NCBI GenBank assembly: GCA_929200535.1 | Contig: CAKMZV010000001.1 | Coordinates: 45,470-109,469 of the forward strand | Direction of reading: 5' to 3' | DNA from: an uncultured Gammaproteobacteria bacterium | GTDB lineage: Bacteria; Pseudomonadota; Gammaproteobacteria; CAKMZV01 | Length of the DNA: 64,000 nucleotides | In this document: positions 1 to 64,000 of the stretch, one piece after another | Layout: each line of letters begins with the position of its first letter | How positions within the stretch are numbered: position 1 is the stretch's first letter | Notes under the pieces: model-generated | The model's database searches: none | Told to the model about the DNA's origin: nothing | The model's input: the letters and a program-made list of their open reading frames with translations, nothing else | Translations under genes and position numbers: made by a program

Positions 1-305
1 TTTCCTGGGAGGTATGAGGCTTTAACTTGCAAAAAGCGGAGGGCTTGTATTAAATCTTCAATATCAGCAGTACCTCGCCAACTAATGTAAATATCATCGC
101 CTTTAGAAACGATAAAGCCTAATGGTGCCTTTTTTATCCCAAACATTGCTTCAAAGACAATATGTTTTTCATAGCCTTTGGGAGTAGCCCAGATTTTTCC
201 GTCCGTATAAGCATAATATTGCTTATACGCTTGTTTACTCAATTCAACTAACTCTATAGCCAAATCAATGTTAAACCCAATCGGTAGATTAATCTTATTT
301 TTCAT
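1..305 (-). CDS. Lipase class 3 family protein, partial (N-terminal part only; gene continues past window start)
   Basis: Reverse-strand ORF from ATG (plus 'cat' 303-305) reads MKNKINLPIGFNIDLAIELVELSKQAYKQYYAYTDGKIWATPKGYEKHIVFEAMFGIKKAPLGFIVSKGDDIYISWRGTADIEDLIQ; the ISWRGT / lid region is typical of Lipase_3 (fungal-lipase-like) proteins. No stop before window edge. Confidence 0.45.
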   Translation of the reverse strand, partial: MKNKINLPIGFNIDLAIELVELSKQAYKQYYAYTDGKIWATPKGYEKHIVFEAMFGIKKAPLGFIVSKGDDIYISWRGTADIEDLIQALRFLQVKASYLPG

Positions 306-344
306 AGTATTTGGTGTTTTATGTAGAGGTAGCCATAAATCAAC

Positions 345-3300
345 TCATCCGGCAAGTAGTTCGGCGTTGCCACCTGAGGCGGTGGTATCAACGCAGATGT
401 GGCGTTCGACCCAGAGGTATGGGGCAAAATCTTTGGTGCTTATGAAGGGGAGGATTTCGCCTTCTCGCATTGATAGTGCTTGGCGATAGGCTTTTGCTTT
501 TTCATCTTCTTTGCCCCAGTAAACTATTCCTGCAAAATCTTGTTTTGTGAGTAGGTCGATGGCTGTTAGTTCGAGCATAATTTCAGCGGTACAGCCTTCT
601 TTTTCGGCAATTTTTGCTTGGGCTTCGGCGTCTTCTATGCTCGGACCAAGGCAGAGAATTTTTCCTCTTGGTTGTATTGACCAGCTGTTGCTTTCTCCCG
701 TTGGACCCGGCATATTTTGTTGTTTTTGTATTGCGGACATATCGGCATCTTTATAAAATCGATGTAGGTAAAGTGGACCACCTGCTTTGGGTCCTGTGCC
801 TGATAAGCCTCTGCCACCGAATGGTTGAGAGCCGACTATCGCACCTATTTGATTGCGGTTAATGTAGATATTTCCAGCTTTGACATTTTCACAAACGTAT
901 TCTACTTTGTCATCAATACGACTGTGAAGCCCAAAGGTTAGTCCGTATCCTGTGTTGTTTATGGAGTCCACTACTTGATTGAGTTGGTCTGATTTATAAG
1001 GGATTAGATGGAGTACGGGACCAAAAATTTCTTTTTCCAATTCACTGATATTTTCAAGTTCAATCACCGTTGGCGGTACGTACCAGCCTTTGCTTGGGCT
1101 TTTGGTTTGTTTTAAAACCTTTCCTTTTTTGCGGCATTGTTCAATCCAGTTTTCTATGCCTTTTTTGGCTGTTTCATCAATGACTGGTCCAATATCGTTG
1201 GCGATGTCCCAAGGGTCGCCTATCAGTAGTGAGTCCATCGCACCAAATAGCATTTTTACAACTTTATCCCATATTTCTTGTTGAATAAAGAGAACTCGGC
1301 ACGCAGAACAGCGTTGCCCAGCCGATTGAAAGGAGGATATAACAATATCTCGCACGGCTTGTTCGGGCAGTGCGGTGCTGTCAATAATCATCGCATTTAA
1401 TCCTCCGGTCTCGGCAATAAGCACCGCATCGGTTGGTAATGAGGTGGCTATGTTGCGATTGATTGATTGGGCGGTTTGAGTTGAGCCAGTAAAGCAAATG
1501 CCTGCTACTTTATTATTGCTGGTAAGAGCATTTCCGACTTCATTGCCAGCTCCTAATATCAGTTGCAACGAAGGTAGAGGAACGCCTGCTTGATGAAGCC
1601 AATTTATCGCTCGTGATGCCATAATCGAGGTCGCTTCCGCAGGCTTTGCTAATACGCCATTGCCTGCCGATAATGCGGCGGCTATCTGCCCTGTAAAAAT
1701 CGCAAGTGGGAAATTCCACGGCGAAATACACACAAAAATCCCACGAGCTTGTGCTGTTTGCTTTTGTGCCTCATCCGCGTAATAACGTAGAAAATCAACG
1801 GCTTCTCGTAATTCTGCTATCGCATCTTGCAAGGTTTTACCTGCCTCACGTGTTAGAATGCTGATAATCTCACCAAAATTATCCTCATATATATCTGCTG
1901 CCTTGCACAAAATTTTGGCACGTTCTTTAACATCCGCTTCCCATAGAGAGGCAGATAAAACCGCATTTTCGCAATCCTCTTTATTTGCCCATCTAACTTG
2001 ACCCACTTTTTCATTGGTGGCTGGGTTGATGGTGTCTTTAAGTTCTGTGCTTTTTATTTGGTTGACTGTAATTGGTTCGATTTGCCAGTTGGTTTCTTTA
2101 AATAAATCTCGCGCTTCTTTAAGTTCGTTAAGATCAGTGACGTCGAATAAGTCCCAACCCTGTGAGTTTTTACGTGGAAAAAATAGGGCTTTGGGCATCT
2201 GAATTCTGGAGCCAAGTTCTTTATTCCATATTTCATAGGGGTCTGCTGCGACTTCAATGGCTGGTGTGTCTTTATCTAAAATTTGATTGACAAAGCTTGA
2301 GTTTGCTCCGTTCTCTAAGAGACGACGAACCAGATAGGCAAGTAAATCTTCATGTACACCAACAGGGGCATAGATTCGACAATTTAAATCTGCTTCTTCT
2401 CGCACGACATCATAGAGCGTTTCTCCCATACCATGTAAGCGTTGAAATTCATAACCCGTAAATTCACCAGCAATGGCTTTAACCATCGCAATGGTATGCG
2501 CATTATGCGTTGCGAATTGCGGATAAATCACATCGCTACAAGCGAATAGATGGGCAGCATTTTCGATATAAGAAATATCTGTTGCTGGTTTGGATGAGAA
2601 TACCGGAAATCCTTCAAGCCCCTCAACTTGAGCGAGTTTAATTTCAGTGTCCCAATACGCCCCTTTCACAAGACGAACCGTTACCCGACGATTGAGTGAT
2701 TTTGCTAAGTTGTAAAACCAATCAATCACATATTTCGCTCGTTTGCCATACGCTTGCACGACAATCCCAAAACCATCCCAATTTTCAAGTGAACTATCTG
2801 AGAGCACTTTTTCAATGATGTCCATTGAAAGTTCTAAACGAGCAGCTTCTTCTGCATCAATGTTCAAGCCAATGTTTGCTTTCTTTGCCATTTGTGAGAG
2901 TAGCAACACGCGCGAAACTAAGCTATTCATCACTCTATCTTTTTGAGTAAGTTCATAACGCTCAAAGAGTGCGGAAAGTTTGATTGAGATACCTGGGTTT
3001 TCAACTAATTTTGAACTTTTGGCTTGTTTTTCTATGGCTTGGATTGCATCTGCATAGGCATTGAAAAACTCAAGGGCATCATCAGAGGTTTGGGCAGCTT
3101 CACCAAGCATATCATAGGAATAGGTGTAGCCATTTTTACGCTGACCCGCACCATTTTTAATGGCTTCTTTAATGCTTTGCCCCAATACAAATTGTGCCCC
3201 TAATTCACGCATAGCACGTTTAACTGCCCCACGAATCATCGGCTCACCCAAGCGTTTTATCATACCGTGAAGAATGGTTGAAAGCTGGGATTTCTCATCA

Positions 3301-3686
3301 AGCACTTTACCGGTCAATAACAATGCCCAAGTTGAAGCGTTCACTAATGGCGAACTCGAACGCCCCAAATGAGACGCCCAATTTGAAGGGGCAATTTTAT
3401 CCTCAATAAGCGCATCCATCGTCCCAGCATCCGGCACACGAAGCAACGCCTCCGCAAGACACATCAAAGAAACCCCCTCAGCATTAGAAAGCCCATACTC
3501 TGCCATAAAAATATCCATCAGCCCGGTCGCCTTACGCCCCCGAATATTCTCAACCCAAGCCACAGCATCCCTCTGTGCTTTATCTCGCAAATCTAAACTA
3601 ACTCTACCATCCGCCTGCAACATTGCAATCACAGAACTATCATCTGCCAAAGCATCTTCTCTCATCTTTGCTCGTATATCTTTCAT
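345..3686 (-). CDS. putA: Bifunctional proline dehydrogenase / delta-1-pyrroline-5-carboxylate dehydrogenase PutA (short form lacking N-terminal DNA-binding domain)
   Basis: 1113-aa ORF with proline dehydrogenase TIM-barrel region followed by aldehyde dehydrogenase domain (FTGST, catalytic Cys context ...GQRCSA...), C-terminal PutA-type tail. Confidence 0.9.
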   Translation of the reverse strand: MKDIRAKMREDALADDSSVIAMLQADGRVSLDLRDKAQRDAVAWVENIRGRKATGLMDIFMAEYGLSNAEGVSLMCLAEALLRVPDAGTMDALIEDKIAPSNWASHLGRSSSPLVNASTWALLLTGKVLDEKSQLSTILHGMIKRLGEPMIRGAVKRAMRELGAQFVLGQSIKEAIKNGAGQRKNGYTYSYDMLGEAAQTSDDALEFFNAYADAIQAIEKQAKSSKLVENPGISIKLSALFERYELTQKDRVMNSLVSRVLLLSQMAKKANIGLNIDAEEAARLELSMDIIEKVLSDSSLENWDGFGIVVQAYGKRAKYVIDWFYNLAKSLNRRVTVRLVKGAYWDTEIKLAQVEGLEGFPVFSSKPATDISYIENAAHLFACSDVIYPQFATHNAHTIAMVKAIAGEFTGYEFQRLHGMGETLYDVVREEADLNCRIYAPVGVHEDLLAYLVRRLLENGANSSFVNQILDKDTPAIEVAADPYEIWNKELGSRIQMPKALFFPRKNSQGWDLFDVTDLNELKEARDLFKETNWQIEPITVNQIKSTELKDTINPATNEKVGQVRWANKEDCENAVLSASLWEADVKERAKILCKAADIYEDNFGEIISILTREAGKTLQDAIAELREAVDFLRYYADEAQKQTAQARGIFVCISPWNFPLAIFTGQIAAALSAGNGVLAKPAEATSIMASRAINWLHQAGVPLPSLQLILGAGNEVGNALTSNNKVAGICFTGSTQTAQSINRNIATSLPTDAVLIAETGGLNAMIIDSTALPEQAVRDIVISSFQSAGQRCSACRVLFIQQEIWDKVVKMLFGAMDSLLIGDPWDIANDIGPVIDETAKKGIENWIEQCRKKGKVLKQTKSPSKGWYVPPTVIELENISELEKEIFGPVLHLIPYKSDQLNQVVDSINNTGYGLTFGLHSRIDDKVEYVCENVKAGNIYINRNQIGAIVGSQPFGGRGLSGTGPKAGGPLYLHRFYKDADMSAIQKQQNMPGPTGESNSWSIQPRGKILCLGPSIEDAEAQAKIAEKEGCTAEIMLELTAIDLLTKQDFAGIVYWGKEDEKAKAYRQALSMREGEILPFISTKDFAPYLWVERHICVDTTASGGNAELLAG

Positions 3687-4038
3687 TACTTTTATATTGT
3701 TTTAGGCAGTTTTATGCTCTGTAGATTAACTGAAATATATATTATATTCCCTTTGAAAATAAAGACCTTTTGCAAATAAGGGATTTAACGACTTATCCAG
3801 CTTTAAGATTGCAAACAAAATGAGAGCCAATCATCAATGAAAACATAGCAAAACAGACCACGAGCCTCAGTCCCGAAGCTATTATGAGGTTACAGGTATT
3901 GAATAATAAGACGGTGAGGTACTTTGGGGAAATTTGGAGGGAGTAAAAATCTAAATCTGTCTATAAAAGCTAATTTCAAAATACTTACTACTTATATCAG
4001 TAAAATGGTAGTCTAACCACCACCACCCAAAAAATTCC

Positions 4039-5754
4039 TTATTTTTTCCACTCTTTTACAATATTGTCAAAATCTACATTTTTCCACTGCTCTTTCCAAA
4101 TTTTTAGATACTCAATATCGTTAGAAGAAGGCTTGGGGCTGCATTCATCAATTTTGATAATTGAAGGCATGATGATTGATTCTCCAATAAGCAAGGCCTC
4201 TCCTGACTGCATAGAAGGCATTGAATCTGTCAAATTCCCTAGAGTATCAGGCAAGAGCCTTTTTACATAGTTTTGGTCATCTGGATTTGTAAGTCTCATG
4301 GCAATAAAATTGTTACATTGAGAAAAAATTGTTTCTGAAATTTCGGAAGGTCTTTGACTTACAATACCCAAAGTGACTCCATATTTTCTTCCTTCTTTAG
4401 CAATTCTTTCAATTGCCATTTTGGATGCCCTATATCTTACTAAATCGCTTTTTGGTACATATTTATGGGCTTCTTCATAAATCAAAACAAGGGGAGTTTC
4501 GCAATCCTTTGACTTTTCATCTAAAAGTTTTTTATAAAAATATCCATATTCAAAAAGAATTCTAGAAATCAACGAAACGGTGATACTTAAAACTTCAAAA
4601 GGGATTCCAGATAAATCCACTACTGTGATATTTGATTTGGAGTCTTGGTATCCTAAAAACTGCTTCAAAACATCTTCAACAGTCATATTTTCAACATTCT
4701 CAAACAAGAATTTGAGCCTTGGGTTGTGCCTTGTGTTCTCTAATCTTAAAACAAATCTTTCGAAATCTCCCGTGTATGGACCATTTACATAATTTGAATC
4801 AACTTTATCAAATTCAAGCTCTTCTTCAAAGTATTTCGTCAATCTATCATGAATAATCTCCCCTGTTTTTGTTGTTGGAGTTCTATTATTCTTTTTATTT
4901 ACAAATTCATTATTAATATTCTTTATATATTTAATCACTCCATCAATACTAAATTTTAAGGGTGAGTCAAAATAGATTTTATTTTGATCCTGTTCCGAAT
5001 TTAATTTTTTCTTATTTTCAGTGACTGCATATCTAAATTGTGAAATTTGATTATGAGAGTTGCTTTCATTGCTCTCAATAAATAAGTCTCCCAATTCATC
5101 ACTATCAAATAACCAGTATGGGATTTTAATATCTGCACTTATATGATTGGCTGTAGGAAAAGCCTCTTTATACTCACCATGAATATCAAATAGAACAATA
5201 TGAGAATTATTTAATCCATCGTATTCTCCATTTTTTGAGCTTATAGCTTCCTGTAAAATTTTTGCTACAGTGTGAGATTTTCCTGACCCTGTTGACCCAA
5301 CAATTGCAAAATGTTTGTTAAAAAATTTATCCCCGTTTACAGGCACATTAATTCTTTCATCTTGTGCTAATTTAGAAAAACAAAATTTTTCCTTATCTTT
5401 TATACTAGTTTGATAAATTTTATCAATATCATCATGTTTTGCAGGTTGGACACTCGTTGGAGGAATCGTTAAAGAATCCCCACCCCTTGTAAATTTTTCT
5501 CCAATAATTGTTCCCAAAGGATTTGCTTCAATAATGTATTTTCTTTTCCCATCCTCGTTTACTTCTATCAAGTAGCTTTCAATTATTGCAATGAGTTTAC
5601 AGTTTTTATCATCAGAAATTTCAAGGTATGAGCCAACTTTTAATTCCTCTAATTGTTCATCACAAGATTTAAATGCATCAAGATTGTCCACAGATATTTT
5701 TACTTTGTTAGGATAAACTGCAATAACTTCAGCTAATTTTGTTTCTTTTGTCAT
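4039..5754 (-). CDS. HerA/FtsK-superfamily ATPase (DUF87/COG0433-type), candidate anti-phage defence ATPase
   Basis: 571 aa. Walker A HFAIVGSTGSGKSHTVAKIL, Walker B-like PLVLIYEEAHKYVP, C-terminal GVTLGIVSQRPSEISETIFSQCNNFIAMRLTNPDDQ block typical of HerA/DUF87. Low-GC gene, second gene of a 2-gene operon (11-nt gap to upstream ORF), adjacent to tRNA-Leu. Confidence 0.8.
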   Translation of the reverse strand: MTKETKLAEVIAVYPNKVKISVDNLDAFKSCDEQLEELKVGSYLEISDDKNCKLIAIIESYLIEVNEDGKRKYIIEANPLGTIIGEKFTRGGDSLTIPPTSVQPAKHDDIDKIYQTSIKDKEKFCFSKLAQDERINVPVNGDKFFNKHFAIVGSTGSGKSHTVAKILQEAISSKNGEYDGLNNSHIVLFDIHGEYKEAFPTANHISADIKIPYWLFDSDELGDLFIESNESNSHNQISQFRYAVTENKKKLNSEQDQNKIYFDSPLKFSIDGVIKYIKNINNEFVNKKNNRTPTTKTGEIIHDRLTKYFEEELEFDKVDSNYVNGPYTGDFERFVLRLENTRHNPRLKFLFENVENMTVEDVLKQFLGYQDSKSNITVVDLSGIPFEVLSITVSLISRILFEYGYFYKKLLDEKSKDCETPLVLIYEEAHKYVPKSDLVRYRASKMAIERIAKEGRKYGVTLGIVSQRPSEISETIFSQCNNFIAMRLTNPDDQNYVKRLLPDTLGNLTDSMPSMQSGEALLIGESIIMPSIIKIDECSPKPSSNDIEYLKIWKEQWKNVDFDNIVKEWKK

Positions 5755-5765
5755 AATTTTTTAGG

Positions 5766-6938
5766 TTAAAGAATAGATAAAATATCAGATAAATTTTGAA
5801 TCTGAATTTTTATATTTTTATTATCAGACTCTATTTTAAGAGAAGTGTTTATGAAAAATTGATAAATTTCCTTTGTTTTTCCAAAATTTTCTGCAATCAT
5901 TTCTAAAAAATTATCCTCTGTATTAAGAAATTTTAAACATATACCGTTGTCTTTTGTTGAGGGCTCTTTTAGAGACTTAGAAGAAAAAACGGCATTTAAA
6001 AAATCATGCCCATCCTTTAATAAATGTCCTTCTTCATTTAAAGCTTGTTTTGTTGCTTGCAAATTTTCGGGTGTAATATTTGAAAGATAAATAAAAGGAG
6101 CTCCAGATTTTATTGCTCTATTTGCAGAGCAATAAAATTTATTTTTTATGCCTAAAATAGTCGTTTTTATTTGCTCTAATGCTTCGTTTTCTTGCAATTC
6201 AACCCAAATGAACCTCTCGAAATCATCTATATTTCTCCATGTAAAGTATTTTTTTTTGATAAGGGAAAAATATTCTTCATCCTTTAAAAACTCTCTATAA
6301 GCAGAGTAAAAAATACAACTTTTATGGTTACTAATAATATTTGTTAATTCTGATTTTGAACTTTTTCTTTCTTGGATATTTGTGGTTTGATTATTCGTAA
6401 TTTTTCTAAAAAGATGATCTAAGATTATTCCGTGAGCAAATACTGCATCTTCATCAGAAGAATAAGAAAACTCTGTTTTTATTTTTTCAATTACACTTTC
6501 AAAATGCTCATCAAAATTCTTTGAAAAATTAAAAGTAAAAGCTGAAAGAAAGCTGTTTTTTAGAGATTCATCAAAGTCATTGTTTCCTAAAATTGTATTT
6601 AATTCATCTAAACTTAAATTTTTAACACCTTCTTCTTGATCGCCAAAATAAGCATAAAGATGGTATTTTTTTGCTTGGTCTTTTTGGAAAAGTTCAATTA
6701 ATTGAATTATAGGCTTTTTTACAGATGAAGGGTAGTATGTTGCTTGTTCTTTATACTTAACCTGAATAACCTCATCGTCAAAATTGATATCTTGCTTTTG
6801 TTCAAAAGAAATTTCTGATTCAGGATTTTCGAGTATCTCTAAAATAGTTTTGTCCATCTGATAAACAAAACCTTTTATCGCATAATACCCACCATTCTCT
6901 GTTTTTATTTCTTTAACCATAAGCTTAAAATTTTGCAA
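5766..6938 (-). CDS. HerA-associated partner protein; possible DUF4297/Cap4-like (PD-(D/E)xK) nuclease effector, family uncertain
   Basis: 390-aa ORF immediately upstream of the HerA-like gene on the same strand. N-terminal GGYYAIKGFVYQ motif and acidic patch INFDDEVIQVKYK; no Sir2 GAGxS Rossmann motif seen. Very AT-rich. Confidence 0.55.
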   Translation of the reverse strand: MQNFKLMVKEIKTENGGYYAIKGFVYQMDKTILEILENPESEISFEQKQDINFDDEVIQVKYKEQATYYPSSVKKPIIQLIELFQKDQAKKYHLYAYFGDQEEGVKNLSLDELNTILGNNDFDESLKNSFLSAFTFNFSKNFDEHFESVIEKIKTEFSYSSDEDAVFAHGIILDHLFRKITNNQTTNIQERKSSKSELTNIISNHKSCIFYSAYREFLKDEEYFSLIKKKYFTWRNIDDFERFIWVELQENEALEQIKTTILGIKNKFYCSANRAIKSGAPFIYLSNITPENLQATKQALNEEGHLLKDGHDFLNAVFSSKSLKEPSTKDNGICLKFLNTEDNFLEMIAENFGKTKEIYQFFINTSLKIESDNKNIKIQIQNLSDILSIL

Positions 6939-7352
6939 ATACTCTACTCATAAGTTTTATAAAATCAACATAATATCATCCTGAATTAATGAACCTTTCA
7001 TTCATTCTACAACAAATAGTTTTCACAGGTTTTAATTAACTATTTTCAGAAGGTAGAAATAAGGACATTATCGAAGCTTAAATAAAACTCGAATATACAG
7101 TAGCAAGGTTGCAAGTTTGTAATGAATAGTTAAAAACTGTTCGTCGTCTTCACTTGCTATCTTTCCAAGGGTCAACCCTTAGAAACCTATGAGGGGGATT
7201 TTCATAAAATCACCCTTCAAACCCTCGTAATGAGAGTAAACAAAAGCTATCGTTTTTGACTCTGCCCAGAGGAGTTAGAAGATTTTGAGCTTTCGCCACG
7301 TACATCCTACATCTCACCCTGACGCTTTATAAAAGGTTTTTCATTATAGCTA

Positions 7353-7439
7353 TGGTACCAGAGGTCGGACTCGAACCGACACGCTTTTAAGGGCGGGGGA
7401 TTTTGAATCCCCTGTGTCTACCAATTCCACCACTCTGGC
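7353..7439 (-). tRNA. leuX: tRNA-Leu (anticodon CAA), leuX-like
   Basis: Reverse complement GCCAGAGTGGTGGAATTGGTAGACACAGGGGATTCAAAATCCCCCGCCCTTAAAAGCGTGTCGGTTCGAGTCCGACCTCTGGTACCA; cloverleaf with anticodon loop TTCAAAA, long variable arm, GGTTCGAGTCC T-arm, CCA end. Near-identical architecture to E. coli leuX. Confidence 0.85.
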
Positions 7440-7746
7440 AAATGCGTGATTTTTTATAAATAGATATTCATAAATAGATAGGTAGGTAATTAACTCTATC
7501 CAATAGGAAATTTTACCACAATAAAATTTACGTGTTCGTAATCGCTTCTACACATCTTCTATACATTAGCAACCTTTACATCAATAAGCGCGAGCCTTTA
7601 TAATATTTAATCCACAGTGCTTTGTGATGGTACAATTAAAAGGCGGATCAAAATTAAATGGCTGAAGAATGTTTTCTTATGTAAGGCATCTTTGGAATGC
7701 AGTTTTTGTTTTCGTCTCAAAAATAATTGAAAAAGTCTTCGCTATT

Positions 7747-7823
7747 CGGGGCGTGGCGCAGCCTGGTAGCGCACCACAATGGGGTTGTGGGGGTCGTAGG
7801 TTCAAATCCTGCCGTCCCGACCA
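7747..7823 (+). tRNA. tRNA-Pro (anticodon GGG)
   Basis: CGGGGCGTGGCGCAGCCTGGTAGCGCACCACAATGGGGTTGTGGGGGTCGTAGGTTCAAATCCTGCCGTCCCGACCA; anticodon stem CCACA/TGTGG with loop ATGGGGT; closely resembles E. coli proL; followed by T-run. Confidence 0.85.
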
Positions 7824-7881
7824 GTTTTTTTTAATAAAATCAGTAGCAGTAGTTTTCCGCTTTTTCTAATGAAATAAGCTA

Positions 7882-7909
7882 TTGACTTTCATTTATTTGA
7901 TAGTATATA
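7882..7909 (+). promoter_or_regulatory. Candidate sigma70 promoter for hflK (TTGACT -16 nt- TATATA)
   Basis: TTGACT at 7882-7887, 16-nt spacer, TATATA at 7904-7909, about 45 nt upstream of hflK ATG. Confidence 0.35.
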
Positions 7910-7953
7910 AATAACTTGTATAAGACTTTCGCAACAAAAAAATAATATAAAAT

Positions 7954-9117
7954 ATGATGAATTGGAATGAGCCAGGGAATAAGGGAGAAAATCCTTGGGG
8001 AAATCGTGGGAATGATCCTTTTGAGGAGTTGAAAAAGCTCCTTAACTCTCTGTTTAATAAAAAATCTGGTAATGGAGAAGGTGGTGAAGGTGGCGATAAT
8101 GGAGCCTCTAATCTACCTATAAAATCGCTTGTTACAGGGATTATTATCATCTTAGGATTAGGGTGGTTAGCATCTGGTTTGTATAAGGTTGAAGATGCTG
8201 AGCGTGGGGTGGTTATACGCTTTGGACAATATCTCAAGGAAACGGGTGCAGGTTTGAATTGGCATGTCCCTTACCCCATTGAAACCGTTGAGTTGGTTAA
8301 TGTTAGTTTGGTGCGTACCATTCAAATTGGCTTTAGAGCAAATCGTGGGAAGGTGTTGAGTGAGTCTTTAATGCTTACGCAGGATGAGAATATTATTGAT
8401 GTCCAGTTGGAGGTTCAGTATCAAATTTCGAGTGCTCGTGATTTTCTCTTTAATGTGAGTCAGCCGATTGCGACATTACAGCAGGTTGTGGAGAGTGTGT
8501 TAAGAGAGGTCGTCGGGCAGAGTTTGATGGATTTTGTATTAACTGATGGGCGTTCAGAGGTGGCAGAGAGGGTGAAGTCTTTGGCACAGGAGGCGCTTGA
8601 TCAATTTGCGATTGGGCTAACAATTACTAATGTCAATATGCAGAACGCACAGGCTCCTGAACAGGTACAAGCGGCTTTTGATGATGCGGTAAAAGCAAGA
8701 GAGGATAAGGAGCGTATTATCAATGAGGCTCAAGCTTATTCTAATAAAATCCTCCCTCAAGCACGTGGTGAGGCTGCCCGTATGACAGAGGAGGCGACAG
8801 CGTATAAGGAAAGAGTGATTGCAGAGGCTAAGGGTCAAACTGAGCGTTTTGATAAACTTTATAAGGAGTATATTAAGGCTCCTAAAGTAACACGTGACAG
8901 GATGTATCTTGACACAATGGAGTCGGTAATGCAGAAGTCGAACAAAATTATTCTCGATACTAAGGGAAATAATAGCTTGATGTATTTACCGATTGATAAA
9001 CTAATTCCACAAGGTTTTTCACAACCAAGAGAAAACAATAGTAATGTGAATTCTGCTGGACAAAACCTTGATAATAATTACCGTCAAAGAAATACCTTAG
9101 GAGCGAGAACACGATGA
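7954..9117 (+). CDS. hflK: FtsH protease modulator HflK (SPFH/band-7)
   Basis: 387-aa ORF with N-terminal Gly/Asn-rich tail, TM segment and SPFH domain; followed by overlapping hflC (ATGA overlap). Confidence 0.85.
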   Translation: MMNWNEPGNKGENPWGNRGNDPFEELKKLLNSLFNKKSGNGEGGEGGDNGASNLPIKSLVTGIIIILGLGWLASGLYKVEDAERGVVIRFGQYLKETGAGLNWHVPYPIETVELVNVSLVRTIQIGFRANRGKVLSESLMLTQDENIIDVQLEVQYQISSARDFLFNVSQPIATLQQVVESVLREVVGQSLMDFVLTDGRSEVAERVKSLAQEALDQFAIGLTITNVNMQNAQAPEQVQAAFDDAVKAREDKERIINEAQAYSNKILPQARGEAARMTEEATAYKERVIAEAKGQTERFDKLYKEYIKAPKVTRDRMYLDTMESVMQKSNKIILDTKGNNSLMYLPIDKLIPQGFSQPRENNSNVNSAGQNLDNNYRQRNTLGARTR

Positions 9118-9986
9118 AAGCATTATCTTCAATTAGCCTGTTTATTGCAGGTATAGTAATTTTACTCGTTTCATCTTCATTATTTATTGTTGATGAAAGA
9201 GAGAAAGCCATTCTATTGCGATTTGGTGAAATTGTCAAAGCAGATTATACGTCTGGGTTACATTTCAAAATCCCTTTTGTGAATAATGTACAACTTTTTG
9301 ATGCCCGAGTACAGACCTTGGATTCGCCACCAGAAAGTTACTTGACCAAGGAAAAGAAGAATGTGAAAGTGGATTCTTTCTTTAAATGGCGTATTCAAGA
9401 TGTGCGTACTTTTTTCATCTCTACTGGTGGTAATATGTCTCGTGCGAGTAACCGTCTATCACAAATTATTAAGGATGGCTTGCGTGCAGAGTTTGGTAAA
9501 AGACAAGTGCAGGAAGTGGTTAGTGGTGAAAGAAAAGATGTGATGAATATTATTGGTGGGTTTGCTAATACAGAGGCAAAACGCTTTGGTATTGAAATTC
9601 TTGCGGTGCGTATTAAGCGTGTCGATCTTCCAAGTAATGTGAGTAATTCAGTTTACCGTAGAATGGAAGCAGAACGCCAAAGAGTTGCCACAGAATTACG
9701 CTCACAGGGGCAAGAGCAATCTGAAAAAATTAAGGCAGAAGCGGATAGAAAGCGTGTGGTTACTTTAGCTGAGGCTTTTGAAAAAGCGGAAAAAACACGT
9801 GGTGAAGGTGATGCTATCGCAACAAATTTATATGCTAAATCTTATACTAAAGATGGTGAATTTTATCGCTTTTATCGCAGTCTAAGTGCCTATACTAATT
9901 CATTTAAAGATAAAGGAGATATTTTGTTGTTAGATACAAAATCACAATTCTTTGAACACTTTGGTGGTTCGTCAGCGAAAAAATAA
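9114..9986 (+). CDS. hflC: FtsH protease modulator HflC (SPFH/band-7)
   Basis: 290-aa ORF, N-terminal TM, SPFH domain, translationally coupled to hflK. Confidence 0.85.
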   Translation: MKALSSISLFIAGIVILLVSSSLFIVDEREKAILLRFGEIVKADYTSGLHFKIPFVNNVQLFDARVQTLDSPPESYLTKEKKNVKVDSFFKWRIQDVRTFFISTGGNMSRASNRLSQIIKDGLRAEFGKRQVQEVVSGERKDVMNIIGGFANTEAKRFGIEILAVRIKRVDLPSNVSNSVYRRMEAERQRVATELRSQGQEQSEKIKAEADRKRVVTLAEAFEKAEKTRGEGDAIATNLYAKSYTKDGEFYRFYRSLSAYTNSFKDKGDILLLDTKSQFFEHFGGSSAKK

Positions 9987-10023
9987 TCAGTTTCGATTGG
10001 CTACTTCTATTAAATATGGGACG

Positions 10024-10203
10024 ATGGGAACTCTGGTCGAAGTCGTAGCATTAGTGATGATTTTAGAAGGAATTTTACCGATGATTGCACCAAATCAATG
10101 GGCAAAAATGATGCAGTCCATCAGTTTATTATCAAGCAATAACATTCGTTTATTTGGAGTGATTCTGGTGGTGATTGGTATCTTAATTTTGCAATTTATC
10201 TAA
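10024..10203 (+). CDS. yjeT: DUF2065 small membrane protein (YjeT-like)
   Basis: ORF-track frame 9952-10203 overlaps hflC; internal start MGTLVEVVALVMILEGILPMIAPNQWAKMMQSISLLSSNNIRLFGVILVVIGILILQFI matches YjeT (LEGxxPMxxPxxWxxM...), conserved position after hflC. Confidence 0.6.
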   Translation: MGTLVEVVALVMILEGILPMIAPNQWAKMMQSISLLSSNNIRLFGVILVVIGILILQFI

Positions 10204-10221
10204 TGAGTGTAAGATAGCTGA

Positions 10222-11193
10222 ATGAACTCTTACTCTCTCCCCCAACAAATTTATGAATGGACTGGGGAATATGGCAAAAAATTAGAGAATCTTCGACGCT
10301 CTCTCTTGGATTTATTGTTTTCTCATCATTTCCAATACGTTCACCCCCCTATTTTAGAATACCAAGAAACCTTAGCCTTAGGGTCTGGAGAAGTTAGCCG
10401 TAATCAGGCATTTCGCTTTATTGATCCGATTAGTGGCAAAATGCTTGCAATCCGAACTGATATTAGCCCCCAAATTTCTAGATTAGATTATGCACTTAAT
10501 GCACAATCGCAAACTATCGCAAAATATTGTTATGCTGGAGAAATCGCCTTAGCACGTGTTGATTCTCTGGCAATTCGTAATCCCTATCAAGTCGGTGCAG
10601 AAATTTTTGGTGATAGCTCGGTGCAAGCGGATATTGAAATATTAACCGTTGCCTTGGAGTGTTGTCAAAAAGCTAAAGAGTCAGATTTTCTGGTTGATCT
10701 TGGGCATACAGGTATTCTTAAACACGCTGTTAATAGTCTTGATTTATCAGCCTCTCAACAGGAACAATTTTTAGATATTCTGCAACGTAAGGCTATTGCT
10801 GATGCTACCTTGTTCATTGAAAATAATCAACTCAATCAACAACAAATTAATATCATAAAGTTTTTATTAGAATGCAATGAAACCCAAGATGATATAGAAA
10901 TTATTAAAAATAATTTACTATCTTTATTTCCAGAATGTGAAAAAAAATGGCAACATTTATGGGAGATTTTTGAGACAATAAGTAAACGTTACCCAAATAT
11001 AAAATGGCACATTGATATTGCTGAATTACAAGGTTTTAGTTACCATACTGGAATTGTTTTTGGCATTTATGCACAACAAAAACTGATTTGTCGTGGTGGT
11101 AGATACAACCATTCTTCTTCCTCAAATTTTCGTACTGCAACTGGCTTTACTTTAGATGTGAATAGTCTAAAAGCCGCCTCCGTCAACTTGTAA
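10222..11193 (+). CDS. hisZ: ATP phosphoribosyltransferase regulatory subunit HisZ (class II aaRS-like)
   Basis: 323 aa; LLDLLFSHHFQYVHPPILEYQETLALGSG...FRFIDPISGKMLAIRTDISPQISRL matches HisZ; hflKC-hisZ-purA order as in Pseudomonas. Confidence 0.75.
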   Translation: MNSYSLPQQIYEWTGEYGKKLENLRRSLLDLLFSHHFQYVHPPILEYQETLALGSGEVSRNQAFRFIDPISGKMLAIRTDISPQISRLDYALNAQSQTIAKYCYAGEIALARVDSLAIRNPYQVGAEIFGDSSVQADIEILTVALECCQKAKESDFLVDLGHTGILKHAVNSLDLSASQQEQFLDILQRKAIADATLFIENNQLNQQQINIIKFLLECNETQDDIEIIKNNLLSLFPECEKKWQHLWEIFETISKRYPNIKWHIDIAELQGFSYHTGIVFGIYAQQKLICRGGRYNHSSSSNFRTATGFTLDVNSLKAASVNL

Positions 11194-11237
11194 AACGTAT
11201 CAAAATAGATTTACTCAACAATAAAAAAATTCTGTAG

Positions 11238-12572
<1,335 letters not shown>

Positions 12573-12616
12573 AAGCATGGTAACATTTTGTGGTAGCGTG
12601 CCTCTAACATAATATT

Positions 12617-14149
12617 ATGAAACGCATATTTGCAAACGATTATAGTTGGCAAACTCTCCAAAATAGTACCCTATTTCTAATTCTCCTCACTTTTGCTATT
12701 ATTGGACATACCAATAATAAAGAATCTCAAACAAAATCTAATCTGCTTACCCTGCCTAAAAAAGCAGAAACCAGCATCTCTCCCCAATTTTCTTTACCTG
12801 ATTTTAAAAATGCAAAGAATACCATTAGTGAAAAAGAGAAACAAGCAGGACGACGCTTTTTTATCTCAGTGCAGCGTTTTTCAACATTAATAGATGATTT
12901 AATTATTCAACAATATATCCATAATCTTGGCAATTTACTTGTTAATCATGCCAATATTATCAATCCACATTATATTTTCTTTGTTCTAAATGAAGCTTCA
13001 ATCAATGCCTTTGCTGGACCTGCTGGCTATACAGGTATCCACGCTGGACTCATTCTAAGTGCTTCATCAGAAGGGATGCTTGCCAGTGTGCTTGCTCACG
13101 AAATTGCCCATACCAAACAGCGTCACTTACACCGTTTTATTGCTAACCAAAAGAGTTCAGCTTATGCAAACCCGCTGGTAATTTTTGGATTGATATTAGC
13201 TGGAATTGTAACGGATACTCCAGAAGTTTTTCCAGGAATTATTGCCTTACAAGGAAAACATATAGAAGAAAGCCTAAAATTTTTACGCCATTTTGAAAAT
13301 GAAGCCGATCAGGCGGGATTAACTATCTTAACAAGTGCTGGTTTTTCAGGACAATACGCTGCCCTTTTTATGGATAAATTATTGAATAATGATTTTAGCC
13401 TCGATTCAAGTGAATATCTACGCACACACCCGTTAACCAAAAAACGCCTTGCCAACCTACAAAATCAAATTACCGATAAAACACTCTATGCCCCAAAATC
13501 AGAATTTGATTTAATTCAAGCGAGAATCTCCTATGTTACCCAAATTCCTACTGAAAAAAAACTCACCTCTCATCAACAAGACTACATCACCCTACTTTCT
13601 CTAATTGCCAATAATGAACATTTAAAAGCTCTCAATTATTGGCAAAAATTACCGACTCAAACAAAGGAAAACTCCTTGCTCTTTAATCTCCTTTATATGC
13701 ATTTGCTACTCAATACTAATCAACTTACGAAAGCGGAAAAACACCTTATTAAACTGCGTCAATTTCATCCCTTTCATCTCGAGGTGCTTAATTTACAAAG
13801 CCAATTATATCTTAAACAAAATAACCCCAAACAAGCTGAAAAAATTCTCCTTAAAAGGACTAATGATAATGTTAATCTTTACCAGAAACACCTATGGAAA
13901 CTATTGGGAAATTTATATTTTAACCGTAAAGAAAACGCAAAACTTTTTTATGCTAAAGCCAGAGAATACTATACGTTAGGATTGCTTAGAAAAGCATTAG
14001 AAAATCTTGAGAATGCTATAAAATCTGCCCAACAAGAAGGGCAAAAATCAAATGAAATCCGCAAACTCAAAGAAACATACAACCATTGGCACAAACAATT
14101 CTACACGGGTTCACACCAAAATATTGAATCTCCTCATAAATACCAATGA
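12617..14149 (+). CDS. M48-family zinc metallopeptidase with C-terminal TPR repeats (BepA/YfgC-like periplasmic protease)
   Basis: 510 aa; signal/TM at N-terminus, HEIAHTKQRH (HExxH) zinc site, TPR-like C-terminal half. Confidence 0.7.
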   Translation: MKRIFANDYSWQTLQNSTLFLILLTFAIIGHTNNKESQTKSNLLTLPKKAETSISPQFSLPDFKNAKNTISEKEKQAGRRFFISVQRFSTLIDDLIIQQYIHNLGNLLVNHANIINPHYIFFVLNEASINAFAGPAGYTGIHAGLILSASSEGMLASVLAHEIAHTKQRHLHRFIANQKSSAYANPLVIFGLILAGIVTDTPEVFPGIIALQGKHIEESLKFLRHFENEADQAGLTILTSAGFSGQYAALFMDKLLNNDFSLDSSEYLRTHPLTKKRLANLQNQITDKTLYAPKSEFDLIQARISYVTQIPTEKKLTSHQQDYITLLSLIANNEHLKALNYWQKLPTQTKENSLLFNLLYMHLLLNTNQLTKAEKHLIKLRQFHPFHLEVLNLQSQLYLKQNNPKQAEKILLKRTNDNVNLYQKHLWKLLGNLYFNRKENAKLFYAKAREYYTLGLLRKALENLENAIKSAQQEGQKSNEIRKLKETYNHWHKQFYTGSHQNIESPHKYQ

Positions 14150-14245
14150 GCTATTTATAACAAAGAAGCACTACATTAAAAATAGATAAGTACTCTTTTG
14201 ATTTTTTTAGCTTAAGGAGCCGAAATTTACCCAGTCTTAATAAGT

Positions 14246-14406
14246 TGAGACCTTTGCACAAAAGATATGACAAGTAAAAAAGTAAAAAATCGCCCTGATT
14301 TTCGTTGTGAAACTTGCGAAGACGGACGTATTAGCTGCGTTCCACGCCTCAATCAGAACGATTTTTTATCTTTTTTCTTTTACCATACTTTTATGCAAAG
14401 GTCTCA
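14246..14406 (+). mobile_element. MITE-like palindromic repeat, copy 1 (orientation B)
   Basis: tgagacctttgcacaaaagatatgacaagtaaaaaa...ttttatgcaaaggtctca; about 161 bp, terminal inverted repeats, internal arms mutually complementary (aaaaaatcg(c/t)cctgatt...gtgaaa); 3' terminus overlaps the stop codon of the downstream minus-strand gene. Confidence 0.85.
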
Positions 14407-15723
14407 AGTTGTTTTACCAGGAATCCAAGTAGTTCCAGCGAGAGGAATTTGTGCCATAGCTGCCGCTTCAACAGTTAGGGCTGCCATATCTTCGGGTTCA
14501 AGATTATGTACATCACTCTTACCACAAGCACGTGCAAGTGTTTGCACTTCTAAGGTGAGACAACGCAGATAGTTCGCCACACGACGACCACCAAGCACAG
14601 GATCCAAACGTTTTGCCAAGTCTGGATTTTGAGTTGAGATACCTGCAGGACAATTACCTGCTTGGTATTCAAAATAATAACCTGATTTTGAGCCGATTTT
14701 TTCATATTCGCTATCAAGTTCTGGACTATTATCTCCCAAGGCAATAAGGGCAGCTGTACCTACAGAGACAGCGTCGGCACCCATCGCTAACGCTTTAGCA
14801 ACATCGGCTCCATTGCGAATACCACCAGAAACAATTAATTGCACTTTGCGGTGCATATCCATATCTTTTAAAGCCTGTACTGCTTGGCGCACTGCTGGTA
14901 AAGTCGGAATGCCAACATGCTCAATAAACACATCTTGAGTAGCGGCGGTTCCGCCTTGCATACCATCAACCACAACCACATCCGCACCAGCTTTCACTGC
15001 CAAGCTGGTATCAAAATAAGTACGTGCAGCACCTACTTTAATATAAATGGGTTTTTCCCAATTAGTGATTTCACGCAGTTCAGTAATTTTAATCTCTAAA
15101 TCATCTGGACCAGTCCAATCTGGATGACGACAAGCACTACGCTGATCAATATTTTGTGGCAAATCTCTCATACGAGCAACCCGCTCATTGATTTTTTGTC
15201 CCAGTAGCATTCCGCCACCACCCGGTTTGGCTCCTTGACCAACCACGACTTCTATTGCATCTGCTTTACGTAAATCATCTGGATTCATTCCATATCGTGA
15301 TGGCAGGTATTGATAGACCAATAAATTGGAATGTCCACGCTCTTCTTGAGTCATTCCACCATCACCAGTTGTGGTACTCGTACCTACTTCACTGGCACCA
15401 CGCCCTAAAGATTCCTTGGCTTGTGCTGAAAGTGAGCCAAAACTCATACCAGCAACAGTAATTGGGATTTTAAGCTCAATTGGTTTTTTGGCAAAACGTG
15501 TTCCTAACGTTACCGCTGTATTGCAAGCCTCACGATATCCTTCTAAAGGATAACGAGACATACTCGCCCCAAGAAATACTAAATCATCAAATGATGGCAC
15601 AAATCGTTTGGCACCACCACCTCGGATACTATAAATGCCTTCTTTAGCAGCACGTTGAATTTCTCGGATAGCATCCTTGCTAAAAGTTTTAGATTCTAAT
15701 AACCATGACTCATTAACACTCAT
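14404..15723 (-). CDS. Glutamate synthase-family FMN-binding domain protein (GltB domain-2 homologue; MgsC-like subunit of split glutamate/N-methylglutamate synthase)
   Basis: 439 aa; FMN/Fe-S glutamate-synthase central domain motifs (GAKPGGGG, VDGMQGGTAATQ, SGGIRNGADVAKALAMGAD). Stop codon TGA lies in terminus of MITE copy 1. Confidence 0.8.
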   Translation of the reverse strand: MSVNESWLLESKTFSKDAIREIQRAAKEGIYSIRGGGAKRFVPSFDDLVFLGASMSRYPLEGYREACNTAVTLGTRFAKKPIELKIPITVAGMSFGSLSAQAKESLGRGASEVGTSTTTGDGGMTQEERGHSNLLVYQYLPSRYGMNPDDLRKADAIEVVVGQGAKPGGGGMLLGQKINERVARMRDLPQNIDQRSACRHPDWTGPDDLEIKITELREITNWEKPIYIKVGAARTYFDTSLAVKAGADVVVVDGMQGGTAATQDVFIEHVGIPTLPAVRQAVQALKDMDMHRKVQLIVSGGIRNGADVAKALAMGADAVSVGTAALIALGDNSPELDSEYEKIGSKSGYYFEYQAGNCPAGISTQNPDLAKRLDPVLGGRRVANYLRCLTLEVQTLARACGKSDVHNLEPEDMAALTVEAAAMAQIPLAGTTWIPGKTT

Positions 15724-15742
15724 TCCAAATCCTCTTTATTAG

Positions 15743-16414
15743 TTAATATGCGTTATCAACGCTAAAATTATATAACTTTCTTGCTGAACCATAACGTTTA
15801 AATTCATCCACTGATATATCAGTAATGTCCGCTTTTTTTAATAACTCTGCCAATTCTTTACGATGCTCATCTTGCATTTCTTTTTCAATACAATCAGCCC
15901 CTAAGCTTTGTGCTTTGCCGCGTAAGTAAATACGTGCCTCATAAATAGAATCACCTAAGGCATTACCCGCATCTCCACAGATAACAAAGCGACCTTTTTG
16001 TGCCATAAAAGCCGACATATGCCCAACACTACCTCTAACAACAATATCTACTCCTTTCATAGAAATACCACAACGTGCCGACGCATCCCCATCAATAATA
16101 ATGGTTCCGCCATGCGCTGTTGCTCCGCAATATTGGGAAACACCGCCCTTAACGTGTACTTTGCCAGACATCATATTCTCAGCAAGCCCAGAGCCGGCAT
16201 TACCTTCAACTGTAATATCCGCTTTTTGATTCATCCCAGCACAGTAATAACCAACGTGTCCATTGATAGTCACACTCTGCTCTTTATTAAGACCAACAGC
16301 AATATTATGTTTGCCATTAGAATTTTCGACAACATACTGTGCGCCATTCTGAGCATTTTGAAGTTCTTGATTGAGTTCTCTTAAACTCACATTATTTAAA
16401 TCCAAATTCTTCAT
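15743..16414 (-). CDS. GXGXG-domain protein (glutamate synthase alpha-subunit C-terminal domain homologue; MgsB-like)
   Basis: 223 aa with repeated G-x-G-x-G beta-helix motifs (GNAGSG, GGVSQYCGATAHGG, GDAGNALG). Confidence 0.8.
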   Translation of the reverse strand: MKNLDLNNVSLRELNQELQNAQNGAQYVVENSNGKHNIAVGLNKEQSVTINGHVGYYCAGMNQKADITVEGNAGSGLAENMMSGKVHVKGGVSQYCGATAHGGTIIIDGDASARCGISMKGVDIVVRGSVGHMSAFMAQKGRFVICGDAGNALGDSIYEARIYLRGKAQSLGADCIEKEMQDEHRKELAELLKKADITDISVDEFKRYGSARKLYNFSVDNAY

Positions 16415-16465
16415 ATAGTAATTTCCTTAATTATTTCTATAAGTTACTTCTGGAAATAGCTATTA

Positions 16466-17380
16466 TTAAGCCGCTTTATGCCAAGAATATATTTTCCCCG
16501 GCTCTGGCTCCCAAATGGAAGCATTTTCAACACCCGGTAACATCGCTATCGCACGAAACTCTGAAGCCATAGCCACCCACTGATCTGTCTCAGCAATCAC
16601 CGCTGGCTTGCAGCCGATATTATCACGCATTACCGCAAAACCATCCTTAGTACCAATAGCAAAGGTATAAAAACCATCAAGATCATCTAATGCTTTAGTT
16701 AAGGCGGTATTTAAATCATCGCCTTGTTTTAAACGCCAGTTAAAATAGGCGGCAGCCACTTCACTGTCATTATCGGTGCTAATTACAATCCCTTCTTTGC
16801 GTAATTTTTCACGCCATCTATTGTGATTAGAAAGCGAACCATTGTGCACTAAACAAATATCATCCCCCGTTGAAAAAGGATGTGAGTGACCAGTCGTCAC
16901 GGCACTTTCTGTCGCCATACGAGTGTGCCCTAAAGCATGGCTACCAGTAAAACTTTGCAAATTAAAGGAAGCGATAACATCTTTAGGTAAGCCTTTTTCT
17001 TTGTATATCTCAATGACCCTTCCGCTACCATTCACATTAATATGAGGGAAATTTTCATTTAGCCACTCATTAAGTGTATTTGTATCTGTTTCCACACTAA
17101 TCAATGCATGAGAGCCTTTTTCCTCAAACTTCGTATCATTACCAAACTGCTTCTTTAGTGCTTGCCTCACTTCATCCCAATTTAACTCTTCACCGCTATC
17201 TACTAACGTGTTTAATAGCGTACATTTAATCTGCTTTCCGATTGTAGGTTGATCATAAATGGCAAATCCCACACTATCAGGTCCTCTTTCAGTCATTTCG
17301 ATAAGCATATCCGACAAATAACTACCTAAGTGCCCTTCTAATTTTTTTTCTTTTAAAAATAATCCGACAATTCCACACAT
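16466..17380 (-). CDS. Class II (Ntn) glutamine amidotransferase domain protein (GltB domain-1 homologue; MgsA-like)
   Basis: 304 aa starting MCGIVGLF (catalytic Cys2 after Met), typical GATase-2. Confidence 0.8.
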   Translation of the reverse strand: MCGIVGLFLKEKKLEGHLGSYLSDMLIEMTERGPDSVGFAIYDQPTIGKQIKCTLLNTLVDSGEELNWDEVRQALKKQFGNDTKFEEKGSHALISVETDTNTLNEWLNENFPHINVNGSGRVIEIYKEKGLPKDVIASFNLQSFTGSHALGHTRMATESAVTTGHSHPFSTGDDICLVHNGSLSNHNRWREKLRKEGIVISTDNDSEVAAAYFNWRLKQGDDLNTALTKALDDLDGFYTFAIGTKDGFAVMRDNIGCKPAVIAETDQWVAMASEFRAIAMLPGVENASIWEPEPGKIYSWHKAA

Positions 17381-17462
17381 AATATTTTTATATTGTTGTT
17401 AGTAATTTACGCAACATCCAACCTATTCCAAAAAAAATACTCACGCTTACTACCATACAGAT

Positions 17463-17623
17463 TGAGACCTTTGCATAAAAGTATGGTAAAAGAAAAAAGA
17501 TAAAAAATCGTTCTGATTGAGGCGTGAAATGAAGCTAATACGTCCGTCTTCGCAAATTTCACAACGATAATCAGGGCGATTTTTTACTTTTTTACTTGTC
17601 ATATCTTTTGTGCAAAGGTCTCA
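17463..17623 (-). mobile_element. MITE-like palindromic repeat, copy 2 (orientation A)
   Basis: tgagacctttgcataaaagtatggtaaaagaaaaaagataaaaaatcgttctgattgaggcgtgaaatgaagctaatacgtccgtcttcgcaaatttcacaacgataatcagggcgattttttacttttttacttgtcatatcttttgtgcaaaggtctca. Confidence 0.85.
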
Positions 17624-17664
17624 GATTGCACACTCCCTCAAAATGACGAAAGTAGGCAGCGTCT

Positions 17665-18423
17665 CTACTGATTTCCTAAGGCTGTTCTTGCTAATTCTTT
17701 AGCTGGGAGATAGCCACCGACTAATGTGCCATTTGGCATTATGATGGCAGGAGTTCCTCTAATGCCGAGGCTCGTTCCAGTCTGATATTGTTTGTCAATC
17801 TCTGGCGAACAGTTAGCCACTTTTTTAAATCCACGAATGCTCTCGTTCTTTTTAGACGCAGTCATTGCTGCACGTTGATCCTTTGAACACCAAACATCAA
17901 TCGCTTTAGCCCAGTCTCTCTCTGTTGGACTACCGCTTCGAGGGAATGACAAATAGTTAACCGTAACCCCTAAGTCATTTAATTCAGTGATTTCTGCATG
18001 TAATTTCCGACAATAGAAACAATCAATATCAGTAAAAACCCATACAGAGGTCTTTTCATTTTTAGCGTTAAAAGTTATTAGATTTTCTGCATCAAGGTTT
18101 TTTAATGTAGATAAGTTGAACTCTTTCCGTAAACCTGCCGTTAAGTTTTCACGTTTATCCAGATTCCAAGCCTCACCAGCAAGATAATATTTTCCATCTT
18201 TACTTACTAAGCCAAAGTCTCCTTTAAACCGCATAATATAAAAATCTTTGACTTCACTATCAATCAAAAGGATATCCTTAGGATTAACATCTCCAAAAAT
18301 AGCAGCTAATTTTTGTGCTACCTGCTGTTTCGTCATTTGTTTCGCTTGAGCAACAGGAGCAGCTATCAGTAAACAAAAAAGAATAAAAAAAATGCTCTGC
18401 TGAATTCGATATAAAAAAAACAT
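17665..18423 (-). CDS. dsbC: Periplasmic thiol:disulfide interchange protein (DsbC/DsbG family)
   Basis: 252 aa, signal peptide, thioredoxin fold with CFYC active site (DIDCFYCRKLH). Confidence 0.7.
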   Translation of the reverse strand: MFFLYRIQQSIFFILFCLLIAAPVAQAKQMTKQQVAQKLAAIFGDVNPKDILLIDSEVKDFYIMRFKGDFGLVSKDGKYYLAGEAWNLDKRENLTAGLRKEFNLSTLKNLDAENLITFNAKNEKTSVWVFTDIDCFYCRKLHAEITELNDLGVTVNYLSFPRSGSPTERDWAKAIDVWCSKDQRAAMTASKKNESIRGFKKVANCSPEIDKQYQTGTSLGIRGTPAIIMPNGTLVGGYLPAKELARTALGNQ

Positions 18424-18447
18424 ACAACACCCTCAGTTTAAATTATG

Positions 18448-18490
18448 AAAAAAAAAAGCCTCCAATACTATCGGCAGTATCGGAAGGCTT
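18448..18490 (-). terminator. Rho-independent terminator downstream of rplS
   Basis: On minus strand: GCCTTCC-(loop)-GGAGGC stem followed by T10 (plus-strand A-run 18448-18457). Confidence 0.45.
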
Positions 18491-18509
18491 TTGTATAAAG
18501 AAAAAACAA

Positions 18510-18872
18510 CTACTTTTTGTTTTTACTTGTATCTAACTTCTCACGAATTCTTGTTGCCTTGCCAAACCGATCTCTTAAATAATAAATTTTTGCACGACGG
18601 ACAACTCCACGACGCTCAACTTTAATGCTTGAAATCAAAGGACTATGGGTTTGGAAGACACGTTCCACACCAACCCCGTAAGAAATCTTCCTTACTGTAA
18701 AAGACGAATGGAGCCCACGATTTTTTTTCGCAATGACAACTCCCTGAAAATTCTGCAAACGTTCTCTCTCTCCTTCTTTCACACGCACAAATACAGAAAC
18801 AGTATCTCCTGGTGAAAAATCGGCTCTTTCTTTCAAGTGTTCTTTTTCTAAAGCTTGAATAATTTGACTCAT
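18510..18872 (-). CDS. rplS: 50S ribosomal protein L19
   Basis: 120 aa [14 protein letters not shown]...; canonical L19. Confidence 0.9.
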
Positions 18873-18995
18873 AATAAAGTTTGTTTGAATAAAAAATTAG
18901 GTTATGCCTAAAATTAAATAGACTAATCTATTAATTGTAGTGGATAACAGTGATTATTTCCATTTTTCAGTCTAAAATCACCCACTGATTTGGTT

Positions 18996-20831
18996 TTATT
19001 TTGCTTGCCTACTGTATTTTTTACGCTCTGTTTCCAATAGAACTTTTTTGCGAATACGTAAATGATTCGGAGTTACTTCCACCAACTCATCATTTTTAAT
19101 TAACTCAATAGCTTGCTCCAAATCAAATTTTAATGGCGGAGTAAGCACTAAATTTTCATCTGTGCCAGCTGCTCGAACATTAGTGAGCTGTTTCCCTTTG
19201 GTTACGTTAATTACCAAATCATTATCACGAGAATGAATGCCAAGCACCATCCCTTCATAAACCTCTTCCCCATGCCCAATAAAGAATTTACCACTTTTTT
19301 GCAAATTAAAAATAGAATACGCCGTCGCTTTACCTGCACCGTTTGAAATAAGCGAACCATTATTACGTTGGGCAATCTTCTCATTCTTTTTACCCTTAAA
19401 TGGGGCATACTCATCAAAAATACTGTACCATAATCCAGTACCCGTAGTCAGCGTAAGAAACTCCGTTCTAAAGCCCAACAATCCACGTGAGGGGATGATG
19501 TAATCTAAACGAATCCGTCCTTTACCATCTGGTTGCATATTCACACACTCCCCTTTTCGCAACCCCAAATTTTCCATCACTGCCCCTTGATGCTGTTCTT
19601 CAACATCAACCGTAAGCTGTTCAAAAGGCTCACACAAAACACCATCAATTTCTTTAAAAATAACCTGTGGTCTGCCAACACATAACTCAAATCCTTCACG
19701 GCGCATATTCTCAATCAAAATCGATAAATGTAATTCCCCACGCCCTGAAACATTAAATACACTCGCATCATCCGTATCTTCAACCCGTAATGCAACGTTA
19801 TAAATCAATTCTTTTTGTAATCGCTCACCAATCAAACGAGAAGTCACAAATTTACCATCACGCCCAGCCGTTGGAGAATTATTAACACGAAAAGTCATAC
19901 TCACCGTAGGCTCATCCACCTTAAGTGGTGGCAACGCTTGTGGGCTCTTAATATCACATAATGTATCCGAAATATGAATAGGCTCAATACCCACAACACA
20001 GACAATATCTCCTGCCGAAGCATCGGAAATTTCAGTTTTTTCTAAACCGTGAAAACCTAAAATTTGCCCAATTTTTACGTTACGCTTTTCACCTTTAGGG
20101 TTAATTAATGACACTGTCATATTCTTACTCAAACTACCCTGCTTAATCCTGCCAATACCGATAGCCCCAAGAAAAGATGAATAATCCAAAGCGGTAATCT
20201 GCATTTGAAAAGGCTTATCTGCCTCCACTTCAGGCTGAGGTACTTTATCTATAACTGTCTCAAAAAGGGCAGTCATATCCGTATCTTTAGGATTAGGTGG
20301 ATAATCTAAACTCGCAAAGCCCTTAATCGCAGAAGCATAAATAACTGAAAAATCTAATTGTTCCTCACTTGCTCCCAGCCGATCAAATAAATCAAACACT
20401 TGATCAATCACCCAATCAGGACGAGCCGAAGGGCGATCAATTTTATTCACCACCACAATCGGGTTTAACCCTTGCTCAAATGCTTTTTGGGTGACAAAAC
20501 GAGTTTGTGGCATCGGACCATCAACCGCATCAACCAACAATAACACACTATCCACCATTGATAATACTCGCTCAACCTCACCTCCAAAATCTGAATGTCC
20601 TGGTGTATCTACAATATTGATATGGTAATCTTGCCAAGTGATGGCAGTATTCTTAGAACTAATCGTAATTCCTCGCTCACGTTCTAAATCATTAGAATCC
20701 ATCATCCTCTCTTCGGCTTTAAAGCGTTCATCAAAGGTGTTAGACTGCGTTAATAATTTATCAACAAGCGTGGTTTTACCATGATCAACATGAGCGATAA
20801 TGGCAATATTTCTGAGTTTTCTATCTGTCAT
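18996..20831 (-). CDS. typA: Translational GTPase TypA/BipA
   Basis: 611 aa; [11 protein letters not shown]1, DTPGH, NKID G-motifs plus EF-G-like domains; TypA length and order. Confidence 0.9.
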
Positions 20832-20874
20832 TTATAAGGATTTGTCATTTATAAGGCGGGCAATGGTCTTAATT

Positions 20875-21035
20875 TGAGCCCTTTGCACAAAAGTATGGCA
20901 AAAGAAAAAAGATAAAAAATCGTTCTGATTAAGGCGTGAAATGAAGCCAATACGTCCGTCTTCGCAAATTTCACAACGAAAATCAGAGCGATTTTTTGCT
21001 TTTTTACTTGTCATATCTTTTGTGCAAAGGGCTCT
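20875..21035 (-). mobile_element. MITE-like palindromic repeat, copy 3 (orientation A, variant termini tgagccc...gggctc)
   Basis: Same about 160-bp element with G-to-C change in both termini (compensatory, preserves terminal hairpin). Confidence 0.8.
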
Positions 21036-21330
21036 TTGTAAAAAAAAATCCAAAGGAGCTGCAAAAGTCCCATAATCGACCTTGCTTACTACTTTGGATT
21101 ACGTATTACTTAATTATACAATCAGTTATTTATTTGATGATGATGGCAGTGTTGTATTTAATCCATCAATATGTTCGTGTAAATCAGGTTTGATAGGAGC
21201 CCACATAGAATCTAAAACAAATAAATTTATACCCATTAGAGAATTTGGATAAAAAAAATCCAGAGGGTTGGCTAAATTCTTATCGTCGAATCAGCGTTTA
21301 TGCTCTGGATTGTGAATAGTATATAATCTT

Positions 21331-21383
21331 AACAAAAAATCAATAAAAAATCAATAAAAAATCAATTAAAAATCAATTAAAAA
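21331..21383. repeat. Short tandem repeat (aaaaatcaat[a/t]a) x about 4-5
   Basis: aaaatcaataaaaaatcaataaaaaatcaattaaaaatcaattaaaaag seen directly. Confidence 0.6.
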
Positions 21384-21401
21384 GTGTGGTTAGTAATAAT
21401 T

Positions 21402-21561
21402 TGAGACCTTTGCATAAAAGTATGGTAAAAGAAAAAAGATAAAAAATTGTTCTGATTGAGGCGTGAAATGAAGCGAATACGTCCGTCTTCGCAAGTTTCA
21501 CAACGACAATCAGAGCAATTTTTTACTTTTTTACTTGTCATATCTTTTGTGCAAAGGTCTC
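21402..21561 (-). mobile_element. MITE-like palindromic repeat, copy 4 (orientation A)
   Basis: tgagacctttgcataaaag...tgtgcaaaggtctc; ends 3 nt before the sufS/csdA-like stop codon. Confidence 0.85.
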
Positions 21562-21564
21562 CAT

Positions 21565-22800
21565 TTATCCGTATTTTTGCTGAATACGCTGAAGGGATTG
21601 AATAAATGTTTCAACCTCATCAAAGGTATTAAAAAAGCAAAGTGAGGCACGCACTGTTGCTGGTAACCCCATTTTTTTGAGAATAGGCATTGTGCAATGA
21701 TGACCTGAGCGTACCGCAATACCATCAAGGTTTAACAAGGTTGCTACATCACTCGGGTGCAAAAAATTACTGGCAAAAACAAAAGAAAGAACGGATGATT
21801 TATGCTCTGCTTGTCCTACAATTTTTATATCAGGAATTTTTACTATCTCCTCGGTCGCAAACTGCAAAAGCTGATGTTCATAATCGCTACTTGCCTCAAG
21901 GTCTAACTTATTCACCCAATCAATGGCACTGCCTAATCCAATTGCTTGAGCTATTGCTGGTGTTCCTGCCTCTAAGCGATTAGGTAATTCATTCGGTGCA
22001 AAACCATCGAAGCCGACCTCAAGAATCATATCACCACCGCCCTGCCATAAGCTAAATTTTTCTAACAATGCTTTCCTTGCCCATAAAATCCCAATCCCTG
22101 TAGGGGCAAACATTTTATGCCCGGAAAAAACCAAGAAATCGCAATCTATTGCCTGCACATCAATGCGTTGATGTGCCGGAACTTGACACGCATCAATTAA
22201 TGTTAATACTTCTTTTTTACGGCACTGACTAATAATTTCTGCAACGGGGTTGCACGTACCCAGTGAATTAGAAATCCAATTTATTGCCAATAATTTAACT
22301 TTACCATCTGCCAATAAAGACGGCAGTTTAGTTATCTCAACCTCGCCCTTCTCATTCACTGGCAACCAGCGAATTTCTAAGCCCATACGCTGTGATAATA
22401 TCTGCCAAGGAACGATATTCGCATGATGTTCCAATTCACTAATAATCACTGCATCACCCGCCTTAAAATACTGTGCAACATAACATTGTGCAACCATATT
22501 AATTGCCTCAGTTGCCCCACGAGTATAAATCACCTCTGTCACAGCAGGTGCATTAATGAATGTAGCTACTTTGTGGCGAGCCGCCTCATATTTGCCTGTA
22601 GCTCGCTCGGATAATTCATGAATCCCACGATGCACATTAGCATTATCTTGGCAATAATAATCACTAATCGCATCAATCACTTGTTGAGGCTTTTGTGAAG
22701 TTGCCGCATTATCAAAATAAATAAGAGGCTTATTATGGACCTCTTGCTGCAAAATAGGAAATTGCTGACGTAACTCTTTTTGGTTAAATAATTTTCTCAT
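21565..22800 (-). CDS. Cysteine desulfurase (SufS/CsdA-type class V aminotransferase)
   Basis: 411 aa; PLP-lysine context FSGHKMFAPTGIGIL, C-terminal catalytic Cys loop (HHCTMP). Confidence 0.8.
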   Translation of the reverse strand: MRKLFNQKELRQQFPILQQEVHNKPLIYFDNAATSQKPQQVIDAISDYYCQDNANVHRGIHELSERATGKYEAARHKVATFINAPAVTEVIYTRGATEAINMVAQCYVAQYFKAGDAVIISELEHHANIVPWQILSQRMGLEIRWLPVNEKGEVEITKLPSLLADGKVKLLAINWISNSLGTCNPVAEIISQCRKKEVLTLIDACQVPAHQRIDVQAIDCDFLVFSGHKMFAPTGIGILWARKALLEKFSLWQGGGDMILEVGFDGFAPNELPNRLEAGTPAIAQAIGLGSAIDWVNKLDLEASSDYEHQLLQFATEEIVKIPDIKIVGQAEHKSSVLSFVFASNFLHPSDVATLLNLDGIAVRSGHHCTMPILKKMGLPATVRASLCFFNTFDEVETFIQSLQRIQQKYG

Positions 22801-22904
22801 AACCTTTTAAATTATAGGAGACCTTTGTTAATGGTTAATTGTTAATGATGGTTCCCTGTTATTCTGAGGCTTGCCCTCAGAATCTCTTGCACGGAGCATT
22901 ACTC

Positions 22905-22945
22905 ATTCCCACGCAGGAGCGTGGGAATGAGTAAGTATTTATTGG
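22905..22945. repeat. REP-like hairpin (ctcattcccacgcaggagcgtgggaatgagtaag)
   Basis: Perfect inverted repeat cattcccacgc/gcgtgggaatg around aggag; related copy at 47288-47325. Confidence 0.5.
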
Positions 22946-23125
22946 TTAGAGTTACTAAGAGTTACTAAGAGAAACGGATTATTTAAATCAATCGGAATTT
23001 AAAAGTCTTAATACCGATGCTATTGAAATCATCAAGCTGATAACAAGTATCATAAAATCTGCAAAAGCCAACATTAACCACTAACCATTGTTGTTTAGGT
23101 TGTTGGTATAAGGGTGATAAGAGGG

Positions 23126-24247
23126 TTACTCTTTAACCCTAGACCATACGTCGTTGTGGTAACCATTTTCCAGCCCAGTATTTATTGTCTGTCCACCAAT
23201 CACCCATACTTTTTCATCAAATACCACCGATGTATGCTCATGTCGAGCCACGAATTTTTCCGTATTTATCTCATAAGTCCAAGTGATACCATCGTAAGAG
23301 CTCCATACTTCGTTTTTGTAGTCACCATCGGTGGTGCCACCAATGACCCACATTTTCTCACCACTACCATCATCAAAAACCACCGATGTATGAGCGCTTC
23401 GAACACTGAATACTGCTGAATCCGTAGCGGTAGTCCAAGTAACACCATTGGTAGATTTCCATACGTCGTTCAAACGTGAAGAACCATTATTGCCACCAAT
23501 CACCCACATTTTATCATCAAAAACCACCGATGTATGACTGTGTCGAGCCGAGAATTTTGCCGAACTATCTTTCGTCTCCTCAATCCAAGTGGCACCATTA
23601 GTAGAGCTCCATACTTCGTTACCACCACGGGTGCCACCAATGACCCACATTTTCTCACCCTCATTATCATCAGCAACATCAAAAGCCACCGCTGTATGAT
23701 AACTGCGAGCCGAGAATGCTGCTGCATCCGTAGCGGTAGTCCAAGTGACACCATCGGTAGAGCTCCATACATCGTTAAATCTACTACTACCGAAGTCACC
23801 ACCAATGACCCACATTCTATTATCAAAAACCACCGATGCATGTCTAGCTCGAGGCGAGAATCCCTTTGTATCAGGAGCAGCCAAATCATTAGACTTAACC
23901 TCAGTCCAAGTGGCACCATTGGTAGAGCTCCATACATCGTTTGCAATAATAATTTTTGAGCCTCCTGAGCCACCAATGATCCACATTTTCTTACCATCCT
24001 TATCACCAGCAACCTCAAAAGCCACCGATGCATGAGCAAATCGACCCGGGAATCCATCTGAAGTATGAGACTTAACCTCAGTCCAAGTATAGGTGGCAGG
24101 ATCAGGCTTATCAACAGGGCAAAAATTTGCTGCAAGAATAATCGGTGCGTATAGGGTAAGGACAAAAATTTTGAGAGATAAGAATTGTTTGATAATTTTA
24201 GAGTAGTTCATATTGATAGGATAGGTTTTTTTTATTACAATTAGCAT
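23126..24247 (-). CDS. Secreted Kelch-type beta-propeller repeat protein
   Basis: 373 aa with N-terminal signal/TM and about 6 tandem about 50-aa blades (DVWSSTDGVTWT...ARxxHTSVVFDxKMWVIGG); nucleotide-level internal repeats generate spurious antisense ORFs. Confidence 0.7.
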   Translation of the reverse strand: MLIVIKKTYPINMNYSKIIKQFLSLKIFVLTLYAPIILAANFCPVDKPDPATYTWTEVKSHTSDGFPGRFAHASVAFEVAGDKDGKKMWIIGGSGGSKIIIANDVWSSTNGATWTEVKSNDLAAPDTKGFSPRARHASVVFDNRMWVIGGDFGSSRFNDVWSSTDGVTWTTATDAAAFSARSYHTAVAFDVADDNEGEKMWVIGGTRGGNEVWSSTNGATWIEETKDSSAKFSARHSHTSVVFDDKMWVIGGNNGSSRLNDVWKSTNGVTWTTATDSAVFSVRSAHTSVVFDDGSGEKMWVIGGTTDGDYKNEVWSSYDGITWTYEINTEKFVARHEHTSVVFDEKVWVIGGQTINTGLENGYHNDVWSRVKE

Positions 24248-24504
24248 TTTTTAATAGAGATAATAATTGTAAAACAAAGTGTAAAAAAATACAATAATTT
24301 AGTGGTTAAAATTATACTGATTTGCTTTGAAACTGTGTTTGTATTAAGGTTTGATGCAGCAGTTAGGAGGTTTAATTTGTGCTTATTCCGATGCAGGAGG
24401 GTGGAAAAGAGTAAGTGTTTTGCTATGGGATGTTGGGGTGCTGAGTCCATATTTGTCATCCTTGTAGAAGTTCAGGATTCCAGCATCTATTGTATGGGGC
24501 TAAA

Positions 24505-25437
24505 CTAACTGCCTACTTTTTTTAATTGGGAAATTACCCTAATATGCTCAGGGCCAATCTCACAACAACCCCCAAGAATTGTGGCTCCATTGTGCATAAA
24601 TTTTTCTACGTATTGATAAAAAATCTCTGTTTTTTTTAATTCTTCGTTAATACCTAAAATCAAACTGGGATTACCACCCTCTCCCCATTTTTTTGCCGAT
24701 GAAACCACATAATTTTCAGGAATTTTATCAAAGGCATTTAGCTTGAAGCCATAAGGAATATTCAGATTATTAAACTCGTTTTGAGCCATTTCATACGCAT
24801 TGGGGGATGCGCAGGCAACAATTAAACCTAACCAATTATTCTGTTGATCTCTTGCGGCAATATCAGTGATACTTTCTTCTGAGGGGAGTTTTCCATTTTC
24901 TTTTAGGTGCACACCAATCAAAGCCGGTAAATTAAAGGGCGCGATAGATTCAAGAGCAATATCACATTCTAAGCCACTTCCCATCACATCAAGAAAAAAG
25001 AAGTCAATACCATTTTTTATATATTTTGCTTGGCTTGAGAAACGTTCTTTGATTTCATCAAGGTCTTCCCCAAGATCTGCACTATAGGTTTGTTTTTGAT
25101 TAGGAAGACTGCCCGCAATAAGCACGTCTTTTTTCGCAATATCTCGTGCTCTTTGAGCTAACTCTACGGCAGTCTTATTAATTTTCTCAAATACTTCAAG
25201 ACAATTATTTTGCTCTAACCTGCCTTTTCTTGCTGTAAAAGTAGAGGTCGTAATTACTTCCGCACCTGCATTGATAAAGTCGATATGAGTATCAATTACC
25301 ATTTGATGATATTCCTCATACATCAAGGCATAAGCAGACCACAAAGTGCCGGTCGGTTTTAATCCCTTGCTAAGAAGTTCTTGCCCCATACCACCATCAA
25401 GAATTCTTAATGTTTGAAAAAAGGTTTTGTCTATCAT
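24505..25437 (-). CDS. Homocysteine S-methyltransferase (MmuM/Hcy-binding domain family)
   Basis: 310 aa; N-terminal ILDGGMGQEL and C-terminal GGCCEIGPEHI zinc-binding motif. Confidence 0.75.
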   Translation of the reverse strand: MIDKTFFQTLRILDGGMGQELLSKGLKPTGTLWSAYALMYEEYHQMVIDTHIDFINAGAEVITTSTFTARKGRLEQNNCLEVFEKINKTAVELAQRARDIAKKDVLIAGSLPNQKQTYSADLGEDLDEIKERFSSQAKYIKNGIDFFFLDVMGSGLECDIALESIAPFNLPALIGVHLKENGKLPSEESITDIAARDQQNNWLGLIVACASPNAYEMAQNEFNNLNIPYGFKLNAFDKIPENYVVSSAKKWGEGGNPSLILGINEELKKTEIFYQYVEKFMHNGATILGGCCEIGPEHIRVISQLKKVGS

Positions 25438-25485
25438 TGTGTTAAAAAAATTTTGAAATTATCTAAAAAGAAGGCAGAGTGATGA

Positions 25486-25926
25486 CTATTCTTCTATTTT
25501 TACTAATGGTTTAAAAATGCAGATGGAAATAAGTTGCTTTTGACGTTGAGAAAAGGAGCAGGATTGGACGTTCAGAGTGAGGTTGTTTTGGGTAGCAATT
25601 TTATTTATTTGCTCTAAGGAGGATAGCCAAGAAAATTCAAATTGATGTGTGCTACGAATCTCTAAGTTTTTATTGTTTAGAGCAAATGTTGCTTGTGGAA
25701 TGAGTAGTGAAACTTGGTCAATAAAGGCGACTGTTTTTTGTATGGAGAATTTCCACGTAGGAGTAGGAGTTTGAGGTCGAGCCTGTTTGAGGGTTGTATG
25801 TGTTTTTGTGAAGGTTGGGGGGGCGTATTTGGGGGGTGATAAAGTGAAGTATATGTTGTAAATAATGATGGAGAAAATCATTGCATTAAGCAAGCGAAGT
25901 ATGTTTTGTAAGGATAGTAGTCGCAT
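25486..25926 (-). CDS. Hypothetical bitopic membrane protein, possible pilus/T2SS assembly component (GspM/PilO-like?)
   Basis: 146 aa, single N-terminal TM, last gene of GspE-GspF operon; no recognisable motif. Confidence 0.35.
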   Translation of the reverse strand: MRLLSLQNILRLLNAMIFSIIIYNIYFTLSPPKYAPPTFTKTHTTLKQARPQTPTPTWKFSIQKTVAFIDQVSLLIPQATFALNNKNLEIRSTHQFEFSWLSSLEQINKIATQNNLTLNVQSCSFSQRQKQLISICIFKPLVKIEE

Positions 25927-25933
25927 AAAAAAA

Positions 25934-26935
25934 TTAAGGGTTTATTTGTAGTTTGATTGTGAATTTACGCTGTTTTGCCAAGTTGCCTTGCAGGGGGTTT
26001 TGCTGGGTTTTAAGGTCTTGGATAATGGGATTTCGATGTAGAATATCAAGCATTTCTTCCCATTCTTGTTGGAGGGCTAAGGTGGATTTTTTTTGTTTCC
26101 AATAGCCAGAAATTGTGATGGTTGGCGGAGTGAAAAGAATATCTTGAATAATGATGTTTTTGATAGAGTCAAGGGAGTTTGATAGGGCTTTTAAGTGCAT
26201 ATCTAAGCGGTTTGAAGTCCATTTTGGTGCCGTTTTTACTTTTGTAGGTTTGTTAGGAGTTTGAGGTATAAAAATAGGTTTGGAGCTTTCTATTGAGTTG
26301 TGCCGAGTGAAAAATGAAACGGGCATTGTAAACAAAAGAATCGCTAAGATAATTACTTCTAATGTGAGTAGTTGTTGAACGCTTTGTCGCCAGCGTCCTA
26401 TGGTAAAAAGTTTGTGCTTTTGTTTGCTTATTTTTTCTTCTAAAAGTGATATGGTTTTTTCTAATGATAGCTCTTTTTGATGAGTTTTTTGAGTAGTGAG
26501 GTGGGTCAATGAATCAAGTGCTGTGTGTGATTTTGTAATGCTTTTGAAGCGATTAACAGTTATATGGCGAGTAAGCGTTGTGGTGAGTTTAATTAGTGTG
26601 TTGTTACGTAAATTAAGTAGTTGTTCTACTGCAAAAATATTTTTTCTAAAAGAGGCATCGGGGGATAAGGATGATATTTTTTGCAGGCTATCATCACTTA
26701 TATCTAAGGTGCTCCCAAGACGATATTTTTGTGGCAGAATTTGATAGCCGTCGTTGATTAAAATCCAATAAAAATTTTTATGATTTTTTTGTATATATTC
26801 TTTAAGCTGAGATAGCGATAATTTTTTACTACGGTTTAGATTGTCGAGGGAAATTATCCACGCATTTTCACAACCCATTAAAATAGCTTGATGCTCGTTT
26901 GTTGCTGGTGAAAATTTTTTAAACAATCGATCCAT
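25934..26935 (-). CDS. Hypothetical protein with central TM segment, possible PilM/PilN- or GspL-like assembly protein
   Basis: ORF-track 25934-26986; likely start at internal MDRLFKK (26935) to limit overlap with upstream gspF-like gene; cytoplasmic N-half, TM (VIILAILLFTMPV), periplasmic C-half. Confidence 0.35.
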   Translation of the reverse strand: MDRLFKKFSPATNEHQAILMGCENAWIISLDNLNRSKKLSLSQLKEYIQKNHKNFYWILINDGYQILPQKYRLGSTLDISDDSLQKISSLSPDASFRKNIFAVEQLLNLRNNTLIKLTTTLTRHITVNRFKSITKSHTALDSLTHLTTQKTHQKELSLEKTISLLEEKISKQKHKLFTIGRWRQSVQQLLTLEVIILAILLFTMPVSFFTRHNSIESSKPIFIPQTPNKPTKVKTAPKWTSNRLDMHLKALSNSLDSIKNIIIQDILFTPPTITISGYWKQKKSTLALQQEWEEMLDILHRNPIIQDLKTQQNPLQGNLAKQRKFTIKLQINP

Positions 26936-27959
26936 CGTAGAGCGGGAGGATAATAGCGTGAATAAACAGGGCAATAATAATGCCAATCAATAAAGTTAGC
27001 AGTGGTTCAATAAAAGGTTGGATTTTTTGCAGGTGTTTTTTTCCAAGTTCTTCAAAGTGCGTGGCAAGAGTTTCAAAGACTTCGCCAAGCTGTTTTTGAC
27101 CACGAATTCCTTCTACGGTCTGCCCGAGTGTTTGTGGCAAATGAGGGTGTTGAGTGAGAGCATAAGATAGAGTTTTGCCTTGAAGAATAGCAGTAACTGT
27201 TTTTTGTGAGTAGTATTTTAGAATGCTAAGTTTAAAAAGGTTTGAGGATTGGGTGAGCGATACTGGAATGTTTAAGTGAATTTTCATACACGCAGACATA
27301 TGATGACAAAAATGTGCGATATCTTGGTAGAGCAAAATTTTTCCAAGTACACCAAATTTAAGTATGCATTTACTGAAAAAATAAGATTTTCTAAAATAAA
27401 AAATGAGTGAAGTAAAGAATAATATTGTGAGTAGTAGCAAGGTCCATTGACCAATAGATAAGGAGATAAGAAAAAGAAAAAACTGCGTAGTAATCGCTAA
27501 GTCTTGATTGGTGGTGGAAATTATTTTAAGTTGGGGAATCAGTAAATAAGAAGCAAAAATAACACTTGATAAACAAATAAGTAGCAAAAAAATAGGATAG
27601 GAAATTGCTTGGCGAAAGAGTTGAGATTTTTTTTCTATACGCTCAAGAAGTTTGTCGCTAAGAATGATGGCATTGAGTAAGTCGTGCGATTTTTCGCCAG
27701 CATCAATAAGGTTTATGATTTCATCAAATAGGAGCTTTTCAGAGTATAGAGCTTGGGAGAAACTGTTGCCGTTTTTTACTTTGAGTAAAATTGGCTGGAG
27801 GCGGATTTTTATGACAGATTTTTCTTGGTCGATTAAATCTTGCAGGGCGGTGATTAAGGTGCTGCCACCTTGTAACCTTAGGCGAATTTCATAGAGCAGC
27901 AGTTGTTGATGTTTGTTTGCAAGCGGTTTGCGCTTTTGAGTGAGTTTTATGGCTTGCAT
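26919..27959 (-). CDS. Type II secretion / type IV pilus platform protein (GspF/PilC family)
   Basis: 346 aa, two T2SS-F repeats with 3 TM segments. Confidence 0.7.
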   Translation of the reverse strand: MQAIKLTQKRKPLANKHQQLLLYEIRLRLQGGSTLITALQDLIDQEKSVIKIRLQPILLKVKNGNSFSQALYSEKLLFDEIINLIDAGEKSHDLLNAIILSDKLLERIEKKSQLFRQAISYPIFLLLICLSSVIFASYLLIPQLKIISTTNQDLAITTQFFLFLISLSIGQWTLLLLTILFFTSLIFYFRKSYFFSKCILKFGVLGKILLYQDIAHFCHHMSACMKIHLNIPVSLTQSSNLFKLSILKYYSQKTVTAILQGKTLSYALTQHPHLPQTLGQTVEGIRGQKQLGEVFETLATHFEELGKKHLQKIQPFIEPLLTLLIGIIIALFIHAIILPLYDGSIV

Positions 27960-27968
27960 ATTGCTTAC

Positions 27969-29579
27969 TTAGTTTAGACTCGCTCCCATTACTCGTTCAA
28001 CTTCTTTGTGATCGGTGAGTTTGTTATTGACCGCATCGTTAGCGATTTTTTGCAGGCTTTTGTATTTGTGACTGCTAAAAACTTTGGATAGTTTTTGTTG
28101 GTCAAAAATAAGATGTTCCATAATCGCAAAACGACCATAATATCCACTTTGATTACATTTCTGACAACCTGTTCCGTAACAATCTGTACAAAGTTTTCTC
28201 AATAACCTTTGTGCCATTATGGCGAGAGTTTGGGAGTAAAAAGCAGCACTCGATTCTAAAAGATTTTTCATTCGGTTTGGAATATCTTTGATATAAGCCG
28301 CATGGATGGTCGCAAGAACAAGGTGTCCCGTTAAGGCTGCCTTAATTGCCAATTCAGCACTTTCACTATCACGAATTTCACCAATGAGGAGAATATCTGG
28401 ATCTTGTCGTAGTAGTGAGCGAATGCCTTGTGCAAAATCTAAGCCTAATTCTGGACGCACGTTGGTTTGTCGAATATCGGGCACAATATGTTCAACTGGG
28501 TCTTCTAATGTAGCAACATTTAATTTATTTAGTTGAAGCGTTTTTAATAGAGCATAGAGCGTGGTTGTTTTACCACTACCAGTGGGACCGCTAATTAAAA
28601 TAAGCCCGGAAGGTTGTTTGATAAGTGCTTTGAGTTTGGTGTTTAAATTTTGATCAAATCCTAAATTAGGTAGGGCAACTATGGATTTATGGCTATTGAG
28701 ACGCAATACAATAGATTCACCATGAATGGAGGGTAAAGAAGATAAACGAAAATCATAGTCGTTTCCTCTGAGACGAATAAAAAATGAGCCATCTTGGGGG
28801 AGGTGATTTTCTGTAATGTCAATATTGGAAAGAACTTTTAAGCGAATTTTAACGGAATTCCAAATATCTAAGTTTAGTTTTCTTTTTTCAATCAAAACAC
28901 CATCCACACGTAAACGCTGTTGGGTGAAGTAGGGGTTGCTATCAAAATGAATGTCCGATGCTCGTTGTTGCAGTGCTTCTAATAAAAATCCTTCGACCAA
29001 TTTGATAATAATATGGTCCGGAGAGACAATTTGATTTGTTTGAGTGAGTGGTGAGGAGCAAAGTTGTGCAATAAGTGGTTCAACTTCATCGGCGTGTGTT
29101 AATTGATAGTCAATTGCTTCACTAACTCGCATATTTTTGCAAAAATAGGGGTGAATAACCCAAACTCCCTTAAATAGTTCCTCCGCAATTTTTACTTTAT
29201 CAATTAGATAAGGTTGTTCCATTGCAACACAAAGCATATTGCCATCTATTTTGAAGGGTAGCATTGCATTTTCTATCATTTGCTCAACAGAGCTTAGTTT
29301 GAGTATGCTGGAATCGATGTTAATGTTTATTAAATCGATTGAGGGAATGCCAAAATGAGTTAGCAGGAAATTTTCAACTTTATCTAAGTCAATTAGTTGG
29401 GCTTGATGTAAAAAACGAATGGGGTCAGTATTATTTTGTTGTATTTCACGCATTGCTAAATTTTTAGCATCATCATTTAAAATATTATTTTCATACATTT
29501 TGTCAAGTAAACTAATAGGCACTTGCTGTGCCGAATTTGTTTCTTTAGAAGAAGAAAAAAATTTTATCATTAGAGTCAA
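27969..29579 (-). CDS. Type II secretion / type IV pilus assembly ATPase (GspE/PilB family) with N-terminal T2SSE_N domain
   Basis: 536 aa; Walker A ISGPTGSGKTTTLYA, Asp box, His box, C-terminal tetracysteine (CTDCYGTGCQKCNQSG). Confidence 0.85.
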   Translation of the reverse strand: MTLMIKFFSSSKETNSAQQVPISLLDKMYENNILNDDAKNLAMREIQQNNTDPIRFLHQAQLIDLDKVENFLLTHFGIPSIDLININIDSSILKLSSVEQMIENAMLPFKIDGNMLCVAMEQPYLIDKVKIAEELFKGVWVIHPYFCKNMRVSEAIDYQLTHADEVEPLIAQLCSSPLTQTNQIVSPDHIIIKLVEGFLLEALQQRASDIHFDSNPYFTQQRLRVDGVLIEKRKLNLDIWNSVKIRLKVLSNIDITENHLPQDGSFFIRLRGNDYDFRLSSLPSIHGESIVLRLNSHKSIVALPNLGFDQNLNTKLKALIKQPSGLILISGPTGSGKTTTLYALLKTLQLNKLNVATLEDPVEHIVPDIRQTNVRPELGLDFAQGIRSLLRQDPDILLIGEIRDSESAELAIKAALTGHLVLATIHAAYIKDIPNRMKNLLESSAAFYSQTLAIMAQRLLRKLCTDCYGTGCQKCNQSGYYGRFAIMEHLIFDQQKLSKVFSSHKYKSLQKIANDAVNNKLTDHKEVERVMGASLN

Positions 29580-29857
29580 AAAAGGTGCATAAAAAATAGG
29601 GTTTAAAAGCCTTGAAATGTTATAATTATAAAAGTCTGATTATATATCAGAAAGGAAGCCATTAGGGTATGGACAAATAACAAAAGACATAAAAAAATCA
29701 TTGTCTTTTTTAAGTTGACGCCAGATTTTCCATAAACAAGCGTCTTTATATTTGTCTGTCTTAGAAGTAAGAATAAAAAAACGTTTACTACCAAAGCCAC
29801 TTAAAAGGCGTTTTTGGTAGTCAATACATCATTAAAAAAATACTAACAACTTTAAAT

Positions 29858-30541
29858 ATGGATTTAGTAACAATGATATTGCAAGCAAGTATAGCTGTTC
29901 AGCTGGTCATGCTATTGCTGGTAATTATGTCTGTGTATGTTTGGATTTTAGTGTTTGCAAAGTTATGGCAAATACGAGGCTTGTATAAAAAATCTAAAGC
30001 ATTTAAACATAGGTTTAATACGAGTACAGATTTATCTGAACTATACCATGCACTTACGGCACAAATGCAAGATTCAAAGTTGCAAAAAAAAGTGTCTTCT
30101 TTGGAGCAAATTTTTATTGTTGGGTTTAAGGAGTATGTTCGACAAAATAAAACACAACATAACGATGTTAACGCTTCTATAAAGCTAATTCAAAATGAAA
30201 TGCGACAAGTTTATGATCAGCAGATGGATCTCATAGAGGAGCGCGGCTCAAATTTAGCAACTATAGGGTCTGCTGCACCTTATATCGGATTATTTGGTAC
30301 CGTCTTAGGCGTTATTAACGCATTTCAAGGGCTTGGCAAGGTGCAACATGCAACGCTTGCTTTGGTCGCACCAGGTATTTCTGAGGCACTCGTTGCGACA
30401 GCAATGGGGTTGTTTGTCGCTATTCCTGCCGTGATGAGTTATAACCGTTTGCAGTCCACAACTCAGAGACTATCACATTATTTTGAAGATTTTATGGGGA
30501 GTTTTTCACGCTTAATAGAAAGGCAATTGAGAGAAAGATAA
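29858..30541 (+). CDS. tolQ: Tol-Pal system protein TolQ
   Basis: 227 aa MotA/TolQ/ExbB family, 3 TM; first gene of tolQRAB-pal-cpoB. Confidence 0.85.
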
Positions 30542-30547
30542 ATTTTT

Positions 30548-30976
30548 ATGCGACTGCGCCATTCACGTCATTATCAGAATAAAATAATCAACGAAATTAA
30601 TGTTGTCCCATACGTTGATATATCGTTAGTATTGCTATTAATTTTTATGATTTCTGCTCCTCTAATCCAGCAGGGAGTGGATATTGATTTGCCTAAAGCA
30701 AAGGCAAAAAAAATTGAATCTATTGAGGAGGAGCCTATGATTATTTCTGTTAATCAAAAAGCTGAGTTATTTTTTAATTACAGTGATTCTCCAAAAAAAC
30801 CAATAGCCCCTTCTTTGTTATTAGCTCGTGTACTTGCTTTAAAAAAAGTGTCTCCTTCTTTGCCTGTCTTAGTTCGAGGCGACCGCAGTGCAAGCTATGG
30901 TAATATCGTACGAGTAATGGCGTTACTACAGCAGTCAGGCGTAGGTAAAATCGGACTAATGACAGAGAACGAGTAA
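30548..30976 (+). CDS. tolR: Tol-Pal system protein TolR
   Basis: 142 aa ExbD/TolR family, single TM. Confidence 0.85.
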   Translation: MRLRHSRHYQNKIINEINVVPYVDISLVLLLIFMISAPLIQQGVDIDLPKAKAKKIESIEEEPMIISVNQKAELFFNYSDSPKKPIAPSLLLARVLALKKVSPSLPVLVRGDRSASYGNIVRVMALLQQSGVGKIGLMTENE

Positions 30977-30984
30977 TTATTGCA

Positions 30985-32109
30985 ATGCCGCTAAATTTAT
31001 CTTTCCTTCGCTTTTTATATAAACATCCATTGGCGTTAGTCGGGTCAATTATTATACATCTTACTATTTTAGGCGGACTTGCCATTCCTTCATTGTTCTC
31101 AGCAGATAAAAATACTTTAGATTTAAGCCAAGTTAATAAGGTCATAAAAGAGCAAAAATCAGCCAAAGATACGCCTAAAACAATTCAAGCAGAAACCGTT
31201 AATGTTCAAGAAATTGAAAAACAAATTGCATTATTACAAAAGAAACGAGAAGCAAAAAAAGAGGCTGAAGAAAAACGCCTAAAAAATATAGAGGATAAAC
31301 AAAAAAAACTGACGCAAGACGCAAAAAAAATAGTTGATGAAAAGAAAAAATTACAACAAATACGTCAACAAGAAGAGCAAAAAATTATTGAGTTGAAAAA
31401 ACAAAAAGATGCCCTCGATAAAAAACAACAAGAGCTTGTGAAAAAAACCCAAGCAGAAAAGGCATTCTTAGAAAAACAAAAGGAAAAATCACAGCAGCTT
31501 AAGAGTAATCTGAAAAAAATACAACAACAGGAAACTACTGTTGCTAAACGTTTAGAGGAGTTACAAAAGAAAAAGCAAAGCGCTCAACAGGCAAATAAAA
31601 AAGCTATTAAGGATGCTCTGAAAAAACAAAGAGCCTTAGAGGCAAAACGTTTGCAAGAGGAGTTGAAAATACAAAAAGCAAAACGCCAGCAAGAAGAATT
31701 AGAGAAAAAACAATTAAATGCAAAACAACACTTAGAGAAACTTGCCTCGCAACAACAGCAAACTTCTAAAAAATTAGCTGATAGTGCCCAAAAACAAGCC
31801 GATTTAGAAAAATCTAACAAGCAGCAATTGCTACAACTTAAGCAACAATATGTTAACTCGATTAGAATTAAAGTAAAAGAAAAATGGCGTCGCCCAGTAC
31901 AAGTAGATGCCTCTTGGAAATGCGAAGTTTTTGTGCAGCAAACAATCAAAGGAGAGATTAAGAAAGTCAGTATTAAAGACTGCTCAGATACTGCCTCTCA
32001 ACGATTTAAAGAATCCGTTGAAAGAGCAGTTTATCGTGCAGATCCTTTACCCGTATCACCAGATGTAAGGGTTTTTGATGAGAATATAAATTTTACTTTC
32101 AAACCATAA
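30985..32109 (+). CDS. tolA: Tol-Pal system protein TolA
   Basis: 374 aa, N-terminal TM, long K/E/Q-rich helical domain II, C-terminal TolA domain III. Confidence 0.7.
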   Translation: MPLNLSFLRFLYKHPLALVGSIIIHLTILGGLAIPSLFSADKNTLDLSQVNKVIKEQKSAKDTPKTIQAETVNVQEIEKQIALLQKKREAKKEAEEKRLKNIEDKQKKLTQDAKKIVDEKKKLQQIRQQEEQKIIELKKQKDALDKKQQELVKKTQAEKAFLEKQKEKSQQLKSNLKKIQQQETTVAKRLEELQKKKQSAQQANKKAIKDALKKQRALEAKRLQEELKIQKAKRQQEELEKKQLNAKQHLEKLASQQQQTSKKLADSAQKQADLEKSNKQQLLQLKQQYVNSIRIKVKEKWRRPVQVDASWKCEVFVQQTIKGEIKKVSIKDCSDTASQRFKESVERAVYRADPLPVSPDVRVFDENINFTFKP

Positions 32110-32178
32110 CAATAATAAAACAGCTTGACATTTCGCACGTTAGTGCATAAATTTATCACGAATATTTTTTTAATTAAA

Positions 32179-33525
32179 ATGAATCACCAATCGAAGGCAA
32201 AAGCTTATATAGTTGTATTCGCCGTTATCTTACTTTCTTTTACAATGGGAGTTGTTAAGGCAGATATTTATGTGGATATTTTAGGCGGCGATGAACAACG
32301 TATCCCTATTGTTGTGCTACCTTTTGATGTGCAAACTAAGAAAGAATTAAAACATAAGATGGATAAAATAGTTCTTAATGATTTATCACGAAGTGGGCTC
32401 TTTTCATTAATTGAGGCACCTGTTACAAGTCATTCTTTCTCCTCTAATAACGATGTCGGCTATAAATTTTTTAGAAAATTGGGTGCTGAAAATATCATCG
32501 CAGCTCAAATTAAAGATAATGGTCCAAATAGCTATTTACTGCGGGTTTCTCTATACGATGTCTTACTTAAGAAAAAAAAGTGGACTTACTCTTGGGGTTT
32601 TTCTTCAAAGCAGTTGCGTCAATCAGCCCATCAAATTAGCGATCTTATATTTAAAGAAATCACAGGAAAGGAAAGTGCTTTCTCTAGTAATTTAGCCTTT
32701 ATTACCGTACAAAAAAATAAGAAGAATCGCCGCATTTATAGGTTGCAAATTGCAGACTCTGATGGTTTTGATGCAAAAACAGTACTGAAATCAACAGATC
32801 CTATCTTATCGCCGGCGTGGTCACCAAATGGACAAAGATTAGCTTATACTTCTTTTGAAAATGGACGTTCAGAGATTTATATACATCACCTTCAGACAGG
32901 TAAAAGGGAGTTAGTGGCTTCCTATAAAGGTATCAACGGCTCACCAGCGTGGTCGCCAGATGGCGAGTCTTTGGCTATGACCCTCTCAATGCAGGGAAAT
33001 TCAGAAATTTATATTATGAATTTGCTCACCAAAAAACTTCGGCGACTAACAAAAAATCCTTCAATTGATACCGAAGCAAATTTTTCACACAACGGTAAGT
33101 ATGTTTATTTCACTTCTAATCGCAAAGGTAAACCACAAATTTATCGTTTAAATATGTACACAGGGAGAACCGAGCAAGTAACAAAAATAGGTGAGTATAA
33201 TGCAGGCTCTTCAATATCAAAAGATGGGAAATATTTAGCACTAATACATTCTTCTGAAAAAAAATTAAGAGTCGCTTTATATGATATAGAAAACGAGGAA
33301 TTTCATCCAATCACAGACACTTTTTTGGATGATTCTCCATCGATATCCCCCGGAGCAAATATGTTAGTTTACTCTTCTATTGATCGTATCAATAATAATG
33401 GTCAATTAGTTATTATGGATTTAAGGGCTCGCTCAAAAACCAGTTTAAAAATATCAAATGGCACAGTCAAAGAGCCAGCGTGGGGTCCTGCACGCCAAAT
33501 TACTTTTAAAAAAACCTTAAATTAA
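32179..33525 (+). CDS. tolB: Tol-Pal system beta-propeller protein TolB
   Basis: ORF-track 32125-33525; probable start at MNHQSK with signal peptide; TolB N-domain plus WD-like propeller (SPAWSPDG repeats). Confidence 0.85.
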   Translation: MNHQSKAKAYIVVFAVILLSFTMGVVKADIYVDILGGDEQRIPIVVLPFDVQTKKELKHKMDKIVLNDLSRSGLFSLIEAPVTSHSFSSNNDVGYKFFRKLGAENIIAAQIKDNGPNSYLLRVSLYDVLLKKKKWTYSWGFSSKQLRQSAHQISDLIFKEITGKESAFSSNLAFITVQKNKKNRRIYRLQIADSDGFDAKTVLKSTDPILSPAWSPNGQRLAYTSFENGRSEIYIHHLQTGKRELVASYKGINGSPAWSPDGESLAMTLSMQGNSEIYIMNLLTKKLRRLTKNPSIDTEANFSHNGKYVYFTSNRKGKPQIYRLNMYTGRTEQVTKIGEYNAGSSISKDGKYLALIHSSEKKLRVALYDIENEEFHPITDTFLDDSPSISPGANMLVYSSIDRINNNGQLVIMDLRARSKTSLKISNGTVKEPAWGPARQITFKKTLN

Positions 33526-33544
33526 AAACATTTAGAATAGAACA

Positions 33545-34279
33545 ATGAAAAAGTTAAGCATTTTTTCTTTTTTGATAAGTGGGTTATTTCTTAATGCTTG
33601 TGTTTTACCTCCTGAAAAAGGGGATATAGATGCTGACGCTCAATCAGTCACGCAGCAAGAAAATGATTTAGACAATCCTTTATTTATTTCACCCAAAGAC
33701 AGAAAGGGGAGCATTGAAGTAACCGCATTGGAAGATGATTCAAACCTTGTAGAGGTAAGCGAAGAACTTCAAGACCAAAATAATCAAACAACACCAACAC
33801 TGCCCCGAGGGTTACAAGAGTTAGCTGATAGCTCGACTAAGCAATATTATATTGCGACACAAGAGGAGTTAAAGATAGGAAGAAAAGAAGAGGAAAGCTT
33901 AGCTGCTCTTCTTGAGCTTGGGCTACAGCCGACAATTTATTTTGGTTTTGACCACTCTCAATTAAGTGAGGAAAGTAAGCAAATTTTATTAGCGTATAAA
34001 AAAGAATTTTTTATAAATGAAGCAACCTCAACAGTTGCAATTACGCTAACCCTTGAAGGGCATACGGATCAAGTGGGGACGACCCAATATAATCTTTCTT
34101 TGGGTTTTAAACGAGCACTTTCAATCAAAGAGTTTCTGTTAGAGCAAGGCATACCAGAAAATGCACTCAAAATTGAAAGTTTTGGGGAAGAGCGCCCAGT
34201 ATTTGAAATACCAACAGAAGAGTACCAACGTTACAACCGTCGAGTTGAAATTTATTTTGCATCACAGAGAAAAGAATAA
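33545..34279 (+). CDS. pal: Peptidoglycan-associated lipoprotein Pal (OmpA-like C-domain), extended form
   Basis: 244 aa; lipobox LFLNAC, C-terminal OmpA-like domain (NLSLGFKRA...YNRRVEIYF). Confidence 0.75.
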   Translation: MKKLSIFSFLISGLFLNACVLPPEKGDIDADAQSVTQQENDLDNPLFISPKDRKGSIEVTALEDDSNLVEVSEELQDQNNQTTPTLPRGLQELADSSTKQYYIATQEELKIGRKEEESLAALLELGLQPTIYFGFDHSQLSEESKQILLAYKKEFFINEATSTVAITLTLEGHTDQVGTTQYNLSLGFKRALSIKEFLLEQGIPENALKIESFGEERPVFEIPTEEYQRYNRRVEIYFASQRKE

Positions 34280-35058
34280 TGCTTATAGAAAAAAAAACCT
34301 CAATTTTTATATTTTTCAGACTGCAACCTTATATCTATATCGCCTTAATTTTAATTCTGTTGCCGCTTAGTTCATACGCTGACAATACGGAACTACAAAA
34401 AGAAATACAACACCTTAGGCAACGAGTGAGCCAACTTCGTATTGATATGCAACGCAGTGAGTTGCGTATGCAAGATGCCATCAAAAAATTAGAGCAAAAA
34501 ATAAACGCTACGCATTCTTCTACCCCATCACTGGAAGAAAAATTAGGACAAAAAGAGCAAGAAAATATAAGTGAAAAAACAACAACGCCAAACGATAACA
34601 CAATCACCAGTACAATATCAAACACATCTTCAATCATAACAACAACTTCGCAACAACAAGTTATCTCGCCTAAAAAGAGTAATGAGCTGTACGATCGGGG
34701 GATTGACTTTCTTGTCGAAGCTGATTATGAAAATTCGCAAAAATCACTGACTGCATTTATTGCAGAAAATCCTCAAAACCCCCTTGTTCCAGAAGCAATT
34801 TATCTATTGGGTGAAATTTTTTATTTTCAAAGCAATTTTTCTCTCGCATTAACACAGTATAATAAAATACTAAGTCATTATCCCAACAGCGATAAAGCCG
34901 CTCATTCTCTTCTCAAATCAGGCTATACCAGACTCGAGTTGGAGGATTACGCTGGGGCAAAAAACGTTTTTAATAAAGTGATACAAAAATACCCTAACTC
35001 CAAACTATCTAAAGACGCTGACCAACAGCGTGAACTACTCAAGGAATTAGAAGAGTAA
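34279..35058 (+). CDS. cpoB: Cell division coordinator CpoB (YbgF), TPR/coiled-coil
   Basis: 259 aa; signal peptide, coiled-coil then TPR repeats; conserved position after pal. Confidence 0.75.
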   Translation: MLIEKKTSIFIFFRLQPYIYIALILILLPLSSYADNTELQKEIQHLRQRVSQLRIDMQRSELRMQDAIKKLEQKINATHSSTPSLEEKLGQKEQENISEKTTTPNDNTITSTISNTSSIITTTSQQQVISPKKSNELYDRGIDFLVEADYENSQKSLTAFIAENPQNPLVPEAIYLLGEIFYFQSNFSLALTQYNKILSHYPNSDKAAHSLLKSGYTRLELEDYAGAKNVFNKVIQKYPNSKLSKDADQQRELLKELEE

Positions 35059-35123
35059 AAAATGTTACCATTTTTGACTCTAATACGTTCTATATAAAAA
35101 TTTAAGAGAAAGAGACCTTTACA

Positions 35124-35924
35124 TTGTCAGAAATAATCGTTGAACTGAAAGATGTTGTTTTTAAGCGAGGTGCGCGTACAGTCATCGATGGGATGACTTT
35201 CTCTATAAAGAAGCATAAACTCACTTCCTTAATGGGACCCAGCGGTGTTGGGAAAACAACAATCCTAAAACTTATCACTGGACAAGAAAAGCCTGCTTCT
35301 GGTGAAATTCGTGTATTTGGCGAAAATATTCAAAAACTCAATCGTAATAAGTTATATCATCTTCGCCGTCGCATAGGTGTCTTATTCCAAAGTGGTGCGT
35401 TATTAACCGATTTAAACGTTTTTGACAATGTCGCCCTGCCCTTACGCCATAATACTAAACTCAATGAAAGAGCAGTCCGTGATTTAGTGGAAATGAAATT
35501 GGAAGCGGTTGGCTTACTTGGTGCAACAAGCTTATATCCAAGAGAATTATCTGGTGGTATGGCTCGGCGAGTTTCTTTGGCAAGAACTTTAATTTTAGAT
35601 CCAGAACTCATAATGTATGATGAGCCTTTTGTCGGTCAAGATCCTATTACTATGGCAGTTTTAGTTAAGCTGATGGATACCGTATCTAAGTCTTTGCCCA
35701 TTACTTCTATTGCTATTTCCCACGATGTTGAAGAAATTTTATCCATCGCCGATTACGGCTATTTATTATCACAAGGCAAGGCTGTTGATTCGGGTACTCC
35801 AGAAAAATTGACTCAGCAAGGTTCGGAGTATGCTAAGCAATTTTTAAAAGGAATAGAGGATGGTCCTGTGCCATTTCATTTCCCTAATGAAACCCCTCTT
35901 AAACAACGATTGTTATCAGGGTAA
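35124..35924 (+). CDS. mlaF: Phospholipid ABC transporter ATP-binding protein MlaF
   Basis: 266 aa ABC ATPase (GPSGVGKTT, LSGGMARRVSLAR, ILDEP); TTG start in ORF track. Confidence 0.85.
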   Translation: MSEIIVELKDVVFKRGARTVIDGMTFSIKKHKLTSLMGPSGVGKTTILKLITGQEKPASGEIRVFGENIQKLNRNKLYHLRRRIGVLFQSGALLTDLNVFDNVALPLRHNTKLNERAVRDLVEMKLEAVGLLGATSLYPRELSGGMARRVSLARTLILDPELIMYDEPFVGQDPITMAVLVKLMDTVSKSLPITSIAISHDVEEILSIADYGYLLSQGKAVDSGTPEKLTQQGSEYAKQFLKGIEDGPVPFHFPNETPLKQRLLSG

Positions 35925-35941
35925 TTTATTTCCAACGTACA

Positions 35942-36703
35942 ATGGCAAGGTTATCAAAATTAGGTTCTAACGTTATTTCTCTCTTTAGTAGTCTTGGGCG
36001 AGCACAAGTGTTTTTATGGCATATATGGTCCGCTGGCATTTCTTTTTCGGGTGTTGTCAAACAAATTTATTTTGTTGGTGTGCTATCACTTCCGATTATC
36101 TTAGTCTCTGGTTTTTTTGTTGGGATGGTGCTTGGCTTACAAGGCTATTACACTTTAGTAGATTTTGGTGCTGCTGATTCTCTTGGAGTATTGGTTGCCC
36201 TCACGCTCACTCGTGAATTAGGTCCTGTAGTAGGTGCTATTTTGTTTGCTGGTCGTAGTGGCTCAGCCCTGACCACAGAGGTTGGCTTAATGAAAGCCAC
36301 TGAACAGCTTGCCGCTTTAGAACTAATGGGTATTGATCCAATGCGTTTTGTAATGCGTCCTCGCTTTATCGCTGGAATTATTTCTTTGCCGTTTTTAGTA
36401 ATGATGTTTGTTGCTGTAGGTGTTCTTGGAGCTTGGTTTGTTAGTGTTGGTTTGCTGGGTATAGACGATGGTGCTTTTTGGTCACAAATGCAAGCCAAAG
36501 TTAGTTGGAGTAATGACGTTTTAAATGGCTTGGTCAAAGCGCTGATTTTCTCTGTAGTTGTTACTTGGTTGGCTCTATTTCTGGGTAATGATGCGATACC
36601 AACGGCAGAAGGCGTGAGTGGAGCAACAACAGCAACGGTAGTTTATAGTTCTCTTTGGGTATTGGGTCTTGATTTTATCTTGACGGCAATGATGTTTGAT
36701 TAA
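35942..36703 (+). CDS. mlaE: Phospholipid ABC transporter permease MlaE
   Basis: 253 aa, MlaE permease family TM profile. Confidence 0.85.
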   Translation: MARLSKLGSNVISLFSSLGRAQVFLWHIWSAGISFSGVVKQIYFVGVLSLPIILVSGFFVGMVLGLQGYYTLVDFGAADSLGVLVALTLTRELGPVVGAILFAGRSGSALTTEVGLMKATEQLAALELMGIDPMRFVMRPRFIAGIISLPFLVMMFVAVGVLGAWFVSVGLLGIDDGAFWSQMQAKVSWSNDVLNGLVKALIFSVVVTWLALFLGNDAIPTAEGVSGATTATVVYSSLWVLGLDFILTAMMFD

Positions 36704-37187
36704 TCATATAAGAAATACGGTTACGATAATGAGTAATAAATTTGAATGGTGGGTGGGCTTATTTACCGCCTTAGCAATTGCATCAATTCTTTTCATCTCA
36801 CTGAGAGTGAGTAATTTTCAGGTAAGCTCTGGGGGTGACCAATATAAGGTTTATGCCTATTTTGATGAAATCGGTGGGCTTAAACCAAGAGCCCCTATCA
36901 CGATGGCAGGTGTTGTTGTTGGTCGAGTTGGTGAAATCTCATTGGATGTAGAGTCTTTTCAAGCCAAGGTTGTTTTTAATATGAACTCAAAATATAAGAA
37001 AATCCCTGATGATACTTCGGCAAGTATTTTAACGGCAGGTATTCTTGGTGAAAAATATATTGGACTCACTCCAGGTGGAGCTGAAGAGTTTTTGGAAAAC
37101 GAAGGTATTGTTTCCCAAACTCAATCAGCTATCGTATTAGAAAACCTAATATCTAAGTTCTTGCTTAATTCGGACGAAGAAAAATAA
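36696..37187 (+). CDS. mlaD: MCE-domain protein MlaD
   Basis: 163 aa, N-terminal TM plus MCE domain. Confidence 0.8.
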   Translation: MINHIRNTVTIMSNKFEWWVGLFTALAIASILFISLRVSNFQVSSGGDQYKVYAYFDEIGGLKPRAPITMAGVVVGRVGEISLDVESFQAKVVFNMNSKYKKIPDDTSASILTAGILGEKYIGLTPGGAEEFLENEGIVSQTQSAIVLENLISKFLLNSDEEK

Positions 37188-37214
37188 AAAAACTGACAAA
37201 ATAAGGGATATACG

Positions 37215-37817
37215 ATGAAGAAAATATCAAAATTGATTTTATTTTTATTGAGTACGATATTTATATCGGGAGTTTCTGTTGCCGGTGAATTGCGTGATTT
37301 AATTGATGAGAATAGTAAACAACTATTAACTCAAATACAGGAAAATCGTGAAGAATACCGTGCTAATCCAGAAAAGTTAAGTTCTTTTGTCAAAGAAAGT
37401 ATTGCGGATTATTTTCATTTTTCTTATATGTCAAGGTTTGCTGCTGGTCGCTATTGGAGGAAGATGAGCAAAGAACAACAAAAAGAATATAACGCTCTTT
37501 TCATTGATTTACTCATTAAAACCTACGCCTCTGCAATGCTTGATTTCAACTATGCAGATATTTCTTTTGAGGATGAAAAGAAAGGACGTAAGAAAAATCG
37601 CTTCCACCTAATAATGCGTGCTAAAAGTAAAGGTAATAAATTCCGTGTTGATTATGAAATTGCTAAAACGAAAAAAGGACCAAAGGTAATTAATGTTAAA
37701 TTAGAAGGCGTAAGCCTCCTAATTAATTATCGTAAATCTTTTGGTTCTATCCTCTCTAAAGATGGTCCAGATGCCTTAATTGAGTTTATTAAAAAATCCT
37801 TAAAAGGAAAAAAATAG
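37215..37817 (+). CDS. mlaC: Periplasmic phospholipid-binding protein MlaC (Tgt2/MlaC family)
   Basis: 200 aa with signal peptide; position in mla operon. Confidence 0.75.
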   Translation: MKKISKLILFLLSTIFISGVSVAGELRDLIDENSKQLLTQIQENREEYRANPEKLSSFVKESIADYFHFSYMSRFAAGRYWRKMSKEQQKEYNALFIDLLIKTYASAMLDFNYADISFEDEKKGRKKNRFHLIMRAKSKGNKFRVDYEIAKTKKGPKVINVKLEGVSLLINYRKSFGSILSKDGPDALIEFIKKSLKGKK

Positions 37818-38104
37818 TGATAGAAATAAAGCATTCTGATTCACAACTGCAAATTGTAGGCAGCTTTTCTCGAGAAGAGTTAGAGAGCGAAAGCTACTCC
37901 AAAGTACAAGTTAACGGTAGTGATCGTTATACTGTTGTTTGTGATGACGTTAAAAATATCGACAGTTTTTTTGTCGCTTGGTTAATTGGCTTGCAAAGAA
38001 CTCTGCATATTCAAGGAATGCGCTTTGAGCTCAAAGCACCTCCACAGGCCTTAAGTAATTTAATCTCTCTATATCGCCTCGAAGAAACTCTTCCTCAATC
38101 TTGA
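37817..38104 (+). CDS. mlaB: STAS-domain protein MlaB
   Basis: 95 aa, GTG start overlapping mlaC stop; small STAS-like protein at expected operon position. Confidence 0.6.
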   Translation: MIEIKHSDSQLQIVGSFSREELESESYSKVQVNGSDRYTVVCDDVKNIDSFFVAWLIGLQRTLHIQGMRFELKAPPQALSNLISLYRLEETLPQS

Positions 38105-38120
38105 GTAAAATGACCTTAAA

Positions 38121-38861
38121 ATGAGTTCTGAATTTGCGGTTGATATTCAAAAAATCACTAAAAAATACGGCAAAGAAGAGGTCTTAAAAGACGTTACTTT
38201 GCAAATTTCTAAAGGGCAATTTTTTGGGTTACTTGGTCCTAATGGTGCAGGAAAATCCACTCTTATCAATACCATTGCCGGATTAGTTCGCCCAACTAGT
38301 GGTTCAATCTCTATTATGGGTCAAGATGTTATCAAAAACTATAGAGAAGCCAGAAGAGCACTTGGATTAGTTCCTCAAGAATTGCTTGATGAGCCCTTTT
38401 TCGATATTGAAAATCTACTCAAACTTCAATCAGGTTATTTTTCCATCAAAAATAATGATGAGTGGATAAATGAGTTATTAGAAGTAATGGAGCTTAAAAA
38501 GCAAGCCAAAAAGAAAATGTCAATGCTTTCTGGAGGAATGAAGCGCCGTGTTTTGATTGCGATGGCTCTGGTACATAAACCCTCAGTGATTATCCTCGAT
38601 GAGCCTACGGCTGGAGTAGATATTAATTTACGTCGAAATCTTTGGAAATTCATTAAACAATTACATAAATTAGGACATACCATTATCCTAACTACCCATT
38701 ATCTGGAAGAAGCTGAAACTCTATGCGATTATATCGCTATTATAGATTGCGGTAAAATCATTACTCAACAATCCAAAACGGAGTTACTAAAAAATCATAA
38801 CAATAAGCAATTAGAGCATATTTTTATGGAGTTAATTGATAGAGAAACAGACGAGGAATAA
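38121..38861 (+). CDS. ABC transporter ATP-binding protein (ABC-2/YadG-like)
   Basis: 246 aa; GPNGAGKST, LSGGMKRRVLIAMAL, ILDEPTAGVD. Confidence 0.8.
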   Translation: MSSEFAVDIQKITKKYGKEEVLKDVTLQISKGQFFGLLGPNGAGKSTLINTIAGLVRPTSGSISIMGQDVIKNYREARRALGLVPQELLDEPFFDIENLLKLQSGYFSIKNNDEWINELLEVMELKKQAKKKMSMLSGGMKRRVLIAMALVHKPSVIILDEPTAGVDINLRRNLWKFIKQLHKLGHTIILTTHYLEEAETLCDYIAIIDCGKIITQQSKTELLKNHNNKQLEHIFMELIDRETDEE

Positions 38862-38867
38862 AGACAG

Positions 38868-39632
38868 ATGAATTTCTATGGCACATTAATGCTATTTTAT
38901 AAAGAAGTGATGCGCTTTTTGTCGGTGTTTATGCAGACCATTCTCGCACCTGTTATTAATGCCGTTTTATTTCTTATCGTCTTCTACCCTTTTGGCGAGC
39001 AAATGACAGGCTTTGGTTTTTCTAATGTTGATTATGGATTATTTTTAATACCAGGGTTATTAATGATGTCAGTGTTACAAAATGCCTTTGCTAATAGTTC
39101 ATCGAGTATGATACAAGCAAAAAACTATGGCAACGTCATTTTTATGTTGGTTGCCCCGTTGTCTTCTTTTGAAATTATGCTCGCTTTTGTTGCTGGAGCA
39201 ATTGTGAGAGGAATTTTAGTCGCTTTAGCCGTTTATCTTGTCGGTGGACTCTTCTATGAAATTAATATTGTGCACCCACTCGCAACTTTTGCCTTAGTTT
39301 TTCTCTCATCCTTAGTGATGGGCGCAATGGGATTAATTGCTGGTATTTGGGCAGATAGATATGATCACCTTGCTGGATTTCAAAATTTTGTCATTCTACC
39401 ACTAACTTTCTTAAGTGGTGTTTTTTACTCTACCCAAAATCTTCCTGAAATATGGTACCAAATCTCTTTATGGAATCCATTCTTCTATATGATAGATGCT
39501 TTAAGATTTAGTATTCTTGGACAATCGGATATCGATATTTTCATTAGTATATGGGCAATTATTTGCTTTGCTATTTCTACTTGCCTATGTGCTTGGTGGA
39601 TGTTACATACAGGCTATCGTTTACGCCATTAA
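38868..39632 (+). CDS. ABC-2 type transporter permease (YadH-like)
   Basis: 254 aa, 6 TM ABC-2 permease topology. Confidence 0.75.
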   Translation: MNFYGTLMLFYKEVMRFLSVFMQTILAPVINAVLFLIVFYPFGEQMTGFGFSNVDYGLFLIPGLLMMSVLQNAFANSSSSMIQAKNYGNVIFMLVAPLSSFEIMLAFVAGAIVRGILVALAVYLVGGLFYEINIVHPLATFALVFLSSLVMGAMGLIAGIWADRYDHLAGFQNFVILPLTFLSGVFYSTQNLPEIWYQISLWNPFFYMIDALRFSILGQSDIDIFISIWAIICFAISTCLCAWWMLHTGYRLRH

Positions 39633-39670
39633 AATAATTATTTATAAATTCTAATTTAATAAAGAAAACG

Positions 39671-39991
39671 ATGGGTAAAGGCTTTCAATCACTCCCTTCC
39701 GTAATTGAAAAATCCAGTCTAAGCAAATTATTAGAAAAAGCAGAATCTCACTCTGGTGCTTTAGATATTATCCGCAAGGCCTTGGCTGAACTACCTCATC
39801 CCATTGAAGCAGAAGATATTACCTCTTGCGAAGTAAAACAAAAATACATTGAATTAAGCAGCCCCTCTGCCAGCAAAGCAACAATAATCCAATACGCTAC
39901 CCAAGGCTTATTAGAGCAACTAAAAACTCAACACCCTGATATTTTTACGCCCAACATCAAAACCGTCAAAATAAAAATCAGCCTCGAATAA
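39671..39991 (+). CDS. Hypothetical protein (106 aa)
   Basis: Clean ORF with plausible spacing; no recognisable motif (not BolA-like despite position after mla). Confidence 0.4.
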   Translation: MGKGFQSLPSVIEKSSLSKLLEKAESHSGALDIIRKALAELPHPIEAEDITSCEVKQKYIELSSPSASKATIIQYATQGLLEQLKTQHPDIFTPNIKTVKIKISLE

Positions 39992-40035
39992 CAGCTTAAA
40001 TTTAAGTTAATTTAATTCGACCCTGACCCTAATTA

Positions 40036-40263
40036 TGAGACCTTTGCATAAAAGTATGGCACACAAAACGTTTTTACTCTTGGCGAGTTTACGAGCCTTA
40101 GAGTAACAGTGTTTGAACTGCTTGCAGGTAAAAGAAAAAAGATAAAAAATCGTTCTGATTGAGACGTGAAATGAAGCTAATACGTCCGTCTTCGCAAATT
40201 TCACAACGATAATCAGAGCGGTTTTTTGCTTTTTTACTTGTCATATCTTTTGTGCAAAGGTCT
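40036..40263 (-). mobile_element. MITE-like palindromic repeat, copy 5 (orientation A) carrying a 68-bp internal insertion
   Basis: tgagacctttgcataaaagtatggcacacaaaacgtttttactcttggcgagtttacgagccttagagtaacagtgtttgaactgcttgcaggtaaaagaaaaaagataaaaaatcg...tgtgcaaaggtctta; insert identical to that in truncated copy at 56641. Confidence 0.8.
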
Positions 40264-40393
40264 TATTATACCAATTATTTTCTACGTGGACTGATGACAA
40301 GGGTAGAACTAAAGAGTACAATATCAAGGAAGTTGTTCAAATGAACATAAGTTCAGCGTATTATTTTAAAATTGATGATTAAAAAGAAAAAAT

Positions 40394-40416
40394 CAGACCT
40401 TTACAAAAGGTCTCAA
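40394..40416. repeat. Minimal terminal-repeat-only palindrome (cagacctttacaaaaggtctca), MITE terminus pair without internal sequence
   Basis: Seen directly 5 nt upstream of the retropepsin-like gene ATG. Confidence 0.5.
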
Positions 40417-40421
40417 AATAT

Positions 40422-40838
40422 ATGGGAAGAATAGTAACCACAGTAAATGTTCAAAATCTGACTTCAGGAGGAAAGTCAAAGAAAATTGATGTTCTCGTTG
40501 ATACCGGAGCAAGTTATCTTACTCTTCCTTTGGCTTGGAAAGAAGATTTTGGAACATTCAATACAGAAGAAACGGTTGATTTGCAGACCGCTACTCAAGA
40601 GGTTGTGCAAGGCGTTGTGTGCGGTCCTGTCCAAATAAGGATAGAAGGTTTTAGGGCGGTTTACAATGAAGTGCTTTTTTTAGATATGAATCCTAATGGG
40701 GGTGAATATGAACCTCTACTTGGATATATTGTTTTAGAGCAGTGTGGGGTTGCCGTAGATATGATTGGACACAGATTAATTCCAGTTAAGTATATGGACC
40801 TTAAAACAGCTCTAACAAAGCACTCCAGCGGAAGCTAA
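40422..40838 (+). CDS. Retropepsin-like (clan AA) aspartic protease domain protein
   Basis: 138 aa; VLVDTGASYLTLP catalytic D-T-G-A motif, size of single-domain bacterial retropepsin-like proteins. Confidence 0.6.
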   Translation: MGRIVTTVNVQNLTSGGKSKKIDVLVDTGASYLTLPLAWKEDFGTFNTEETVDLQTATQEVVQGVVCGPVQIRIEGFRAVYNEVLFLDMNPNGGEYEPLLGYIVLEQCGVAVDMIGHRLIPVKYMDLKTALTKHSSGS

Positions 40839-40911
40839 CGCACCGCTGAGTTTGGGCGTTATACATAAATGAAAACTGAAAAATAATCTGCGAAAATCTG
40901 TGAATTAAAAA

Positions 40912-42408
40912 TCAGTTCATCGTTGGCATAGAAAACTCAATGCCCTCACGGACTCCAGCAGAAGGCCAACGTTGGGTGATTGTTTTGCGTTTGGTATAAA
41001 AACGTACTGAGTCTGGACCATAAGCGTGTAAATCACCAAAAAGCGAGCGTTTCCAACCGCCAAAACTGTGATAGGCAACGGGTACTGGTAAAGGAACATT
41101 AATGCCGACCATACCAACTTGTATATGATCAGAAAAATAGCGTGCTGCCTCTCCATCACGAGTAAAAATACAGGTGCCATTGCCATATTCGTGGGCATCA
41201 ATTAAATCCATTGCCTCTTGCATTGTTTTGACTCTGATAACTTGTAGGACTGGTCCAAAAATTTCTTCTTTATAACTGCTCATATCCGCAGTCACATTAT
41301 CAAGCAGTGTGCCGCCAACATAAAAACCATCTTCATAGCCTTTAACTTTAGGATTTCTACCATCAACGACCACCGTTGCCCCTTGTTTTTCGGCACTCTC
41401 AATATAGCCCTCAACTTTTTCTTGATGTTGTTTTGTAATCACTGGACCAAAGTCATTGCTACTGTCACTAAAGGCTCCAACTTTGAGATCGCTCATTCCT
41501 GTAGCCAGTTTTTCAACTAATAAATTAGCAACCGCATCGCCTACTGCAACCACAACCGATAAAGCCATACAACGTTCGCCCGAGGAGCCAAAGGCAGCAC
41601 CAAGCAATTGATTGACCGCATTATCAACATCCGCATCCGGCATTACTATCGCATGATTTTTTGCCCCACCCAGAGCTTGCACGCGCTTACCATTGGCATT
41701 TGCTTGAGTATAAATATATTCGGCAATAGGGGTTGAGCCCACAAAACTGACCGCCTTAATTCGAGCATCCGATAATAAAGTATCGACTGCCACTTTATCA
41801 CCATTGACGACATTCATCACTCCATCAGGTAAGCCTGCTTGTTTTAATAAATCGGCAATAAACAAGGCTGCACTTGGATCTCTCTCAGAAGGTTTTAGAA
41901 TAAAACAATTGCCACAAACAATTGCCATTGGGAACATCCATAGGGGAACCATCGCTGGAAAGTTAAAGGGCGTAATTCCGGCAACAACACCCAGAGGTTG
42001 AAATTCACTCCATGAGTCAATATTTGGACCAACATTTTTGCTATGCTCTCCCTTTAATAGCTCGGGTGCTCCACAGGCATATTCAACATTTTCAATACCG
42101 CGCTGTAATTCCCCCATTGCATCGTGGGCAATTTTGCCATGCTCTTCACCAATTAATTGACAAATTTTTTCAGCATTTTTTTCCAATAGTTCTTTGTAGC
42201 GAAACATCACTCTCGCTCTTTTAATAGCAGGCGTATTACGCCAAGCAGGATAGGCTGCTTGGGCATAAGTAATCGCTTGTTCAACAAGCTCTTTAGAGGC
42301 TAATAAAACCTCTTTTTCTGCTTGCCCAGTTGTTGGGTTATATACCGCTTGTGTACGATCATTATTCGTACATATCTCACCATTAATAAAATGCCCGATA
42401 GTTTTCAT
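40912..42408 (-). CDS. mmsA: Methylmalonate-semialdehyde / malonate-semialdehyde dehydrogenase (CoA-acylating)
   Basis: 498 aa aldehyde dehydrogenase; MmsA-type catalytic segment GERCMALS; clustered with pyrimidine reductive catabolism genes. Confidence 0.8.
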   Translation of the reverse strand: MKTIGHFINGEICTNNDRTQAVYNPTTGQAEKEVLLASKELVEQAITYAQAAYPAWRNTPAIKRARVMFRYKELLEKNAEKICQLIGEEHGKIAHDAMGELQRGIENVEYACGAPELLKGEHSKNVGPNIDSWSEFQPLGVVAGITPFNFPAMVPLWMFPMAIVCGNCFILKPSERDPSAALFIADLLKQAGLPDGVMNVVNGDKVAVDTLLSDARIKAVSFVGSTPIAEYIYTQANANGKRVQALGGAKNHAIVMPDADVDNAVNQLLGAAFGSSGERCMALSVVVAVGDAVANLLVEKLATGMSDLKVGAFSDSSNDFGPVITKQHQEKVEGYIESAEKQGATVVVDGRNPKVKGYEDGFYVGGTLLDNVTADMSSYKEEIFGPVLQVIRVKTMQEAMDLIDAHEYGNGTCIFTRDGEAARYFSDHIQVGMVGINVPLPVPVAYHSFGGWKRSLFGDLHAYGPDSVRFYTKRKTITQRWPSAGVREGIEFSMPTMN

Positions 42409-42449
42409 AAATCCTCTTTATCGTTTTACAATATAAAATTTTCAATCTT

Positions 42450-43736
42450 TCACTCAATATTTTTGCTTTTGAAATCGACCTCGAAAGTGTTGCCATTTAA
42501 GTTCAAATGGCTCACTAATGGCTTGGCTTTTGCCACTATTTCACCAAATCGAAAAACATACAGCCTAATTGCCTTAAGGCGAATAGCTTCGATTGAGTCT
42601 GATGCCTGTAGAATAATTATATTTGCATCGTTGCCTTTTTGTATGCCATAGCCATCAAGTTGCATTACTTTTGCCGAATGGGTTGTGATTGTTTCATACA
42701 TATAACGCATTTCTTCAAGAGCGGTCATCTGTTGGCTATGAATTGCCATATTTGCTACCGCAAGCATATCATGAGAGCCTAAACTATACCAAGGGTCCAT
42801 CACGCAATCATGCCCAAGAGAAACATTAATATCAAAATCACGCATCTCACGGATTCTCGTCATACCTCTTCTTTTAGGGTAGTTGTCATGGCGACCTTGC
42901 AAAGAAATATTGATCAAAGGATTGGCAACAACATTAACATCTGCCTCAGCCATAAGCGGTAATAATTTACTCACATAGTAGTTATCCATAGAGTGCATTG
43001 AAGTCAAATGCGAGCCAGTAACTCGACCTTGTAATCCCAGACGATGTGTTTCATAGGTTAGGGCTTCAATATGTCGTGAAAGCGGGTCATCGGATTCATC
43101 ACAATGCATATCAACCAACAACCCTCTATCAGCAGCCAATTCACATAATGTGGTAATGGAGCGAGTTCCTTCACTCATCGTGCGTTCAAAATGTGGAATC
43201 CCACCTACCACTTCAACCCCCATATCTATCGCCTTAAGCAAATTTTTCTCTGCACCTTCTGAGCGATACAATCCATCTTGAGGAAAGGCAACTAATTGTA
43301 AAGTGAGCCAAGGAGCTATTTCTTTTTTAACTTCTAACAATGCCTCAACGGTAATTAATCTTGAGTCGGTAATATCGACGTGGCTACGAATCGCTTGAAT
43401 GCCTTGAGCTATTGACCATCGGCACATAGCCAACGCTCTTTTTTTTACCTCTTCGGCTGTTAACAAAGGGCGTAATTCACCCCAAAGTTGAATGCCTTCT
43501 AATAGAGTACCACTCTCATTCATCCGTGGATTGCCCAGACTTAAGGCGGCATCTAAATGAAAATGAGTATCAATAAATGGGGGAGAAATTAAACAGCCTT
43601 TGGCATCTATCGTTTGTCTTGAATTAATTTTTAATTCCTTACCAATTTCGACTATTTTTCCTTTATCAATCGCTATATCGATTTGTTGTTGCCCATCAAT
43701 TAAATTGCCCTGGCGAATAATTGTGTCTATCGTCAT
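42450..43736 (-). CDS. Cytosine deaminase-like amidohydrolase (CodA family)
   Basis: 428 aa; metal-binding PFIDTHFHLD motif, amidohydrolase fold, CodA-like length. Confidence 0.65.
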   Translation of the reverse strand: MTIDTIIRQGNLIDGQQQIDIAIDKGKIVEIGKELKINSRQTIDAKGCLISPPFIDTHFHLDAALSLGNPRMNESGTLLEGIQLWGELRPLLTAEEVKKRALAMCRWSIAQGIQAIRSHVDITDSRLITVEALLEVKKEIAPWLTLQLVAFPQDGLYRSEGAEKNLLKAIDMGVEVVGGIPHFERTMSEGTRSITTLCELAADRGLLVDMHCDESDDPLSRHIEALTYETHRLGLQGRVTGSHLTSMHSMDNYYVSKLLPLMAEADVNVVANPLINISLQGRHDNYPKRRGMTRIREMRDFDINVSLGHDCVMDPWYSLGSHDMLAVANMAIHSQQMTALEEMRYMYETITTHSAKVMQLDGYGIQKGNDANIIILQASDSIEAIRLKAIRLYVFRFGEIVAKAKPLVSHLNLNGNTFEVDFKSKNIE

Positions 43737-44716
43737 ATTCTTTCTCCTTTTCTAAAGGGTACCAATAATGCTCTCGGATAACGAGCCTTTCGAGCAACAA
43801 TAATCATTGCCACAATGGACATAATATAGGGTAGCATTAGGAAAAATTGATAAGGGATAACATCGCCACTAAATTGTTGCACGCGCACCTGTAACGCTTC
43901 GAGACCGGCAAAAATAAAAGCTCCAAATAATGCTTTACCTGGTTTCCAAGAGGCAAAAATAACGAGTGCTACGGCAATCCATCCGCGACCATTAATCATC
44001 CCAAAATAAAAGGCATCAAAAGCAGACATCGTTAAAAACGCACCACCAACTGCCATAAATCCACTACCAATCATTACCGCAAATGTACGCACTCGCAAAA
44101 CATTAATTCCTTGAGCCTCCACTGCCACCGGACATTCCCCTGCCATCCTAACCGCAAGCCCAGCTGGAGTACGATAAAGAACGTACCACACAATCGGTAC
44201 CAGCAATAAGGCGAAATAGGTAAGCGGTGTTTGATTGAATAATGCCTCACCAAACACCGGGATTTCCGCAAGAAAGGGAATAGCGTAATTCTCAAATGGA
44301 ACAATTTTTGGTGGCGTAGTAGCCGAGGGCAATAACAAGCGATAAGCATAGTAGCTCAAGGAGGCTGCAAATAGTGTAATGCCTATTCCTGTTACGTGCT
44401 GTGATAATCCAGCATAGACTGTAAAACAACTATGAATAAAGCCAAAAACAGCACCGATGAAAAAGGCAAAAAGAACGCCTGTCCATAAATCACCACCTTG
44501 GTAAACCCACATCCAACCGCACATAGCCCCCATTGTCATAATCCCCTCAATACCAAGGTTTAATACGCCGGCACGCTCGCAAATTAACTCACCCAAAGTA
44601 GCTAAAATTAATGGACTCACAATCCGAATAGTGGCAGCCCAAAATCCAGTCGTTAATAAAAGTTCTAATATTTCCATCTTATTTAAAACGAAGACGATAT
44701 TGGGTAAACATAACAC
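43733..44716 (-). CDS. ABC transporter permease (BMP/nucleoside-type, NupQ-like)
   Basis: 327 aa polytopic permease, overlapping start/stop with neighbouring permease. Confidence 0.8.
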   Translation of the reverse strand: MLCLPNIVFVLNKMEILELLLTTGFWAATIRIVSPLILATLGELICERAGVLNLGIEGIMTMGAMCGWMWVYQGGDLWTGVLFAFFIGAVFGFIHSCFTVYAGLSQHVTGIGITLFAASLSYYAYRLLLPSATTPPKIVPFENYAIPFLAEIPVFGEALFNQTPLTYFALLLVPIVWYVLYRTPAGLAVRMAGECPVAVEAQGINVLRVRTFAVMIGSGFMAVGGAFLTMSAFDAFYFGMINGRGWIAVALVIFASWKPGKALFGAFIFAGLEALQVRVQQFSGDVIPYQFFLMLPYIMSIVAMIIVARKARYPRALLVPFRKGERI

Positions 44717-45728
44717 TCACTAACACACATAATACCGAAACACCAACAATAACATCTGCCAAATAGGCAGGAATATTTAATACTCGACTCATTGAATCTG
44801 CCCCCACATACACTACCGATATAAAAAATGCCGAAATAACAACACCTATTGGATTGAGCTGAGCTAACATCGCAACCACTATTCCCGTATAGCCAAACCC
44901 TGGCGATAAATCTAAGGTAAGATAGCCCTTTAAACCGGCAACTTCACTCACCCCTGCAAGCCCTGCCAATCCACCACTAATAAGCGAAACTTTGATGATT
45001 GTCATATTCACAGGAATACCAAAAAAATTAGAGGCTTGTAGGTTTAAACCGACGGCACGACTGGCATAACCAAAGGTAGTAAAACGCATTACTATCCACG
45101 TAATAACGGCGGCAATCAATGCAAATATGAGCCCCAAATGTACTCTGCTTTTTTCAAACAGGGGTGGAAATACTCCCTCGTCAATAATTGAGGCTGTTTG
45201 TGGCCAGCCCAACGAAGCAGGGTCTTTCATTGGTCCTTCAATAAGATAGCTGACCATCAATAAAACAATAAAGTTTAATAGTAAGGTGGTAACCACCTCA
45301 TCAACTTTTAAATGTGTCTTAAGTAGGACCGGAACAATAAGAAGCAACCCACCTGCTATTACCCCACAAAGCATCAGTAATGGAATCATCGCTATGGGTG
45401 GCAAGGTAATCATCCCACTACCAATATAAACGGCTGCCAAGGCCCCACAATACAATTGCCCTTCACACCCTATATTATAAAATTTTGACCTAAAGGCTAC
45501 TGCCACTGCTAAGCCAGTAAAAATAAGCGGAATGGAGCGACTCAATGTTTCCATAATGGCAAAGCGTGAACCTAAGCCACCATTAAGTAATGCCCCGTAA
45601 GCCGTGAATACTGGGGCGTCTGCCCAAATGATTAATACTGAACAGAGCGATAATGCAACAATCATTGCAAATAATGGTGCAAACAACACTAACCAAAACG
45701 GGGTATTTGTTCTAACTTCTAATTGCAT
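44679..45728 (-). CDS. ABC transporter permease (BMP/nucleoside-type, NupP-like)
   Basis: 349 aa polytopic permease. Confidence 0.8.
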   Translation of the reverse strand: MQLEVRTNTPFWLVLFAPLFAMIVALSLCSVLIIWADAPVFTAYGALLNGGLGSRFAIMETLSRSIPLIFTGLAVAVAFRSKFYNIGCEGQLYCGALAAVYIGSGMITLPPIAMIPLLMLCGVIAGGLLLIVPVLLKTHLKVDEVVTTLLLNFIVLLMVSYLIEGPMKDPASLGWPQTASIIDEGVFPPLFEKSRVHLGLIFALIAAVITWIVMRFTTFGYASRAVGLNLQASNFFGIPVNMTIIKVSLISGGLAGLAGVSEVAGLKGYLTLDLSPGFGYTGIVVAMLAQLNPIGVVISAFFISVVYVGADSMSRVLNIPAYLADVIVGVSVLCVLVSVMFTQYRLRFK

Positions 45729-45740
45729 ATTTTAAACTTT

Positions 45741-47270
45741 TTAATTTATGGAGGTATTATCGGTACCTAATTGCCCTGCCATCATCAAACCAATCTCCGA
45801 AATGCTTTTTGACTCGGCTTTAAATACCTTGCTAATGTAGCCATCACACATCACCATTAAATCATCACACATCGTTAATAACTCATCTATGTCGGTAGAA
45901 ATTAACAATATACCAGCACCTCTATTGCGTGCGTCCATTAATTGGGTTTGTACATAAGCTATTGAACCCTCATCCAATCCTCGAACCGGTTGATTGGCAA
46001 CAATAAACCCAGGATTTTGAGTAAGAGTTCGTGCTAAAATCAATTTTTGAATGTTTCCACCCGATAATAAATTAGCCTGTGCATTGGTGCCTGAACAACG
46101 TATATCAAAATCATCAATCAATTGCTCACTGTGTTGGATTGCAGATTTTTTATCGATGCAACAACCAAAATGTGTCATCTGATTTAGACTTAACCTTTCA
46201 CCAATGAGATTTTCCCATAGTTTCATTTCCCCAACAATGCCTTCAGTATGGCGATCTTCAGGAATACGGGCAACCCCTTGGCGTATCATAGATAGTGGAC
46301 TGTTTTTTTCTATTGTATTACCAAACAAATTCATCGTCCCAGAGTTATGTTGTATCATACCCGATAACAAACGGGCTAATTGTAACTGACCATTTCCTGA
46401 AACGCCGACAATACCAAGAATTTGGTGCGAACGAACTTGTAAGGTTATATTATGTAATTGCACCGAGCTTTCACCTTTTTCCCCAACGGTTGAAATATTG
46501 TCAAGCTCGACAACAATATCGCCGTATTGCTGATTTTTTTTGCTCGGATAACTCACCTTGTGCCCAACCATCATCTCACTGAGGATATTTTTATCCGCTT
46601 CTTTTGTCAGCACCTCTCCCACTAATTTACCTCTTCTTAACACTGCCACACGATCGGTAACAGAAAGAATTTCGTGGAGTTTATGAGTAATAAAAATAAT
46701 GGTAAGCCCCTTTTTTGATAAATCTTTAAGGGATGAAAAAAGCTTTTCTGTTTCTTGAGGAGTTAAGACTGCCGTGGGTTCATCGAGGATTAAGATTTTC
46801 ACATCTCGATAAATTGCCTTAAGAATTTCGACTCGTTGACGCTCACCAACCGTCAATTCACTCACTTGTTTTTGAGCATCAATTTCTAAACCAAACTCAT
46901 GAGATAGGTTCTCAAGGCGTTTGCTTGCTTTTGCTCTATCTTGTCGCCATGCGAATAGACTTTCTGTGCCAAGCACAATATTTTCCATAACGCTAAGATT
47001 ATCTGCCAGCGTAAAATGTTGGTGAACCATACCAATTCCAGCGTTGATTGCTGCCTCAGTATGGTTCGGTAAAATTTCACCATTGACCTTTATCCAACCT
47101 TCATCAGCCGAGTAATGACCAAATAAGATATTCATTAATGTGGTTTTGCCAGCTCCGTTTTCACCTAACAAAGCAACTATCTCACCCGCATCAAGAGCGA
47201 GTGAGATATTCTCATTAGCTAACAAGTTGCCAAAACGCTTGCTAATATTATTAAGTTCAAGTACTGGCAC
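45741..47270 (-). CDS. ABC transporter ATP-binding protein, duplicated ATPase (sugar/nucleoside type)
   Basis: 509 aa with two ABC cassettes (GENGAGKTT ... and second domain GVSGNGQ). Confidence 0.85.
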   Translation of the reverse strand: MPVLELNNISKRFGNLLANENISLALDAGEIVALLGENGAGKTTLMNILFGHYSADEGWIKVNGEILPNHTEAAINAGIGMVHQHFTLADNLSVMENIVLGTESLFAWRQDRAKASKRLENLSHEFGLEIDAQKQVSELTVGERQRVEILKAIYRDVKILILDEPTAVLTPQETEKLFSSLKDLSKKGLTIIFITHKLHEILSVTDRVAVLRRGKLVGEVLTKEADKNILSEMMVGHKVSYPSKKNQQYGDIVVELDNISTVGEKGESSVQLHNITLQVRSHQILGIVGVSGNGQLQLARLLSGMIQHNSGTMNLFGNTIEKNSPLSMIRQGVARIPEDRHTEGIVGEMKLWENLIGERLSLNQMTHFGCCIDKKSAIQHSEQLIDDFDIRCSGTNAQANLLSGGNIQKLILARTLTQNPGFIVANQPVRGLDEGSIAYVQTQLMDARNRGAGILLISTDIDELLTMCDDLMVMCDGYISKVFKAESKSISEIGLMMAGQLGTDNTSIN

Positions 47271-47287
47271 AAGACGATAAATTTATA

Positions 47288-47325
47288 TAAAGACTATCTC
47301 CCACGTAGGAGCGTGGGAGCAAGAA
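47288..47325. repeat. REP-like hairpin (tctcccacgtaggagcgtgggagcaagaag)
   Basis: Inverted repeat ctcccacg/cgtgggag around taggag; same family as 22905-22945; sits between SBP gene and ABC ATPase gene. Confidence 0.5.
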
Positions 47326-47345
47326 GGTAAAAAAAACATCCATTA

Positions 47346-48347
47346 TTAGTAAGTTGATTTAGGTTGCTCGTCATTAATATTGACCACAAACTTGCCACTT
47401 AAAATTTCTTTTTCAAGTTGCTTTACTTTCTTCTTAACCGCTGGTGCAATTTTATTTTCAAACTCATAATAAGGAGCCAAAGACGCACCTCCTTTTTGCA
47501 TCATTGTCCATTCCTTATAATTCTCAGCCTTGTAAGTTCCTGCTTTAACTTGCTCAATAGCATAGTCAATAGCATTATACATATGCCATAATGCAGAGGT
47601 TACAACAACATCCTTGCCATTTTCTTCTTTGTTCATATCATTCACATTACCAAAAGCAAGAACCCCTTTAGTTCTGGCAGCATCAACTACGCCAGCACGC
47701 TCGGCATAAAGGACATCAACCCCTGCCTCAATTTGTGCAAAAGCGGCTTCTTTCGCTTTAGGTGGGTCAAACCAAGAACCAATAAAAGTAACTTTAAATT
47801 CCGTCTTAGGGTTAGAAGCGCGCGCACCCTCTATAAAAGAATGAAATAAACGATTTACCTCACCAATGGGATAGCCACCGACCATTCCTATTTTATTGCT
47901 TTTAGTCATAGAGCCTGCAATATACCCCATCAAGTAAGTAGCCTCATGAATATAGTTATCAAAAACCGAAAAGTTCTTGCCATGAGGTTTGAATGGATCG
48001 CCCATAAGAAAAGCAACTTTAGGATAATCATCCGCTACCTTACGAGCTTCTTTACTTATACCAAAGGCCTCTCCAACAACAAGCTGTACTCCGCTCTCAG
48101 CATATTCACGGAGAACACGAACATAGTCAGTATTAGGCACTTTTTCCGAAAAAACATACTCAATTTTCCCGTCTTTTTCAGCCTTTACTAACGCCTCATG
48201 CAAACGAGCATCCCATTTTTGTTGAATAGGTTGCGTATAAATACCGGCAACCTTAATTTTTCCCGCAAAAACAGACGGCACCAATCCCATAAACGCAACA
48301 AATGAGACTAACAACATTACTACTTTTTTTACTATTGATATTTTCAT
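47346..48347 (-). CDS. BMP-family ABC transporter substrate-binding lipoprotein (nucleoside-binding, PnrA/Med-like)
   Basis: 333 aa, signal peptide, BMP family fold motifs (GxxDxxF, VGEAFG). Confidence 0.8.
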   Translation of the reverse strand: MKISIVKKVVMLLVSFVAFMGLVPSVFAGKIKVAGIYTQPIQQKWDARLHEALVKAEKDGKIEYVFSEKVPNTDYVRVLREYAESGVQLVVGEAFGISKEARKVADDYPKVAFLMGDPFKPHGKNFSVFDNYIHEATYLMGYIAGSMTKSNKIGMVGGYPIGEVNRLFHSFIEGARASNPKTEFKVTFIGSWFDPPKAKEAAFAQIEAGVDVLYAERAGVVDAARTKGVLAFGNVNDMNKEENGKDVVVTSALWHMYNAIDYAIEQVKAGTYKAENYKEWTMMQKGGASLAPYYEFENKIAPAVKKKVKQLEKEILSGKFVVNINDEQPKSTY

Positions 48348-48387
48348 ACTACTCTCCTATAAATTAAAAGCAAAACAATAAAAAGGT

Positions 48388-49830
48388 TTACTTATTGACC
48401 CTATTTAAAATAACATAAATAACTGCCCCTATAAGAAAACCAGTAAACCAACCATAATCATATAAGCCTCTTAACAAATTACCTTGGTCTTGAAAAGTAC
48501 CAAGTATTGCCAAAATGACTGGCACTCCCCAAGCAATAATCCCATTAAGATTGTATCCACTATGAACTCCTTGAGATTTATAAAGAGATGTAACTTCAAG
48601 TTCTTGCTTTTTGACAATGAAAAAATCAGCTATCATAATTCCAGCAACTGGACCAAGTAGGCTGGAGTAGCCCAATAACCAATTAGCATATCTTCCTTCA
48701 AGACCATCGCCACTCACAATACCAGCAACACGCATTAAGTCCCATGCCATCAATAAAATACCAACGAGACCCGTCATTAATACACCTCTGCGTCTGTCAA
48801 TCAATTTTGCTGATATATTTTGAAAATCATTGGTTGGTGAAACAATGTTGGCAGCGGTATTGGTAGAAATAGTCGCAAGGATAATCATTATCATTAAGAT
48901 AACAACCACAAATCCACTTTCGAGTTTTCCAATCAACGTCACTGGATCTGCAATCGCTTCACCAAATATACTCACGCTCGCACCAGTCATAATAACACCA
49001 AGAGCAGAGAATAAAAACATAGTCACCGGTAGCCCAATAATTTGCCCGTGTATTTGTGCTTTTTGGCTTTCAGCGAAGCGACTAAAATCAGGTATATTGA
49101 GTGCTAATGTTGCCCAAAATCCGACCATCGCCGTTAGAGCAGCAAAGAAATACCCAAAAAAACCAGCATCTTCAGGACGATTAGCTGGAGCTCCAAAAAC
49201 CTGCCCTAAATCAGCAACACTACTCCCCCAGTAAAGTAAAACCGCACTAACAATTAGTAACAGTGGAGCAGACACTGTCTCTAATATCTTGATTGACTCA
49301 GAACCTTTTAAAACCACATAAATATTTAATGTCCAAAATATAAAAAAACCAATCACCTGACCATAACCGCCAAGGTTTTCCCAACCAGGGATGAGGTTAT
49401 CAAAAAGAATATCTATCGCAAGACCACCAAACATTGTTTGAATTCCAAACCAACCACAGGCGACAACTGCCCGTACTAAAGCAGGAATATTAGAGCCTTT
49501 TATGCCAAATGATGATCTCAGCAAGACTGGAAACGGTATTCCATACTTTGTTCCTGGAATAGCATTTAGGCAAAGTGGTATCAACACAACGACATTTGCT
49601 ATAAATATCGTAAATAATGCCTCCATAACACTTAACCCAAAATAGGCTGTTAATATGCCACCCAATGTGTAGGTAGGAATACAAATAGACATACCAACCC
49701 ACAAAGAGGCGATATGCCATTTATTCCAAGTTCGTTGCTTTAATGTCGTTGGAGCAAGGTCTTCATTAAATCCCGGTTCATTTTTAATCTCCTCAATAGA
49801 GTTCAACTCATGTATATCTTCTTGCATCAT
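48388..49830 (-). CDS. NCS1-family nucleobase:cation symporter (cytosine/uracil/hydantoin/allantoin permease type)
   Basis: 480 aa, 12 TM, NCS1 signature region near TM1 (NKWHIASLWVGM). Confidence 0.8.
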   Translation of the reverse strand: MMQEDIHELNSIEEIKNEPGFNEDLAPTTLKQRTWNKWHIASLWVGMSICIPTYTLGGILTAYFGLSVMEALFTIFIANVVVLIPLCLNAIPGTKYGIPFPVLLRSSFGIKGSNIPALVRAVVACGWFGIQTMFGGLAIDILFDNLIPGWENLGGYGQVIGFFIFWTLNIYVVLKGSESIKILETVSAPLLLIVSAVLLYWGSSVADLGQVFGAPANRPEDAGFFGYFFAALTAMVGFWATLALNIPDFSRFAESQKAQIHGQIIGLPVTMFLFSALGVIMTGASVSIFGEAIADPVTLIGKLESGFVVVILMIMIILATISTNTAANIVSPTNDFQNISAKLIDRRRGVLMTGLVGILLMAWDLMRVAGIVSGDGLEGRYANWLLGYSSLLGPVAGIMIADFFIVKKQELEVTSLYKSQGVHSGYNLNGIIAWGVPVILAILGTFQDQGNLLRGLYDYGWFTGFLIGAVIYVILNRVNK

Positions 49831-49926
49831 TGCTTCTCCTTAACTTTATGTTAATAATAAAATCACTCTCAAATACTAAAAAATACTACCTCTTAAAATA
49901 TGGTCCGTCTAAAAAAGCCTAAAAAT

Positions 49927-51225
49927 TTAACTAACTTTAGCCGGATTATTAGGATGAGTCGTCCAATCAGAATGTGTATTTACTATCGGTTTACCTGTTC
50001 TCAAATCAACTCCCTCAGTTTGAGCAACCATAGTAATACAATTTTCAACAGGACAAACGCTCACACATAAATTACAACCCACACACTCCTCCTCAATGAC
50101 TTCAAAAAATCGAACACCATCTTTTTCTTTAGTAATTGCTTGGTGAGAAGTGTCTTCGCAAGCAATATGACAACGGCCACACTTTATGCAGGCATCTTGA
50201 TCAATTACCGCTTTATCAATATGATTTAAATTAAGATTTTTCCAATCAGTTACCGAAGGAACCGCACGACCCACCAAATCATTTACTGAGGCAATCCCTT
50301 TTTCATCAAGAAAGCCACTTAATCCACTTTTAAGCTCATCAACAATACGAAATCCATATACCATTGCAGCGGTGCAGACCTGAACCGTCGTTGAACCAAG
50401 TGTTATAAACTCAACAGCATCCTTCCAAGAACTAATCCCACCAATGCCTGAAATGGGCAATCCACTTGTTTTCTTATTGCGAGCAATTTCGGCAACCATA
50501 TTAAGTGCAATCGGTTTTACCGCTTCGCCACAATAACCACCATGACTACCCATACCACCTGTATTAGGATACATATTAAAGGTATCGAGATCAACTCCCA
50601 TAATGGAATTTATCGTGTTGATTAGCGAAACCGCATCGGCTTTCCCCTCTAAGGCGGCTTCCGCTATCGGTACCACATTGGTCACGTTCGGAGTTAGTTT
50701 AACGATGACTGGAAGAGAGGTTGCTTTTTTGCAAAACTCGGTACATAGTCGGACATATTCTGGCACTTGACCAACTGCAGAGCCCATTCCTCTTTCAGAC
50801 ATTCCATGCGGACAACCAAAATTTAATTCAAAACCATCTACGCCTGCTTTTTCCATTTCTGGAATCAATTCAAGCCAATATTTTTCTTCCATAGGAAACA
50901 TTGCTGAACCTATGATTACTCTATCTGGCCAATTTTTTTTAACTTGCTCAATTTCCCTAATGTTCGTCTCAAAAGAACGATCTGAGATTAATTCAATATT
51001 ATTAAAGCCAATAACCCGTCTTTCATTGCTAAGTTTAGAAGAATAACGAGGTCCATTAACATTAACAACAGGTGGGTTAACACCCAAAGTTTTCCAAACA
51101 ACTCCACCCCATCCCGCCTCAAAGGCTCTTTCGACATTGTATGCCTTATCCGTTGGTGGAGCCGATGCTAACCAAAATGGATTGGGCGACTGAATACCTA
51201 AAAAATTTGTTGTTAAATCTGCCAT
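49927..51225 (-). CDS. preA: NAD-dependent dihydropyrimidine dehydrogenase subunit PreA (DHOD-like TIM barrel plus 2x[4Fe-4S])
   Basis: 432 aa; dihydroorotate-dehydrogenase-like domain then CIKCGRCHIACED and CVGCNLCVSVCP ferredoxin motifs. Confidence 0.85.
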   Translation of the reverse strand: MADLTTNFLGIQSPNPFWLASAPPTDKAYNVERAFEAGWGGVVWKTLGVNPPVVNVNGPRYSSKLSNERRVIGFNNIELISDRSFETNIREIEQVKKNWPDRVIIGSAMFPMEEKYWLELIPEMEKAGVDGFELNFGCPHGMSERGMGSAVGQVPEYVRLCTEFCKKATSLPVIVKLTPNVTNVVPIAEAALEGKADAVSLINTINSIMGVDLDTFNMYPNTGGMGSHGGYCGEAVKPIALNMVAEIARNKKTSGLPISGIGGISSWKDAVEFITLGSTTVQVCTAAMVYGFRIVDELKSGLSGFLDEKGIASVNDLVGRAVPSVTDWKNLNLNHIDKAVIDQDACIKCGRCHIACEDTSHQAITKEKDGVRFFEVIEEECVGCNLCVSVCPVENCITMVAQTEGVDLRTGKPIVNTHSDWTTHPNNPAKVS

Positions 51226-51242
51226 TTTATTCCTCTCTTCTT

Positions 51243-52595
51243 TTACCCGTTAATTGATTGGTGAATGTCTCTTGCCGCTATCTTACCATCTTCTACTGCT
51301 GCCACTACTAAATCGTAGCCATTATCAATGCAATCACCTCCTGCCCATACACCCTCACTCGAAGTACGCCGATTAATATCAACAACGATCTTGGCTCGAT
51401 CACACTGTAATTGGTTAATTCCATCAACCTCATTATCAAGTAGCTGACCTACCGCTTTAAATAGACTATCAGTTTGCATTGTGTGCATTTTCCCAGTTCC
51501 TTTTAACTCTCCTTCTGCAAGTTTAGTTTCCTCAATCACTATTTCAGATACGGCATTATTATTAGTCACAATTTGCGAAATTTTTGACCAAAAATGAATA
51601 TCAACACCATTGGTTTGTGCAAACTTGCGTTCGACATCGCTTGCTCCCATTTCATCAGGACCACGACGGTAAATAATAGCAACTCGTTTGGCTCCTAAGC
51701 GTTTGCTTTGTACGGCAATATCTATGGCAGTCATCCCACCGCCAATAACAACTACATTGTCTCCAACAGAAAGATTTTTAAGATCGTCGCTTTGTCTTAG
51801 CACCGAAATATAATCTACTGCATCTTGAATACCATCGGCACATTCATTTTCAAGATCAAGAGCACGCACGCCTGCCAACCCTACGGCAAGAAAAACGGCA
51901 TCAAAATCCTTTTGTAAATTGCCCAAGGTTAGGTCACGACCTAATGCCATACCCGTTTTTATCTCTATGCCACCCAAATCCATAATATATTGAATTTCTT
52001 TTTGGGCAAAGTCATCAACTGTTTTATAAGCAGCAATACCATACTCATTTAAGCCTCCTGCTTTATTTTTATCCTCAAAAACAGTCACACTATTGCCAAG
52101 CATCGAGAGTTGGTGGGCACAAGCCATTCCAGCAGGTCCTGCACCAACTACGGCAATTTTCTTGCCCGTGTCGGCTTGTCGTTCAAATAATTGTTTTCCT
52201 GTGGACTGCACCGAATCAGTCGCATATCGTTGCAATAAGCCAATTGCTACTGGTTTATCTTCGTGAGTATTTCTAACGCAATCTCCTTCACAGAGGTTTT
52301 CTGTGGGGCAAACTCGTGCACACATTCCACCCATAATATTGGAATCAAGAATTGTCTTAGCTGCTCCGGAGGTATCTTTTGTATAAATTTGACGAATAAA
52401 TAATGGAATATCAATACTCGTCGGGCATGCTGCTGTACATGGAGCATCGTAACAGTAGTAGCATCTATCAGCTTCAATGCCAACCGTTGTATCCGTTAAA
52501 GGTGGATGTATATCCGCAAAATTATCCTCTAACTGTTTGGCTGAAAGCGTGCTATCCGATTGAGGATGAATTACAACATTATCATTTGTTCTCAT
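51243..52595 (-). CDS. preT: Dihydropyrimidine dehydrogenase subunit PreT (GltD-like NAD(P)H oxidoreductase)
   Basis: 450 aa; N-terminal Cys cluster, two Rossmann motifs (VVGAGPAGMACA; VVVIGGGMTAID). Confidence 0.85.
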   Translation of the reverse strand: MRTNDNVVIHPQSDSTLSAKQLEDNFADIHPPLTDTTVGIEADRCYYCYDAPCTAACPTSIDIPLFIRQIYTKDTSGAAKTILDSNIMGGMCARVCPTENLCEGDCVRNTHEDKPVAIGLLQRYATDSVQSTGKQLFERQADTGKKIAVVGAGPAGMACAHQLSMLGNSVTVFEDKNKAGGLNEYGIAAYKTVDDFAQKEIQYIMDLGGIEIKTGMALGRDLTLGNLQKDFDAVFLAVGLAGVRALDLENECADGIQDAVDYISVLRQSDDLKNLSVGDNVVVIGGGMTAIDIAVQSKRLGAKRVAIIYRRGPDEMGASDVERKFAQTNGVDIHFWSKISQIVTNNNAVSEIVIEETKLAEGELKGTGKMHTMQTDSLFKAVGQLLDNEVDGINQLQCDRAKIVVDINRRTSSEGVWAGGDCIDNGYDLVVAAVEDGKIAARDIHQSING

Positions 52596-52626
52596 TAGCT
52601 TCTTGCTCCTAATTTAATTATTCAAA

Positions 52627-54223
<1,597 letters not shown>

Positions 54224-54259
54224 TTAAATATGACTCTTTTATACCTTAGGCTACCTCTA

Positions 54260-55135
54260 TTAGAATTCGACTAAGTCATCATATAACTCAGGTCTGCGAT
54301 CCCGAAAGAATTGCCAAGTATCACGAACTTCCCTAATCATATCAAGATCAATCTCGTGTACTAATAACTCATCATCACCATAGCTCGCCTGTGCCTCAAT
54401 TTGCCCACGTGGGTTCACAATGTACGTAGAGCCATAGAACTCGCCCATTTTATCAGACCAAGGAGCCTCTTTACCCACTCTGTTAATTGCACCAATAAAA
54501 ACACCGTTGGCTGCAGCCGAGGCAGGTTGCTCCAATTCCCATAAATACTTGCTCAAGCCTGCAACCGTTGCAGAAGGGTTAACAATATAATCTGCTCCAT
54601 TGAGTGCCAAAGCTCTCCAACCTTCTGGGAAATGTCGGTCATAGCATATATACACACCAAGATTTAAATAGGCTGTTTGGAAAACAGGATAACCCAAATT
54701 ACCCGGCTTAAAGAAAAATTTCTCAAAAAATCCAGGTTGCACATCTGGGATATGAGTCTTACGATATTTTCCTAAAAAAGTACCATCCGCATCAATCACA
54801 GCTGCCGTATTGTAATAAACTCCCTTTATCGTTTCCTCGTAAATAGGAACAATAATAACCATATTGTGCTTCTTCGCATATTCTTGCATTAGCCGAACCG
54901 TGTAACCATCCGGAATTTGTTCAGCAGCAGCATACCATTTAGGATCTTTGCTTGGGCAAAAATAGGGTTGTGTAAATACCTCTTGAAAACATAAAACTTG
55001 AACTCCTTTTTTCGCAGCTTCATCAATATAGGGTAAATGTGCCTCAAGCATTAAATCCCGAATTTTTTCAGGACTCATTGAGCAATCGCCTTTTAACCCC
55101 ATTTGAATAAGACCACAAGTTACTTTTTTCGTCAT
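54260..55135 (-). CDS. Beta-ureidopropionase-like carbon-nitrogen hydrolase (nitrilase superfamily)
   Basis: 291 aa; CN-hydrolase E-K-C triad context (CFQE..., ...YRKTHIP, ICYDRHFPE). Confidence 0.75.
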   Translation of the reverse strand: MTKKVTCGLIQMGLKGDCSMSPEKIRDLMLEAHLPYIDEAAKKGVQVLCFQEVFTQPYFCPSKDPKWYAAAEQIPDGYTVRLMQEYAKKHNMVIIVPIYEETIKGVYYNTAAVIDADGTFLGKYRKTHIPDVQPGFFEKFFFKPGNLGYPVFQTAYLNLGVYICYDRHFPEGWRALALNGADYIVNPSATVAGLSKYLWELEQPASAAANGVFIGAINRVGKEAPWSDKMGEFYGSTYIVNPRGQIEAQASYGDDELLVHEIDLDMIREVRDTWQFFRDRRPELYDDLVEF

Positions 55136-55186
55136 TACATTTCTCCTTTTTAGTAAATTTTTTAGTTTTCTGTTATTCGATGCTTC

Positions 55187-56494
55187 CTATTTAAGTCTCA
55201 ATAATACTTCTCGCAAAATCGTACCAAGCTCATCTATATTTTCTTTTTCAAAGGGCAAAGGTGGTGATAAAGCAATAATGTCGCCCGTTGTGCGAATGAG
55301 CAAACCACTCTCAAAAGCATCAATAAACGCACTAAAGGCTCTTTTAGTTGGCATTCCCTCTATTGGCTCCAATTCAATCGCACCAATAAAACCCAGATTA
55401 CGAATATCAATCACATAAGGCAAGCCCTTGAAGCTATGTAACATCTCTTGCCAATAATGAGTAAACGATGGATCTTTAGAAAATAATTGCTCTGATTCAT
55501 ACACATCAAGACACGCCATTGCAGCTGCACATGCTACTGGGTTACCCGAATATGTATAGCCATGGAAAAACTCAATTAAATGCTCTGCTCCAGACATAAA
55601 AGCATCATAAATAAAATCCTTACAAATAACTGCTCCCATCGGCACAGTAGCATTAGTCAAGCCTTTTGCGGTTGTTACTATATCTGGAATAACTCCAAAA
55701 TAATCAACTGCAAACGGAACCCCAAGACGTCCAAAACCAGTAATCACCTCATCAAAGATAAGTAAAATACCATTTTCATCACAAATCTCACGAATACGCT
55801 CTAAATATCCTTTTGGTGGAATAAGCACTCCTGTAGAACCCGCTACAGGCTCGATAATAAGTGCGGCAATCGTTTCAGCTCCATACAAATTAATGACACG
55901 TAGTAAATCTTCCGCATATTCAGCACCATATTCAGGCATACCACGTGAAAAAGCATTACGAGAAATGTCATGGGTGTGTTTAATATGATCAACGCTTGGT
56001 AGCAAGTCACCAAAACTGTCTCTATTAGGCGGAATACCGCCAACAGAAATTCCACCAAAATTTACGCCGTGATAACCTCTTTCACGACCAATAAGGTGAA
56101 CTCTTTTTTCTTGACCTATTGCTTTTTGATATGAGACTGCTATTTTCAAAGCGGTCTCTACAGATTCTGAACCTGAATTGGTAAAAAATACCTTATTCAT
56201 ATCAGTAGGGAAATAGTTGCTCAATCGACTTGCAAGAGCAAATGCAGCTGGATGTCCCATTTGGAAAGAAGGTGCGTAATCTAAAACAGAAAGTTGTTTG
56301 CTAACTACCTCTTGAATATGAGGATGACAATGACCTGCATTTGAACACCACAACCCCGAAGTACCATCAAGGATAGTTCGACCATCCTCGCTTGTATAAT
56401 ACAAGCCGTTAGCACTAACCAACATCCTAGGCGTTTGCTTAAATTGCCTATTTGCCGTAAATGGCATCCAAAGATTTTCGAGCGTTGACTTCAT
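55187..56494 (-). CDS. Class III aminotransferase (beta-alanine/3-aminoisobutyrate:pyruvate aminotransferase-like)
   Basis: 435 aa; PLP-lysine region IPDIVTTAKGL, class III fold; in beta-alanine-producing cluster. Confidence 0.8.
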   Translation of the reverse strand: MKSTLENLWMPFTANRQFKQTPRMLVSANGLYYTSEDGRTILDGTSGLWCSNAGHCHPHIQEVVSKQLSVLDYAPSFQMGHPAAFALASRLSNYFPTDMNKVFFTNSGSESVETALKIAVSYQKAIGQEKRVHLIGRERGYHGVNFGGISVGGIPPNRDSFGDLLPSVDHIKHTHDISRNAFSRGMPEYGAEYAEDLLRVINLYGAETIAALIIEPVAGSTGVLIPPKGYLERIREICDENGILLIFDEVITGFGRLGVPFAVDYFGVIPDIVTTAKGLTNATVPMGAVICKDFIYDAFMSGAEHLIEFFHGYTYSGNPVACAAAMACLDVYESEQLFSKDPSFTHYWQEMLHSFKGLPYVIDIRNLGFIGAIELEPIEGMPTKRAFSAFIDAFESGLLIRTTGDIIALSPPLPFEKENIDELGTILREVLLRLK

Positions 56495-56566
56495 CGTAAA
56501 TTAAATCTCCTTAAAGAGTTTTTTACTTAAAAATGAGTACAGCATACTAACTTTACATTAAACCAT

Positions 56567-56625
56567 AAAGCTGACCATTTAGTCAATCAAATTGGTCAAA
56601 TAAATTTGACTAATTAGTCAGCTTT
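56567..56625. promoter_or_regulatory. Tandem RutR-box-like TetR operator palindromes upstream of pyrimidine-catabolism operon
   Basis: aaagctgaccatttagtcaatcaaattggtcaaataaatttgactaattagtcagcttt: contains CTGACCATTTAGTCAA (56571-56586) and TTGACTAATTAGTCAG (56606-56621), both close to RutR consensus TTGACCAnnTGGTCAA, embedded in a larger perfect palindrome. Confidence 0.55.
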
Positions 56626-56640
56626 ATAAAAAAAACATTC

Positions 56641-56754
56641 TGAAACCTTTGCATAAAAGTATGGCACAAAAAACGTTTTTACTCTTGGCGAGTTTACGAG
56701 CCTTAGAGTAACAGTGTTTGAACTGCTTGCAGGTAAAAGAAAAACGAAAAGCGA
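56641..56754 (-). mobile_element. MITE-like repeat, truncated copy 7 (5' half only, with the same 68-bp insertion as copy 5)
   Basis: tgaaacctttgcataaaagtatggcacaaaaaacgtttttactcttggcgagtttacgagccttagagtaacagtgtttgaactgcttgcaggtaaaagaaaaa then diverges. Confidence 0.7.
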
Positions 56755-56896
56755 AAAAGGATTAACTCTCTAAGACTGTTGCAGAATGGAAAAGGGCAAA
56801 AGAAATCACCCTATCCTTTGGGCACCTCCTCCGAGGGAGGGGAATGAGTAGAAACGTTTTGCCAAAACGTCTCTATGCTATATCTGACTACCTCTA

Positions 56897-57559
56897 CTAA
56901 TCTTCTCTTAATTCGTGAAAGACCGCACCAAGTATCAGTTTGACAACTTCGTTACGTTTATTTTTATATTCTTGTTTAGATAAACGCTTATTTTTATTAA
57001 GAACAGTGATTTGATATTCAAAATCCGCATAATGCTGGGTTGTTGCCCAAATCATATAAAGCAAAGCATTGGCATCAATATCTTTGATAATACCCTCTTG
57101 CTTCCATTTATTGATCACTCCAACACGTAAGTCAACCCATTCATTAAAGCTACTGGGGATTTTTATAAAGGTTTTTTTAGATACTCTGCCACTCACAAGA
57201 ATAAAATGTGCCCAGATTTTTGACGCATGAGGATATTCACGAGAAAAATCCATTTTTTCTTCTATGTAGCTCTTGAGTATCATATAAGGGTCTCCAACAA
57301 GGTTAAACATTTTTCCTTCCTGTAGCCAATCATCAAGAATGGTTTCAATAACTATTTGATATAACTCTGCCTTCGTTTGCACATAGTAAAGAACCGTTGA
57401 TTTAGGTAATTTTGCTTCTTCGGCAATCATACTCATCGTCGCCCCTTTATATCCATTTAAAGCAAAAATTTTCTCAGCAGCTTTATATATTTTTTTGCTT
57501 CGTATTTTACGTTTTTTAAATCGTTCAATCGTCATTTTTACGCTAAGAAATTCAGTCAA
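56897..57559 (-). CDS. TetR-family transcriptional regulator (RutR-like)
   Basis: 220 aa; N-terminal TetR HTH (AAEKIFALNGYKGATMSMIAEEAKLPKSTVLYY), flanks pyrimidine catabolic genes. Confidence 0.75.
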   Translation of the reverse strand: MTEFLSVKMTIERFKKRKIRSKKIYKAAEKIFALNGYKGATMSMIAEEAKLPKSTVLYYVQTKAELYQIVIETILDDWLQEGKMFNLVGDPYMILKSYIEEKMDFSREYPHASKIWAHFILVSGRVSKKTFIKIPSSFNEWVDLRVGVINKWKQEGIIKDIDANALLYMIWATTQHYADFEYQITVLNKNKRLSKQEYKNKRNEVVKLILGAVFHELRED

Positions 57560-57606
57560 TAGTAATTGCAGTCAAAGGAGTGCTGATTTTGTAACAAACT
57601 ACACTT

Positions 57607-57776
57607 TGAGACCTTTGCATAAAAGTATGGCAAAAGAAAAAAGATAAAAAATCGTTCTGATTGAGGCGTGAAATGAAGCTAATACATCCGTCTTCGCAAG
57701 TTTTATAACGAAAATTAGGGCAATTTTTTGCTTTTTTATTTGTCATATCTTTTGTGCAAAGGTCTCTTACAGCGAA
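57607..57776 (-). mobile_element. MITE-like palindromic repeat, copy 8 (orientation A)
   Basis: tgagacctttgcataaaagtatggcaaaagaaaaaagataaaaaatcgttctgattgaggcgtgaaatgaagctaatacatccgtcttcgcaagttttataacgaaaattagggcaattttttgcttttttatttgtcatatcttttgtgcaaaggtctc. Confidence 0.85.
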
Positions 57777-58032
57777 TCAATCCCTTTTTAGATAATGTAT
57801 TGGTGAAATAACAAATCAAAAATTTAGAAAAAGTTCTTTCGGCAACCATTCGTGTATGAATTAGAACCTAAATCACATCAAAAGGCATTCCTACAAAGAG
57901 AAAAACTAACGTAAGTATTTCCCATCAATAAACCTTAACTGTTAATTTAAATCTAAAGCACTAACATAGTTTAAAGTCAAGATATGATTTATTGCAAAAT
58001 AAATGACTCTCTGACCCCAACTATTTTAGCGG

Positions 58033-58176
58033 TTACTTTTTTGGAGGAGGGGGAGGGGGTGGTGGTGATGGACGTTGAGAGGTGGTTGGCGGATTTACCC
58101 CATCTGCAACAGTTCTCCCAAAATTATTACTACCATTTGAGCTTGGTGGTGGTGGATTTGATGCTTTCTTTGACAT
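58033..58176 (-). CDS. Unannotated 47-aa proline-rich microprotein (MSKKASNPPPPSSNGSNNFGRTVADGVNPPTTSQRPSPPPPPPPPKK)
   Basis: Own translation of minus strand; ATG preceded by AGGAAGG RBS 7 nt upstream, immediately after stop of 58188-58757 gene (coupled). Below 60-aa ORF-track cutoff. Confidence 0.35.
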   Translation of the reverse strand: MSKKASNPPPPSSNGSNNFGRTVADGVNPPTTSQRPSPPPPPPPPKK

Positions 58177-58187
58177 ATATAACCTTC

Positions 58188-58757
58188 CTATTTTTTTAGT
58201 TTTAAGAACTCTACTAATTTTACATCAGAACTATCAATCAAGATATTCTCAACATTTTTTAATGCAATTTCTTTATTATCATCATCAATCCAAGAAGAAT
58301 CCGAGAGTAAAAAATGCCCATTATTGGGTTCTGTAGGCCACTCCATTGGCCAACCTAAAATTCTACGACCATCTTTTAAATGAATTACTATATAAGTAAC
58401 GCGTTCAGAAAAAGCACTAAACCATTCAGAGGCATATGATGTTTCTTTTGTAATTTTTAATTTCCTTAGAATTTTATGGAATTTATCATTATTTGTAAAA
58501 TACGCTAAAAACAACCCTAATATAATGGCAATAATTAAAGAAAAAATTAATTCAAATTTTTCGATATTGATTGCCGAAAAATAAAAAAGAAGAAATAAAA
58601 CACTTTGAATAATGACAGTAAAAATTAATGCTTGAATTACCCTTTCAAATTGAGATTGTTTAGGGTACGAGGTTAAGGCATGAAATATCCATGCAGAAAT
58701 AAAACCTGGTAACAAAAAATGCAGAGTTGCGATTAACTCTGTTGACAAATTTTCCAT
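58188..58757 (-). CDS. Hypothetical membrane protein (3 N-terminal TM helices plus about 90-aa soluble C-terminal domain)
   Basis: 189-aa ORF, AT-rich, no recognisable motif. Confidence 0.5.
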   Translation of the reverse strand: MENLSTELIATLHFLLPGFISAWIFHALTSYPKQSQFERVIQALIFTVIIQSVLFLLFYFSAINIEKFELIFSLIIAIILGLFLAYFTNNDKFHKILRKLKITKETSYASEWFSAFSERVTYIVIHLKDGRRILGWPMEWPTEPNNGHFLLSDSSWIDDDNKEIALKNVENILIDSSDVKLVEFLKLKK

Positions 58758-58867
58758 GATGAATCTATTTTAGTAACTAATAACAACTAAACTCAGCAAA
58801 TAATTGAGGTCAAAATGTAATTTATTTTGTAACAAACTGCTCTCTAATTCTGATTAATTATATGGCA

Positions 58868-60070
58868 TTAAACACCATAAAAACGCTTTAGCCTTAGGGC
58901 ATTGAGCTTGATAAACCCTTCGGCATCTTTTTGATTATAGGCTCCGCCATCGTCTTCAAATGAGGCAATGTTACTGTCAAATAGGCTGTTTTCTGATTTT
59001 CTACCGAGAATACTAACCCCTCCTTTGAAGAGTTCTAAGCTGACTTCCCCAGATACATTTTGTTGTGTGTGATCGATTAGTGCTTGTAAGGCTTCTCTTT
59101 CTGGGCTCCACCAATATCCGTTATAAATTATTTCTGCGTATTTTGGCATTAGGCTATCTTTTAGATGAGCAACTTCGCGGTCTAAGGTGATCGATTCTAT
59201 TGCCCGATGAGCTTTTAACAATACGCTCCCTGCTGGCGTTTCATAACAGCCACGGGATTTCATACCTACATAGCGGTTTTCCACGATATCCGAACGCCCT
59301 ATGCCATGCTTGCCGGCGATTTGGTTGAGGGTTAGCATTAGTTTTTCACCATTCATTTTTTCGCCGTTGAGAGCAATAGGGTCGCCTTGGGAAAAACTGA
59401 TTTTTATCGTTTCAGGTGCTGAGGGGGCATCTTGAGGCGAGACGGTCCAACGCCACATATCTTTTTCAGCCACTGTGTCGGTATCTTCAAGAACTCCGCC
59501 TTCATAGGAGATATGCAATAAATTTGCATCCATCGAATACGGTGATTTTTTGCCTTTATCATAATCAACTGGGATATTGTGTTGCTTGGCGTAGGACATT
59601 AATTTTTCACGAGAGTTTAATTCCCATTCACGCCATGGAGCAATCACTTGAATTTGTGGCATTAGGGCATACGCCCCTAATTCAAAGCGTACTTGGTCAT
59701 TACCTTTGCCAGTGGCTCCGTGGACAATCGCATCGGCTCCAGTTTGTTGGGCAATTTCAACCAATCGCTTGGCAATAAGTGGGCGGGCAATGGAGGTGCC
59801 AAGTAAGTATTCGCCCTCATAAACCGCATTGCAACGAAACATTGGAAAAACATAGTTTTCAGCAAATTCATTTTTTAAATCTTCTATGTAAATTTGTTCA
59901 ACGCCCATTTGCTCAGCTTTACGACGAGCTGGCTCTAATTCTTCACCTTGCCCTATATCGGCAGTAAAGGTGATCACCTCGCATTGGTATTCTTGTTGTA
60001 GCCAGCGGAGGATGATTGAGGTGTCTAAACCTCCAGAATACGCCAACACGGCTTTTTTTATTTTTTGCAT
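58868..60070 (-). CDS. argG: Argininosuccinate synthase
   Basis: 400 aa; [11 protein letters not shown]-loop, type I ArgG. Confidence 0.9.
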
Positions 60071-60303
60071 TATTCTATGTTTTTTTCATTATTAGATTGA
60101 TTATCTTGGAACCGTTTTTCTAAAGCATTTTCTACCAGTTGCAGACGTTTTTTGCATTGATTATAAGCCTCTGTTGCTTTATCCACCAAAGGCAATAATT
60201 CATCAACGCTAATGCCCTCACTATCTTGCAGGCGATCAACCGCTTGTTGCAGAATATTGAAATTTGTGCTAAAAGAATCTTGTGATTTGGGTTTAGTTGG
60301 CAT
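60070..60303 (-). CDS. xseB: Exodeoxyribonuclease VII small subunit
   Basis: 77 aa; [45 protein letters not shown] matches XseB helical hairpin. Confidence 0.7.
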
Positions 60304-60404
60304 AAATATATGATTTGAGTATTCAATAGAGGTTTCTATAAATTATAATATCAATAAGGCTTGAGCCCTTTATATAAAAAACAATTCTCGAATTAATCTA
60401 CCTT

Positions 60405-61868
60405 TTGATGCCTCTTTTAACCAATAAAAAAATTCATCTCAAACCATTGTATCGCTCCTTATTAGCCGATACAGAAACCCCCTTGTCAATTTATCTTAAA
60501 TTAGCCAGTGGGAATTTTGGCAGTTATTTATTTGAATCGGTTGTTGGTGGGGAGAAGTGGGCACGATATTCAATGGTTGGTATCGGTGGTGGTGAATGCT
60601 TAAAAGTGATTGATGGGAAAGTTGAATTATGGGAAAATAATCAACTTATTGAAGCGCATAATCCTAACAATCCTTTGGACTTCATCCAAAATATCCAACA
60701 AAAATTCACTGTCGATAAACACCCCAAATTGCCTCAATTTAGTGGTGGCTTAGTCGGCTATTTTGGCTATGAGACTATTCGATATATTGAGTCTAAATTA
60801 GCCAAAACGCCCATAAAAAAAGATGCTTTGGGGGTGCCTGATTGTATTCTCCACCTTTCAATTGATTTGGTTGTCTTTGATAATCATAGCCATAAATTAT
60901 TTCTTATTACGCACAGTGAGGTTGATAATCCCGAAAGTGAACAGGAAGCCTTAAAGAAATTAGATGTATGGGAGGATAAGCTTAAAAATTCAATTGATAA
61001 AACAAACATTCAACCAACTGGTACTTCTACGCACTACCACCAAGAATATCCACAAAAAGATTTCCAAGCTGGCGTTAATAAAATTAAAGACTATATTATT
61101 GCTGGGGATGTAATGCAAACGGTTCTCTCACAGCGAATGAGTAAAGCCTACGCTCACCCACCAATTGACCTATATCGTGCTATCCGTCATATCAATCCAT
61201 CACCTTATATGTATTTTATGGAATATGGGGATTTTCAGATTGTTGGTGCTTCACCCGAAATTTTAGTTCGTATGGAAGAGCAGAAGGTTACCGTTCGCCC
61301 AATTGCCGGCACTCGCAAACGAGGAACAACCGAGCAACACGATCAACAATTAGAACAAGAATTGCTTAATGATGCTAAAGAGGTTGCTGAACATCTGATG
61401 CTGATTGATTTAGGGCGTAATGATATTGGTCGTATTTGTCAAAACAGTACCGTTACTGTCACCGAGCAAATGATGGTTGAGCGATATTCTCACGTGATGC
61501 ATATTGTTTCCAATGTTGAAGGTAAAGTGAAAGAAGGTACCCACCCTATTGATGCACTTAAGGCAACTTTCCCCGCAGGGACACTCAGCGGTGCCCCTAA
61601 AATCCGCGCCTTAGAAATTATTAATGAATTAGAACCCACCAAACGAGGAATTTATTCAGGTGCTATTGGCTATATTGGCTGGCATAATAATATCGATACA
61701 GCCATTGCCATTCGTACAGCCGTTATAAAAGATAATACGCTTTATGTCCAAGCAGGAGCTGGTATCGTAGCGGACTCAATCGAAGAAAAAGAATGGGAGG
61801 AGGCTATTAACAAAGCCACTGCCATCTTCAAAGCCGCCGAGCTAAGTGAAAACGATTTAAAATTGTAA
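60405..61868 (+). CDS. trpE: Anthranilate synthase component I (TrpE; PabB not fully excluded)
   Basis: 487 aa chorismate-binding enzyme; N-terminal SYLFESVVGGEKWARYS resembles TrpE LLES...RYS tryptophan-feedback motif; C-terminal GTLSGAPK, catalytic A/GAGIVADS. Confidence 0.7.
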   Translation: MMPLLTNKKIHLKPLYRSLLADTETPLSIYLKLASGNFGSYLFESVVGGEKWARYSMVGIGGGECLKVIDGKVELWENNQLIEAHNPNNPLDFIQNIQQKFTVDKHPKLPQFSGGLVGYFGYETIRYIESKLAKTPIKKDALGVPDCILHLSIDLVVFDNHSHKLFLITHSEVDNPESEQEALKKLDVWEDKLKNSIDKTNIQPTGTSTHYHQEYPQKDFQAGVNKIKDYIIAGDVMQTVLSQRMSKAYAHPPIDLYRAIRHINPSPYMYFMEYGDFQIVGASPEILVRMEEQKVTVRPIAGTRKRGTTEQHDQQLEQELLNDAKEVAEHLMLIDLGRNDIGRICQNSTVTVTEQMMVERYSHVMHIVSNVEGKVKEGTHPIDALKATFPAGTLSGAPKIRALEIINELEPTKRGIYSGAIGYIGWHNNIDTAIAIRTAVIKDNTLYVQAGAGIVADSIEEKEWEEAINKATAIFKAAELSENDLKL

Positions 61869-62023
61869 ATTTTCACTTAGCAATCATCGAGCCTCTTACT
61901 TCGTGCAGAGTATAATTTATCTATTCAGATTGGAGTTATCAGTGCGTGACATATTGCACTTGGCTACCTTCGTTAAAATGTGAATATTATTTTTTATTTA
62001 ATTATTATAAATTTGGAGAAATT

Positions 62024-62794
62024 ATGAAAAAAATTCTATCTATTTTTGCAATGCTCATCTTATTTTCAAGTGTGGCATCTGCTGAAAAAGTCTTACGTAT
62101 TGGTGTTGAGGGAGCTTACCCTCCTTTTAGCCAAACGAATTCAGATGGAAGCTTAAGTGGCTTTGATATTGATATTGCTAACGCTTTATGTGATTCCTTA
62201 AACGTGAAATGTAAGCTTGTCAAACAGGATTGGGACGGTATAATTCCAGCATTACTTGCTCGTAAATACGATGCTATTATTGCTTCAATGACTATTAACG
62301 AAGAGCGTAAAAAGAAAGTTGATTTTACCAATAAATATTACGCTTCACCTGCTCGTTTTGTGGTTCGTAAAGATGCGAATATGGAAATTGTTAATGCCGA
62401 TCTTAAAGGCAAAACTGTTGGCGTACAAGTGGCTACGGTGATGGAAAAATTTGTCATCGATAACTACAAAGATCTTGGTATTTTAAAAGTACGTAGCTAC
62501 AATACTCAAGATGAAGCAAATCTTGATCTAACTGCTGGACGTATTGATCTTGGCTTTATGGAATTTGGTGTCGCTGAAGAGTTTTTAAAATCAAAAACTG
62601 GGGCTAAATTTAAAATGGCAGGTCCAAGCTTTGCACAAGAAAAATGGTTCGGTGAAGGCATTGGTATTGCCGTACGTAAAACAAGCAAATCATTAAAAAA
62701 TGACTTGAATAAAGCGATTCAAGCAATTCGTAAAAACGGCACCTATGATAAAATTCGTGCCAAATATTTTGCCTACGATATTTACGGCGAATAA
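62024..62794 (+). CDS. Polar amino-acid (Lys/Arg/Orn/His-type) ABC transporter substrate-binding protein
   Basis: ORF-track start 61946 is upstream extension; probable start MKKILSIFAMLILFSSVASA (signal peptide); SBP_bac_3 family. Confidence 0.8.
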   Translation: MKKILSIFAMLILFSSVASAEKVLRIGVEGAYPPFSQTNSDGSLSGFDIDIANALCDSLNVKCKLVKQDWDGIIPALLARKYDAIIASMTINEERKKKVDFTNKYYASPARFVVRKDANMEIVNADLKGKTVGVQVATVMEKFVIDNYKDLGILKVRSYNTQDEANLDLTAGRIDLGFMEFGVAEEFLKSKTGAKFKMAGPSFAQEKWFGEGIGIAVRKTSKSLKNDLNKAIQAIRKNGTYDKIRAKYFAYDIYGE

Positions 62795-62802
62795 AAACCT
62801 CG

Positions 62803-63507
62803 GTGCTTAGTTCTGAAATACTTGGCTATTCTCTAAGCATCCTCAAAGGAGCAGTGCTTACCGTGGAGGTAGCACTGCTCTCGTTAGTAATTTCCACCGT
62901 CATCGGCATCAGCGGAGCACTGGCAAAAAAATCTAATAATCGCCTTCTTCGCTACGTCCTTTTTTTATACACAACCATTATTCGTGGCATCCCAGAATTA
63001 GTGTTGATGTTGCTCATCTTCTTTGGTGGACAAATCGCCCTAAATAATCTTATTTTTGCCTTAGGCTACGATACCTACATTGATGTAAACCCATTTTTCA
63101 CTGGCGTACTCACCATTGGATTTATCTATGGTGCCTATATGATTGAAACCTTTCGAGGAGCCATCCAAGCTATCGAACACGAGCAAATTGAAACCGCCTA
63201 TGCGTTTGGTATGAACAAATGGCAAGTTACTCGAAAAATCATCTTCCCACAAATGGCTCTGCACGCCCTACCAAGCTACACCAACAATTGGTTAGTATTG
63301 CTAAAATCAACCGCTTTAGTTTCTGTTATCGGGCTTAATGATATGGTAAGAATTGCCAATCTTGCCAGTGGTTCCATCAAAGAACCCTTTATTTTCTACT
63401 TGTTTGTTTGTCTAATTTTTCTTGGCTTTACTGCCATTTCCCTGTGGGGGCTTAAAAGAATATGCCTGCACTATAATATCGATACTGAAAAAGTCCTTAA
63501 ATCATAA
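62803..63507 (+). CDS. Polar amino-acid ABC transporter permease (HisQ/ArtQ-like)
   Basis: 234 aa, 5 TM with EAA-type loop (AYAFGMNKWQVTRKIIFPQ). Confidence 0.8.
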   Translation: MLSSEILGYSLSILKGAVLTVEVALLSLVISTVIGISGALAKKSNNRLLRYVLFLYTTIIRGIPELVLMLLIFFGGQIALNNLIFALGYDTYIDVNPFFTGVLTIGFIYGAYMIETFRGAIQAIEHEQIETAYAFGMNKWQVTRKIIFPQMALHALPSYTNNWLVLLKSTALVSVIGLNDMVRIANLASGSIKEPFIFYLFVCLIFLGFTAISLWGLKRICLHYNIDTEKVLKS

Positions 63508-63526
63508 AATTTACAAATCTAAAATA

Positions 63527-64000
63527 TGGACTTTAGCATCATTTTTGAAAACCTCCACCGCTACCAAGAAGGCTTATGGATAACCCTTCAATTGACCAGC
63601 CTATCGGTGACTATCGGGCTATTTTTAGCACTTATTCTTGCCTTGATGAAAAACACCACCAACCCTATTCTATCGGGGTTCGCACGTTGCTATATTTATG
63701 TTATTCGTGGCACACCGCTGCTGGTGCAACTGTATCTTGTTTATTATGGCTTATCGCAATTAGAGATTGTGCGAGAAAGTTTTTTATGGATCTTTTTCCG
63801 TGAACCTTATCTATGTGCCCTGTTCGCCTTAACACTTAATACCAGCGCTTATGGTGCTGAAATTATTCGTGGTGCTATTAAGCAAACCTCACTCTATGAG
63901 ATAGAAGCAAGCTATGCTTTTGGAATGTCAAAAGTGCAATGTTATAGACGCGTCATTTTCCCCTCAGTAGTACGCCAAGCAATGCCCGCTTACTTCAATG
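63527..64000 (+). CDS. Polar amino-acid ABC transporter permease (HisM/ArtM-like), partial, runs off window end
   Basis: Own translation from ATG 63527: MDFSIIFENLHRYQEGLWITLQLTSLSVTIGLFLALILALMKNTTNPILSGFARCYIYVIRGTPLLVQLYLVYYGL...EASYAFGMSKVQCYRRVIFP; ORF-track entry 63576-63803 is a different, wrong frame. Confidence 0.7.

What the first reader, a model, noticed from the sequence alone, without database searches (positions are those of the whole stretch)
3687..7439. Low-GC two-gene HerA-ATPase module beside leuX-type tRNA-Leu(CAA): candidate anti-phage defence islet
Seen in sequence: a HerA/DUF87 ATPase (4039-5754) and an upstream 390-aa partner (5766-6938) sit together on the minus strand, 11 nt apart, so they look translationally coupled. 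The whole 3.6-kb segment between putA and the tRNA is much more AT-rich than its flanks and has about 350-400 bp of non-coding DNA on each side. The tRNA-Leu(CAA) at 7353-7439 has its 3' end pointing at the islet, as expected at a tRNA integration site. Established knowledge: tRNA-Leu(CAA) (leuX) is a classic island insertion hotspot, and HerA paired with a small effector (Sir2-HerA, DUF4297-HerA) is a recognised anti-phage architecture. Inference: horizontally acquired defence module. Neither the partner's family nor the island borders are clear, so this is the best candidate in the window for a new or poorly described variant.
Basis: partly seen in the sequence, partly recalled or inferred. 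Interest (0 to 1): 0.78.

Follow-up and report, generated by a model that had tools for sequence, protein, structure and literature searches.

The report
Known DUF4297–HerA anti-phage gene pair
The two AT-rich genes between putA and tRNA-Leu are an intact copy of the already characterised DUF4297–HerA anti-phage system, sitting in a slot that closely related strains leave empty or fill with a different defence-like gene, so it is a genuine but ordinary defence islet.

Summary
Two co-oriented minus-strand genes lie 11 nt apart: herA at 4039-5754 and its partner at 5766-6920. They occupy the lowest-GC stretch of the window (30.2% against 37.8%), and that stretch ends exactly at the 3' end of tRNA-Leu(CAA).

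The partner's family can now be named. It is a divergent DUF4297 (Cap4-like PD-(D/E)xK nuclease) protein. Pfam does not detect it. The PADLOC DUF4297 profile does (1.7e-50), and so does the solved E. coli DUF4297 (8.6e-25, full length). A confident AlphaFold model has solved DUF4297 chains as its top 17 PDB matches. The nuclease residues (D44/Q53/K55) and the HerA ATPase residues (K159, E427/E428, R456/K457) are all conserved.

Nearly identical strains (flanks 95-99.7% identical) have either an empty site or a single 889-aa Ppl-like ATPase gene in the same slot. This shows recent gain or replacement. There is no integrase and no att-type repeat, so exchange through the flanking DNA is the more likely route.

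Verdict: this is a new member of a known system, first described by Gao et al. (2020) and solved structurally in 2024-25. It is not a new variant. Interest is low to moderate.

The parts
4039..5754 (-). herA: 571-aa FtsK/HerA-superfamily hexameric ATPase of the DUF4297-associated anti-phage clade. Walker A is GSTGSGKS with K159, Walker B is E427/E428, and the arginine finger is R456/K457.
   Evidence: DUF87 6e-35, HerA_C; PDLC02188 1.1e-252; NF042944 HerA_antiphage_2, 841.1 bits against a cut-off of 850; 8xau 8.6e-185; 52% identity; residue mapping.
5755..5765 (-). 11-nt AT-rich spacer (cctaaaaaatt) between the partner's stop and the herA start. Nearly the same linker is found in the closest cassettes.
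5766..6920 (-). DUF4297-family partner, 384 aa from the ATG at 6920. It has an N-terminal Cap4-like PD-(D/E)xK nuclease domain (E40, D44, Q53, K55, E58) and a C-terminal domain matching the HerA-docking CTD of solved complexes.
   Evidence: PDLC02187 1.7e-50; NF042945, 197.8 bits against a cut-off of 300; 8xav_G 8.6e-25, residues 14-383; invariant Q21 E40 D44 Q53 K55; pLDDT 90.2; top 17 PDB matches are all DUF4297 chains; CTD TM 0.87-0.88, rmsd 2.2-2.6 A.
6921..7034 (-). Upstream non-coding region conserved with the closest cassette in an unrelated contig (L005). It presumably carries the promoter and 5' leader of the operon, but no sigma-70 consensus match was found.
7035..7326 (.). Strain-specific non-coding DNA (about 39% GC) with no match in the sister strains or in related cassettes. 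Its function is unknown.
   Evidence: no credible Rfam match; no integrase or transposase remnant.
7327..7352 (.). 26-nt tRNA-proximal end shared with the alternative (Ppl-like) islet of sister strains and absent from the empty site.
7353..7439 (-). tRNA-Leu(CAA). Its 3' end is the exact right-hand boundary of the variable segment.
3678..3939 (.). putA-proximal arm shared with the Ppl-like islet (L013) and absent from the empty site. It includes the first three codons of putA (3678-3686) and the putA upstream region.
3866..3946 (+). Conserved stretch downstream of herA, shared with L005 and L013. Its substitution pattern looks like a relic of a coding sequence (LSPEAIMRLQVLNNKTVRYF...). It marks the left end of the DNA shared with the L005 cassette.
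   Evidence: (10 differences in 60 nt, 8 at codon position 3, one amino-acid change).
345..3686 (-). putA, the core-gene flank. Its extreme 5' end differs between strains.

Best explanation
The segment carries a complete two-gene DUF4297-HerA anti-phage system.

Mechanism, inferred from homology to the characterised E. coli and Bacillus systems:
- The partner protein is a Cap4-like PD-(D/E)xK nuclease domain joined to an oligomerising C-terminal domain. Two hexameric layers of it (12 copies) stack on a HerA hexamer.
- Assembly turns HerA from a split spiral into a planar ring that can hydrolyse ATP. It also brings the upper-layer nuclease domains together as clamp-shaped dimers.
- dsDNA is threaded by the ATPase and cut without sequence specificity. 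Both phage and host DNA are destroyed, which is abortive infection.
- The in vivo trigger is unknown even for the model systems.

Shown here: the gene order, family membership by profile, sequence and predicted fold, conservation of every residue mutated in the model systems, and presence/absence polymorphism among near-identical strains.

Inferred only: the assembly, the enzymatic activities and the phage protection of this particular copy.

How it arrived: the pair sits in a hypervariable slot between putA and tRNA-Leu(CAA) of an uncultured Pseudomonadota lineage. It was most likely gained or exchanged by recombination in the conserved flanks, not by an integrase.
For: System identity:
- HerA matches PADLOC PDLC02188 at 1.1e-252 and the partner matches PADLOC DUF4297 PDLC02187 at 1.7e-50.
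- NCBIfam best hits are HerA_antiphage_2 and DUF4297_antiphage.
- PDB sequence search: HerA matches 8xau at 8.6e-185, and the partner matches 8xav_G at 8.6e-25 over residues 14-383.
- An AlphaFold2 model of the partner (pLDDT 90.2, pTM 0.84) has DUF4297 chains from 8zgi, 9c1m, 8zit, 8ziq, 8xav and others as its 17 best PDB matches. The CTD-only chains align at TM 0.87-0.88 and rmsd 2.2-2.6 A.

Catalytic residues:
- E. coli D40/Q53/K55 are the nuclease-dead triple mutant of An et al. 2024 (PMC11291478). They map to D44/Q53/K55 here and are invariant across 51 homologues.
- HerA K157, E426/E427 and R455/K456 (PMC11291478) map to K159, E427/E428 and R456/K457.

Obligate pairing: in all 10 other cassette contexts read, the partner homologue is followed by a DUF87/HerA gene 2-14 nt downstream.

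Acquisition:
- The islet has the lowest GC in the window.
- L015 and L014 have an empty site: 138 nt between the putA ATG and the tRNA 3' end.
- L013, L017 and L018 carry one 889-aa AAA_21 gene that matches PADLOC Ppl at 6.6e-32.

Mechanism: taken from PMC11291478, bioRxiv 10.1101/2024.10.24.620088 and the review PMC12198126.
Against: - The partner is only 26% identical to the characterised E. coli DUF4297.
- The partner gets no Pfam PF14130 hit; only 1 of 51 clade members does, and weakly. It scores 198 bits against the 300-bit NCBIfam equivalog cut-off.
- HerA misses its NCBIfam cut-off by 9 bits.
- Nothing here tests expression, complex formation or phage restriction.
- No promoter consensus was found upstream of the partner.
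- Residue K61 of the Bacillus triad D41/E59/K61 is not conserved here, nor in the E. coli protein, so the exact catalytic geometry differs between published accounts.
Confidence: 0.88

Rival explanations
1. The pair belongs to the DUF4297-HerA family but this Pfam-invisible clade works differently. It would be a second-line degrader coupled to restriction-modification, loading on DNA ends made by restriction enzymes, and not a self-contained abortive-infection module.
For: - In several contexts the partner gene starts 11-12 nt after an R-M gene in the same orientation. These are type I hsdR (L008/L009), an MmeI-like type IIG pair (L019) and AlwI endonuclease + methyltransferase (L020).
- In the source contig a type I R-M locus lies about 4.5 kb away, beyond putA.
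- HerA-type motors act on DNA ends in archaeal HerA-NurA (established knowledge).
Against: - In this window the pair stands alone, with 432 nt of upstream non-coding DNA and no R-M gene in the operon.
- Other contexts (L005, L006, L021, L024, L026) have no R-M gene directly upstream.
- Defence genes cluster together in general.
- The E. coli system protects without a cognate R-M system (PMC11291478).
Confidence: 0.07
2. The islet was inserted by a site-specific integrase at the tRNA-Leu gene, as in a classic tRNA-targeting genomic island, and the integrase and att repeat were later lost.
For: - The right-hand boundary of the variable segment falls exactly at the tRNA 3' end.
- The two different cargos share short ends: 262 nt at the putA side and 26 nt at the tRNA side.
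- One close cassette homologue sits next to a tyrosine integrase (L006).
Against: - No integrase ORF or remnant was found.
- No copy of the tRNA 3' end is present in the islet: the best local alignment score is 21, against a shuffle mean of 18.7 and maximum of 23.
- The left junction lies inside the putA coding sequence.
- The 138 nt of the empty site are replaced, not interrupted.
Confidence: 0.12
3. The genes are a silent or decaying relic, or serve a housekeeping DNA-repair role like archaeal HerA-NurA, and are not an active defence system.
For: No promoter consensus was detected. The system is toxic when over-expressed in E. coli (PMC11291478), so silencing is conceivable.
Against: - Both ORFs are full length, with every catalytic residue intact.
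- The partner is not NurA.
- The archaeal repair-type HerA profiles score far lower than the anti-phage one: 132-146 bits against 841.
- The pair is strain-variable, which does not fit a housekeeping function.
Confidence: 0.04

Closest known systems
E. coli DUF4297-HerA system (WP_016239654.1/WP_016239655.1; PDB 8XAU-8XAY, 8ZGI; An et al. 2024, PMC11291478; first reported by Gao et al. 2020)
   Same: - Same gene order, with the nuclease gene first and herA second.
- HerA is 52% identical over its full length, including the C-terminal hook region.
- The partner aligns end to end and keeps E36/D40/Q53/K55/E58.
- The predicted partner fold matches both domains.
   Different: - The partner is only 26% identical and falls below the Pfam and NCBIfam thresholds.
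- The host is an uncultured Pseudomonadota lineage.
- The HerA helical-bundle insertion region (about residues 237-382) is the variable part among cassettes.
Bacillus sp. HMH5848 HerA-DUF system (PDB 9C1M and related entries; Rish et al., bioRxiv 10.1101/2024.10.24.620088)
   Same: Same architecture. The HerA match is 6.5e-143. The partner's N-terminal nuclease domain matches at 4.1e-10, with D41 and E59 conserved.
   Different: Only the N-terminal roughly 110 residues of the partner align by sequence. K61 of the proposed D41/E59/K61 triad is an alanine here.
SIR2-HerA anti-phage system
   Same: It uses a HerA hexamer as a platform that activates a stacked effector. An example sits in the neighbouring R-M island of a sister strain (L017 17352-19973).
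   Different: Its effector is a SIR2 NADase, not a nuclease. That HerA is only 32% identical to the one in the window.
CBASS effector Cap4 (PF14130 nuclease + SAVED domain)
   Same: The nuclease domain of the partner has the same PD-(D/E)xK fold class (literature; weak Foldseek matches to 6wan/6wam).
   Different: There is no SAVED domain, no cyclase gene and no cyclic-oligonucleotide signalling. Activation is by HerA assembly.
Archaeal HerA-NurA end-resection machine
   Same: A HerA hexameric DNA translocase paired with a nuclease.
   Different: The partner is not NurA. The repair-type HerA profiles score 132-146 bits against 841 bits for the anti-phage type.

Membership tests
DUF4297-HerA anti-phage system | Two adjacent co-oriented genes, with the nuclease partner immediately upstream of herA | tested here: met
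   Partner at 5766-6920 and herA at 4039-5754, both on the minus strand, 11 nt apart. The same order is seen in all 10 related cassettes read.
DUF4297-HerA anti-phage system | HerA of the DUF4297-associated clade, full length (HAS barrel, RecA-like core, helical bundle, C-terminal hook) | tested here: met
   PADLOC PDLC02188 838 bits over residues 3-571. 8xau match at 8.6e-185 over residues 8-571, 52% identity. The NCBIfam equivalog NF042944 scores 841.1 bits, 9 bits under its 850 cut-off.
DUF4297-HerA anti-phage system | HerA ATPase residues needed for defence (E. coli K157; E426/E427; R455/K456) | tested here: met
   K159, E427/E428 and R456/K457 are present. Residue roles are from PMC11291478.
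DUF4297-HerA anti-phage system | Partner N-terminal Cap4-like PD-(D/E)xK nuclease with the catalytic D...QxK (E. coli D40/Q53/K55) | tested here: met
   D44/Q53/K55 align to D40/Q53/K55 and are invariant in 51 homologues.
DUF4297-HerA anti-phage system | Partner C-terminal domain with the fold that stacks on the HerA HAS domain | tested here: met
   The AlphaFold2 model (pLDDT 90.2) matches the CTD-only chains 8xaw_Q and 8xav_M at TM 0.87-0.88 and rmsd 2.2-2.6 A. The top 17 PDB matches are all DUF4297 chains.
DUF4297-HerA anti-phage system | Recognition of the partner by curated DUF4297 sequence profiles | tested here: inconclusive
   PADLOC DUF4297 matches at 1.7e-50 over the full length. NCBIfam NF042945 gives 197.8 bits, below its 300 cut-off. 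Pfam PF14130 gives no hit, and only 1 of 51 clade members hits it, at E 0.009.
DUF4297-HerA anti-phage system | Assembly into a 12:6 complex of about 1 MDa that activates both enzymes | not testable with these tools
   Needs co-expression with SEC, mass photometry or cryo-EM, or a multimer structure prediction.
DUF4297-HerA anti-phage system | Protection against phage, with an abortive-infection phenotype | not testable with these tools
   Needs plaque and liquid-infection assays.
SIR2-HerA system | Partner carries a SIR2 NADase domain | tested here: not met
   The partner has no SIR2 hit in Pfam or PADLOC. The window HerA is only 32% identical to a SIR2-associated HerA.
Integrase-type tRNA-inserted genomic island | Tyrosine integrase next to the tRNA, and a direct repeat of the tRNA 3' end at the far border | tested here: not met
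   No integrase ORF or remnant. No tRNA-derived repeat.
Integrase-type tRNA-inserted genomic island | Presence/absence polymorphism with one junction at the tRNA 3' end | tested here: met
   Homology to the empty site resumes at window 7352/7353.
Variable defence slot between core genes (defence hotspot) | Same flanking core genes with different defence cargo, or none, in close relatives | tested here: met
   Three states were found: DUF4297-HerA (window), an 889-aa Ppl-like AAA_21 gene (L013/L017/L018) and empty (L014/L015). HflK is identical and the flanks are 95-99.7% identical.

The most novel reading that the evidence does not exclude
The partner belongs to a clade of roughly 120 protein clusters. 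The clade is scattered across bacteria and archaea, named only 'hypothetical protein' except for two distant members that UniRef labels DUF4297 domain-containing, and invisible to Pfam. It might be a functionally distinct branch of DUF4297-HerA that acts together with restriction-modification systems: several close relatives are fused into R-M operons with an 11-12 nt gap. In that reading it would degrade DNA from restriction-made ends and would not work as an autonomous abortive-infection device. Separately, the putA/tRNA-Leu slot, where short shared arms flank different cargos, might reflect a cassette-exchange route that needs no integrase.
Probability: 0.08. Interest if true: 0.5.

Novelty: new member of a known kind. 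Interest (0 to 1): 0.27.

Why it matters
- It adds an intact, divergent DUF4297-HerA pair from an uncultured Pseudomonadota lineage. Three alleles of the same slot (this pair, a Ppl-like gene, or nothing) occur among near-identical strains from one study, which is a clean natural example of defence-gene turnover.
- It shows that a whole clade of DUF4297 partners escapes Pfam and falls under NCBI's naming thresholds. Surveys based on those profiles will therefore under-count this system.
- It does not reveal a new mechanism.

Tried and rejected
Searches that found nothing useful:
- Scan of species-representative genomes with PutA: no relative.
- The same scan with PurA: only distant hits at 42-53% identity. 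Synteny therefore could not be compared at genus level. PurA homologues in named species reach at most 58% identity, so the host is only placed as an unassigned Pseudomonadota lineage.
- Direct and inverted repeat search and local alignment of the tRNA against the islet: no att-like repeat.
- tblastn with an integrase, an rve transposase and the Ppl-like protein against the islet: nothing.
- Alignment of the 156-nt segment spanning the empty site (the 138-nt intergenic DNA plus the first 18 nt of putA) against the islet: no similarity above shuffles. The islet replaces that DNA and does not interrupt it.
- Rfam on 3600-7500 at E <= 1: only the tRNA and a chance snoRNA match.
- Folding of the conserved element downstream of herA: no better than shuffles.
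- Back-translated pattern of that element: 0 hits in metagenome and viral contigs.
- Exact tRNA-Leu scan of metagenome contigs: 0 hits.
- tblastn of the partner against phage genomes: no match. Against plasmids: only canonical DUF4297 proteins at 23-27% identity.

Readings rejected:
- FtsK/TraD/T4SS coupling protein: only weak P-loop hits.
- HerA-NurA repair.
- SIR2-HerA.
- CBASS Cap4 effector.


Full report
**1. The observation**

The ORF list shows 4039-5754 (-) at 571 aa and 5766-6938 (-) at 390 aa. They lie between putA (345-3686, -) and tRNA-Leu(CAA) (7353-7439, -). Because the tRNA is on the minus strand, its 3' end faces the pair.

The partner probably starts at the ATG at 6920, giving 384 aa. 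The TTG at 6938 is only the mechanical ORF start. Three things support this:
- Gene callers on the source contig use 384 aa.
- The closest homologues are 383-388 aa.
- Homology to solved DUF4297 begins at residue 14.

The two genes are 11 nt apart. The non-coding flanks are 352 nt and 432 nt.

Composition:

| Segment | GC |
|---|---|
| Islet 3687-7352 | 30.2% |
| herA | 31.2% |
| Partner | 26.7% |
| Window mean | 37.8% (sd 2.2 points for equal-sized windows) |
| putA | 43.9% |
| hflK | 41.8% |

The islet is the lowest-GC stretch of its size in the window. GC3 is 0.23 in herA and 0.18 in the partner.

**2. What the proteins are**

*HerA.*
- Pfam DUF87 6e-35, plus HerA_C. Only P-loop-level hits to FtsK/TrwB.
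- PADLOC HerA PDLC02188, 838 bits, end to end.
- NCBIfam 'anti-phage-associated helicase HerA' NF042944, 841.1 bits, 9 bits below its cut-off. The archaeal repair-type HerA profiles give only 132-146 bits.
- PDB sequence search: 8.6e-185 to the E. coli DUF4297-associated HerA (8xau), covering residues 8-571, at 52% identity.

*The partner.*
- No Pfam hit.
- PADLOC DUF4297 PDLC02187, 1.7e-50, over the whole length.
- NCBIfam DUF4297_antiphage, 197.8 bits against a cut-off of 300.
- Solved E. coli DUF4297 (8xav_G), 8.6e-25 over residues 14-383, 26% identity.
- The N-terminal domains of two further solved DUF4297 proteins also match (9c1m at 4e-10, 8ziq at 5e-07).

*Predicted structure of the partner.* An AlphaFold2 model built on 51 homologues is confident (pLDDT 90.2, pTM 0.84). 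Its 17 best Foldseek matches in the PDB are all DUF4297 chains from DUF4297-HerA structures. Chains in which only the C-terminal domain was modelled superpose at TM 0.87-0.88 and rmsd 2.2-2.6 A. The whole-chain TM of about 0.5 probably reflects a different relative orientation of the two domains, which the literature describes as mobile.

**3. Functional residues**

An et al. 2024 (PMC11291478) used DUF4297 D40A/Q53A/K55A as the nuclease-dead mutant and HerA K157A as the ATPase-dead mutant. They describe E426/E427 and the trans-acting R455/K456 at the ATP site.
- By global alignment, the nuclease residues map to D44/Q53/K55 in the partner, along with E40 and E58.
- The ATPase residues map to K159, E427/E428 and R456/K457 in HerA.
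- In an alignment of 51 partner homologues with 26-81% identity to the window protein, Q21, E40, D44, Q53 and K55 are invariant and E58 is nearly so.
- Rish et al. (bioRxiv 10.1101/2024.10.24.620088) name D41/E59/K61 in the Bacillus protein. D and E are conserved here. K61 is not conserved here or in the E. coli protein.

**4. The partner clade**

The large protein database holds 119 clusters related to the partner. Nearly all are named 'hypothetical protein'. They are scattered over very different taxa: Methanoperedens, Methanosarcinales, Marinimicrobia, Magasanikbacteria, Calditrichota, Desulfosporosinus, Bacillus cereus group and Flavobacteriaceae. Only 1 of 51 gets even a weak Pfam PF14130 (Cap4_nuclease, formerly DUF4297) hit.

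In the 10 other cassette contexts I read, the partner gene is always followed by a DUF87/HerA gene 2-14 nt downstream. The neighbourhoods are mobile or defence-rich:
- IS transposases (L005).
- A tyrosine integrase and KfrA (L006).
- Type I R-M (L008/L009).
- An MmeI-like type IIG pair (L019).
- AlwI endonuclease with a methyltransferase (L020).
- An SbcCD-like pair (L023).
- smpB plus a reverse transcriptase (L024).

Between the window and the E. coli prototype, HerA is better conserved than the partner (52% against 26% identity). Among the closer cassettes the two diverge similarly. No phage genome carries the partner. Plasmids carry only canonical DUF4297 proteins at 23-27% identity.

**5. 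Is it horizontally acquired, and where are the borders?**

The window is part of a 123-kb metagenomic scaffold (ENA ERZ23492265, sample SAMEA3913368). Other assemblies encode the identical HflK protein, and BLAST against them defines the borders.

| Loci | State of the slot | Where homology to the window stops and resumes |
|---|---|---|
| L015 (JGI 3300034387) and L014 (SAMEA3913359) | Empty: 138 nt between the putA ATG and the tRNA 3' end | Runs up to 3677 (98.4% identity) and resumes at 7352 (99.7%) |
| L013/L017 (SAMEA3913369) and L018 (JGI 3300034734) | One 889-aa gene on the opposite strand (AAA_21; PADLOC Ppl 6.6e-32, partial) | Runs up to 3939 and resumes at 7327 |

So the right border is the tRNA 3' end itself. 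The left border lies inside the first codons of putA: the N-terminus is MKDIRAKM... here and METIKTIRVKM... in the empty-site strain.

The two different cargos share a 262-nt putA-side arm and a 26-nt tRNA-side arm that the empty site lacks. The 138 nt of the empty site have no counterpart in the islet.

There is no integrase, no transposase remnant and no copy of the tRNA 3' end.

The simplest reading is a hypervariable defence slot whose contents are exchanged by recombination in the conserved flanks. Integrase-mediated insertion followed by decay cannot be excluded. The JGI and ENA assemblies may derive from the same samples, so I count three alleles, not five strains.

**6. Extent of the transferable unit**

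- Homology to the more distant cassettes (L006, L008, L019, L020) stops at the gene ends, about window 4035-6921.
- Homology to the closest cassette (L005, 82% DNA identity) spans 3866 to about 7034. That adds about 115 nt upstream of the partner, presumably promoter and leader, and 173 nt downstream of herA.

**7. Host**

PurA is at most 58% identical to that of any named species. The best named hits are Gamma- and Betaproteobacteria, and unnamed metagenomic relatives reach 71-74%. Scans of species-representative genomes found no close relative. The gene order hflK-hflC-DUF2065-hisZ-purA fits, from my own knowledge, the Gamma/Betaproteobacteria.

**8. Mechanism**

This section is inferred by homology and none of it was tested here. 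According to An et al. 2024, Rish et al. and the review PMC12198126:
- Twelve DUF4297 molecules form two stacked rings on a HerA hexamer, giving a complex of about 1 MDa.
- Assembly flattens the HerA split spiral into a planar ring, positions the arginine finger and switches on the ATPase.
- Assembly also dimerises the upper-layer nuclease domains into an active clamp.
- The complex cuts dsDNA without sequence specificity.
- In vivo, ATPase activity is needed for DNA degradation, and infected cells lose both phage and host DNA (abortive infection).
- The trigger is unknown.

Every sequence feature these papers tie to function is present in the window copy.

**9. Comparison and novelty**

This is the DUF4297-HerA system first reported by Gao et al. 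2020 (cited in PMC11291478). Three groups have solved its structure.

The window copy is a new and divergent member. Its partner clade escapes Pfam and NCBI naming thresholds, but the architecture, the predicted folds and the catalytic residues are the same. I therefore rate it 'new member of a known kind', with low to moderate interest.

The population-level allele series at the putA/tRNA-Leu slot is a tidy illustration of defence turnover. The repeated placement of close relatives directly behind R-M genes is also worth noting. Neither is a new principle.

Noticed in passing
window 3866-3946 (+); L005 13022-12940; L013 6426-6505: A stretch downstream of herA is conserved with an unrelated contig that carries the closest cassette, and with the sister strain whose cargo is different. 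Of 10 differences in 60 nt, 8 fall at codon position 3 and only one changes an amino acid (LSPEAIMRLQVLNNKTV[R/G]YF). It looks like the relic of a plus-strand coding sequence carried along with the cassette. Homology to L005 starts sharply at 3866. There is no Rfam hit, no stable fold, and no hit in the pattern scans.
   Followed up: partly
L001 15450-21716 (source contig just beyond window position 1); L017 13382-22442: On the far side of putA lie a Lipase_3 gene and a type I R-M locus (hsdM, HTH gene, hsdS). In this strain hsdS is followed by a PADLOC candidate PDC-S06 / AAA_13 gene (981 bits). The sister strain instead has a SIR2-HerA pair between hsdS and hsdR (SIR2 319 bits, HerA 728 bits). 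The strain that lacks DUF4297-HerA at the tRNA slot thus carries the other HerA-based system nearby.
   Followed up: partly
L013 6649-9318 (same slot in a sister strain): The alternative cargo is a single 889-aa AAA_21 ATPase gene on the opposite strand. It gives a partial match to PADLOC Ppl (6.6e-32) and weak matches to AriA/Old/GajA-type ATPases. Its identity as Ppl is not established.
   Followed up: partly
L008 7194-11152; L009 5187-9145; L019 268-6031; L020 183-3970: Close homologues of the partner start 11-12 nt after the last gene of an R-M system in the same orientation (type I hsdR; an MmeI-like type IIG pair; AlwI endonuclease + N6_N4 methyltransferase). They look like part of the same operon.
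   Followed up: partly
window 3678-3686 and L015 6607-6624: The first codons of putA differ between strains (1113 aa MKDIRAKM... against 1116 aa METIKTIRVKM...). The variable segment therefore reaches into the putA coding sequence and replaces its whole upstream control region.
   Followed up: partly
window 7035-7326: About 290 nt of strain-specific non-coding DNA between the operon's conserved upstream region and the tRNA. It has higher GC (about 39%) than the genes. It has no homologue in any fetched locus, and no ORF there reaches 40 aa.
   Followed up: partly
window about 28750-30250 and about 57000-59250: These are the next-lowest GC patches of the window, at 31-33% in 1-kb windows. They were not examined.
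   Followed up: no
whole window: The host has no close relative among named species. PurA is at most 58% identical to that of named Gamma- and Betaproteobacteria, and scans of species-representative genomes found no close relative.
   Followed up: partly

Follow-up and report, generated by a model that had tools for sequence, protein, structure and literature searches.

A previously undescribed family of hairpin-forming miniature elements with IS5-family termini in an uncultured relative of Ca. Thioglobus

What are the short palindromic sequences that recur along this DNA, and how did they become dispersed? The window analyzed here, i.e., the whole stretch of 64,000 nucleotides from an uncultured gammaproteobacterium, had been reported in a preliminary description to carry a family of palindromic, MITE-like repeats. 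The family is real, since its copies align with 92 to 100% identity, a terminus pattern of 18 nt, with up to 3 mismatches allowed, matches the window 15 times against 0.23 matches expected, and a repeat search recovers the family. Seven full copies are present in the window, along with a left-end fragment and a 21-bp palindrome that is probably a collapsed copy; eight copies lie within 44 kb. Full copies measure 159 bp, or 228 bp in a long variant; the copies contain no ORF of note and have no coding capacity. Although the inverted termini had been recognized correctly, the exact limits had not: the flanking T or A taken into the element is part of a 5-bp target site duplication (TSD) and therefore lies outside, and the true boundaries are GAGACC...GGTCTC. 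The loci themselves were right, and their coordinates required small shifts, 52627 and 57776 being about 10 nt off. Each of the seven full copies has 18-nt termini with 0 or 1 mismatch at its two ends. The terminal inverted repeats extend over approximately 27 bp (left, GAGACCTTTGCATAAAAGTATGG; right, GAGACCTTTGCACAAAAGATATGAC), are conserved across taxa with a fixed left/right asymmetry, and enclose an interior that is also palindromic.

Copy 1 (14247..14405, minus strand; 159 bp) is flanked by AACTT at 14242-14246 and 14406-14410, and gene 14404..15723(-) takes the GA of its TGA stop codon from the terminus of the copy. Copy 2 (17464..17622, plus strand; 159 bp) is located between a GATase gene and a dsbC-like gene, with AGATT on both sides. 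Copy 3 (20876..21034, plus strand; 159 bp) carries the variant termini GAGCCC...GGGCTC and is without a clean TSD (AATTT / TTTGT). Copy 4 (21403..21561, plus strand; 159 bp), bordered by AATTT and CATTT (4/5), is separated by 3 nt from the stop codon of an aminotransferase gene, 21565..22800(-). Copy 5 (40037..40264, plus strand), flanked by ATTAT on both sides, is the 228-bp long variant, its additional length being a 69-nt hairpin module (40060-40128). The 21-bp palindrome CAGACCTTTACAAAAGGTCTC (40394..40414, strand undefined) consists of two terminus tips between AAAAT direct repeats and is present in every strain seen. Copy 6 (52638..52796, plus strand; 159 bp), with GGTTT on both sides, sits in the last codons of an amidohydrolase gene, 52766..54205(-), whose C-terminus ...RPLHKRYDK* is now encoded by the sequence of the copy. 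Copy 7 (56642..56755, end approximate, plus strand) was rightly counted as the one incomplete copy beside seven full ones, but it does not derive from the standard element by truncation; rather, it represents the left end of the long variant, composed of a GAAACC terminus, the 69-nt module, and an A-rich segment, with 96% identity over 114 nt to the copy 5 type and no convincing right terminus. Copy 8 (57608..57766, plus strand; 159 bp) is the most diverged and has no TSD (ACTTT / TTACA), which was possibly lost by recombination between copies.

Once gene positions were checked, all copies proved to be intergenic or to overlap gene 3′ ends, as first described, and copies occur at, or directly after, stop codons. 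Seven of the eight share one orientation, again in agreement with the preliminary description, and the 6:1 ratio among the seven full copies is statistically not significant. Promoter scans detected none in the copies or at their junctions, and a simple scan found no canonical terminator in the copies. Separately, a spacing of 42 to 48 bp from copies to downstream start codons is recurrent, yet the scans found no promoter at the junctions.

The flanks of the copies bear on how they arrived. The 5-bp TSDs are perfect in four of the seven full copies and match at 4/5 positions in one more, the probability of a 5/5 match by chance being 0.0015 (0.15%) per site. At the copy 5 site, the window strain reads ATTAT-element-ATTAT, and four other strains (L030, L032, L033, and L035) present an empty site with a single ATTAT. 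This was the only one of the eight insertions to vary between strains, and its polymorphism could in principle reflect precise excision instead of insertion. A 32-bp strain indel at ~42.4 kb is unrelated to the element, and two MAGs seemed to carry indels close to the chorismate-binding gene that are in fact 100-N scaffold gaps. Empty sites were also sought by means of BipA orthologues, and no conserved synteny was found in the nearest relatives (76 to 83% identity). The repeat is not an assembly artefact, a concern raised at the outset, since at least five independent assemblies contain it; contigs of independent assemblies end inside copies, which fits the expectation for a dispersed repeat.

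A parent of IS630, ISL3, or IS200 type had been guessed initially, but the guess was wrong: the ends are of the IS5 family, IS1106/ISNme1 type. Their terminal 12 bp are identical (12/12) to the ISNme1 terminus and to the IS ends found in L090 and L138. Published IS5-family termini include GAGACCTTTGCAAAA for ISNme1 and GAGACCATTGCA for ISPg1, BrickBuilt copies occur with GAGACCTTTGCA and GAGCCCTTTGCA termini, and the Neisseria MITE ATR, a 181-bp intergenic element (PMC5383966), has been proposed to derive from ISNme1 (PMC4596501). The Porphyromonas gingivalis ISPg1 and BrickBuilt termini are close variants of the ends of the family. Autonomous ISs were recovered in L090 (1,219 bp) and L138 (1,222 bp), both with GAGACCTTTGCAAAA ends, and encode transposases of 335 and 337 aa, respectively. 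The L090 transposase scores 260.8 bits against the IS5-family DDE model NCBIfam NF033581 (cut-off 140) and matches Pfam DDE_Tnp_1 plus DUF772, and some homologues are annotated at source as transposases of ISNme1 or IS1106. The L138 IS is flanked by the 5-bp duplication GGCCT; two Neisseria IS copies in L090 have none. Duplications of 5 bp also flank two 181-bp elements in L064 with the length and termini of ATR (GGATT and TGGAT), a 142-bp relative element (AGGCT), and a Francisella IS whose transposase falls in the same clade (TTATC). A related terminal motif is found in NF033581-clade members from Marinomonas, Prevotella, Bealeia, and Francisella. In MAGs of Thiotrichaceae and Thiomicrorhabdus, and on two metagenome contigs, the same ~27-bp termini enclose unrelated interiors, and same-terminus elements of other taxa have perfect 5-bp TSDs (TTCTT in L007, ACTAA in L008, TTTAT in L014, and TTAGA in L006). 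A scan for the 21-nt terminus through genome and metagenome collections, covering organisms other than that of the window, returned eight stretches only. Matches in L016 and L017, and one on a viral contig (L018) from a separate 18-nt scan, lie inside coding sequence and were rejected as chance, and BLAST of the element and its terminus against plasmids gave chance matches only. As initially stated, the window holds no transposase; none occurs within 10 kb on either side, and tblastn over ~200 kb of partly overlapping host-strain contigs found none.

We then compared the family with known elements. ATR of N. meningitidis and ISNme1/IS1106 share with it the terminal 12 bp GAGACCTTTGCA and the identical A-run that follows, as well as the 5-bp target duplication seen in the two L064 elements and the L138 IS. 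Like the family, ATR is short (181 bp, against 159 bp here), lacks coding sequence, and is found almost only between genes or at 3′ ends (PMC5383966, PMC4596501). Membership in ATR was nevertheless rejected: similarity to the Neisseria ISs and ATR is confined to the terminal 12 to 16 bp, and the interior is unrelated to that of the L064 elements. Moreover, ATR forms a modest hairpin (z −4.4), whereas the family forms a near-perfect full-length foldback (z −12.8), its conserved terminus is longer than that of ATR, and its host belongs to a lineage distant from Neisseria, the Gammaproteobacteria related to Ca. Thioglobus. In P. gingivalis, BrickBuilt, MITEPgRS (MITE464), and ISPg1 (IS1126) have IS5-type GAGACCTTTGCA termini together with the GAGCCC variant seen in copy 3, and BrickBuilt and MITEPgRS likewise lie between genes and are non-autonomous, with copy numbers in the tens (PMC4596501, PMC2575886). 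They differ in having internal tandem minisatellites, distinct leader and tail segments, irregular flanking duplications, and no full-length hairpin. The duplication made by ISPg1/IS1126, for whose length we found no published value, is presumably 5 bp. Correia, ERIC, RUP, and RPE elements are 100 to 200 bp long, hairpin-forming, intergenic, and high in copy number, with terminal inverted repeats and the ability to affect transcript ends. The family resembles them in this general design but not in its termini or duplication, which are IS5-type ends and 5 bp (Correia duplicates TA); with GAGACC... termini and a 5-bp duplication, the family was rejected as a Correia element (CREE). L090, by comparison, does contain a genuine Correia element. 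Integron attC and CRISPR readings were considered and rejected as well. A search of the window with Rfam at the gathering threshold returned tRNAs only, and a permissive search gave at best 27 bits against a threshold of 211, to generic long-hairpin models. The element type, an IS5-derived MITE, is well known, and the family itself is previously undescribed and not an already named repeat of this organism.

Taken together, the ends, the 5-bp duplications, the empty and filled site, and the relatives, both autonomous and miniature, that share these ends and this duplication length argue that the copies are very probably MITEs derived from, or mobilized by, an IS5-family IS of the IS1106/ISNme1 type, and the original MITE reading thus stands. 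The copies have the terminal inverted repeats, the fixed-length TSD, and the empty-site polymorphism of MITEs, and they are small, dispersed, and without transposase; the terminus match and the duplication length shared with the L138 and Francisella ISs tie them to the IS1106/ISNme1 type. Under this model, a DDE transposase supplied in trans would bind both element ends and insert the element into short, mostly AT-rich targets via a 5-bp staggered cut, whose repair would leave the 5-bp direct repeats. Movement may be cut-and-paste or copy-and-paste, and the foldback architecture may have arisen by inverted duplication of one end. The cognate transposase would be present, or would have been until recently, elsewhere in the genome, and its parent IS would measure ~1.2 kb, carry GAGACCTTTGCAYAAAAG(W)ATG ends, and be flanked by 5-bp direct repeats.

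Other routes of dispersal were weighed against this model. Miniature elements derived from the Tn3 family (TIMEs) also produce 5-bp duplications in AT-rich targets, as observed here. Tn3 termini, however, are 38-bp inverted repeats of the form GGGG...TAAG, whereas the present termini start with GAGACC without that signature and equal IS5-family ends, and autonomous elements with such ends encode ~335-aa DDE_Tnp_1 IS5 transposases rather than Tn3 TnpA; the terminus match effectively refutes a TIME origin, whose probability we regard as negligible. Spread as REP/BIME-like palindromes by a RAYT (IS200/IS605-type) single-strand transposase, or as palindrome-associated elements moved as single-stranded hairpins, would account for palindromic, intergenic copies that often lie downstream of genes and fold better on one strand. 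REP/BIME sequences, though, are short GTAG-type palindromes without target duplication and with an associated RAYT gene. Clean 5-bp duplications and a matching empty site are not products of HUH single-strand transposition, the termini match the DDE IS5 group, and the annotated DNA contains no RAYT or TnpA(Y1) gene, which together make this origin extremely improbable.

A different question is whether the hairpin, rather than mobility, is the functional unit, the copies being host-domesticated structured RNAs or DNA hairpins (bidirectional terminators, mRNA 3′-end stabilizers, or antisense sRNAs) kept by selection on the fold of one strand, with transposition only as the means of dispersal. 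As predicted at the start, the whole element folds into one hairpin, at −64 to −77 kcal/mol (z −12.8) as RNA and −39.5 (z −9.5) as DNA. On the top strand, standard pairs fill 99.8% of pair cells, and changes on both sides occur at three pairs, one of which is the concerted change in the two termini of copy 3 (A to C and T to G) that had been noticed earlier. One-sided changes at Watson-Crick pairs give 9 G.U versus 1 A.C on that strand, the reverse of the direction at unpaired positions (Fisher P 0.002, or ~0.02 if one ambiguous column is polarized the other way). In every copy the top strand folds 8 to 22 kcal/mol better than the bottom strand. Copies that abut or overlap stop codons also leave no space for another terminator, and the inner stem is bordered by A6 and T6 runs. 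Against selection on a functional hairpin, the strand that folds better runs antisense to the neighboring genes in 5/7 copies, no promoter is detectable within the copies or beside them, the simple scan gave no support to terminator function, and no consistent strand asymmetry of folding was found in relatives from other taxa. The substitution analysis comprises about 10 independent events, and quasi-palindrome correction by template switching could give concerted changes without selection. We consider it unlikely that the hairpin is the functional unit. Pairing-preserving substitutions on one strand are nonetheless suggestive, if few, and lend moderate support to the earlier proposal that the structure is selected or copied. 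There is a slim chance that strand-specific purifying selection tolerates G.U and purges A.C, the copies having been co-opted as structured RNAs or single-stranded DNA hairpins, possibly as antisense or terminator modules or as a single-strand intermediate of their own propagation. Under the MITE model, too, the copies may have a secondary effect as bidirectional transcription terminators or 3′-end stabilizers, given their place at or directly after stop codons and the A6 and T6 runs on either side of their inner stem, and the pairing-preserving substitution pattern is compatible with it.

These results add to the known MITEs a family not described before, whose host is an uncultured bacterium related to the SUP05/Ca. 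Thioglobus sulfur oxidizers. The copies break metagenome assemblies and alter gene 3′ ends, one giving part of a stop codon and another replacing a C-terminus, and the strain-variable insertion of copy 5 is usable as a strain marker. Strand-specific selection or a single-strand intermediate, if true, would be unusual among MITEs of IS5 type, and the strand-biased pairing-preserving substitutions offer a small, testable hint of selection on some MITE hairpins. The IS1106/ISNme1-type terminus and 5-bp duplication recur in Neisseriaceae, Francisella, and several sulfur-oxidizer MAGs, and the terminus recurs in Porphyromonas too, with irregular flanking repeats.

The preliminary description of this region proposed a family of palindromic MITE-like elements of about 160 bp, with seven full copies and one truncated copy, and the family is genuine. 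With up to 3 mismatches allowed, an 18-nt terminus pattern matches 15 places in the window, whereas shuffled sequence would give 0.23, and identity to copy 2 is 92 to 100% across copies. A repeat search of the window recovered 6 to 7 copies of a unit of about 160 to 174 nt, plus copy 1 as an inverted relation. With exact boundaries placed at GAGACC...GGTCTC, the full copies lie at 14247-14405 (copy 1, reverse orientation), 17464-17622 (copy 2), 20876-21034 (copy 3, with a GAGCCC terminus variant), 21403-21561 (copy 4), 40037-40264 (copy 5), 52638-52796 (copy 6), and 57608-57766 (copy 8). Copy 5 reaches 228 bp because it contains an extra 69-nt hairpin module at 40060-40128. Copy 7 (56642 to ~56755) has the left terminus and 69-nt module in common with copy 5 (96% identity over 114 nt) and no convincing right terminus; it is thus a fragment of the long variant, from its left end, instead of a truncated standard element. 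The count of seven full copies stands. The reported orientation bias is visible among the full copies (6:1) but not significant (two-sided binomial calculation, P of about 0.125).

Perfect 5-bp direct repeats (AACTT, AGATT, ATTAT, and GGTTT) flank four of the seven full copies once boundaries are corrected, and one further copy has a 4/5 flank match; the chance of a 5/5 match at a random window site is 0.0015. Copies 3 and 8 are without a clean duplication. Copy 5 is insertion-polymorphic among independently assembled strains of the same organism: its site is uninterrupted, with a single ATTAT, in L030, L032, L033, and L035, and reads ATTAT-element-ATTAT in the window strain, with a length difference of exactly 228 + 5 bp. 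The other copies are common to every strain seen. In addition, several contigs of independent metagenome assemblies of this organism (L003, L005, L020, L022, and L023) end inside element copies, which a dispersed repeat would be expected to cause. Together, these contig ends and the copy 5 polymorphism show that the unit is mobile now or was recently, and they rule out an assembly artefact. The family is probably common genome-wide, and it limits assembly contiguity.

Copies 3 and 4 (20876-21561) lie in the same orientation, 368 bp apart, in one intergenic region, and are preceded by an identical 6 bp (TAATTT) at their left ends; this sharing, with the missing right duplication of copy 3, may reflect a past rearrangement between copies. 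The native left flank of copy 6 (52617-52637, minus strand GAAACCTTTGAATAAT) resembles the element terminus GAGACCTTTGCA, which could indicate a target preference for end-like sequence or be a coincidence. Palindromes of 21 to 23 bp built solely of two terminus tips occur in two unrelated genomes, at window 40394-40414 (CAGACCTTTACAAAAGGTCTC) and in a Thiomicrorhabdus MAG (L006, 6476-6498, GAGACCTTTTGTGCAAAGGCCTT), each with a perfect 5-bp direct repeat (AAAAT and TTTAT, respectively). Their appearance is that of full elements that lost the interior by deletion between CTTT/AAAG microrepeats and kept both duplication copies.

Searching the full-text literature with the terminus string led to Klein et al. 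2015 (PMC4596501). GAGACCTTTGCA(AAA) is the terminus of ISNme1, an IS5-family element of Neisseria meningitidis and the proposed parent of the Neisseria MITE ATR; close variants, including the GAGCCC of copy 3, terminate ISPg1, ISPg4, and the Porphyromonas gingivalis MITEs BrickBuilt and MITEPgRS (PMC4596501, Table 2 for ISNme1). Scanning viral and prophage contigs with GAGACCTTTGCAAAA recovered relatives. Neisseria DNA (L090), in which a Correia element and DUS are visible, carries an IS of 1,219 bp that has these ends and contains a 335-aa ORF. Its product scores 260.8 bits against NCBIfam NF033581 (IS5 family transposase, cut-off 140) and matches Pfam DDE_Tnp_1 and DUF772, and some homologues are source-named ISNme1 or IS1106 transposase. 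A second IS (L138; 1,222 bp, 337-aa ORF, 74% identical to the L090 protein) is flanked on both sides by GGCCT. Duplications also flank two 181-bp elements with the same termini and the published ATR length (L064; GGATT and TGGAT), a 142-bp element (L137; AGGCT), and, on a Francisella plasmid, an IS with a transposase of the same clade (TTATC). Related termini occur in clade members from Marinomonas (GAGACCTCAGCATAA), Prevotella (GAGACCTCTGCAAAA), and Ca. Bealeia (AAGACCATTGCATAA). Because terminus and duplication length both match, the window elements fit this IS5 subgroup; the family works in the manner of IS5 MITEs from the IS1106/ISNme1-ISPg1 group and, judged by its ends, is to be placed with them.

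A 122,989-bp metagenome scaffold in ENA matches the window, to which contigs of three MAGs (GCA_929200245.1, GCA_929200605.1, and GCA_929200695.1) are nearly identical. The window's BipA is ~75% identical to Ca. Thioglobus proteins (nearest relatives, 80 to 83%), which makes the host an uncultured relative of SUP05-type sulfur oxidisers within the Gammaproteobacteria. A scan of reference-genome and metagenome collections gave few matches to the 21-nt terminus. Among them were elements in two Thiotrichaceae MAGs (L007, 288 bp, TTCTT; L008, 208 bp, ACTAA), two metagenome contigs (L014, 80 bp, TTTAT; L015, 139 bp, TGAGA/TGGGA), and the Thiomicrorhabdus MAG (L006, 158 bp, TTAGA); all have the same ~27-bp termini, asymmetric between left and right in the same way, and 5-bp duplications that are perfect or nearly so, and their interiors are unrelated. 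From these shared features, a transposase recognising the ~27-bp terminus must circulate in these lineages. As first noted, the window has no transposase; none appeared in Pfam labels of all called genes there and 10 kb to either side, and tblastn with two Neisseria-type transposases found no match in ~200 kb of partly overlapping host-strain contigs.

As proposed from the initial reading, each 159-bp copy forms one long hairpin, with RNA fold energies of -64 to -77 kcal/mol (z -12.8) for the strand written GAGACCTTTGCATAAAAGTATGG... and a DNA fold energy of -39.5 kcal/mol (z -9.5); the complementary strand is 8 to 22 kcal/mol less stable in every copy. In an ungapped alignment of the seven copies, standard pairs occupy 99.8% of pair cells, and three pairs are changed on both sides: 46/115 (copies 4 and 6), 67/93, and 4/156, the last being the pairing-preserving terminus change already noticed in copy 3. 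One-sided changes at Watson-Crick pairs yield, on the favoured strand, G.U nine times and A.C once, whereas transitions at unpaired positions run the opposite way (G->A three times, T->C twice; Fisher P = 0.002, or ~0.02 in our recalculation with the opposite polarity for ambiguous column 24). This pattern, of ~10 events, is consistent with purifying selection acting on how one strand folds when single-stranded; template switching that corrects quasi-palindromes could also produce it. At copies 2, 3, 4, 6, and 8 the favoured strand is antisense to neighbouring genes, and no sigma-70-like promoter was detectable in or at the copies. Full-length foldback recurs in some relatives (L006, L015, and L137); the substitution and strand pattern is not mirrored in those of other taxa.

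All copies are intergenic or overlap a gene 3' end, in agreement with the initial placement. In gene 14404..15723 the GA of the TGA stop comes from copy 1, which, on a reading of its flanks, removes one codon. Copy 6 sits in the final codons of the amidohydrolase gene (52766..54205), and the end of the gene product (...RPLHKRYDK*) is read from the element; 3 nt separate the end of copy 4 from a stop codon. Copies 3, 6, and 8 precede start codons by 42 to 48 bp. Since A6 and T6 runs flank the inner stem, a role as bidirectional terminator is plausible; a simple terminator scan did not call this stem.

Strains also differ elsewhere in the locus. An island at 4039-6938, beside tRNA genes 7356-7439(-) and 7747-7820(+), encodes a DUF87/HerA-like ATPase and a 390-aa protein of unknown function in the window; L020 has an 889-aa AAA_21 protein in their place, and L022 and L023 lack the island. 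Immediately upstream of the window (L029) are genes for type I restriction-modification, AAA_13, and AAA_23 proteins, and the island looks like a defence-island hotspot. Upstream of tolQ, L032 (1-7279, MAG GCA_929200605.1) shows a large strain-specific replacement relative to window ~22100-29600, with DNA methylase, HATPase_c_3, Z1, DUF4420, and AIPR genes in place of T2SS/T4P E and F, S-methyltransferase, and Kelch genes. The Kelch/beta-propeller gene (23126-24247, minus strand) contains internal DNA repeats of ~150-300 bp and has a shorter 357-aa allele in L030; such eukaryote-like repeat proteins are frequent in host-associated bacteria. A 32-bp intergenic indel with no relation to the element lies between the genes for aldehyde dehydrogenase and amidohydrolase (~42409-42449). 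Apparent differences of +286 and -154 bp near a chorismate-binding gene (L025 and L026, ~7800-9200) are 100-N scaffold gaps in MAGs.

Correia, REP/BIME, and Tn3-derived TIME families were rejected for the window element, which has no Rfam match. The closest described relative is Neisseria ATR, a 181-bp MITE with 13-bp perfect inverted ends that is found nearly always in intergenic sequence, with an enrichment between convergent genes (PMC5383966). Similarity to ATR ends after 12 to 16 bp, so the window family is not an ATR member, and ATR folds back weakly (z -4.4) compared with the window element. The kind is already known, and the window family is an additional member, notable for near-perfect foldback, an insertion that differs between strains, and a hint that the structure of one strand is constrained.

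Follow-up and report, generated by a model that had tools for sequence, protein, structure and literature searches.

A probable N-methylglutamate synthase operon, mgsABC, standing apart from its pathway partner genes in a marine gammaproteobacterium

Three adjacent genes of a marine gammaproteobacterium, which carry the database labels 'glutamate synthase domain-containing protein 1/2/3', very probably encode a functional orthologue of N-methylglutamate synthase (methylamine--glutamate N-methyltransferase, EC 2.1.1.21), as judged from sequence comparison, and are unlinked from the genes of the partner enzymes. The latter, GmaS and MgdABCD, in all likelihood have their genes in another part of the genome. 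N-methylglutamate synthase catalyses the middle step of the N-methylglutamate pathway, through which monomethylamine serves many bacteria of sea and soil as a source of nitrogen, carbon or energy. The operon lies in a 64-kb stretch of DNA, here called the window, and the nearest named relatives of the host belong to Ca. Thioglobus (TypA 75% identical). As it stands, mgsABC belongs to well-known, ordinary metabolism, is arranged slightly atypically and leaves current understanding unchanged. Its sole unusual points are that its partners are not encoded close by and that it is flanked by two MITEs of later arrival.

The locus was originally predicted to harbour a split module of three co-directional genes for an Ntn amidotransferase, a GXGXG protein and an FMN domain protein. 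This layout is confirmed: three co-directional ORFs occupy the minus strand between positions 14404 and 17380, exactly where they had been placed, and their Pfam matches are far beyond chance (Table 1). The intergenic gaps are short, 51 nt between mgsA and mgsB and 19 nt between mgsB and mgsC, and the module has a GC content of ~0.40, the same as its surroundings. The setting is one of housekeeping genes: a dsbC-like gene precedes mgsABC, which is followed by a gene for a BepA-like M48 peptidase that is convergent with mgsC. Upstream of mgsA, a promoter scan disclosed no recognisable sigma-70 promoter and a terminator scan nothing convincing; Rfam returned no match at the mgsABC locus.

Table 1. 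Position of the mgs genes and of the adjoining MITE copies in the window
Feature	Coordinates	Strand	Description
mgsA	16466..17380	-	N-methylglutamate synthase subunit A (probable), Ntn (class II) amidotransferase, 304 aa
mgsB	15743..16414	-	N-methylglutamate synthase subunit B (probable), GXGXG beta-helix protein, 223 aa
mgsC	14404..15723	-	Subunit C (probable), GltB-type FMN-binding domain protein, 439 aa, without Fe-S ligands
MITE copy	14245..14407		3' end of mgsC, in the space shared with the M48/BepA-like peptidase gene
MITE copy	17462..17624		In the dsbC-like/mgsA intergenic region, upstream of mgsA; 81 nt separate it from the start codon

The identity of the operon rests on all three subunits. 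MgsA begins with MCGIVG, its Cys directly following the initiator Met, and is matched by GATase_6 (7e-20) and GATase_7 (4e-17). Upon alignment with E. coli GlmS (PDB 1XFF), Cys1, the Arg of HTRMAT, the Asn-Gly of VHNGS and the Asp of DNDSEV coincide with catalytic and glutamine-binding residues. MgsB is a GXGXG protein (4e-12) related to FwdC. MgsC belongs to the Glu_synthase family (PF01645, 9e-90) and contains the family FMN-site motif QGAKPGGGGMLLG, which 119 of 120 homologues have without change. The proteins encoded in the Methylophaga sp. OBS4 locus, where the order is mgdA-(D)-C-D, gmaS, mgsA, B, C, were taken as the orthology reference rather than experimentally characterised MgsABC: MgsA is 52% identical to its counterpart over the full length, MgsB 60% and MgsC 77%, which bears out the suggestion of an mgsABC-type module. 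Bacterial MgsC-type proteins of 74–95% identity make up both the best 120 of 8000 MgsC matches and the 80 genome loci retained from 590 that were confirmed. Homologues from hundreds of bacterial genomes, at more than 590 loci, are about 77–82% identical to MgsC, and Methylophaga, Ancylobacter, Xanthobacter, Hyphomicrobium and Roseovarius loci are found among them. Some of the JGI entries are titled 'methylamine---glutamate N-methyltransferase subunit C'.

Genomic linkage connects the family with the pathway. gmaS is located no more than 1.5 kb from mgsABC in 52 of 63 informative loci and about 2–6.2 kb away in six further ones, and this proximity ties the mgsABC family to N-methylglutamate formation and use. 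In a neighbour-joining tree of concatenated MgsABC the window forms one clade with three other loci (L087, L091 and L005). The sister loci of this clade display mgsABC-gmaS and the clade is nested among gmaS-linked loci; in all four of its members gmaS is not adjacent to mgsABC. Adjacency to gmaS is ancestral and the linkage has been lost in the window's small clade. The L087 MgsC is 95% identical to that of the window and resides in the same syntenic context (typA-rplS-dsbC-mgsABC-M48-purA-hisZ-hflCK), and the L091 protein is 88% identical, its mgsABC also being followed by the M48 gene. All three mgs genes are under strong purifying selection: compared with L087 and L091, dN/dS is 0.06–0.08 for mgsA, 0.09–0.14 for mgsB and 0.025–0.05 for mgsC, thus 0.025–0.14 overall, at dS >1.4. 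The divergence of MgsA and MgsB relative to MgsC falls at the low end of the gmaS-linked range, yet inside it, so that there is no sign of relaxed constraint in the gmaS-unlinked clade. A moonlighting role, which had been proposed for the module, is not supported: catalytic residues and family-invariant motifs are kept under purifying selection, and nothing in the sequence speaks against the normal reaction.

An archaeal-type or otherwise alternative split glutamate synthase, assimilating ammonia by converting glutamine and 2-oxoglutarate into two glutamates, would equally present the three GltB domain types as separately encoded proteins. Moreover, canonical gltBD, with its ~1500-aa fused large subunit and GltD, is absent from the window ORFs: in line with the original prediction, no fused ORF of GltB size occurs, the largest ORF being PutA with 1113 aa. 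Such a role is nevertheless very unlikely, and the archaeal-type option originally entertained is not supported, given that the closest relatives, at 77–95% identity, are MgsC proteins of bacterial gmaS/mgd clusters and that MgsA matches GATase_6/7 and not the GltB-type GATase_2. The match to the GltB model NF008730 reaches 132 bits where the cut-off is 1047, and the similarity of MgsC to GltB is at the identity level in one region only (E 2e-28). The alignment of MgsC to A. brasilense GltB (1EA0/2VDC) ends at GltB residue 1101; the first 3Fe-4S cysteine is presumably Cys1102, a position at which MgsC has Asp331 when the sequence is read past the alignment end. The five cysteines of MgsC are scattered, the segment corresponding to the GltB 3Fe-4S site is Cys-free in 91 of 108 MgsC homologues and no Fer4 Pfam domain was matched in the mgsABC proteins. 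The statement that a GltD-like subunit is missing holds for the module, not for the window: one GltD-family protein is encoded at 51243–52595, but it sits within a pyrimidine-catabolism cluster beside PreA (NF006183, 673 bits against a cut-off of 335) and is therefore PreT, not a partner of mgsABC. Without 3Fe-4S ligands, a ferredoxin domain or a dedicated GltD partner, the module has no route for external electrons. A different question is whether the synthase operates without its usual partners. It is improbable that N-methylglutamate synthase and gamma-glutamylmethylamide (GMA) synthetase have become uncoupled in the marine Thioglobus-related clade formed by the window, L087, L091 and L005, and that the former serves as a stand-alone, ATP-independent device for methylamine capture, MgsA taking another gamma-glutamyl amide or playing only a structural or regulatory part. 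A slightly more doubtful version holds that GmaS, and perhaps Mgd as well, has disappeared from the clade, and that free methylamine and glutamate react at no cost in ATP, with NH3 released for nitrogen scavenging or N-methylglutamate as the end product, or else that the MgsA donor is a different gamma-glutamyl amide or glutamine. The position of gmaS, never beside mgsABC in the four clade members and present in the sister loci, is in keeping with stand-alone use, and so is the separation of mgsABC from its partners, which had been noted at the outset and is substantiated here: tblastn (E<=0.01) detected no gmaS, mgdABCD or soxBDAG homologue over the window extended by 10 kb on both sides, 84 kb in all, the extensions containing only housekeeping, restriction-modification and defence genes. 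When the SoxA-like protein of L005 was used as a query, the window's 123-kb scaffold was absent from the best 120 matches. L005 is the closest complete relative (1.92-Mb genome) and possesses soxBDAG-like genes near its mgsABC; these may encode a true sarcosine oxidase, their identity to Methylophaga being 48% for mgdA and 30% for mgdC, and the best non-self matches of the SoxA-like protein are at 61%, with named matches from SAR86 and Pseudothioglobus at 58–59%. In P. putida, mgsABC alone converts methylamine to N-methylglutamate, and 2.5-fold more is obtained with gmaS; GmaS is dispensable in M. extorquens DM4 when methylamine is the nitrogen source (PMC6237917), and GMAS is considered non-essential in M. 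universalis (PMC3160333). On the other hand, MgsA has kept every catalytic residue and is under strong purifying selection, which speaks for the continued use of an amide donor, for instance gamma-glutamylmethylamide. Unlinked partners are common, as the loci with gmaS at 2–6 kb illustrate, the absence of partners pertains to about 84 kb of a genome, and stand-alone use in the absence of Mgd would consume glutamate stoichiometrically.

The MITEs raise the possibility that mgsABC is a recent arrival, brought to the site as a composite MITE-bounded cassette. Exactly three genes are enclosed by two copies of 163 nt each, inverted with respect to one another and 96% identical, and the upstream one is predicted to fold into a long hairpin (-59 kcal/mol, z = -8.5). 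The bracket reported originally is genuine, but no significance of it is supported: L087 harbours mgsABC at the same site among the same neighbours, at dS >1.4 from the window, and neither homologous site contains a MITE. The mgsC-M48 junction is shared by L091 as well. Seven MITE copies, all 91–96% alike, are dispersed over the 64 kb, and two of them would flank one operon by chance about once per two such windows; the GC content of the module, moreover, does not set it apart. A 29-nt MITE core found no matches in the metagenome contig collection scanned. Carriage by a mobile cassette is accordingly highly improbable: the MITEs inserted later into the flanking intergenic regions, were not the carriers of mgsABC, and their bracketing of it is incidental. 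Least probable of all is that the operon is a degenerating relic of a methylamine pathway that has been lost, a reading which the local lack of partner genes and the placement of one MITE over the mgsC stop codon and of the other in the promoter region might intimate. The MITE terminal TTGAGACC provides the last base of the final mgsC codon and the TGA stop, so the protein ends in GKTT-TGA in the window as against GKTI-TAA in L087. However, this insertion leaves the ORF length unchanged, MgsC having 439 aa in both organisms with and without the 3' MITE. The three ORFs are full length with all motifs intact, and within the gmaS-unlinked clade dN/dS stays low at synonymous divergences that have reached saturation.

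If mgsABC acts as N-methylglutamate synthase, family knowledge suggests the following course. MgsA, the Ntn amidotransferase, would hydrolyse gamma-glutamylmethylamide to glutamate and methylamine, or free methylamine might enter directly. The MgsB beta-helix would act as a structural scaffold. The FMN of MgsC would oxidise glutamate to the 2-imino or 2-oxo acid, with which methylamine would condense, and the same FMNH2 would then reduce the N-methylimine to N-methylglutamate, NH3 being set free. The overall reaction would be redox-neutral, and for this reason the family could dispense with a 3Fe-4S cluster and with a GltD or ferredoxin partner. FMN as the sole redox cofactor fits the predicted properties of MgsC, which has neither 3Fe-4S ligands nor an external reductant subunit. 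In this lineage the operon has become separated from a once-adjacent gmaS and now stands among housekeeping genes.

These considerations put forward a specific function, the conversion of methylamine into N-methylglutamate, for genes with generic 'glutamate synthase domain-containing protein 1/2/3' labels, and would extend the likely capabilities of a poorly sampled lineage of marine gammaproteobacteria to the use of methylated amines. It has long been unsettled whether the N-methylglutamate pathway necessarily runs through GMA. The gmaS-unlinked clade offers a modest lead on the need for GMA synthetase and, if the synthase proved to work alone, would constitute a natural experiment on this very issue. 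The redox cofactor of the synthase has been left open (PMC6237917), and an internal FMN redox cycle is attributed to Pollock & Hersh 1973, as cited in the same article. The family-wide lack of Fe-S ligands and of an electron-input partner favours an internally balanced FMN cycle.

Among known systems, GltBD (A. brasilense 1EA0/2VDC, B. subtilis 7MFM) and ferredoxin-GOGAT (Synechocystis 1OFD) share with the module a homologous FMN (TIM-barrel) domain, in which QGAKPG and FMN-binding segments are conserved in MgsC, a homologous GXGXG beta-helix and an Ntn amidotransferase with an N-terminal Cys. They differ in that the domains in the window are distributed over three polypeptides in the order amidotransferase-GXGXG-FMN with no 'central' domain, in that the 3Fe-4S cysteines are replaced in MgsC (Asp at the first position, plus an insertion of ~25 residues) and in that MgsA falls into the GlmS/PurF-like GATase_6/7 group and not into GATase_2; unlike GltBD, the module has no GltD. 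Archaeal-type split glutamate synthases, such as those of methanogens, similarly have the GltB domains as separate genes. However, archaeal FMN-domain proteins possess Fe-S binding sequences for electron input; MgsC, compared with the archaeal side by description only, has none, and the close relatives of the window module are all bacterial MgsC. MgsABC is known from Methyloversatilis universalis FAM5, Methylobacterium extorquens DM4/PA1 and Methylocella silvestris, and goes by the name GlxBCD in SAR11 and rhizobia. The window operon resembles it in its three subunits, their A-B-C order and their sizes, those of M. extorquens DM4 being about 300, about 225 and about 442 aa (PMC6237917). Further shared traits are the family-invariant FMN-site motif, the preserved Ntn catalytic residues, the lack of Fe-S ligands and an identity of 52/60/77% to the Methylophaga proteins of a canonical mgdABCD-gmaS-mgsABC cluster. 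In contrast with typical MgsABC loci, the window has no adjacent gmaS, no mgdABCD in 84 kb and no local regulator, and its operon is set among housekeeping genes between two MITEs, one of which supplies a stop codon. Linkage to gmaS is typical of the MgsABC family and is not required for the identity of the enzyme.

The genes mgsA, mgsB and mgsC, encoding the putative subunits of an N-methylglutamate synthase (EC 2.1.1.21), are three consecutive open reading frames on the same strand, separated by gaps of 51 and 19 nt. As the original prediction had it, each encodes a separate GltB-type domain, an assignment that the open reading frames and Pfam matches place far beyond chance. No family-level NCBIfam model was reached by any of the three proteins: the best match of MgsC is to the FMN region of GltB, scoring 132 bits where the cut-off is 1047.

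Coordinates of the mgsABC module, the MITE copies and other features (window positions unless stated)
Feature	Position	Strand	Remarks
mgsA	17380..16466	minus	304 aa; starts MCGIVG; Pfam GATase_6 7e-20, GATase_7 4e-17
mgsB	16414..15743	minus	223 aa; Pfam GXGXG 4e-12
mgsC	15723..14404	minus	439 aa; Pfam Glu_synthase PF01645 9e-90
MITE copy	14245-14407	inverted relative to 17462-17624 copy	96% identical to that copy; 3' flank of mgsC
MITE copy	17462-17624	inverted relative to 14245-14407 copy	81 nt before mgsA start
MITE, other full copies	20874-21036, 21401-21563, 52636-52798, 57606-57768		
MITE, disrupted copy	from 40035		
hflK, hflC, DUF2065, hisZ, purA, M48/BepA-like peptidase	upstream	plus	M48/BepA-like gene convergent with mgsC
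typA, rplS, dsbC-like gene	ahead of mgsA	minus	rplS at 18510-18872
GltD-family protein	51243-52595		adjoins PreA
Pyrimidine catabolism and uptake cluster	40912-57559	minus	
Low-GC island	4039-7820		GC ~30%
tRNA gene	7356-7439	minus	beside low-GC island
tRNA gene	7747-7820	plus	beside low-GC island
Restriction-modification and ATPase genes	L090 13382-23342		sequence adjoining the window's left end
Kelch-repeat protein	23126-24247		373 aa
Homocysteine S-methyltransferase-family gene	24505-25437		adjacent to Kelch-repeat gene

Homologues of MgsC number in the thousands; the best 120 are all 79–100% identical, and a few of these are entered at JGI as 'methylamine---glutamate N-methyltransferase subunit C'. 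When one genome per species was scanned, 590 related stretches were confirmed. The best 80 of these were kept, in which MgsC is 74–82% identical to that of the window; they derive from Gammaproteobacteria, Alphaproteobacteria, Actinomycetota, Latescibacterota and Gemmatimonadota, and include the genera Methylophaga, Ancylobacter, Xanthobacter, Hyphomicrobium and Roseovarius. The gene order in Methylophaga sp. OBS4 is mgdA, (mgdB), mgdC, mgdD, gmaS, mgsA, mgsB, mgsC, and the window proteins A, B and C are 52, 60 and 77% identical to its MgsA, MgsB and MgsC over their full length. Among the 63 loci whose flanks extend for 2.5 kb or more on each side, a gmaS homologue lies within 1.5 kb in 52 and within 6.2 kb in six more, and an mgdA-like gene is also present in the flanks of 30, a linkage that ties the family to the N-methylglutamate pathway. 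These identities and the proximity of gmaS bear out the proposed resemblance to MgsABC, and the module is assigned by sequence as an MgsABC orthologue.

MgsC stands out by its exceptional conservation across phyla: the window protein is 74–82% identical to those of Actinomycetota, Latescibacterota and Gemmatimonadota (P0001–P0120 and L007–L086, the homologous proteins and loci), which exceeds the identity of TypA between the window and its nearest named relatives (75%). Such conservation suggests that MgsC is under very strong constraint, that the operon has spread horizontally, or both.

Alignment of MgsA with the glutaminase domain of Escherichia coli GlmS (1XFF) indicates that the N-terminal nucleophile Cys, the Arg of HTRMAT (HTRWAT in GlmS), the Asn-Gly oxyanion pair of VHNGS and the Asp of DNDSEV (TDTEV in GlmS) are retained. 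Since all these catalytic residues are present, MgsA appears to be an active gamma-glutamyl-amide hydrolase. MgsC aligns with residues 855–1101 of Azospirillum brasilense GltB, covering QGAKPG and the FMN-binding segments, and 119 of 120 homologues share its motif QGAKPGGGGMLLG unchanged. The 3Fe-4S ligands of GltB, which we take to be Cys1102, 1108 and 1113, lie just past the end of this alignment, where the window protein reads D331-NSPELDSEYEKIGSKSGYYFEYQAGNCPAG. Across the 108 MgsC homologues with a parsable segment, 91 have no Cys in this region and 17 have one, which argues for a family devoid of an Fe-S cluster; it likewise has neither a ferredoxin domain nor a GltD partner. The alternative that the module is an archaeal-type GOGAT is rejected on these grounds and on the MgsABC orthology. 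The lack of all three elements fits a reaction that is redox-neutral in the account of Pollock and Hersh, as cited in PMC6237917. Glutamate would be oxidized by FMN, the resulting keto or imino acid would condense with methylamine, and the N-methylimine would be reduced by the same FMNH2; with GMA (gamma-glutamylmethylamide) as donor, the net conversion GMA + H2O = N-methylglutamate + NH3 would be likewise balanced. The allocation of these steps to subunits is inferred by homology with GltS.

The operon is embedded among housekeeping genes, and putA, tol-pal, mla, type II/IV secretion genes, a reductive pyrimidine-catabolism cluster, argG and trpE are found elsewhere in the window. The predicted separation from its customary partners was confirmed: tblastn (E ≤ 0.01) of the window and 10 kb at each end detected neither the GS-like gmaS nor the four-subunit, sarcosine-oxidase-like mgdABCD, the matches being the three genes only. 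Of the closest relatives, which were examined one by one, L087 (95% identity in MgsC) reproduces the neighbourhood exactly: typA, rplS, dsbC, mgsABC, M48, purA, hisZ, DUF2065, hflC and hflK. In L091 (88%) mgsABC is followed by a convergent M48 gene, and in L005 (87%; 1.92-Mb contig) by a convergent pgi and then soxBDAG-like genes. The latter share no more than 48 and 30% identity with Methylophaga mgdA and mgdC and may represent a genuine sarcosine oxidase; the window's scaffold has no homologue among the best 120 matches of the L005 SoxA-like protein. No gmaS occurs in the flanks of L087, L091 or L005, the L091 contig ending 50 nt upstream of mgsA. In a neighbour-joining tree of concatenated MgsABC the window and these three loci form one clade, whose sister group includes Pseudothioglobus sp. 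nBUS_23; five of the six loci in that group carry gmaS directly downstream of mgsC, and the remaining one, L009, breaks off shortly beyond mgsC. Given sister loci with gmaS and a four-locus clade without it, the linkage was lost a single time, at the root of the clade.

The operon is not decaying: dN/dS against L087, L091 and L005 is 0.06–0.08 for mgsA, 0.09–0.14 for mgsB and 0.025–0.05 for mgsC, with synonymous sites near or past saturation. The divergence of MgsA and MgsB relative to MgsC falls within the range of gmaS-linked pairs, on the low side. In Pseudomonas putida mgsABC alone yields N-methylglutamate, and 2.5-fold more with gmaS, and in Methylobacterium extorquens DM4 GmaS is dispensable for nitrogen use (PMC6237917); the enzyme may thus be able to work independently of gmaS. 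That the amidotransferase is intact and under constraint argues for the continued use of an amide donor. The suggested moonlighting role found no support.

The two MITE copies said to bracket the module are indeed present. They belong to a family of 163-nt elements with terminal inverted repeats TTGAGACCTTTGCA, represented in the window by seven copies, six full and one disrupted, which are 91–96% alike, the flanking pair being the most similar only by a narrow margin. A mobile MITE cassette is rejected as an explanation of the bracket: L087 shares the neighbourhood and has no MITE at either homologous junction, its intergenic spaces being shorter by ~145 and ~172 nt, and double flanking is expected by chance, as ~7 occupied intergenic regions of ~55 would give one operon flanked on both sides about once per two such windows. 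The element is also absent from the other 83 loci compared, and has no match in a scan of a metagenome contig collection or in Rfam. Copy number, the MITE-free L087, the absence from the 83 loci and the chance expectation show that the bracket is incidental; the elements therefore arrived after mgsABC was already in place. The downstream copy has overwritten the end of the mgsC reading frame, its final codon and stop (...ACA ATC TAA in L087 versus ...ACA ACT TGA in the window): the MITE end supplies the TGA stop and the third base of the codon before it (14404–14412), leaving the length of the reading frame unchanged. The upstream copy, folded as the segment 17457–17630, forms a long hairpin (-59 kcal/mol, z = -8.5), and a promoter search upstream of mgsA yielded nothing convincing. 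The family is a possible lineage marker.

Several other features of the region deserve mention. The sole GltD-family protein in the window is PreT, as it stands beside PreA (673 bits, cut-off 335). Both belong to a complete-looking cluster for reductive pyrimidine catabolism and uptake, which further comprises an aldehyde dehydrogenase, an amidohydrolase, a Bmp-type nucleoside ABC transporter, a cytosine/uracil permease, a dihydropyrimidinase-like amidohydrolase, a beta-ureidopropionase-like CN hydrolase, a class-III aminotransferase and a RutR-like TetR regulator. The gene rplS, usually at the end of the rpsP-rimM-trmD-rplS operon, stands alone between typA and the dsbC-like gene, a layout shared with L087. 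The low-GC island encodes a HerA/DUF87 ATPase and an unannotated 390-aa ORF; past putA, just outside the window's left end, lie a type I restriction-modification system and AAA_13/AAA_23 ATPases, and together these probably constitute a defence island. A beta-propeller protein is built of Kelch repeats, a eukaryote-like repeat family.

The contig is a scaffold from a metagenome (ENA ERZ23492265 scaffold_1, 122,989 bp); its sequence recurs in JGI 3300034734, and the right-hand part of the window is also present in the NCBI MAGs GCA_929200245.1 and GCA_929200695.1. The host is best placed as a little-sampled gammaproteobacterium close to the Thioglobus group: for the window TypA, identity to Ca. 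Thioglobus proteins is 75%, exceeded by just two sequences (80–83%). Genes for methylated amines have been reported from Ca. Thioglobus singularis (PMC5520151), and accounts of the N-methylglutamate pathway exist for M. extorquens DM4, M. universalis and SAR11 (PMC6237917, PMC5023235, PMC3160333). The enzyme family is already known, and the window copy is a new, slightly atypical member of it.

Follow-up and report, generated by a model that had tools for sequence, protein, structure and literature searches.

Gene content and organization of the locus

The window, i.e., the whole 64-kb stretch of DNA analysed here, derives from a host represented by metagenome contigs only, and its ORF listing contains a cluster of 13 co-directional minus-strand reading frames with outer limits at exactly 40912 and 57559 (Table 1). 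Spacing within the cluster is mostly 0-96 bp; two pairs overlap, one by 4 bp (codA and the last permease gene) and one by 38 bp, and wider gaps separate dht from preT (170 bp) and tetR from the aminotransferase gene (402 bp). In metagenome gene calls, the second permease gene (43733-44716) starts at 44677, and tetR starts at an ATG at 57535, giving a product of 212 aa. Profile searches matched all 13 products to the families named in an earlier sequence-only reading of this DNA, whose gene content, direction and enzyme assignments all survive, and the curated NCBIfam cut-offs were exceeded by MMSDH, cytosine deaminase, PreA, dihydropyrimidinase and AptA.

Table 1. Coordinates and assignments of the cluster genes, repeats and predicted operators.
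Position	Strand	Feature	Evidence or remark
40037..40259		MITE variant with 69-nt internal insert, downstream of cluster	Alignment of copies
40912..42408	-	MmsA, CoA-acylating methylmalonate/malonate-semialdehyde dehydrogenase	TIGR01722, 674 bits vs cut-off 448
42450..43736	-	CodA, cytosine deaminase	NF005748, 721 bits vs cut-off 438
44679..45728, 43733..44716	-	Two BPD_transp_2 permease genes	Pfam PF02653, 130 and 109 bits
45741..47270	-	ABC ATPase, two fused ABC domains	Pfam ABC_tran, two stretches
47298..47319	-	GC-rich hairpin, REP-like palindrome copy, binding-protein/ATPase gene junction	Terminator-like: 8 pairs, 6 GC
47346..48347	-	Bmp-family ABC substrate-binding protein, nucleobase-binder subgroup	Pfam Bmp, 130 bits
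48388..49830	-	NCS1 nucleobase:cation symporter, probably uracil/thymine/dihydropyrimidine permease	Pfam Transp_cyt_pur, 321 bits
49927..51225	-	PreA, FMN/4Fe-4S subunit of dihydropyrimidine dehydrogenase	NCBIfam NF006183 equivalog, 673 bits vs cut-off 335
51243..52595	-	PreT, NAD(P)H/FAD subunit of dihydropyrimidine dehydrogenase	Pfam Fer4_20, 120 bits, and Pyr_redox_2
52638..52796		Complete 159-bp MITE, dht 3' end and dht-preT junction	43-nt inverted-repeat arms 52638-52680, 52754-52796
52766..54205	-	Dihydropyrimidinase (PydB; dht)	TIGR02033, 584 bits vs cut-off 393, residues 7-461
54260..55135	-	Beta-ureidopropionase (PydC), nitrilase superfamily	Pfam CN_hydrolase, 209 bits
55187..56494	-	Beta-alanine:pyruvate (omega-amino acid) transaminase, AptA/BauA type	NCBIfam NF052567 AptA, 698 bits vs cut-off 500
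56571..56621	-	Two predicted RutR-type operator palindromes	Upstream of aptA, first catabolic gene
56571..56586	-	Operator palindrome TTGACTAAATGGTCAG	Overlaps candidate -35
56606..56621	-	Operator palindrome TTGACTAATTAGTCAG	
56637..56750		Truncated MITE (5' half), one terminal inverted repeat, 69-nt variant insert, between tetR and operators	Only left end in alignment
56897..57559	-	RutR/PydR-like TetR-family regulator	Pfam TetR_N and TetR_C_3 (129 bits)
57608..57766		Complete MITE, about 50-75 bp upstream of tetR	Inverted-repeat arms 57608-57650, 57724-57766

Repeat elements

Two MITEs had been described as embedded in the cluster (52627, 56641); the first is indeed a complete element, but the second proved to be only a truncated 5' half, with 96% identity over 114 nt to positions 40032-40145. 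The complete copy at the dht-preT junction is flanked by a 5-bp target duplication (GGTTT), supplies the last 10 codons and the stop codon of dht, and has a computed RNA fold of -57.2 kcal/mol (z = -7.9). C-terminal comparison with a sister species (~77% nucleotide identity) revealed no MITE at this junction, where the gap is 24 bp. Further, two copies absent from the earlier reading bracket the cluster, at 40037-40259 and 57608-57766. The former is polymorphic between strains: variants L085 and L090 lack it, and their empty site shows a 5-bp overlap (ATTAT); at the position of the latter, the sister species has only 141 bp from argG to tetR. The hairpin between the binding-protein and ATPase genes belongs to repeat family D9, with other copies at 22907 and 24387.

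Regulator and predicted operators

The best PDB match of the TetR-family regulator is E. coli RutR (3LOC, E 6e-27), and all four uracil-contact residues of that protein, L74, W77, L78 and W167 (PMC4325133), are conserved in the alignment. The two palindromes resemble the E. coli RutR operator, of consensus TTGACCAnnTGGTCAA (PMC2475637); the motif TGACNANNTNGTCA occurs twice in the 64-kb window, both times at the operators, vs 0.03 expected occurrences. Two RutR-type boxes are present in the same intergenic region of the sister species, and six further loci (in Stappia, Kiloniella, Maritalea and on three gammaproteobacterial contigs) have this operator core in front of their pyd operons. A candidate promoter could be read from the sequence, with a -35 element TTGACT (56586-56581), an 18-nt spacer and TTTAAT (56562-56557). 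In the absence of uracil, the RutR-like repressor would occupy the two operators overlapping this candidate promoter before the transaminase gene; uracil would release it, and the 12 genes from aptA to mmsA would then probably be expressed as one long transcript or a few. A search of the 64-kb window located operators upstream of aptA only, and therefore control of preTA and the transporter genes by this repressor would need read-through across the -57 kcal/mol MITE hairpin.

Catabolic enzymes and proposed pathway

PreT reached no equivalog cut-off in the profile search; its gene lies 17 bp upstream of preA, a pairing kept in 80/80 alphaproteobacterial loci. The transaminase is closest in the PDB to the P. 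aeruginosa beta-alanine:pyruvate transaminase 4B98 (E 3e-133; next group 1e-83). An isoaspartyl dipeptidase, the alternative against which the sequence-only reading had advised checking the amidohydrolase, was ruled out by the NF005748 score and by the match to E. coli CodA (1K6W, E 1e-109), with the equivalents of the metal and catalytic residues HxH, H214/E217, H246, D313 and Q156 conserved; the protein is a bona fide CodA. Regarding the NCS1 permease, TIGR00800 gave 327 bits, slightly below its cut-off of 353, and the best PDB match was Mhp1 (E 8e-32); in locus L091, an NCS1 protein 58% identical to it is encoded between PydC and PydB.

Family membership suggests that uracil would be reduced to dihydrouracil by PreT/PreA, its ring opened by the dihydropyrimidinase to N-carbamoyl-beta-alanine, and this product hydrolysed by the nitrilase-type amidase to beta-alanine, NH3 and CO2. 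The AptA/BauA-type transaminase would then pass the last nitrogen to pyruvate, yielding malonate semialdehyde and alanine, and MmsA would convert the semialdehyde to acetyl-CoA; for thymine, the same route would lead to propionyl-CoA. Uracil, thymine or dihydropyrimidines may enter through the NCS1 permease. The Bmp-type ABC system most likely would import cytosine, or a compound closely related to it, and supply CodA, which is translationally coupled to the importer and would deaminate cytosine to uracil. The families found support the complete reductive pyrimidine pathway proposed earlier, together with its CodA, its last two steps by the transaminase and MmsA, its pair of importers and its TetR regulator. 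Considering the gene content, the families above cut-offs, the retention of catalytic and ligand residues, the motifs of the operators and the conservation across taxa, we regard the locus, with a probability of about 0.85, as a uracil-responsive pyrimidine-base catabolic cluster of an uncultured marine gammaproteobacterium, which would import cytosine, uracil and thymine and end at acetyl-CoA or propionyl-CoA.

Alternative interpretations

The assignment of the CN hydrolase as PydC is context-based, as the sequence alone fits N-carbamoylputrescine amidase almost equally: its best PDB matches are the human and Drosophila beta-ureidopropionases (E 1e-55), closely followed by the plant amidase 5H8I (3e-53), its best NCBIfam match is aguB (TIGR03381, 240 bits), and N-carbamoylputrescine amidase is the name used in NCBI and JGI source annotations. 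Were it this enzyme of polyamine synthesis, the cluster would have no PydC of its own, a reading we consider highly improbable: the aguB score is far under its cut-off of 410, and no agmatine deiminase gene is adjacent. The E-K-E-C catalytic set is intact, aligned to human E119, K196, E207 and C233, and its orthologues of 83-86% identity invariably head PydB-PreT-PreA clusters (L091-L094 and L099), in four independent contexts; for these orthologues, other sources use the name beta-ureidopropionase. Moreover, the equivalent slot in alphaproteobacterial loci holds an M20 amidohydrolase, and therefore the slot belongs to PydC. Hardly any weight is given to a role in the use of hydantoins and N-carbamoyl-D-amino acids through a hydantoin permease, a D-hydantoinase and a D-carbamoylase; the only solved NCS1 relative is the hydantoin permease Mhp1, TIGR02033 is named D-hydantoinase/dihydropyrimidinase and D-carbamoylases are CN hydrolases, but D-carbamoylases match at E 1e-25 vs 1e-55 for beta-ureidopropionases, and PreTA, CodA, the beta-alanine:pyruvate transaminase, MmsA and the uracil-pocket regulator would have no role. 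The genes might instead function in pyrimidine homeostasis or salvage, or in the supply of beta-alanine (for pantothenate), as E. coli PreTA lies outside any degradative pathway (PMC7332683) and uracil-derived beta-alanine can feed pantothenate synthesis (PMC7142369). This is very unlikely here, since a beta-alanine-destroying transaminase with MmsA, in company with two importers and a repressor of the uracil type, fits catabolism that is induced by its substrate.

For the ABC system, the sequence-only reading stands in part: an ABC importer is present, but its nucleoside label is doubtful. Cytidine or uridine could be imported and supply CodA and PreTA after cleavage by enzymes whose genes lie elsewhere; the definition of the Bmp family comes from the nucleoside binders PnrA and BmpD (PMC7093131), and the L091 pyd cluster adjoins a nucleoside hydrolase, a CNT transporter, a cytidine deaminase and a pyrimidine-nucleoside phosphorylase, so nucleoside-fed pyd clusters exist. 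However, the binding protein is much closer to AtzT (6PI5, E 3e-34) and 3S99 (3e-32) than to PnrA (2FQW, 2e-7) or BmpD (6e-6), and a profile search of the cluster ORFs found no nucleosidase, phosphorylase or cytidine deaminase. W45, W192 and E163 of the binding protein align with base-stacking and hydrogen-bonding residues of AtzT; AtzT itself, however, binds cytosine and uracil only weakly (Kd 0.8-1.6 mM; PMC6834077). Cytosine appears likelier than nucleosides because a CodA homologue, a base deaminase, follows the permeases in 30/37 related metagenomic loci; this Bmp-ABC-CodA module also stands alone (L095, L096).

Conservation and distribution

In the sister species, the whole cluster is collinear and occupies the same place beside argG; as the flanking argG is equally diverged, selection has preserved the cluster since the two species split. 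Nearly the same gene set (PydC, an ABC system, PydB, PreTA, Bmp-ABC, CodA and a RutR-like TetR) lies on the unrelated metagenomic contig L099, and in eight metagenomic loci Bmp-ABC and CodA are linked with an aminotransferase, MmsA and a CN hydrolase. Linkage of preTA, the transaminase gene and mmsA is common in marine Alphaproteobacteria, with aptA found within 10 kb in 30 and mmsA in 12 of 80 alphaproteobacterial preA loci. The suggestion that such a complete set is uncommon in one locus finds no support in these occurrences; since very similar clusters are common among marine bacteria, the one described here is an ordinary, well-preserved example.

Comparison with known systems

The regulator resembles E. 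coli RutR and Pseudomonas putida PydR in its TetR_C_3 family, in the four residues that contact uracil and in having as operator a 16-bp palindrome of the TTGACCAnnTGGTCAA type. Unlike E. coli RutR, it does not reach the RutR equivalog cut-offs (121 and 111 bits against two models; 121 vs 368) and, as PydR, would control a reductive (Pyd) cluster, not the Rut pathway. The best solved relatives of the binding protein, AtzT and the Brucella Bmp protein 3S99, are nucleobase-binding Bmp proteins. The protein encoded here keeps the two aromatic stacking positions of AtzT and the equivalent of Glu165, whereas other residues stand at several purine contacts (the purine-reading Ser97, Asn169, Asn218 and Asn220). 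Together with a cytosine deaminase as genomic partner, this suggests a specificity probably different from that of AtzT.

Among marine Alphaproteobacteria, Stappia stellulata (L001) and others carry preT, preA, a divergent RutR-like tetR, aptA, mmsA, an amidohydrolase gene and dht; in this type, RutR-type boxes precede both preT and aptA, PydC is an M20 peptidase-family enzyme, unlike in the window, and no CodA, Bmp-ABC or NCS1 genes were found within 10 kb. Marine gammaproteobacterial contigs from SHIN18-1 samples (L099/L092) show the order CN hydrolase, ABC importer, PydB, PreT, PreA, Bmp-ABC, CodA and RutR-like TetR, with identities to the window of 85% (CN hydrolase), 73% (dht, preA and binding protein) and 60% (codA). 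As in the window, a RutR-type box precedes the first gene; in contrast, an NMT1-type ABC system and a DMT protein take the place of the NCS1 permease, and the regulator is at the far end. On the recovered part of the contig, aptA and mmsA were not seen.

The Pseudomonas aeruginosa region PA0437-PA0444 we take to contain codA, codB, a two-subunit dihydropyrimidine dehydrogenase, dht, the NCS1 gene PA0443 and a beta-ureidopropionase, with the bauABCD beta-alanine genes presumably located separately. In both systems, a cytosine deaminase and an importer adjoin the reductive pathway genes, an NCS1 transporter is encoded inside the cluster, and the transaminase of the window is most similar to BauA (4B98). 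The window differs in the proposed use of a Bmp-type ABC system for cytosine instead of CodB, in a PydC of the nitrilase type, not M20, and in BauA-like and BauC-like genes within the same locus. PA0443 has been shown to transport a broad range of pyrimidines (PMC11633122). Extended Pyd clusters combining PydABC with PydD and either PydE or MSDH are depicted for several bacteria, B. smithii (Bacillus) and Lysinibacillus among them (Yin et al., 2019, J Biol Chem 294:15662, in the summary given by PMC7332683, Fig. 1C). Like these, the present cluster extends PydABC by a beta-alanine aminotransferase and an enzyme that consumes malonic semialdehyde, through which the last nitrogen would be released; it differs in its gammaproteobacterial host, its pyruvate-dependent AptA/BauA-type transaminase, the dehydrogenase (MSDH) route in place of the reductase PydE, and the additional CodA, two importers and RutR-like regulator.

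Gene content and organization of the cluster

The locus is a block of 13 co-directional minus-strand ORFs whose outer limits fall exactly at 40912 and 57559, as the sequence-only reading had placed them, and each gene family named in that reading was matched in profile searches. Intergenic gaps are mostly 0-96 bp, two gene pairs overlap by 4 and 38 bp, and the long gaps lie between the dihydropyrimidinase and preT genes (170 bp) and between tetR and the aminotransferase gene (402 bp). The neighbouring genes have no relation to the pathway; they comprise a DUF6338 gene, argG and trpE on one side, and an ABC-2 exporter and a small Asp_protease_2 ORF on the other. A consensus scan for promoters and terminators was uninformative on operon structure, with 51 promoters found vs 56 expected and hence no enrichment.

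Features of the pyrimidine-catabolism cluster, its putative operators and the associated MITE copies (window positions)
Feature	Position	Strand or location	Supporting match or sequence
CoA-acylating methylmalonate-semialdehyde dehydrogenase (MmsA)	40912-42408	-	TIGR01722, 674 bits (cut-off 448)
Cytosine deaminase (CodA)	42450-43736	-	NF005748, 721 bits (cut-off 438)
Two BPD_transp_2 permeases	43733-45728	-	Pfam PF02653, 109 and 130 bits
Tandem ABC ATPase	45741-47270	-	Pfam ABC_tran, two stretches
Bmp binding protein	47346-48347	-	Pfam PF02608, 130 bits
NCS1 permease	48388-49830	-	Pfam PF02133, 321 bits (cut-off 23.5); TIGR00800, 327 bits, slightly below cut-off 353
PreA	49927-51225	-	Equivalog NF006183, 673 bits (cut-off 335)
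PreT-like	51243-52595	-	Fer4_20 and Pyr_redox_2; no equivalog passing cut-off
Dihydropyrimidinase (PydB)	52766-54205	-	TIGR02033, 584 bits (cut-off 393), full-length coverage
CN hydrolase	54260-55135	-	Pfam, 209 bits
Omega-aminotransferase AptA	55187-56494	-	Equivalog NF052567, 698 bits (cut-off 500)
TetR with YcdC/RutR-type C-terminal domain	56897-57559	-	Pfam TetR_C_3, 129 bits
Putative operator box 1	56606-56621	Upstream of transaminase gene	TTGACTAATTAGTCAG
Putative operator box 2	56571-56586	Upstream of transaminase gene	TTGACTAAATGGTCAG
Complete MITE copies	14240-14413, 17449-17622, 20861-21034, 21388-21561, 40037-40259, 52638-52796, 57608-57766		
MITE copy with one end missing	56637-56750	Upstream of operators	

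Pathway enzymes

The dihydropyrimidine dehydrogenase is of the two-subunit type, with the PreA equivalog match adjoined by a PreT carrying Fer4_20 and Pyr_redox_2 domains. The amidohydrolase, checked against an isoaspartyl dipeptidase identity, came out as CodA (E 1e-109 to E. coli CodA), and equivalents of the metal-binding and catalytic residues of the E. coli enzyme are kept (HxH, His214, Glu217, His246, Asp313 and Gln156). A beta-alanine aminotransferase, a feature of the extended Pyd pathway, is encoded inside the cluster according to the AptA profile; its best PDB match is the P. aeruginosa beta-alanine:pyruvate transaminase 4B98 (E 3e-133), and the solved enzymes that rank next are fifty orders of magnitude weaker. 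The malonic-semialdehyde consumer corresponds to the MMSDH dehydrogenase variant, not to PydE.

The weakest assignment by sequence is that of the CN hydrolase, which passes the cut-off of none of the curated models (240 bits vs 410 for aguB), and whose best PDB matches are animal beta-ureidopropionases (E 1e-55), narrowly ahead of a plant N-carbamoylputrescine amidase (3e-53); its catalytic Glu-Lys-Glu-Cys set is intact. Orthologues with 83-86% identity are abundant in marine Gammaproteobacteria, and in all contexts examined (metagenomic pyd loci L091-L094 and L099) the orthologue heads the cluster, followed by a pyrimidine-type transporter, dihydropyrimidinase, PreT and PreA. Because these orthologues head PydB-PreT-PreA clusters, we infer that the CN hydrolase is PydC, genomic context being decisive. 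In the locus of Stappia stellulata, an M20 amidohydrolase fills the equivalent slot. Near-identical orthologues carry the public names 'acyltransferase', 'N-carbamoylputrescine amidase', 'nitrilase-related' and 'beta-ureidopropionase', and NCBIfam holds no equivalog model for this very conserved bacterial PydC clade.

Curated-threshold matches, conserved residues, conserved operators and synteny across taxa all support the functional interpretation proposed earlier for the cluster, and on this evidence its prediction as a locus for reductive pyrimidine catabolism appears to be right.

Importers

The NCS1 protein resembles Mhp1 (E 8e-32) and has a counterpart with 58% identity inside the pyd cluster of metagenomic locus L091; in P. 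aeruginosa, the NCS1 gene PA0443 within the pyd region encodes a broad pyrimidine transporter (PMC11633122). The composition of the second system (PF02608, two PF02653 and two ABC_tran domains) fits a Bmp/PnrA-type importer, which had been labelled as a nucleoside transporter from the sequence alone. This label was not supported, given the match to base binders (E in the order of 1e-34 and 1e-32) vs that to the nucleoside binder PnrA (2e-7), and the CodA partner in most related loci. The best solved relatives of the Bmp binding protein are AtzT (6PI5; E 3e-34), a binder of free guanine and adenine (PMC6834077), and the Brucella protein 3S99, solved with adenine bound (E 3e-32), with the other nucleoside binder considered, BmpD, at 6e-6. 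Of the AtzT ligand contacts, both stacking aromatics and Glu165 have conserved equivalents (W45, W192 and E163); the purine-reading Ser97, Asn169, Asn218 and Asn220 are replaced. By these comparisons, the protein resembles a base binder more than a nucleoside receptor.

The codA gene lies directly after the ABC genes, with a 4-bp overlap, and the five-gene Bmp-ATPase-permease-permease-CodA unit stands alone in Kiloniella majae and in one further contig. A CodA homologue was located right after the permeases in 30 of the 37 metagenomic loci with a binding protein 67-82% identical to that of the window and enough downstream DNA. Neither a nucleosidase nor a phosphorylase was found in the cluster. 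From the similarity to base binders, the overlap and co-occurrence with CodA, and the absence of nucleosidase and phosphorylase genes, cytosine or a close analogue is the likeliest substrate of the ABC system; a literature search did not retrieve a published Bmp-type cytosine transporter. A broader proposal, that the five genes constitute a widespread uncharacterised module of marine Alpha- and Gammaproteobacteria whose binding protein is specific for cytosine or another pyrimidine base, is put forward tentatively, at somewhat less than even odds.

A REP-like GC-rich palindrome, TCCCACG(N)CGTGGGA, is present at 22907-22937, 24387-24417 and 47299-47329, the last copy forming a hairpin in the ABC operon, between the ATPase gene and that for the binding protein.

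Regulator and putative operators

Besides its YcdC-like TetR_C_3 domain, the TetR protein carries a TetR_N domain (36 bits), and its best solved relative is E. coli RutR (3LOC; E 6e-27). Uracil binding by RutR residues L74, W77, L78 and W167 has been demonstrated by mutagenesis (PMC4325133), and all four positions are identical in the alignment of the window protein to 3LOC. The equivalog level was not reached (TIGR03613, 121 vs 368; NF011584, 111 vs 230), and the protein is best described as predicted RutR-like, not as a RutR equivalog.

Upstream of the transaminase gene, the pattern TGACNANNTNGTCA occurs as two boxes (56571-56621), the only ones in the 64 kb vs 0.03 expected, and both agree with the palindromic E. 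coli RutR consensus, TTGACCAnnTGGTCAA (PMC2475637). Box 2 overlaps a candidate -35 element, TTGACT, with TTTAAT 18 nt on, which would constitute a plausible promoter for the transaminase gene. The corresponding intergenic region of a sister species (metagenome contigs L097 and L098) contains the boxes TTGACCAAATAGTCAA and TTGACTACTCAGTCGA, and the core GACYAnnTRGTC precedes the first pyd gene in metagenomic loci L092, L094 and L099, as well as preT and aptA in Stappia, Kiloniella and Maritalea. These conserved boxes constitute a phylogenetic footprint for a putative uracil-relieved repressor.

MITEs and strain variation

The window harbors a MITE family of ~159 bp with 43-nt terminal inverted repeats (GAGACCTTTGCATAAAAGTATGG...), present as 8 copies or fragments in 64 kb, among which four 5-bp target duplications can be discerned (AAGTT, AGATT, GGTTT and ATTAT). 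The elements are short, multicopy and devoid of ORFs, with inverted repeats, target duplication and presence/absence polymorphism, as is characteristic of MITEs. One copy (starting at 52638) is inserted within the dihydropyrimidinase ORF, so that the protein ends in ...AYYK followed by 10 residues and a stop translated from the MITE, and the original tail (KPLNN-stop) is displaced beyond the MITE duplication; the sister-species protein ends in RPPFPSHFKSS-stop, 24 bp short of preT. The catalytic domain is untouched, since the family profile stops at residue 461 of 479. The RNA of this copy is predicted to fold as a hairpin of -57 kcal/mol (z = -7.9) without a U tract, with a possible effect on processing or on read-through into preT.

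The copy starting at 40037 has a 69-nt internal insert and is missing in two strain variants of the window (L085 and L090; 99.7% identity), in both of which the empty site is clean, with an overlap of 5 bp; the family was therefore recently active. The one upstream of the operators is truncated and corresponds to a fragment of this insert-bearing variant (96% over 114 nt), giving a 114-nt direct repeat (40032-40145 and 56637-56750, 96%) made of a MITE end plus the 69-nt insert. This repeat brackets 16.6 kb with 12 of the 13 cluster genes, and recombination between its copies could delete the cluster. That these repeats bounded a mobile unit which imported the cluster was considered and rejected on comparison with the sister species, which lacks the repeats although its cluster occupies the same site.

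Further differences among strains and species were observed at the cluster edges. The mmsA region (40265-42457) is 97.3% identical to the co-occurring strains L085 and L090, and the remaining cluster 99.7%; ~37 bp between codA and mmsA (42421-42457) are missing in these variants, and the region looks like a recombination tract. On the opposite side, tetR and argG are separated by ~1.3 kb (57560-58867) containing a MITE and the DUF6338 gene (58188-58757), which represents an insertion beside the regulator's promoter, since the sister species has only 141 bp.

Other loci of the window

The MITE copies starting at 14240 and 17449 bracket three genes (14404-17380) resembling a split archaeal-type glutamate synthase, with GATase, GXGXG and Glu_synthase domains. 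A low-GC stretch (4000-8000; 30-32% vs ~38%) encodes a HerA/DUF87-type ATPase (4039-5754) and an unannotated 390-aa ORF (5766-6938) adjoined by two tRNA genes (7356-7439 and 7747-7820), and may constitute an integrated island or defence locus. At 23126-24247, a 373-aa Kelch-repeat (beta-propeller) protein with internal DNA repeats is encoded; eukaryote-like repeat proteins are frequent in host-associated bacteria.

Distribution and history of the cluster

The exact window sequence was matched only on a handful of metagenome scaffolds, including ERZ23492265 scaffold_1 (123 kb), which is 100% identical across the 21.3 kb compared, and none of 185,579 species-representative genomes carries the cluster (best PreA, 67-70% identity). 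The host is treated as an uncultured marine gammaproteobacterium because of the gene content of the window (hflK/hflC-hisZ-purA, tolA/tolB, dsbC, putA and a type II/IV secretion ATPase) and the affinity of its BipA, ~75% identical to those of Candidatus Thioglobus and other Gammaproteobacteria. A low-GC Firmicute had been considered on account of the 38% GC and of the Pyd literature on Bacillus and Lysinibacillus, and was rejected in view of this gene content and BipA affinity. A cyanobacterial host was tested through HIP1 (GCGATCGC), for which the window has no sites.

Completeness of such a set in one locus had been regarded as uncommon, a view that the comparison with other loci contradicts. 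The sister species (~77% nucleotide identity) displays the window order, argG-tetR-aptA-cnh-dht-preT-preA-ncs1-bmp-atp-perm-perm-codA and the start of mmsA, where cnh and dht encode the CN hydrolase and dihydropyrimidinase. A similar set is present in L099 (PydC, an NMT1-type ABC system, PydB, PreT, PreA, a DMT protein, Bmp-ABC, CodA and a RutR-like TetR), and in 8 metagenomic loci a different gene order unites Bmp-ABC, CodA, an aminotransferase, the CN hydrolase (79-86% identity) and, in loci extending that far, MmsA (73-74%). Within 10 kb of alphaproteobacterial preA, genes for TetR (66 of 80 loci), dht (54/80), aptA (30/80) and mmsA (12/80) were located, and those for the CN hydrolase, CodA, Bmp protein and NCS1 in 0/80. 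PydD and MSDH already figure in published diagrams of Pyd clusters (PMC7332683). Given this recurrence, the arrangement is not rare, and the window cluster is one permutation of recurring modules.

The possibility of a recent horizontal acquisition from Alphaproteobacteria was raised by the best 80 PreA genome matches, all alphaproteobacterial at 67-70%. It was weakened by closer gammaproteobacterial metagenome contigs (preA 72-73%; dht 73-76% vs 53-56%) and by the divergence from the sister species, where the cluster (75-78%) changed in step with the flanking argG (78%); vertical inheritance since that split follows from this equality. Mosaic ancestry of the modules is likely, given the 81% identity between the Bmp binding protein and its Kiloniella counterpart.

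One variant, on the circular 3.49-Mb contig of L091 (ERZ25072999, 10001-20384), encodes CN hydrolase, NCS1, dihydropyrimidinase, PreT, PreA and cytidine deaminase, with a divergent nucleoside hydrolase, a CNT nucleoside transporter and a pyrimidine-nucleoside phosphorylase, and is nucleoside-fed.

Significance and comparison with known systems

Judged from its genes, the locus would be a clean, apparently fully intact case in which all three nitrogens and the carbon skeleton are taken from cytosine, uracil or thymine. Marine Gammaproteobacteria build pyrimidine-catabolic capacity from recurring modules: a PydC-PydB-PreTA core, Bmp-ABC-CodA, an AptA-MmsA pair, and a RutR-type repressor with a conserved operator. 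The locus opens no new biological question; its practical value is as an annotation reference for the CN hydrolase, publicly named 'acyltransferase' or 'N-carbamoylputrescine amidase', and for the ABC system, now named a 'nucleoside' or 'B6' transporter. The Bmp-ABC-CodA module, as a candidate importer of cytosine and possibly a cytosine-specific one, is the sole lead that offers some novelty.

With respect to known systems, uracil-relieved repression, which we infer here, is known for RutR and for P. putida PydR. If its proposed specificity is true, the binding protein would be the first pyrimidine-base-specific member of the Bmp family, so far known for nucleosides and purine bases, and the Bmp-ABC-CodA module would constitute an ABC alternative to the CodB symporter.
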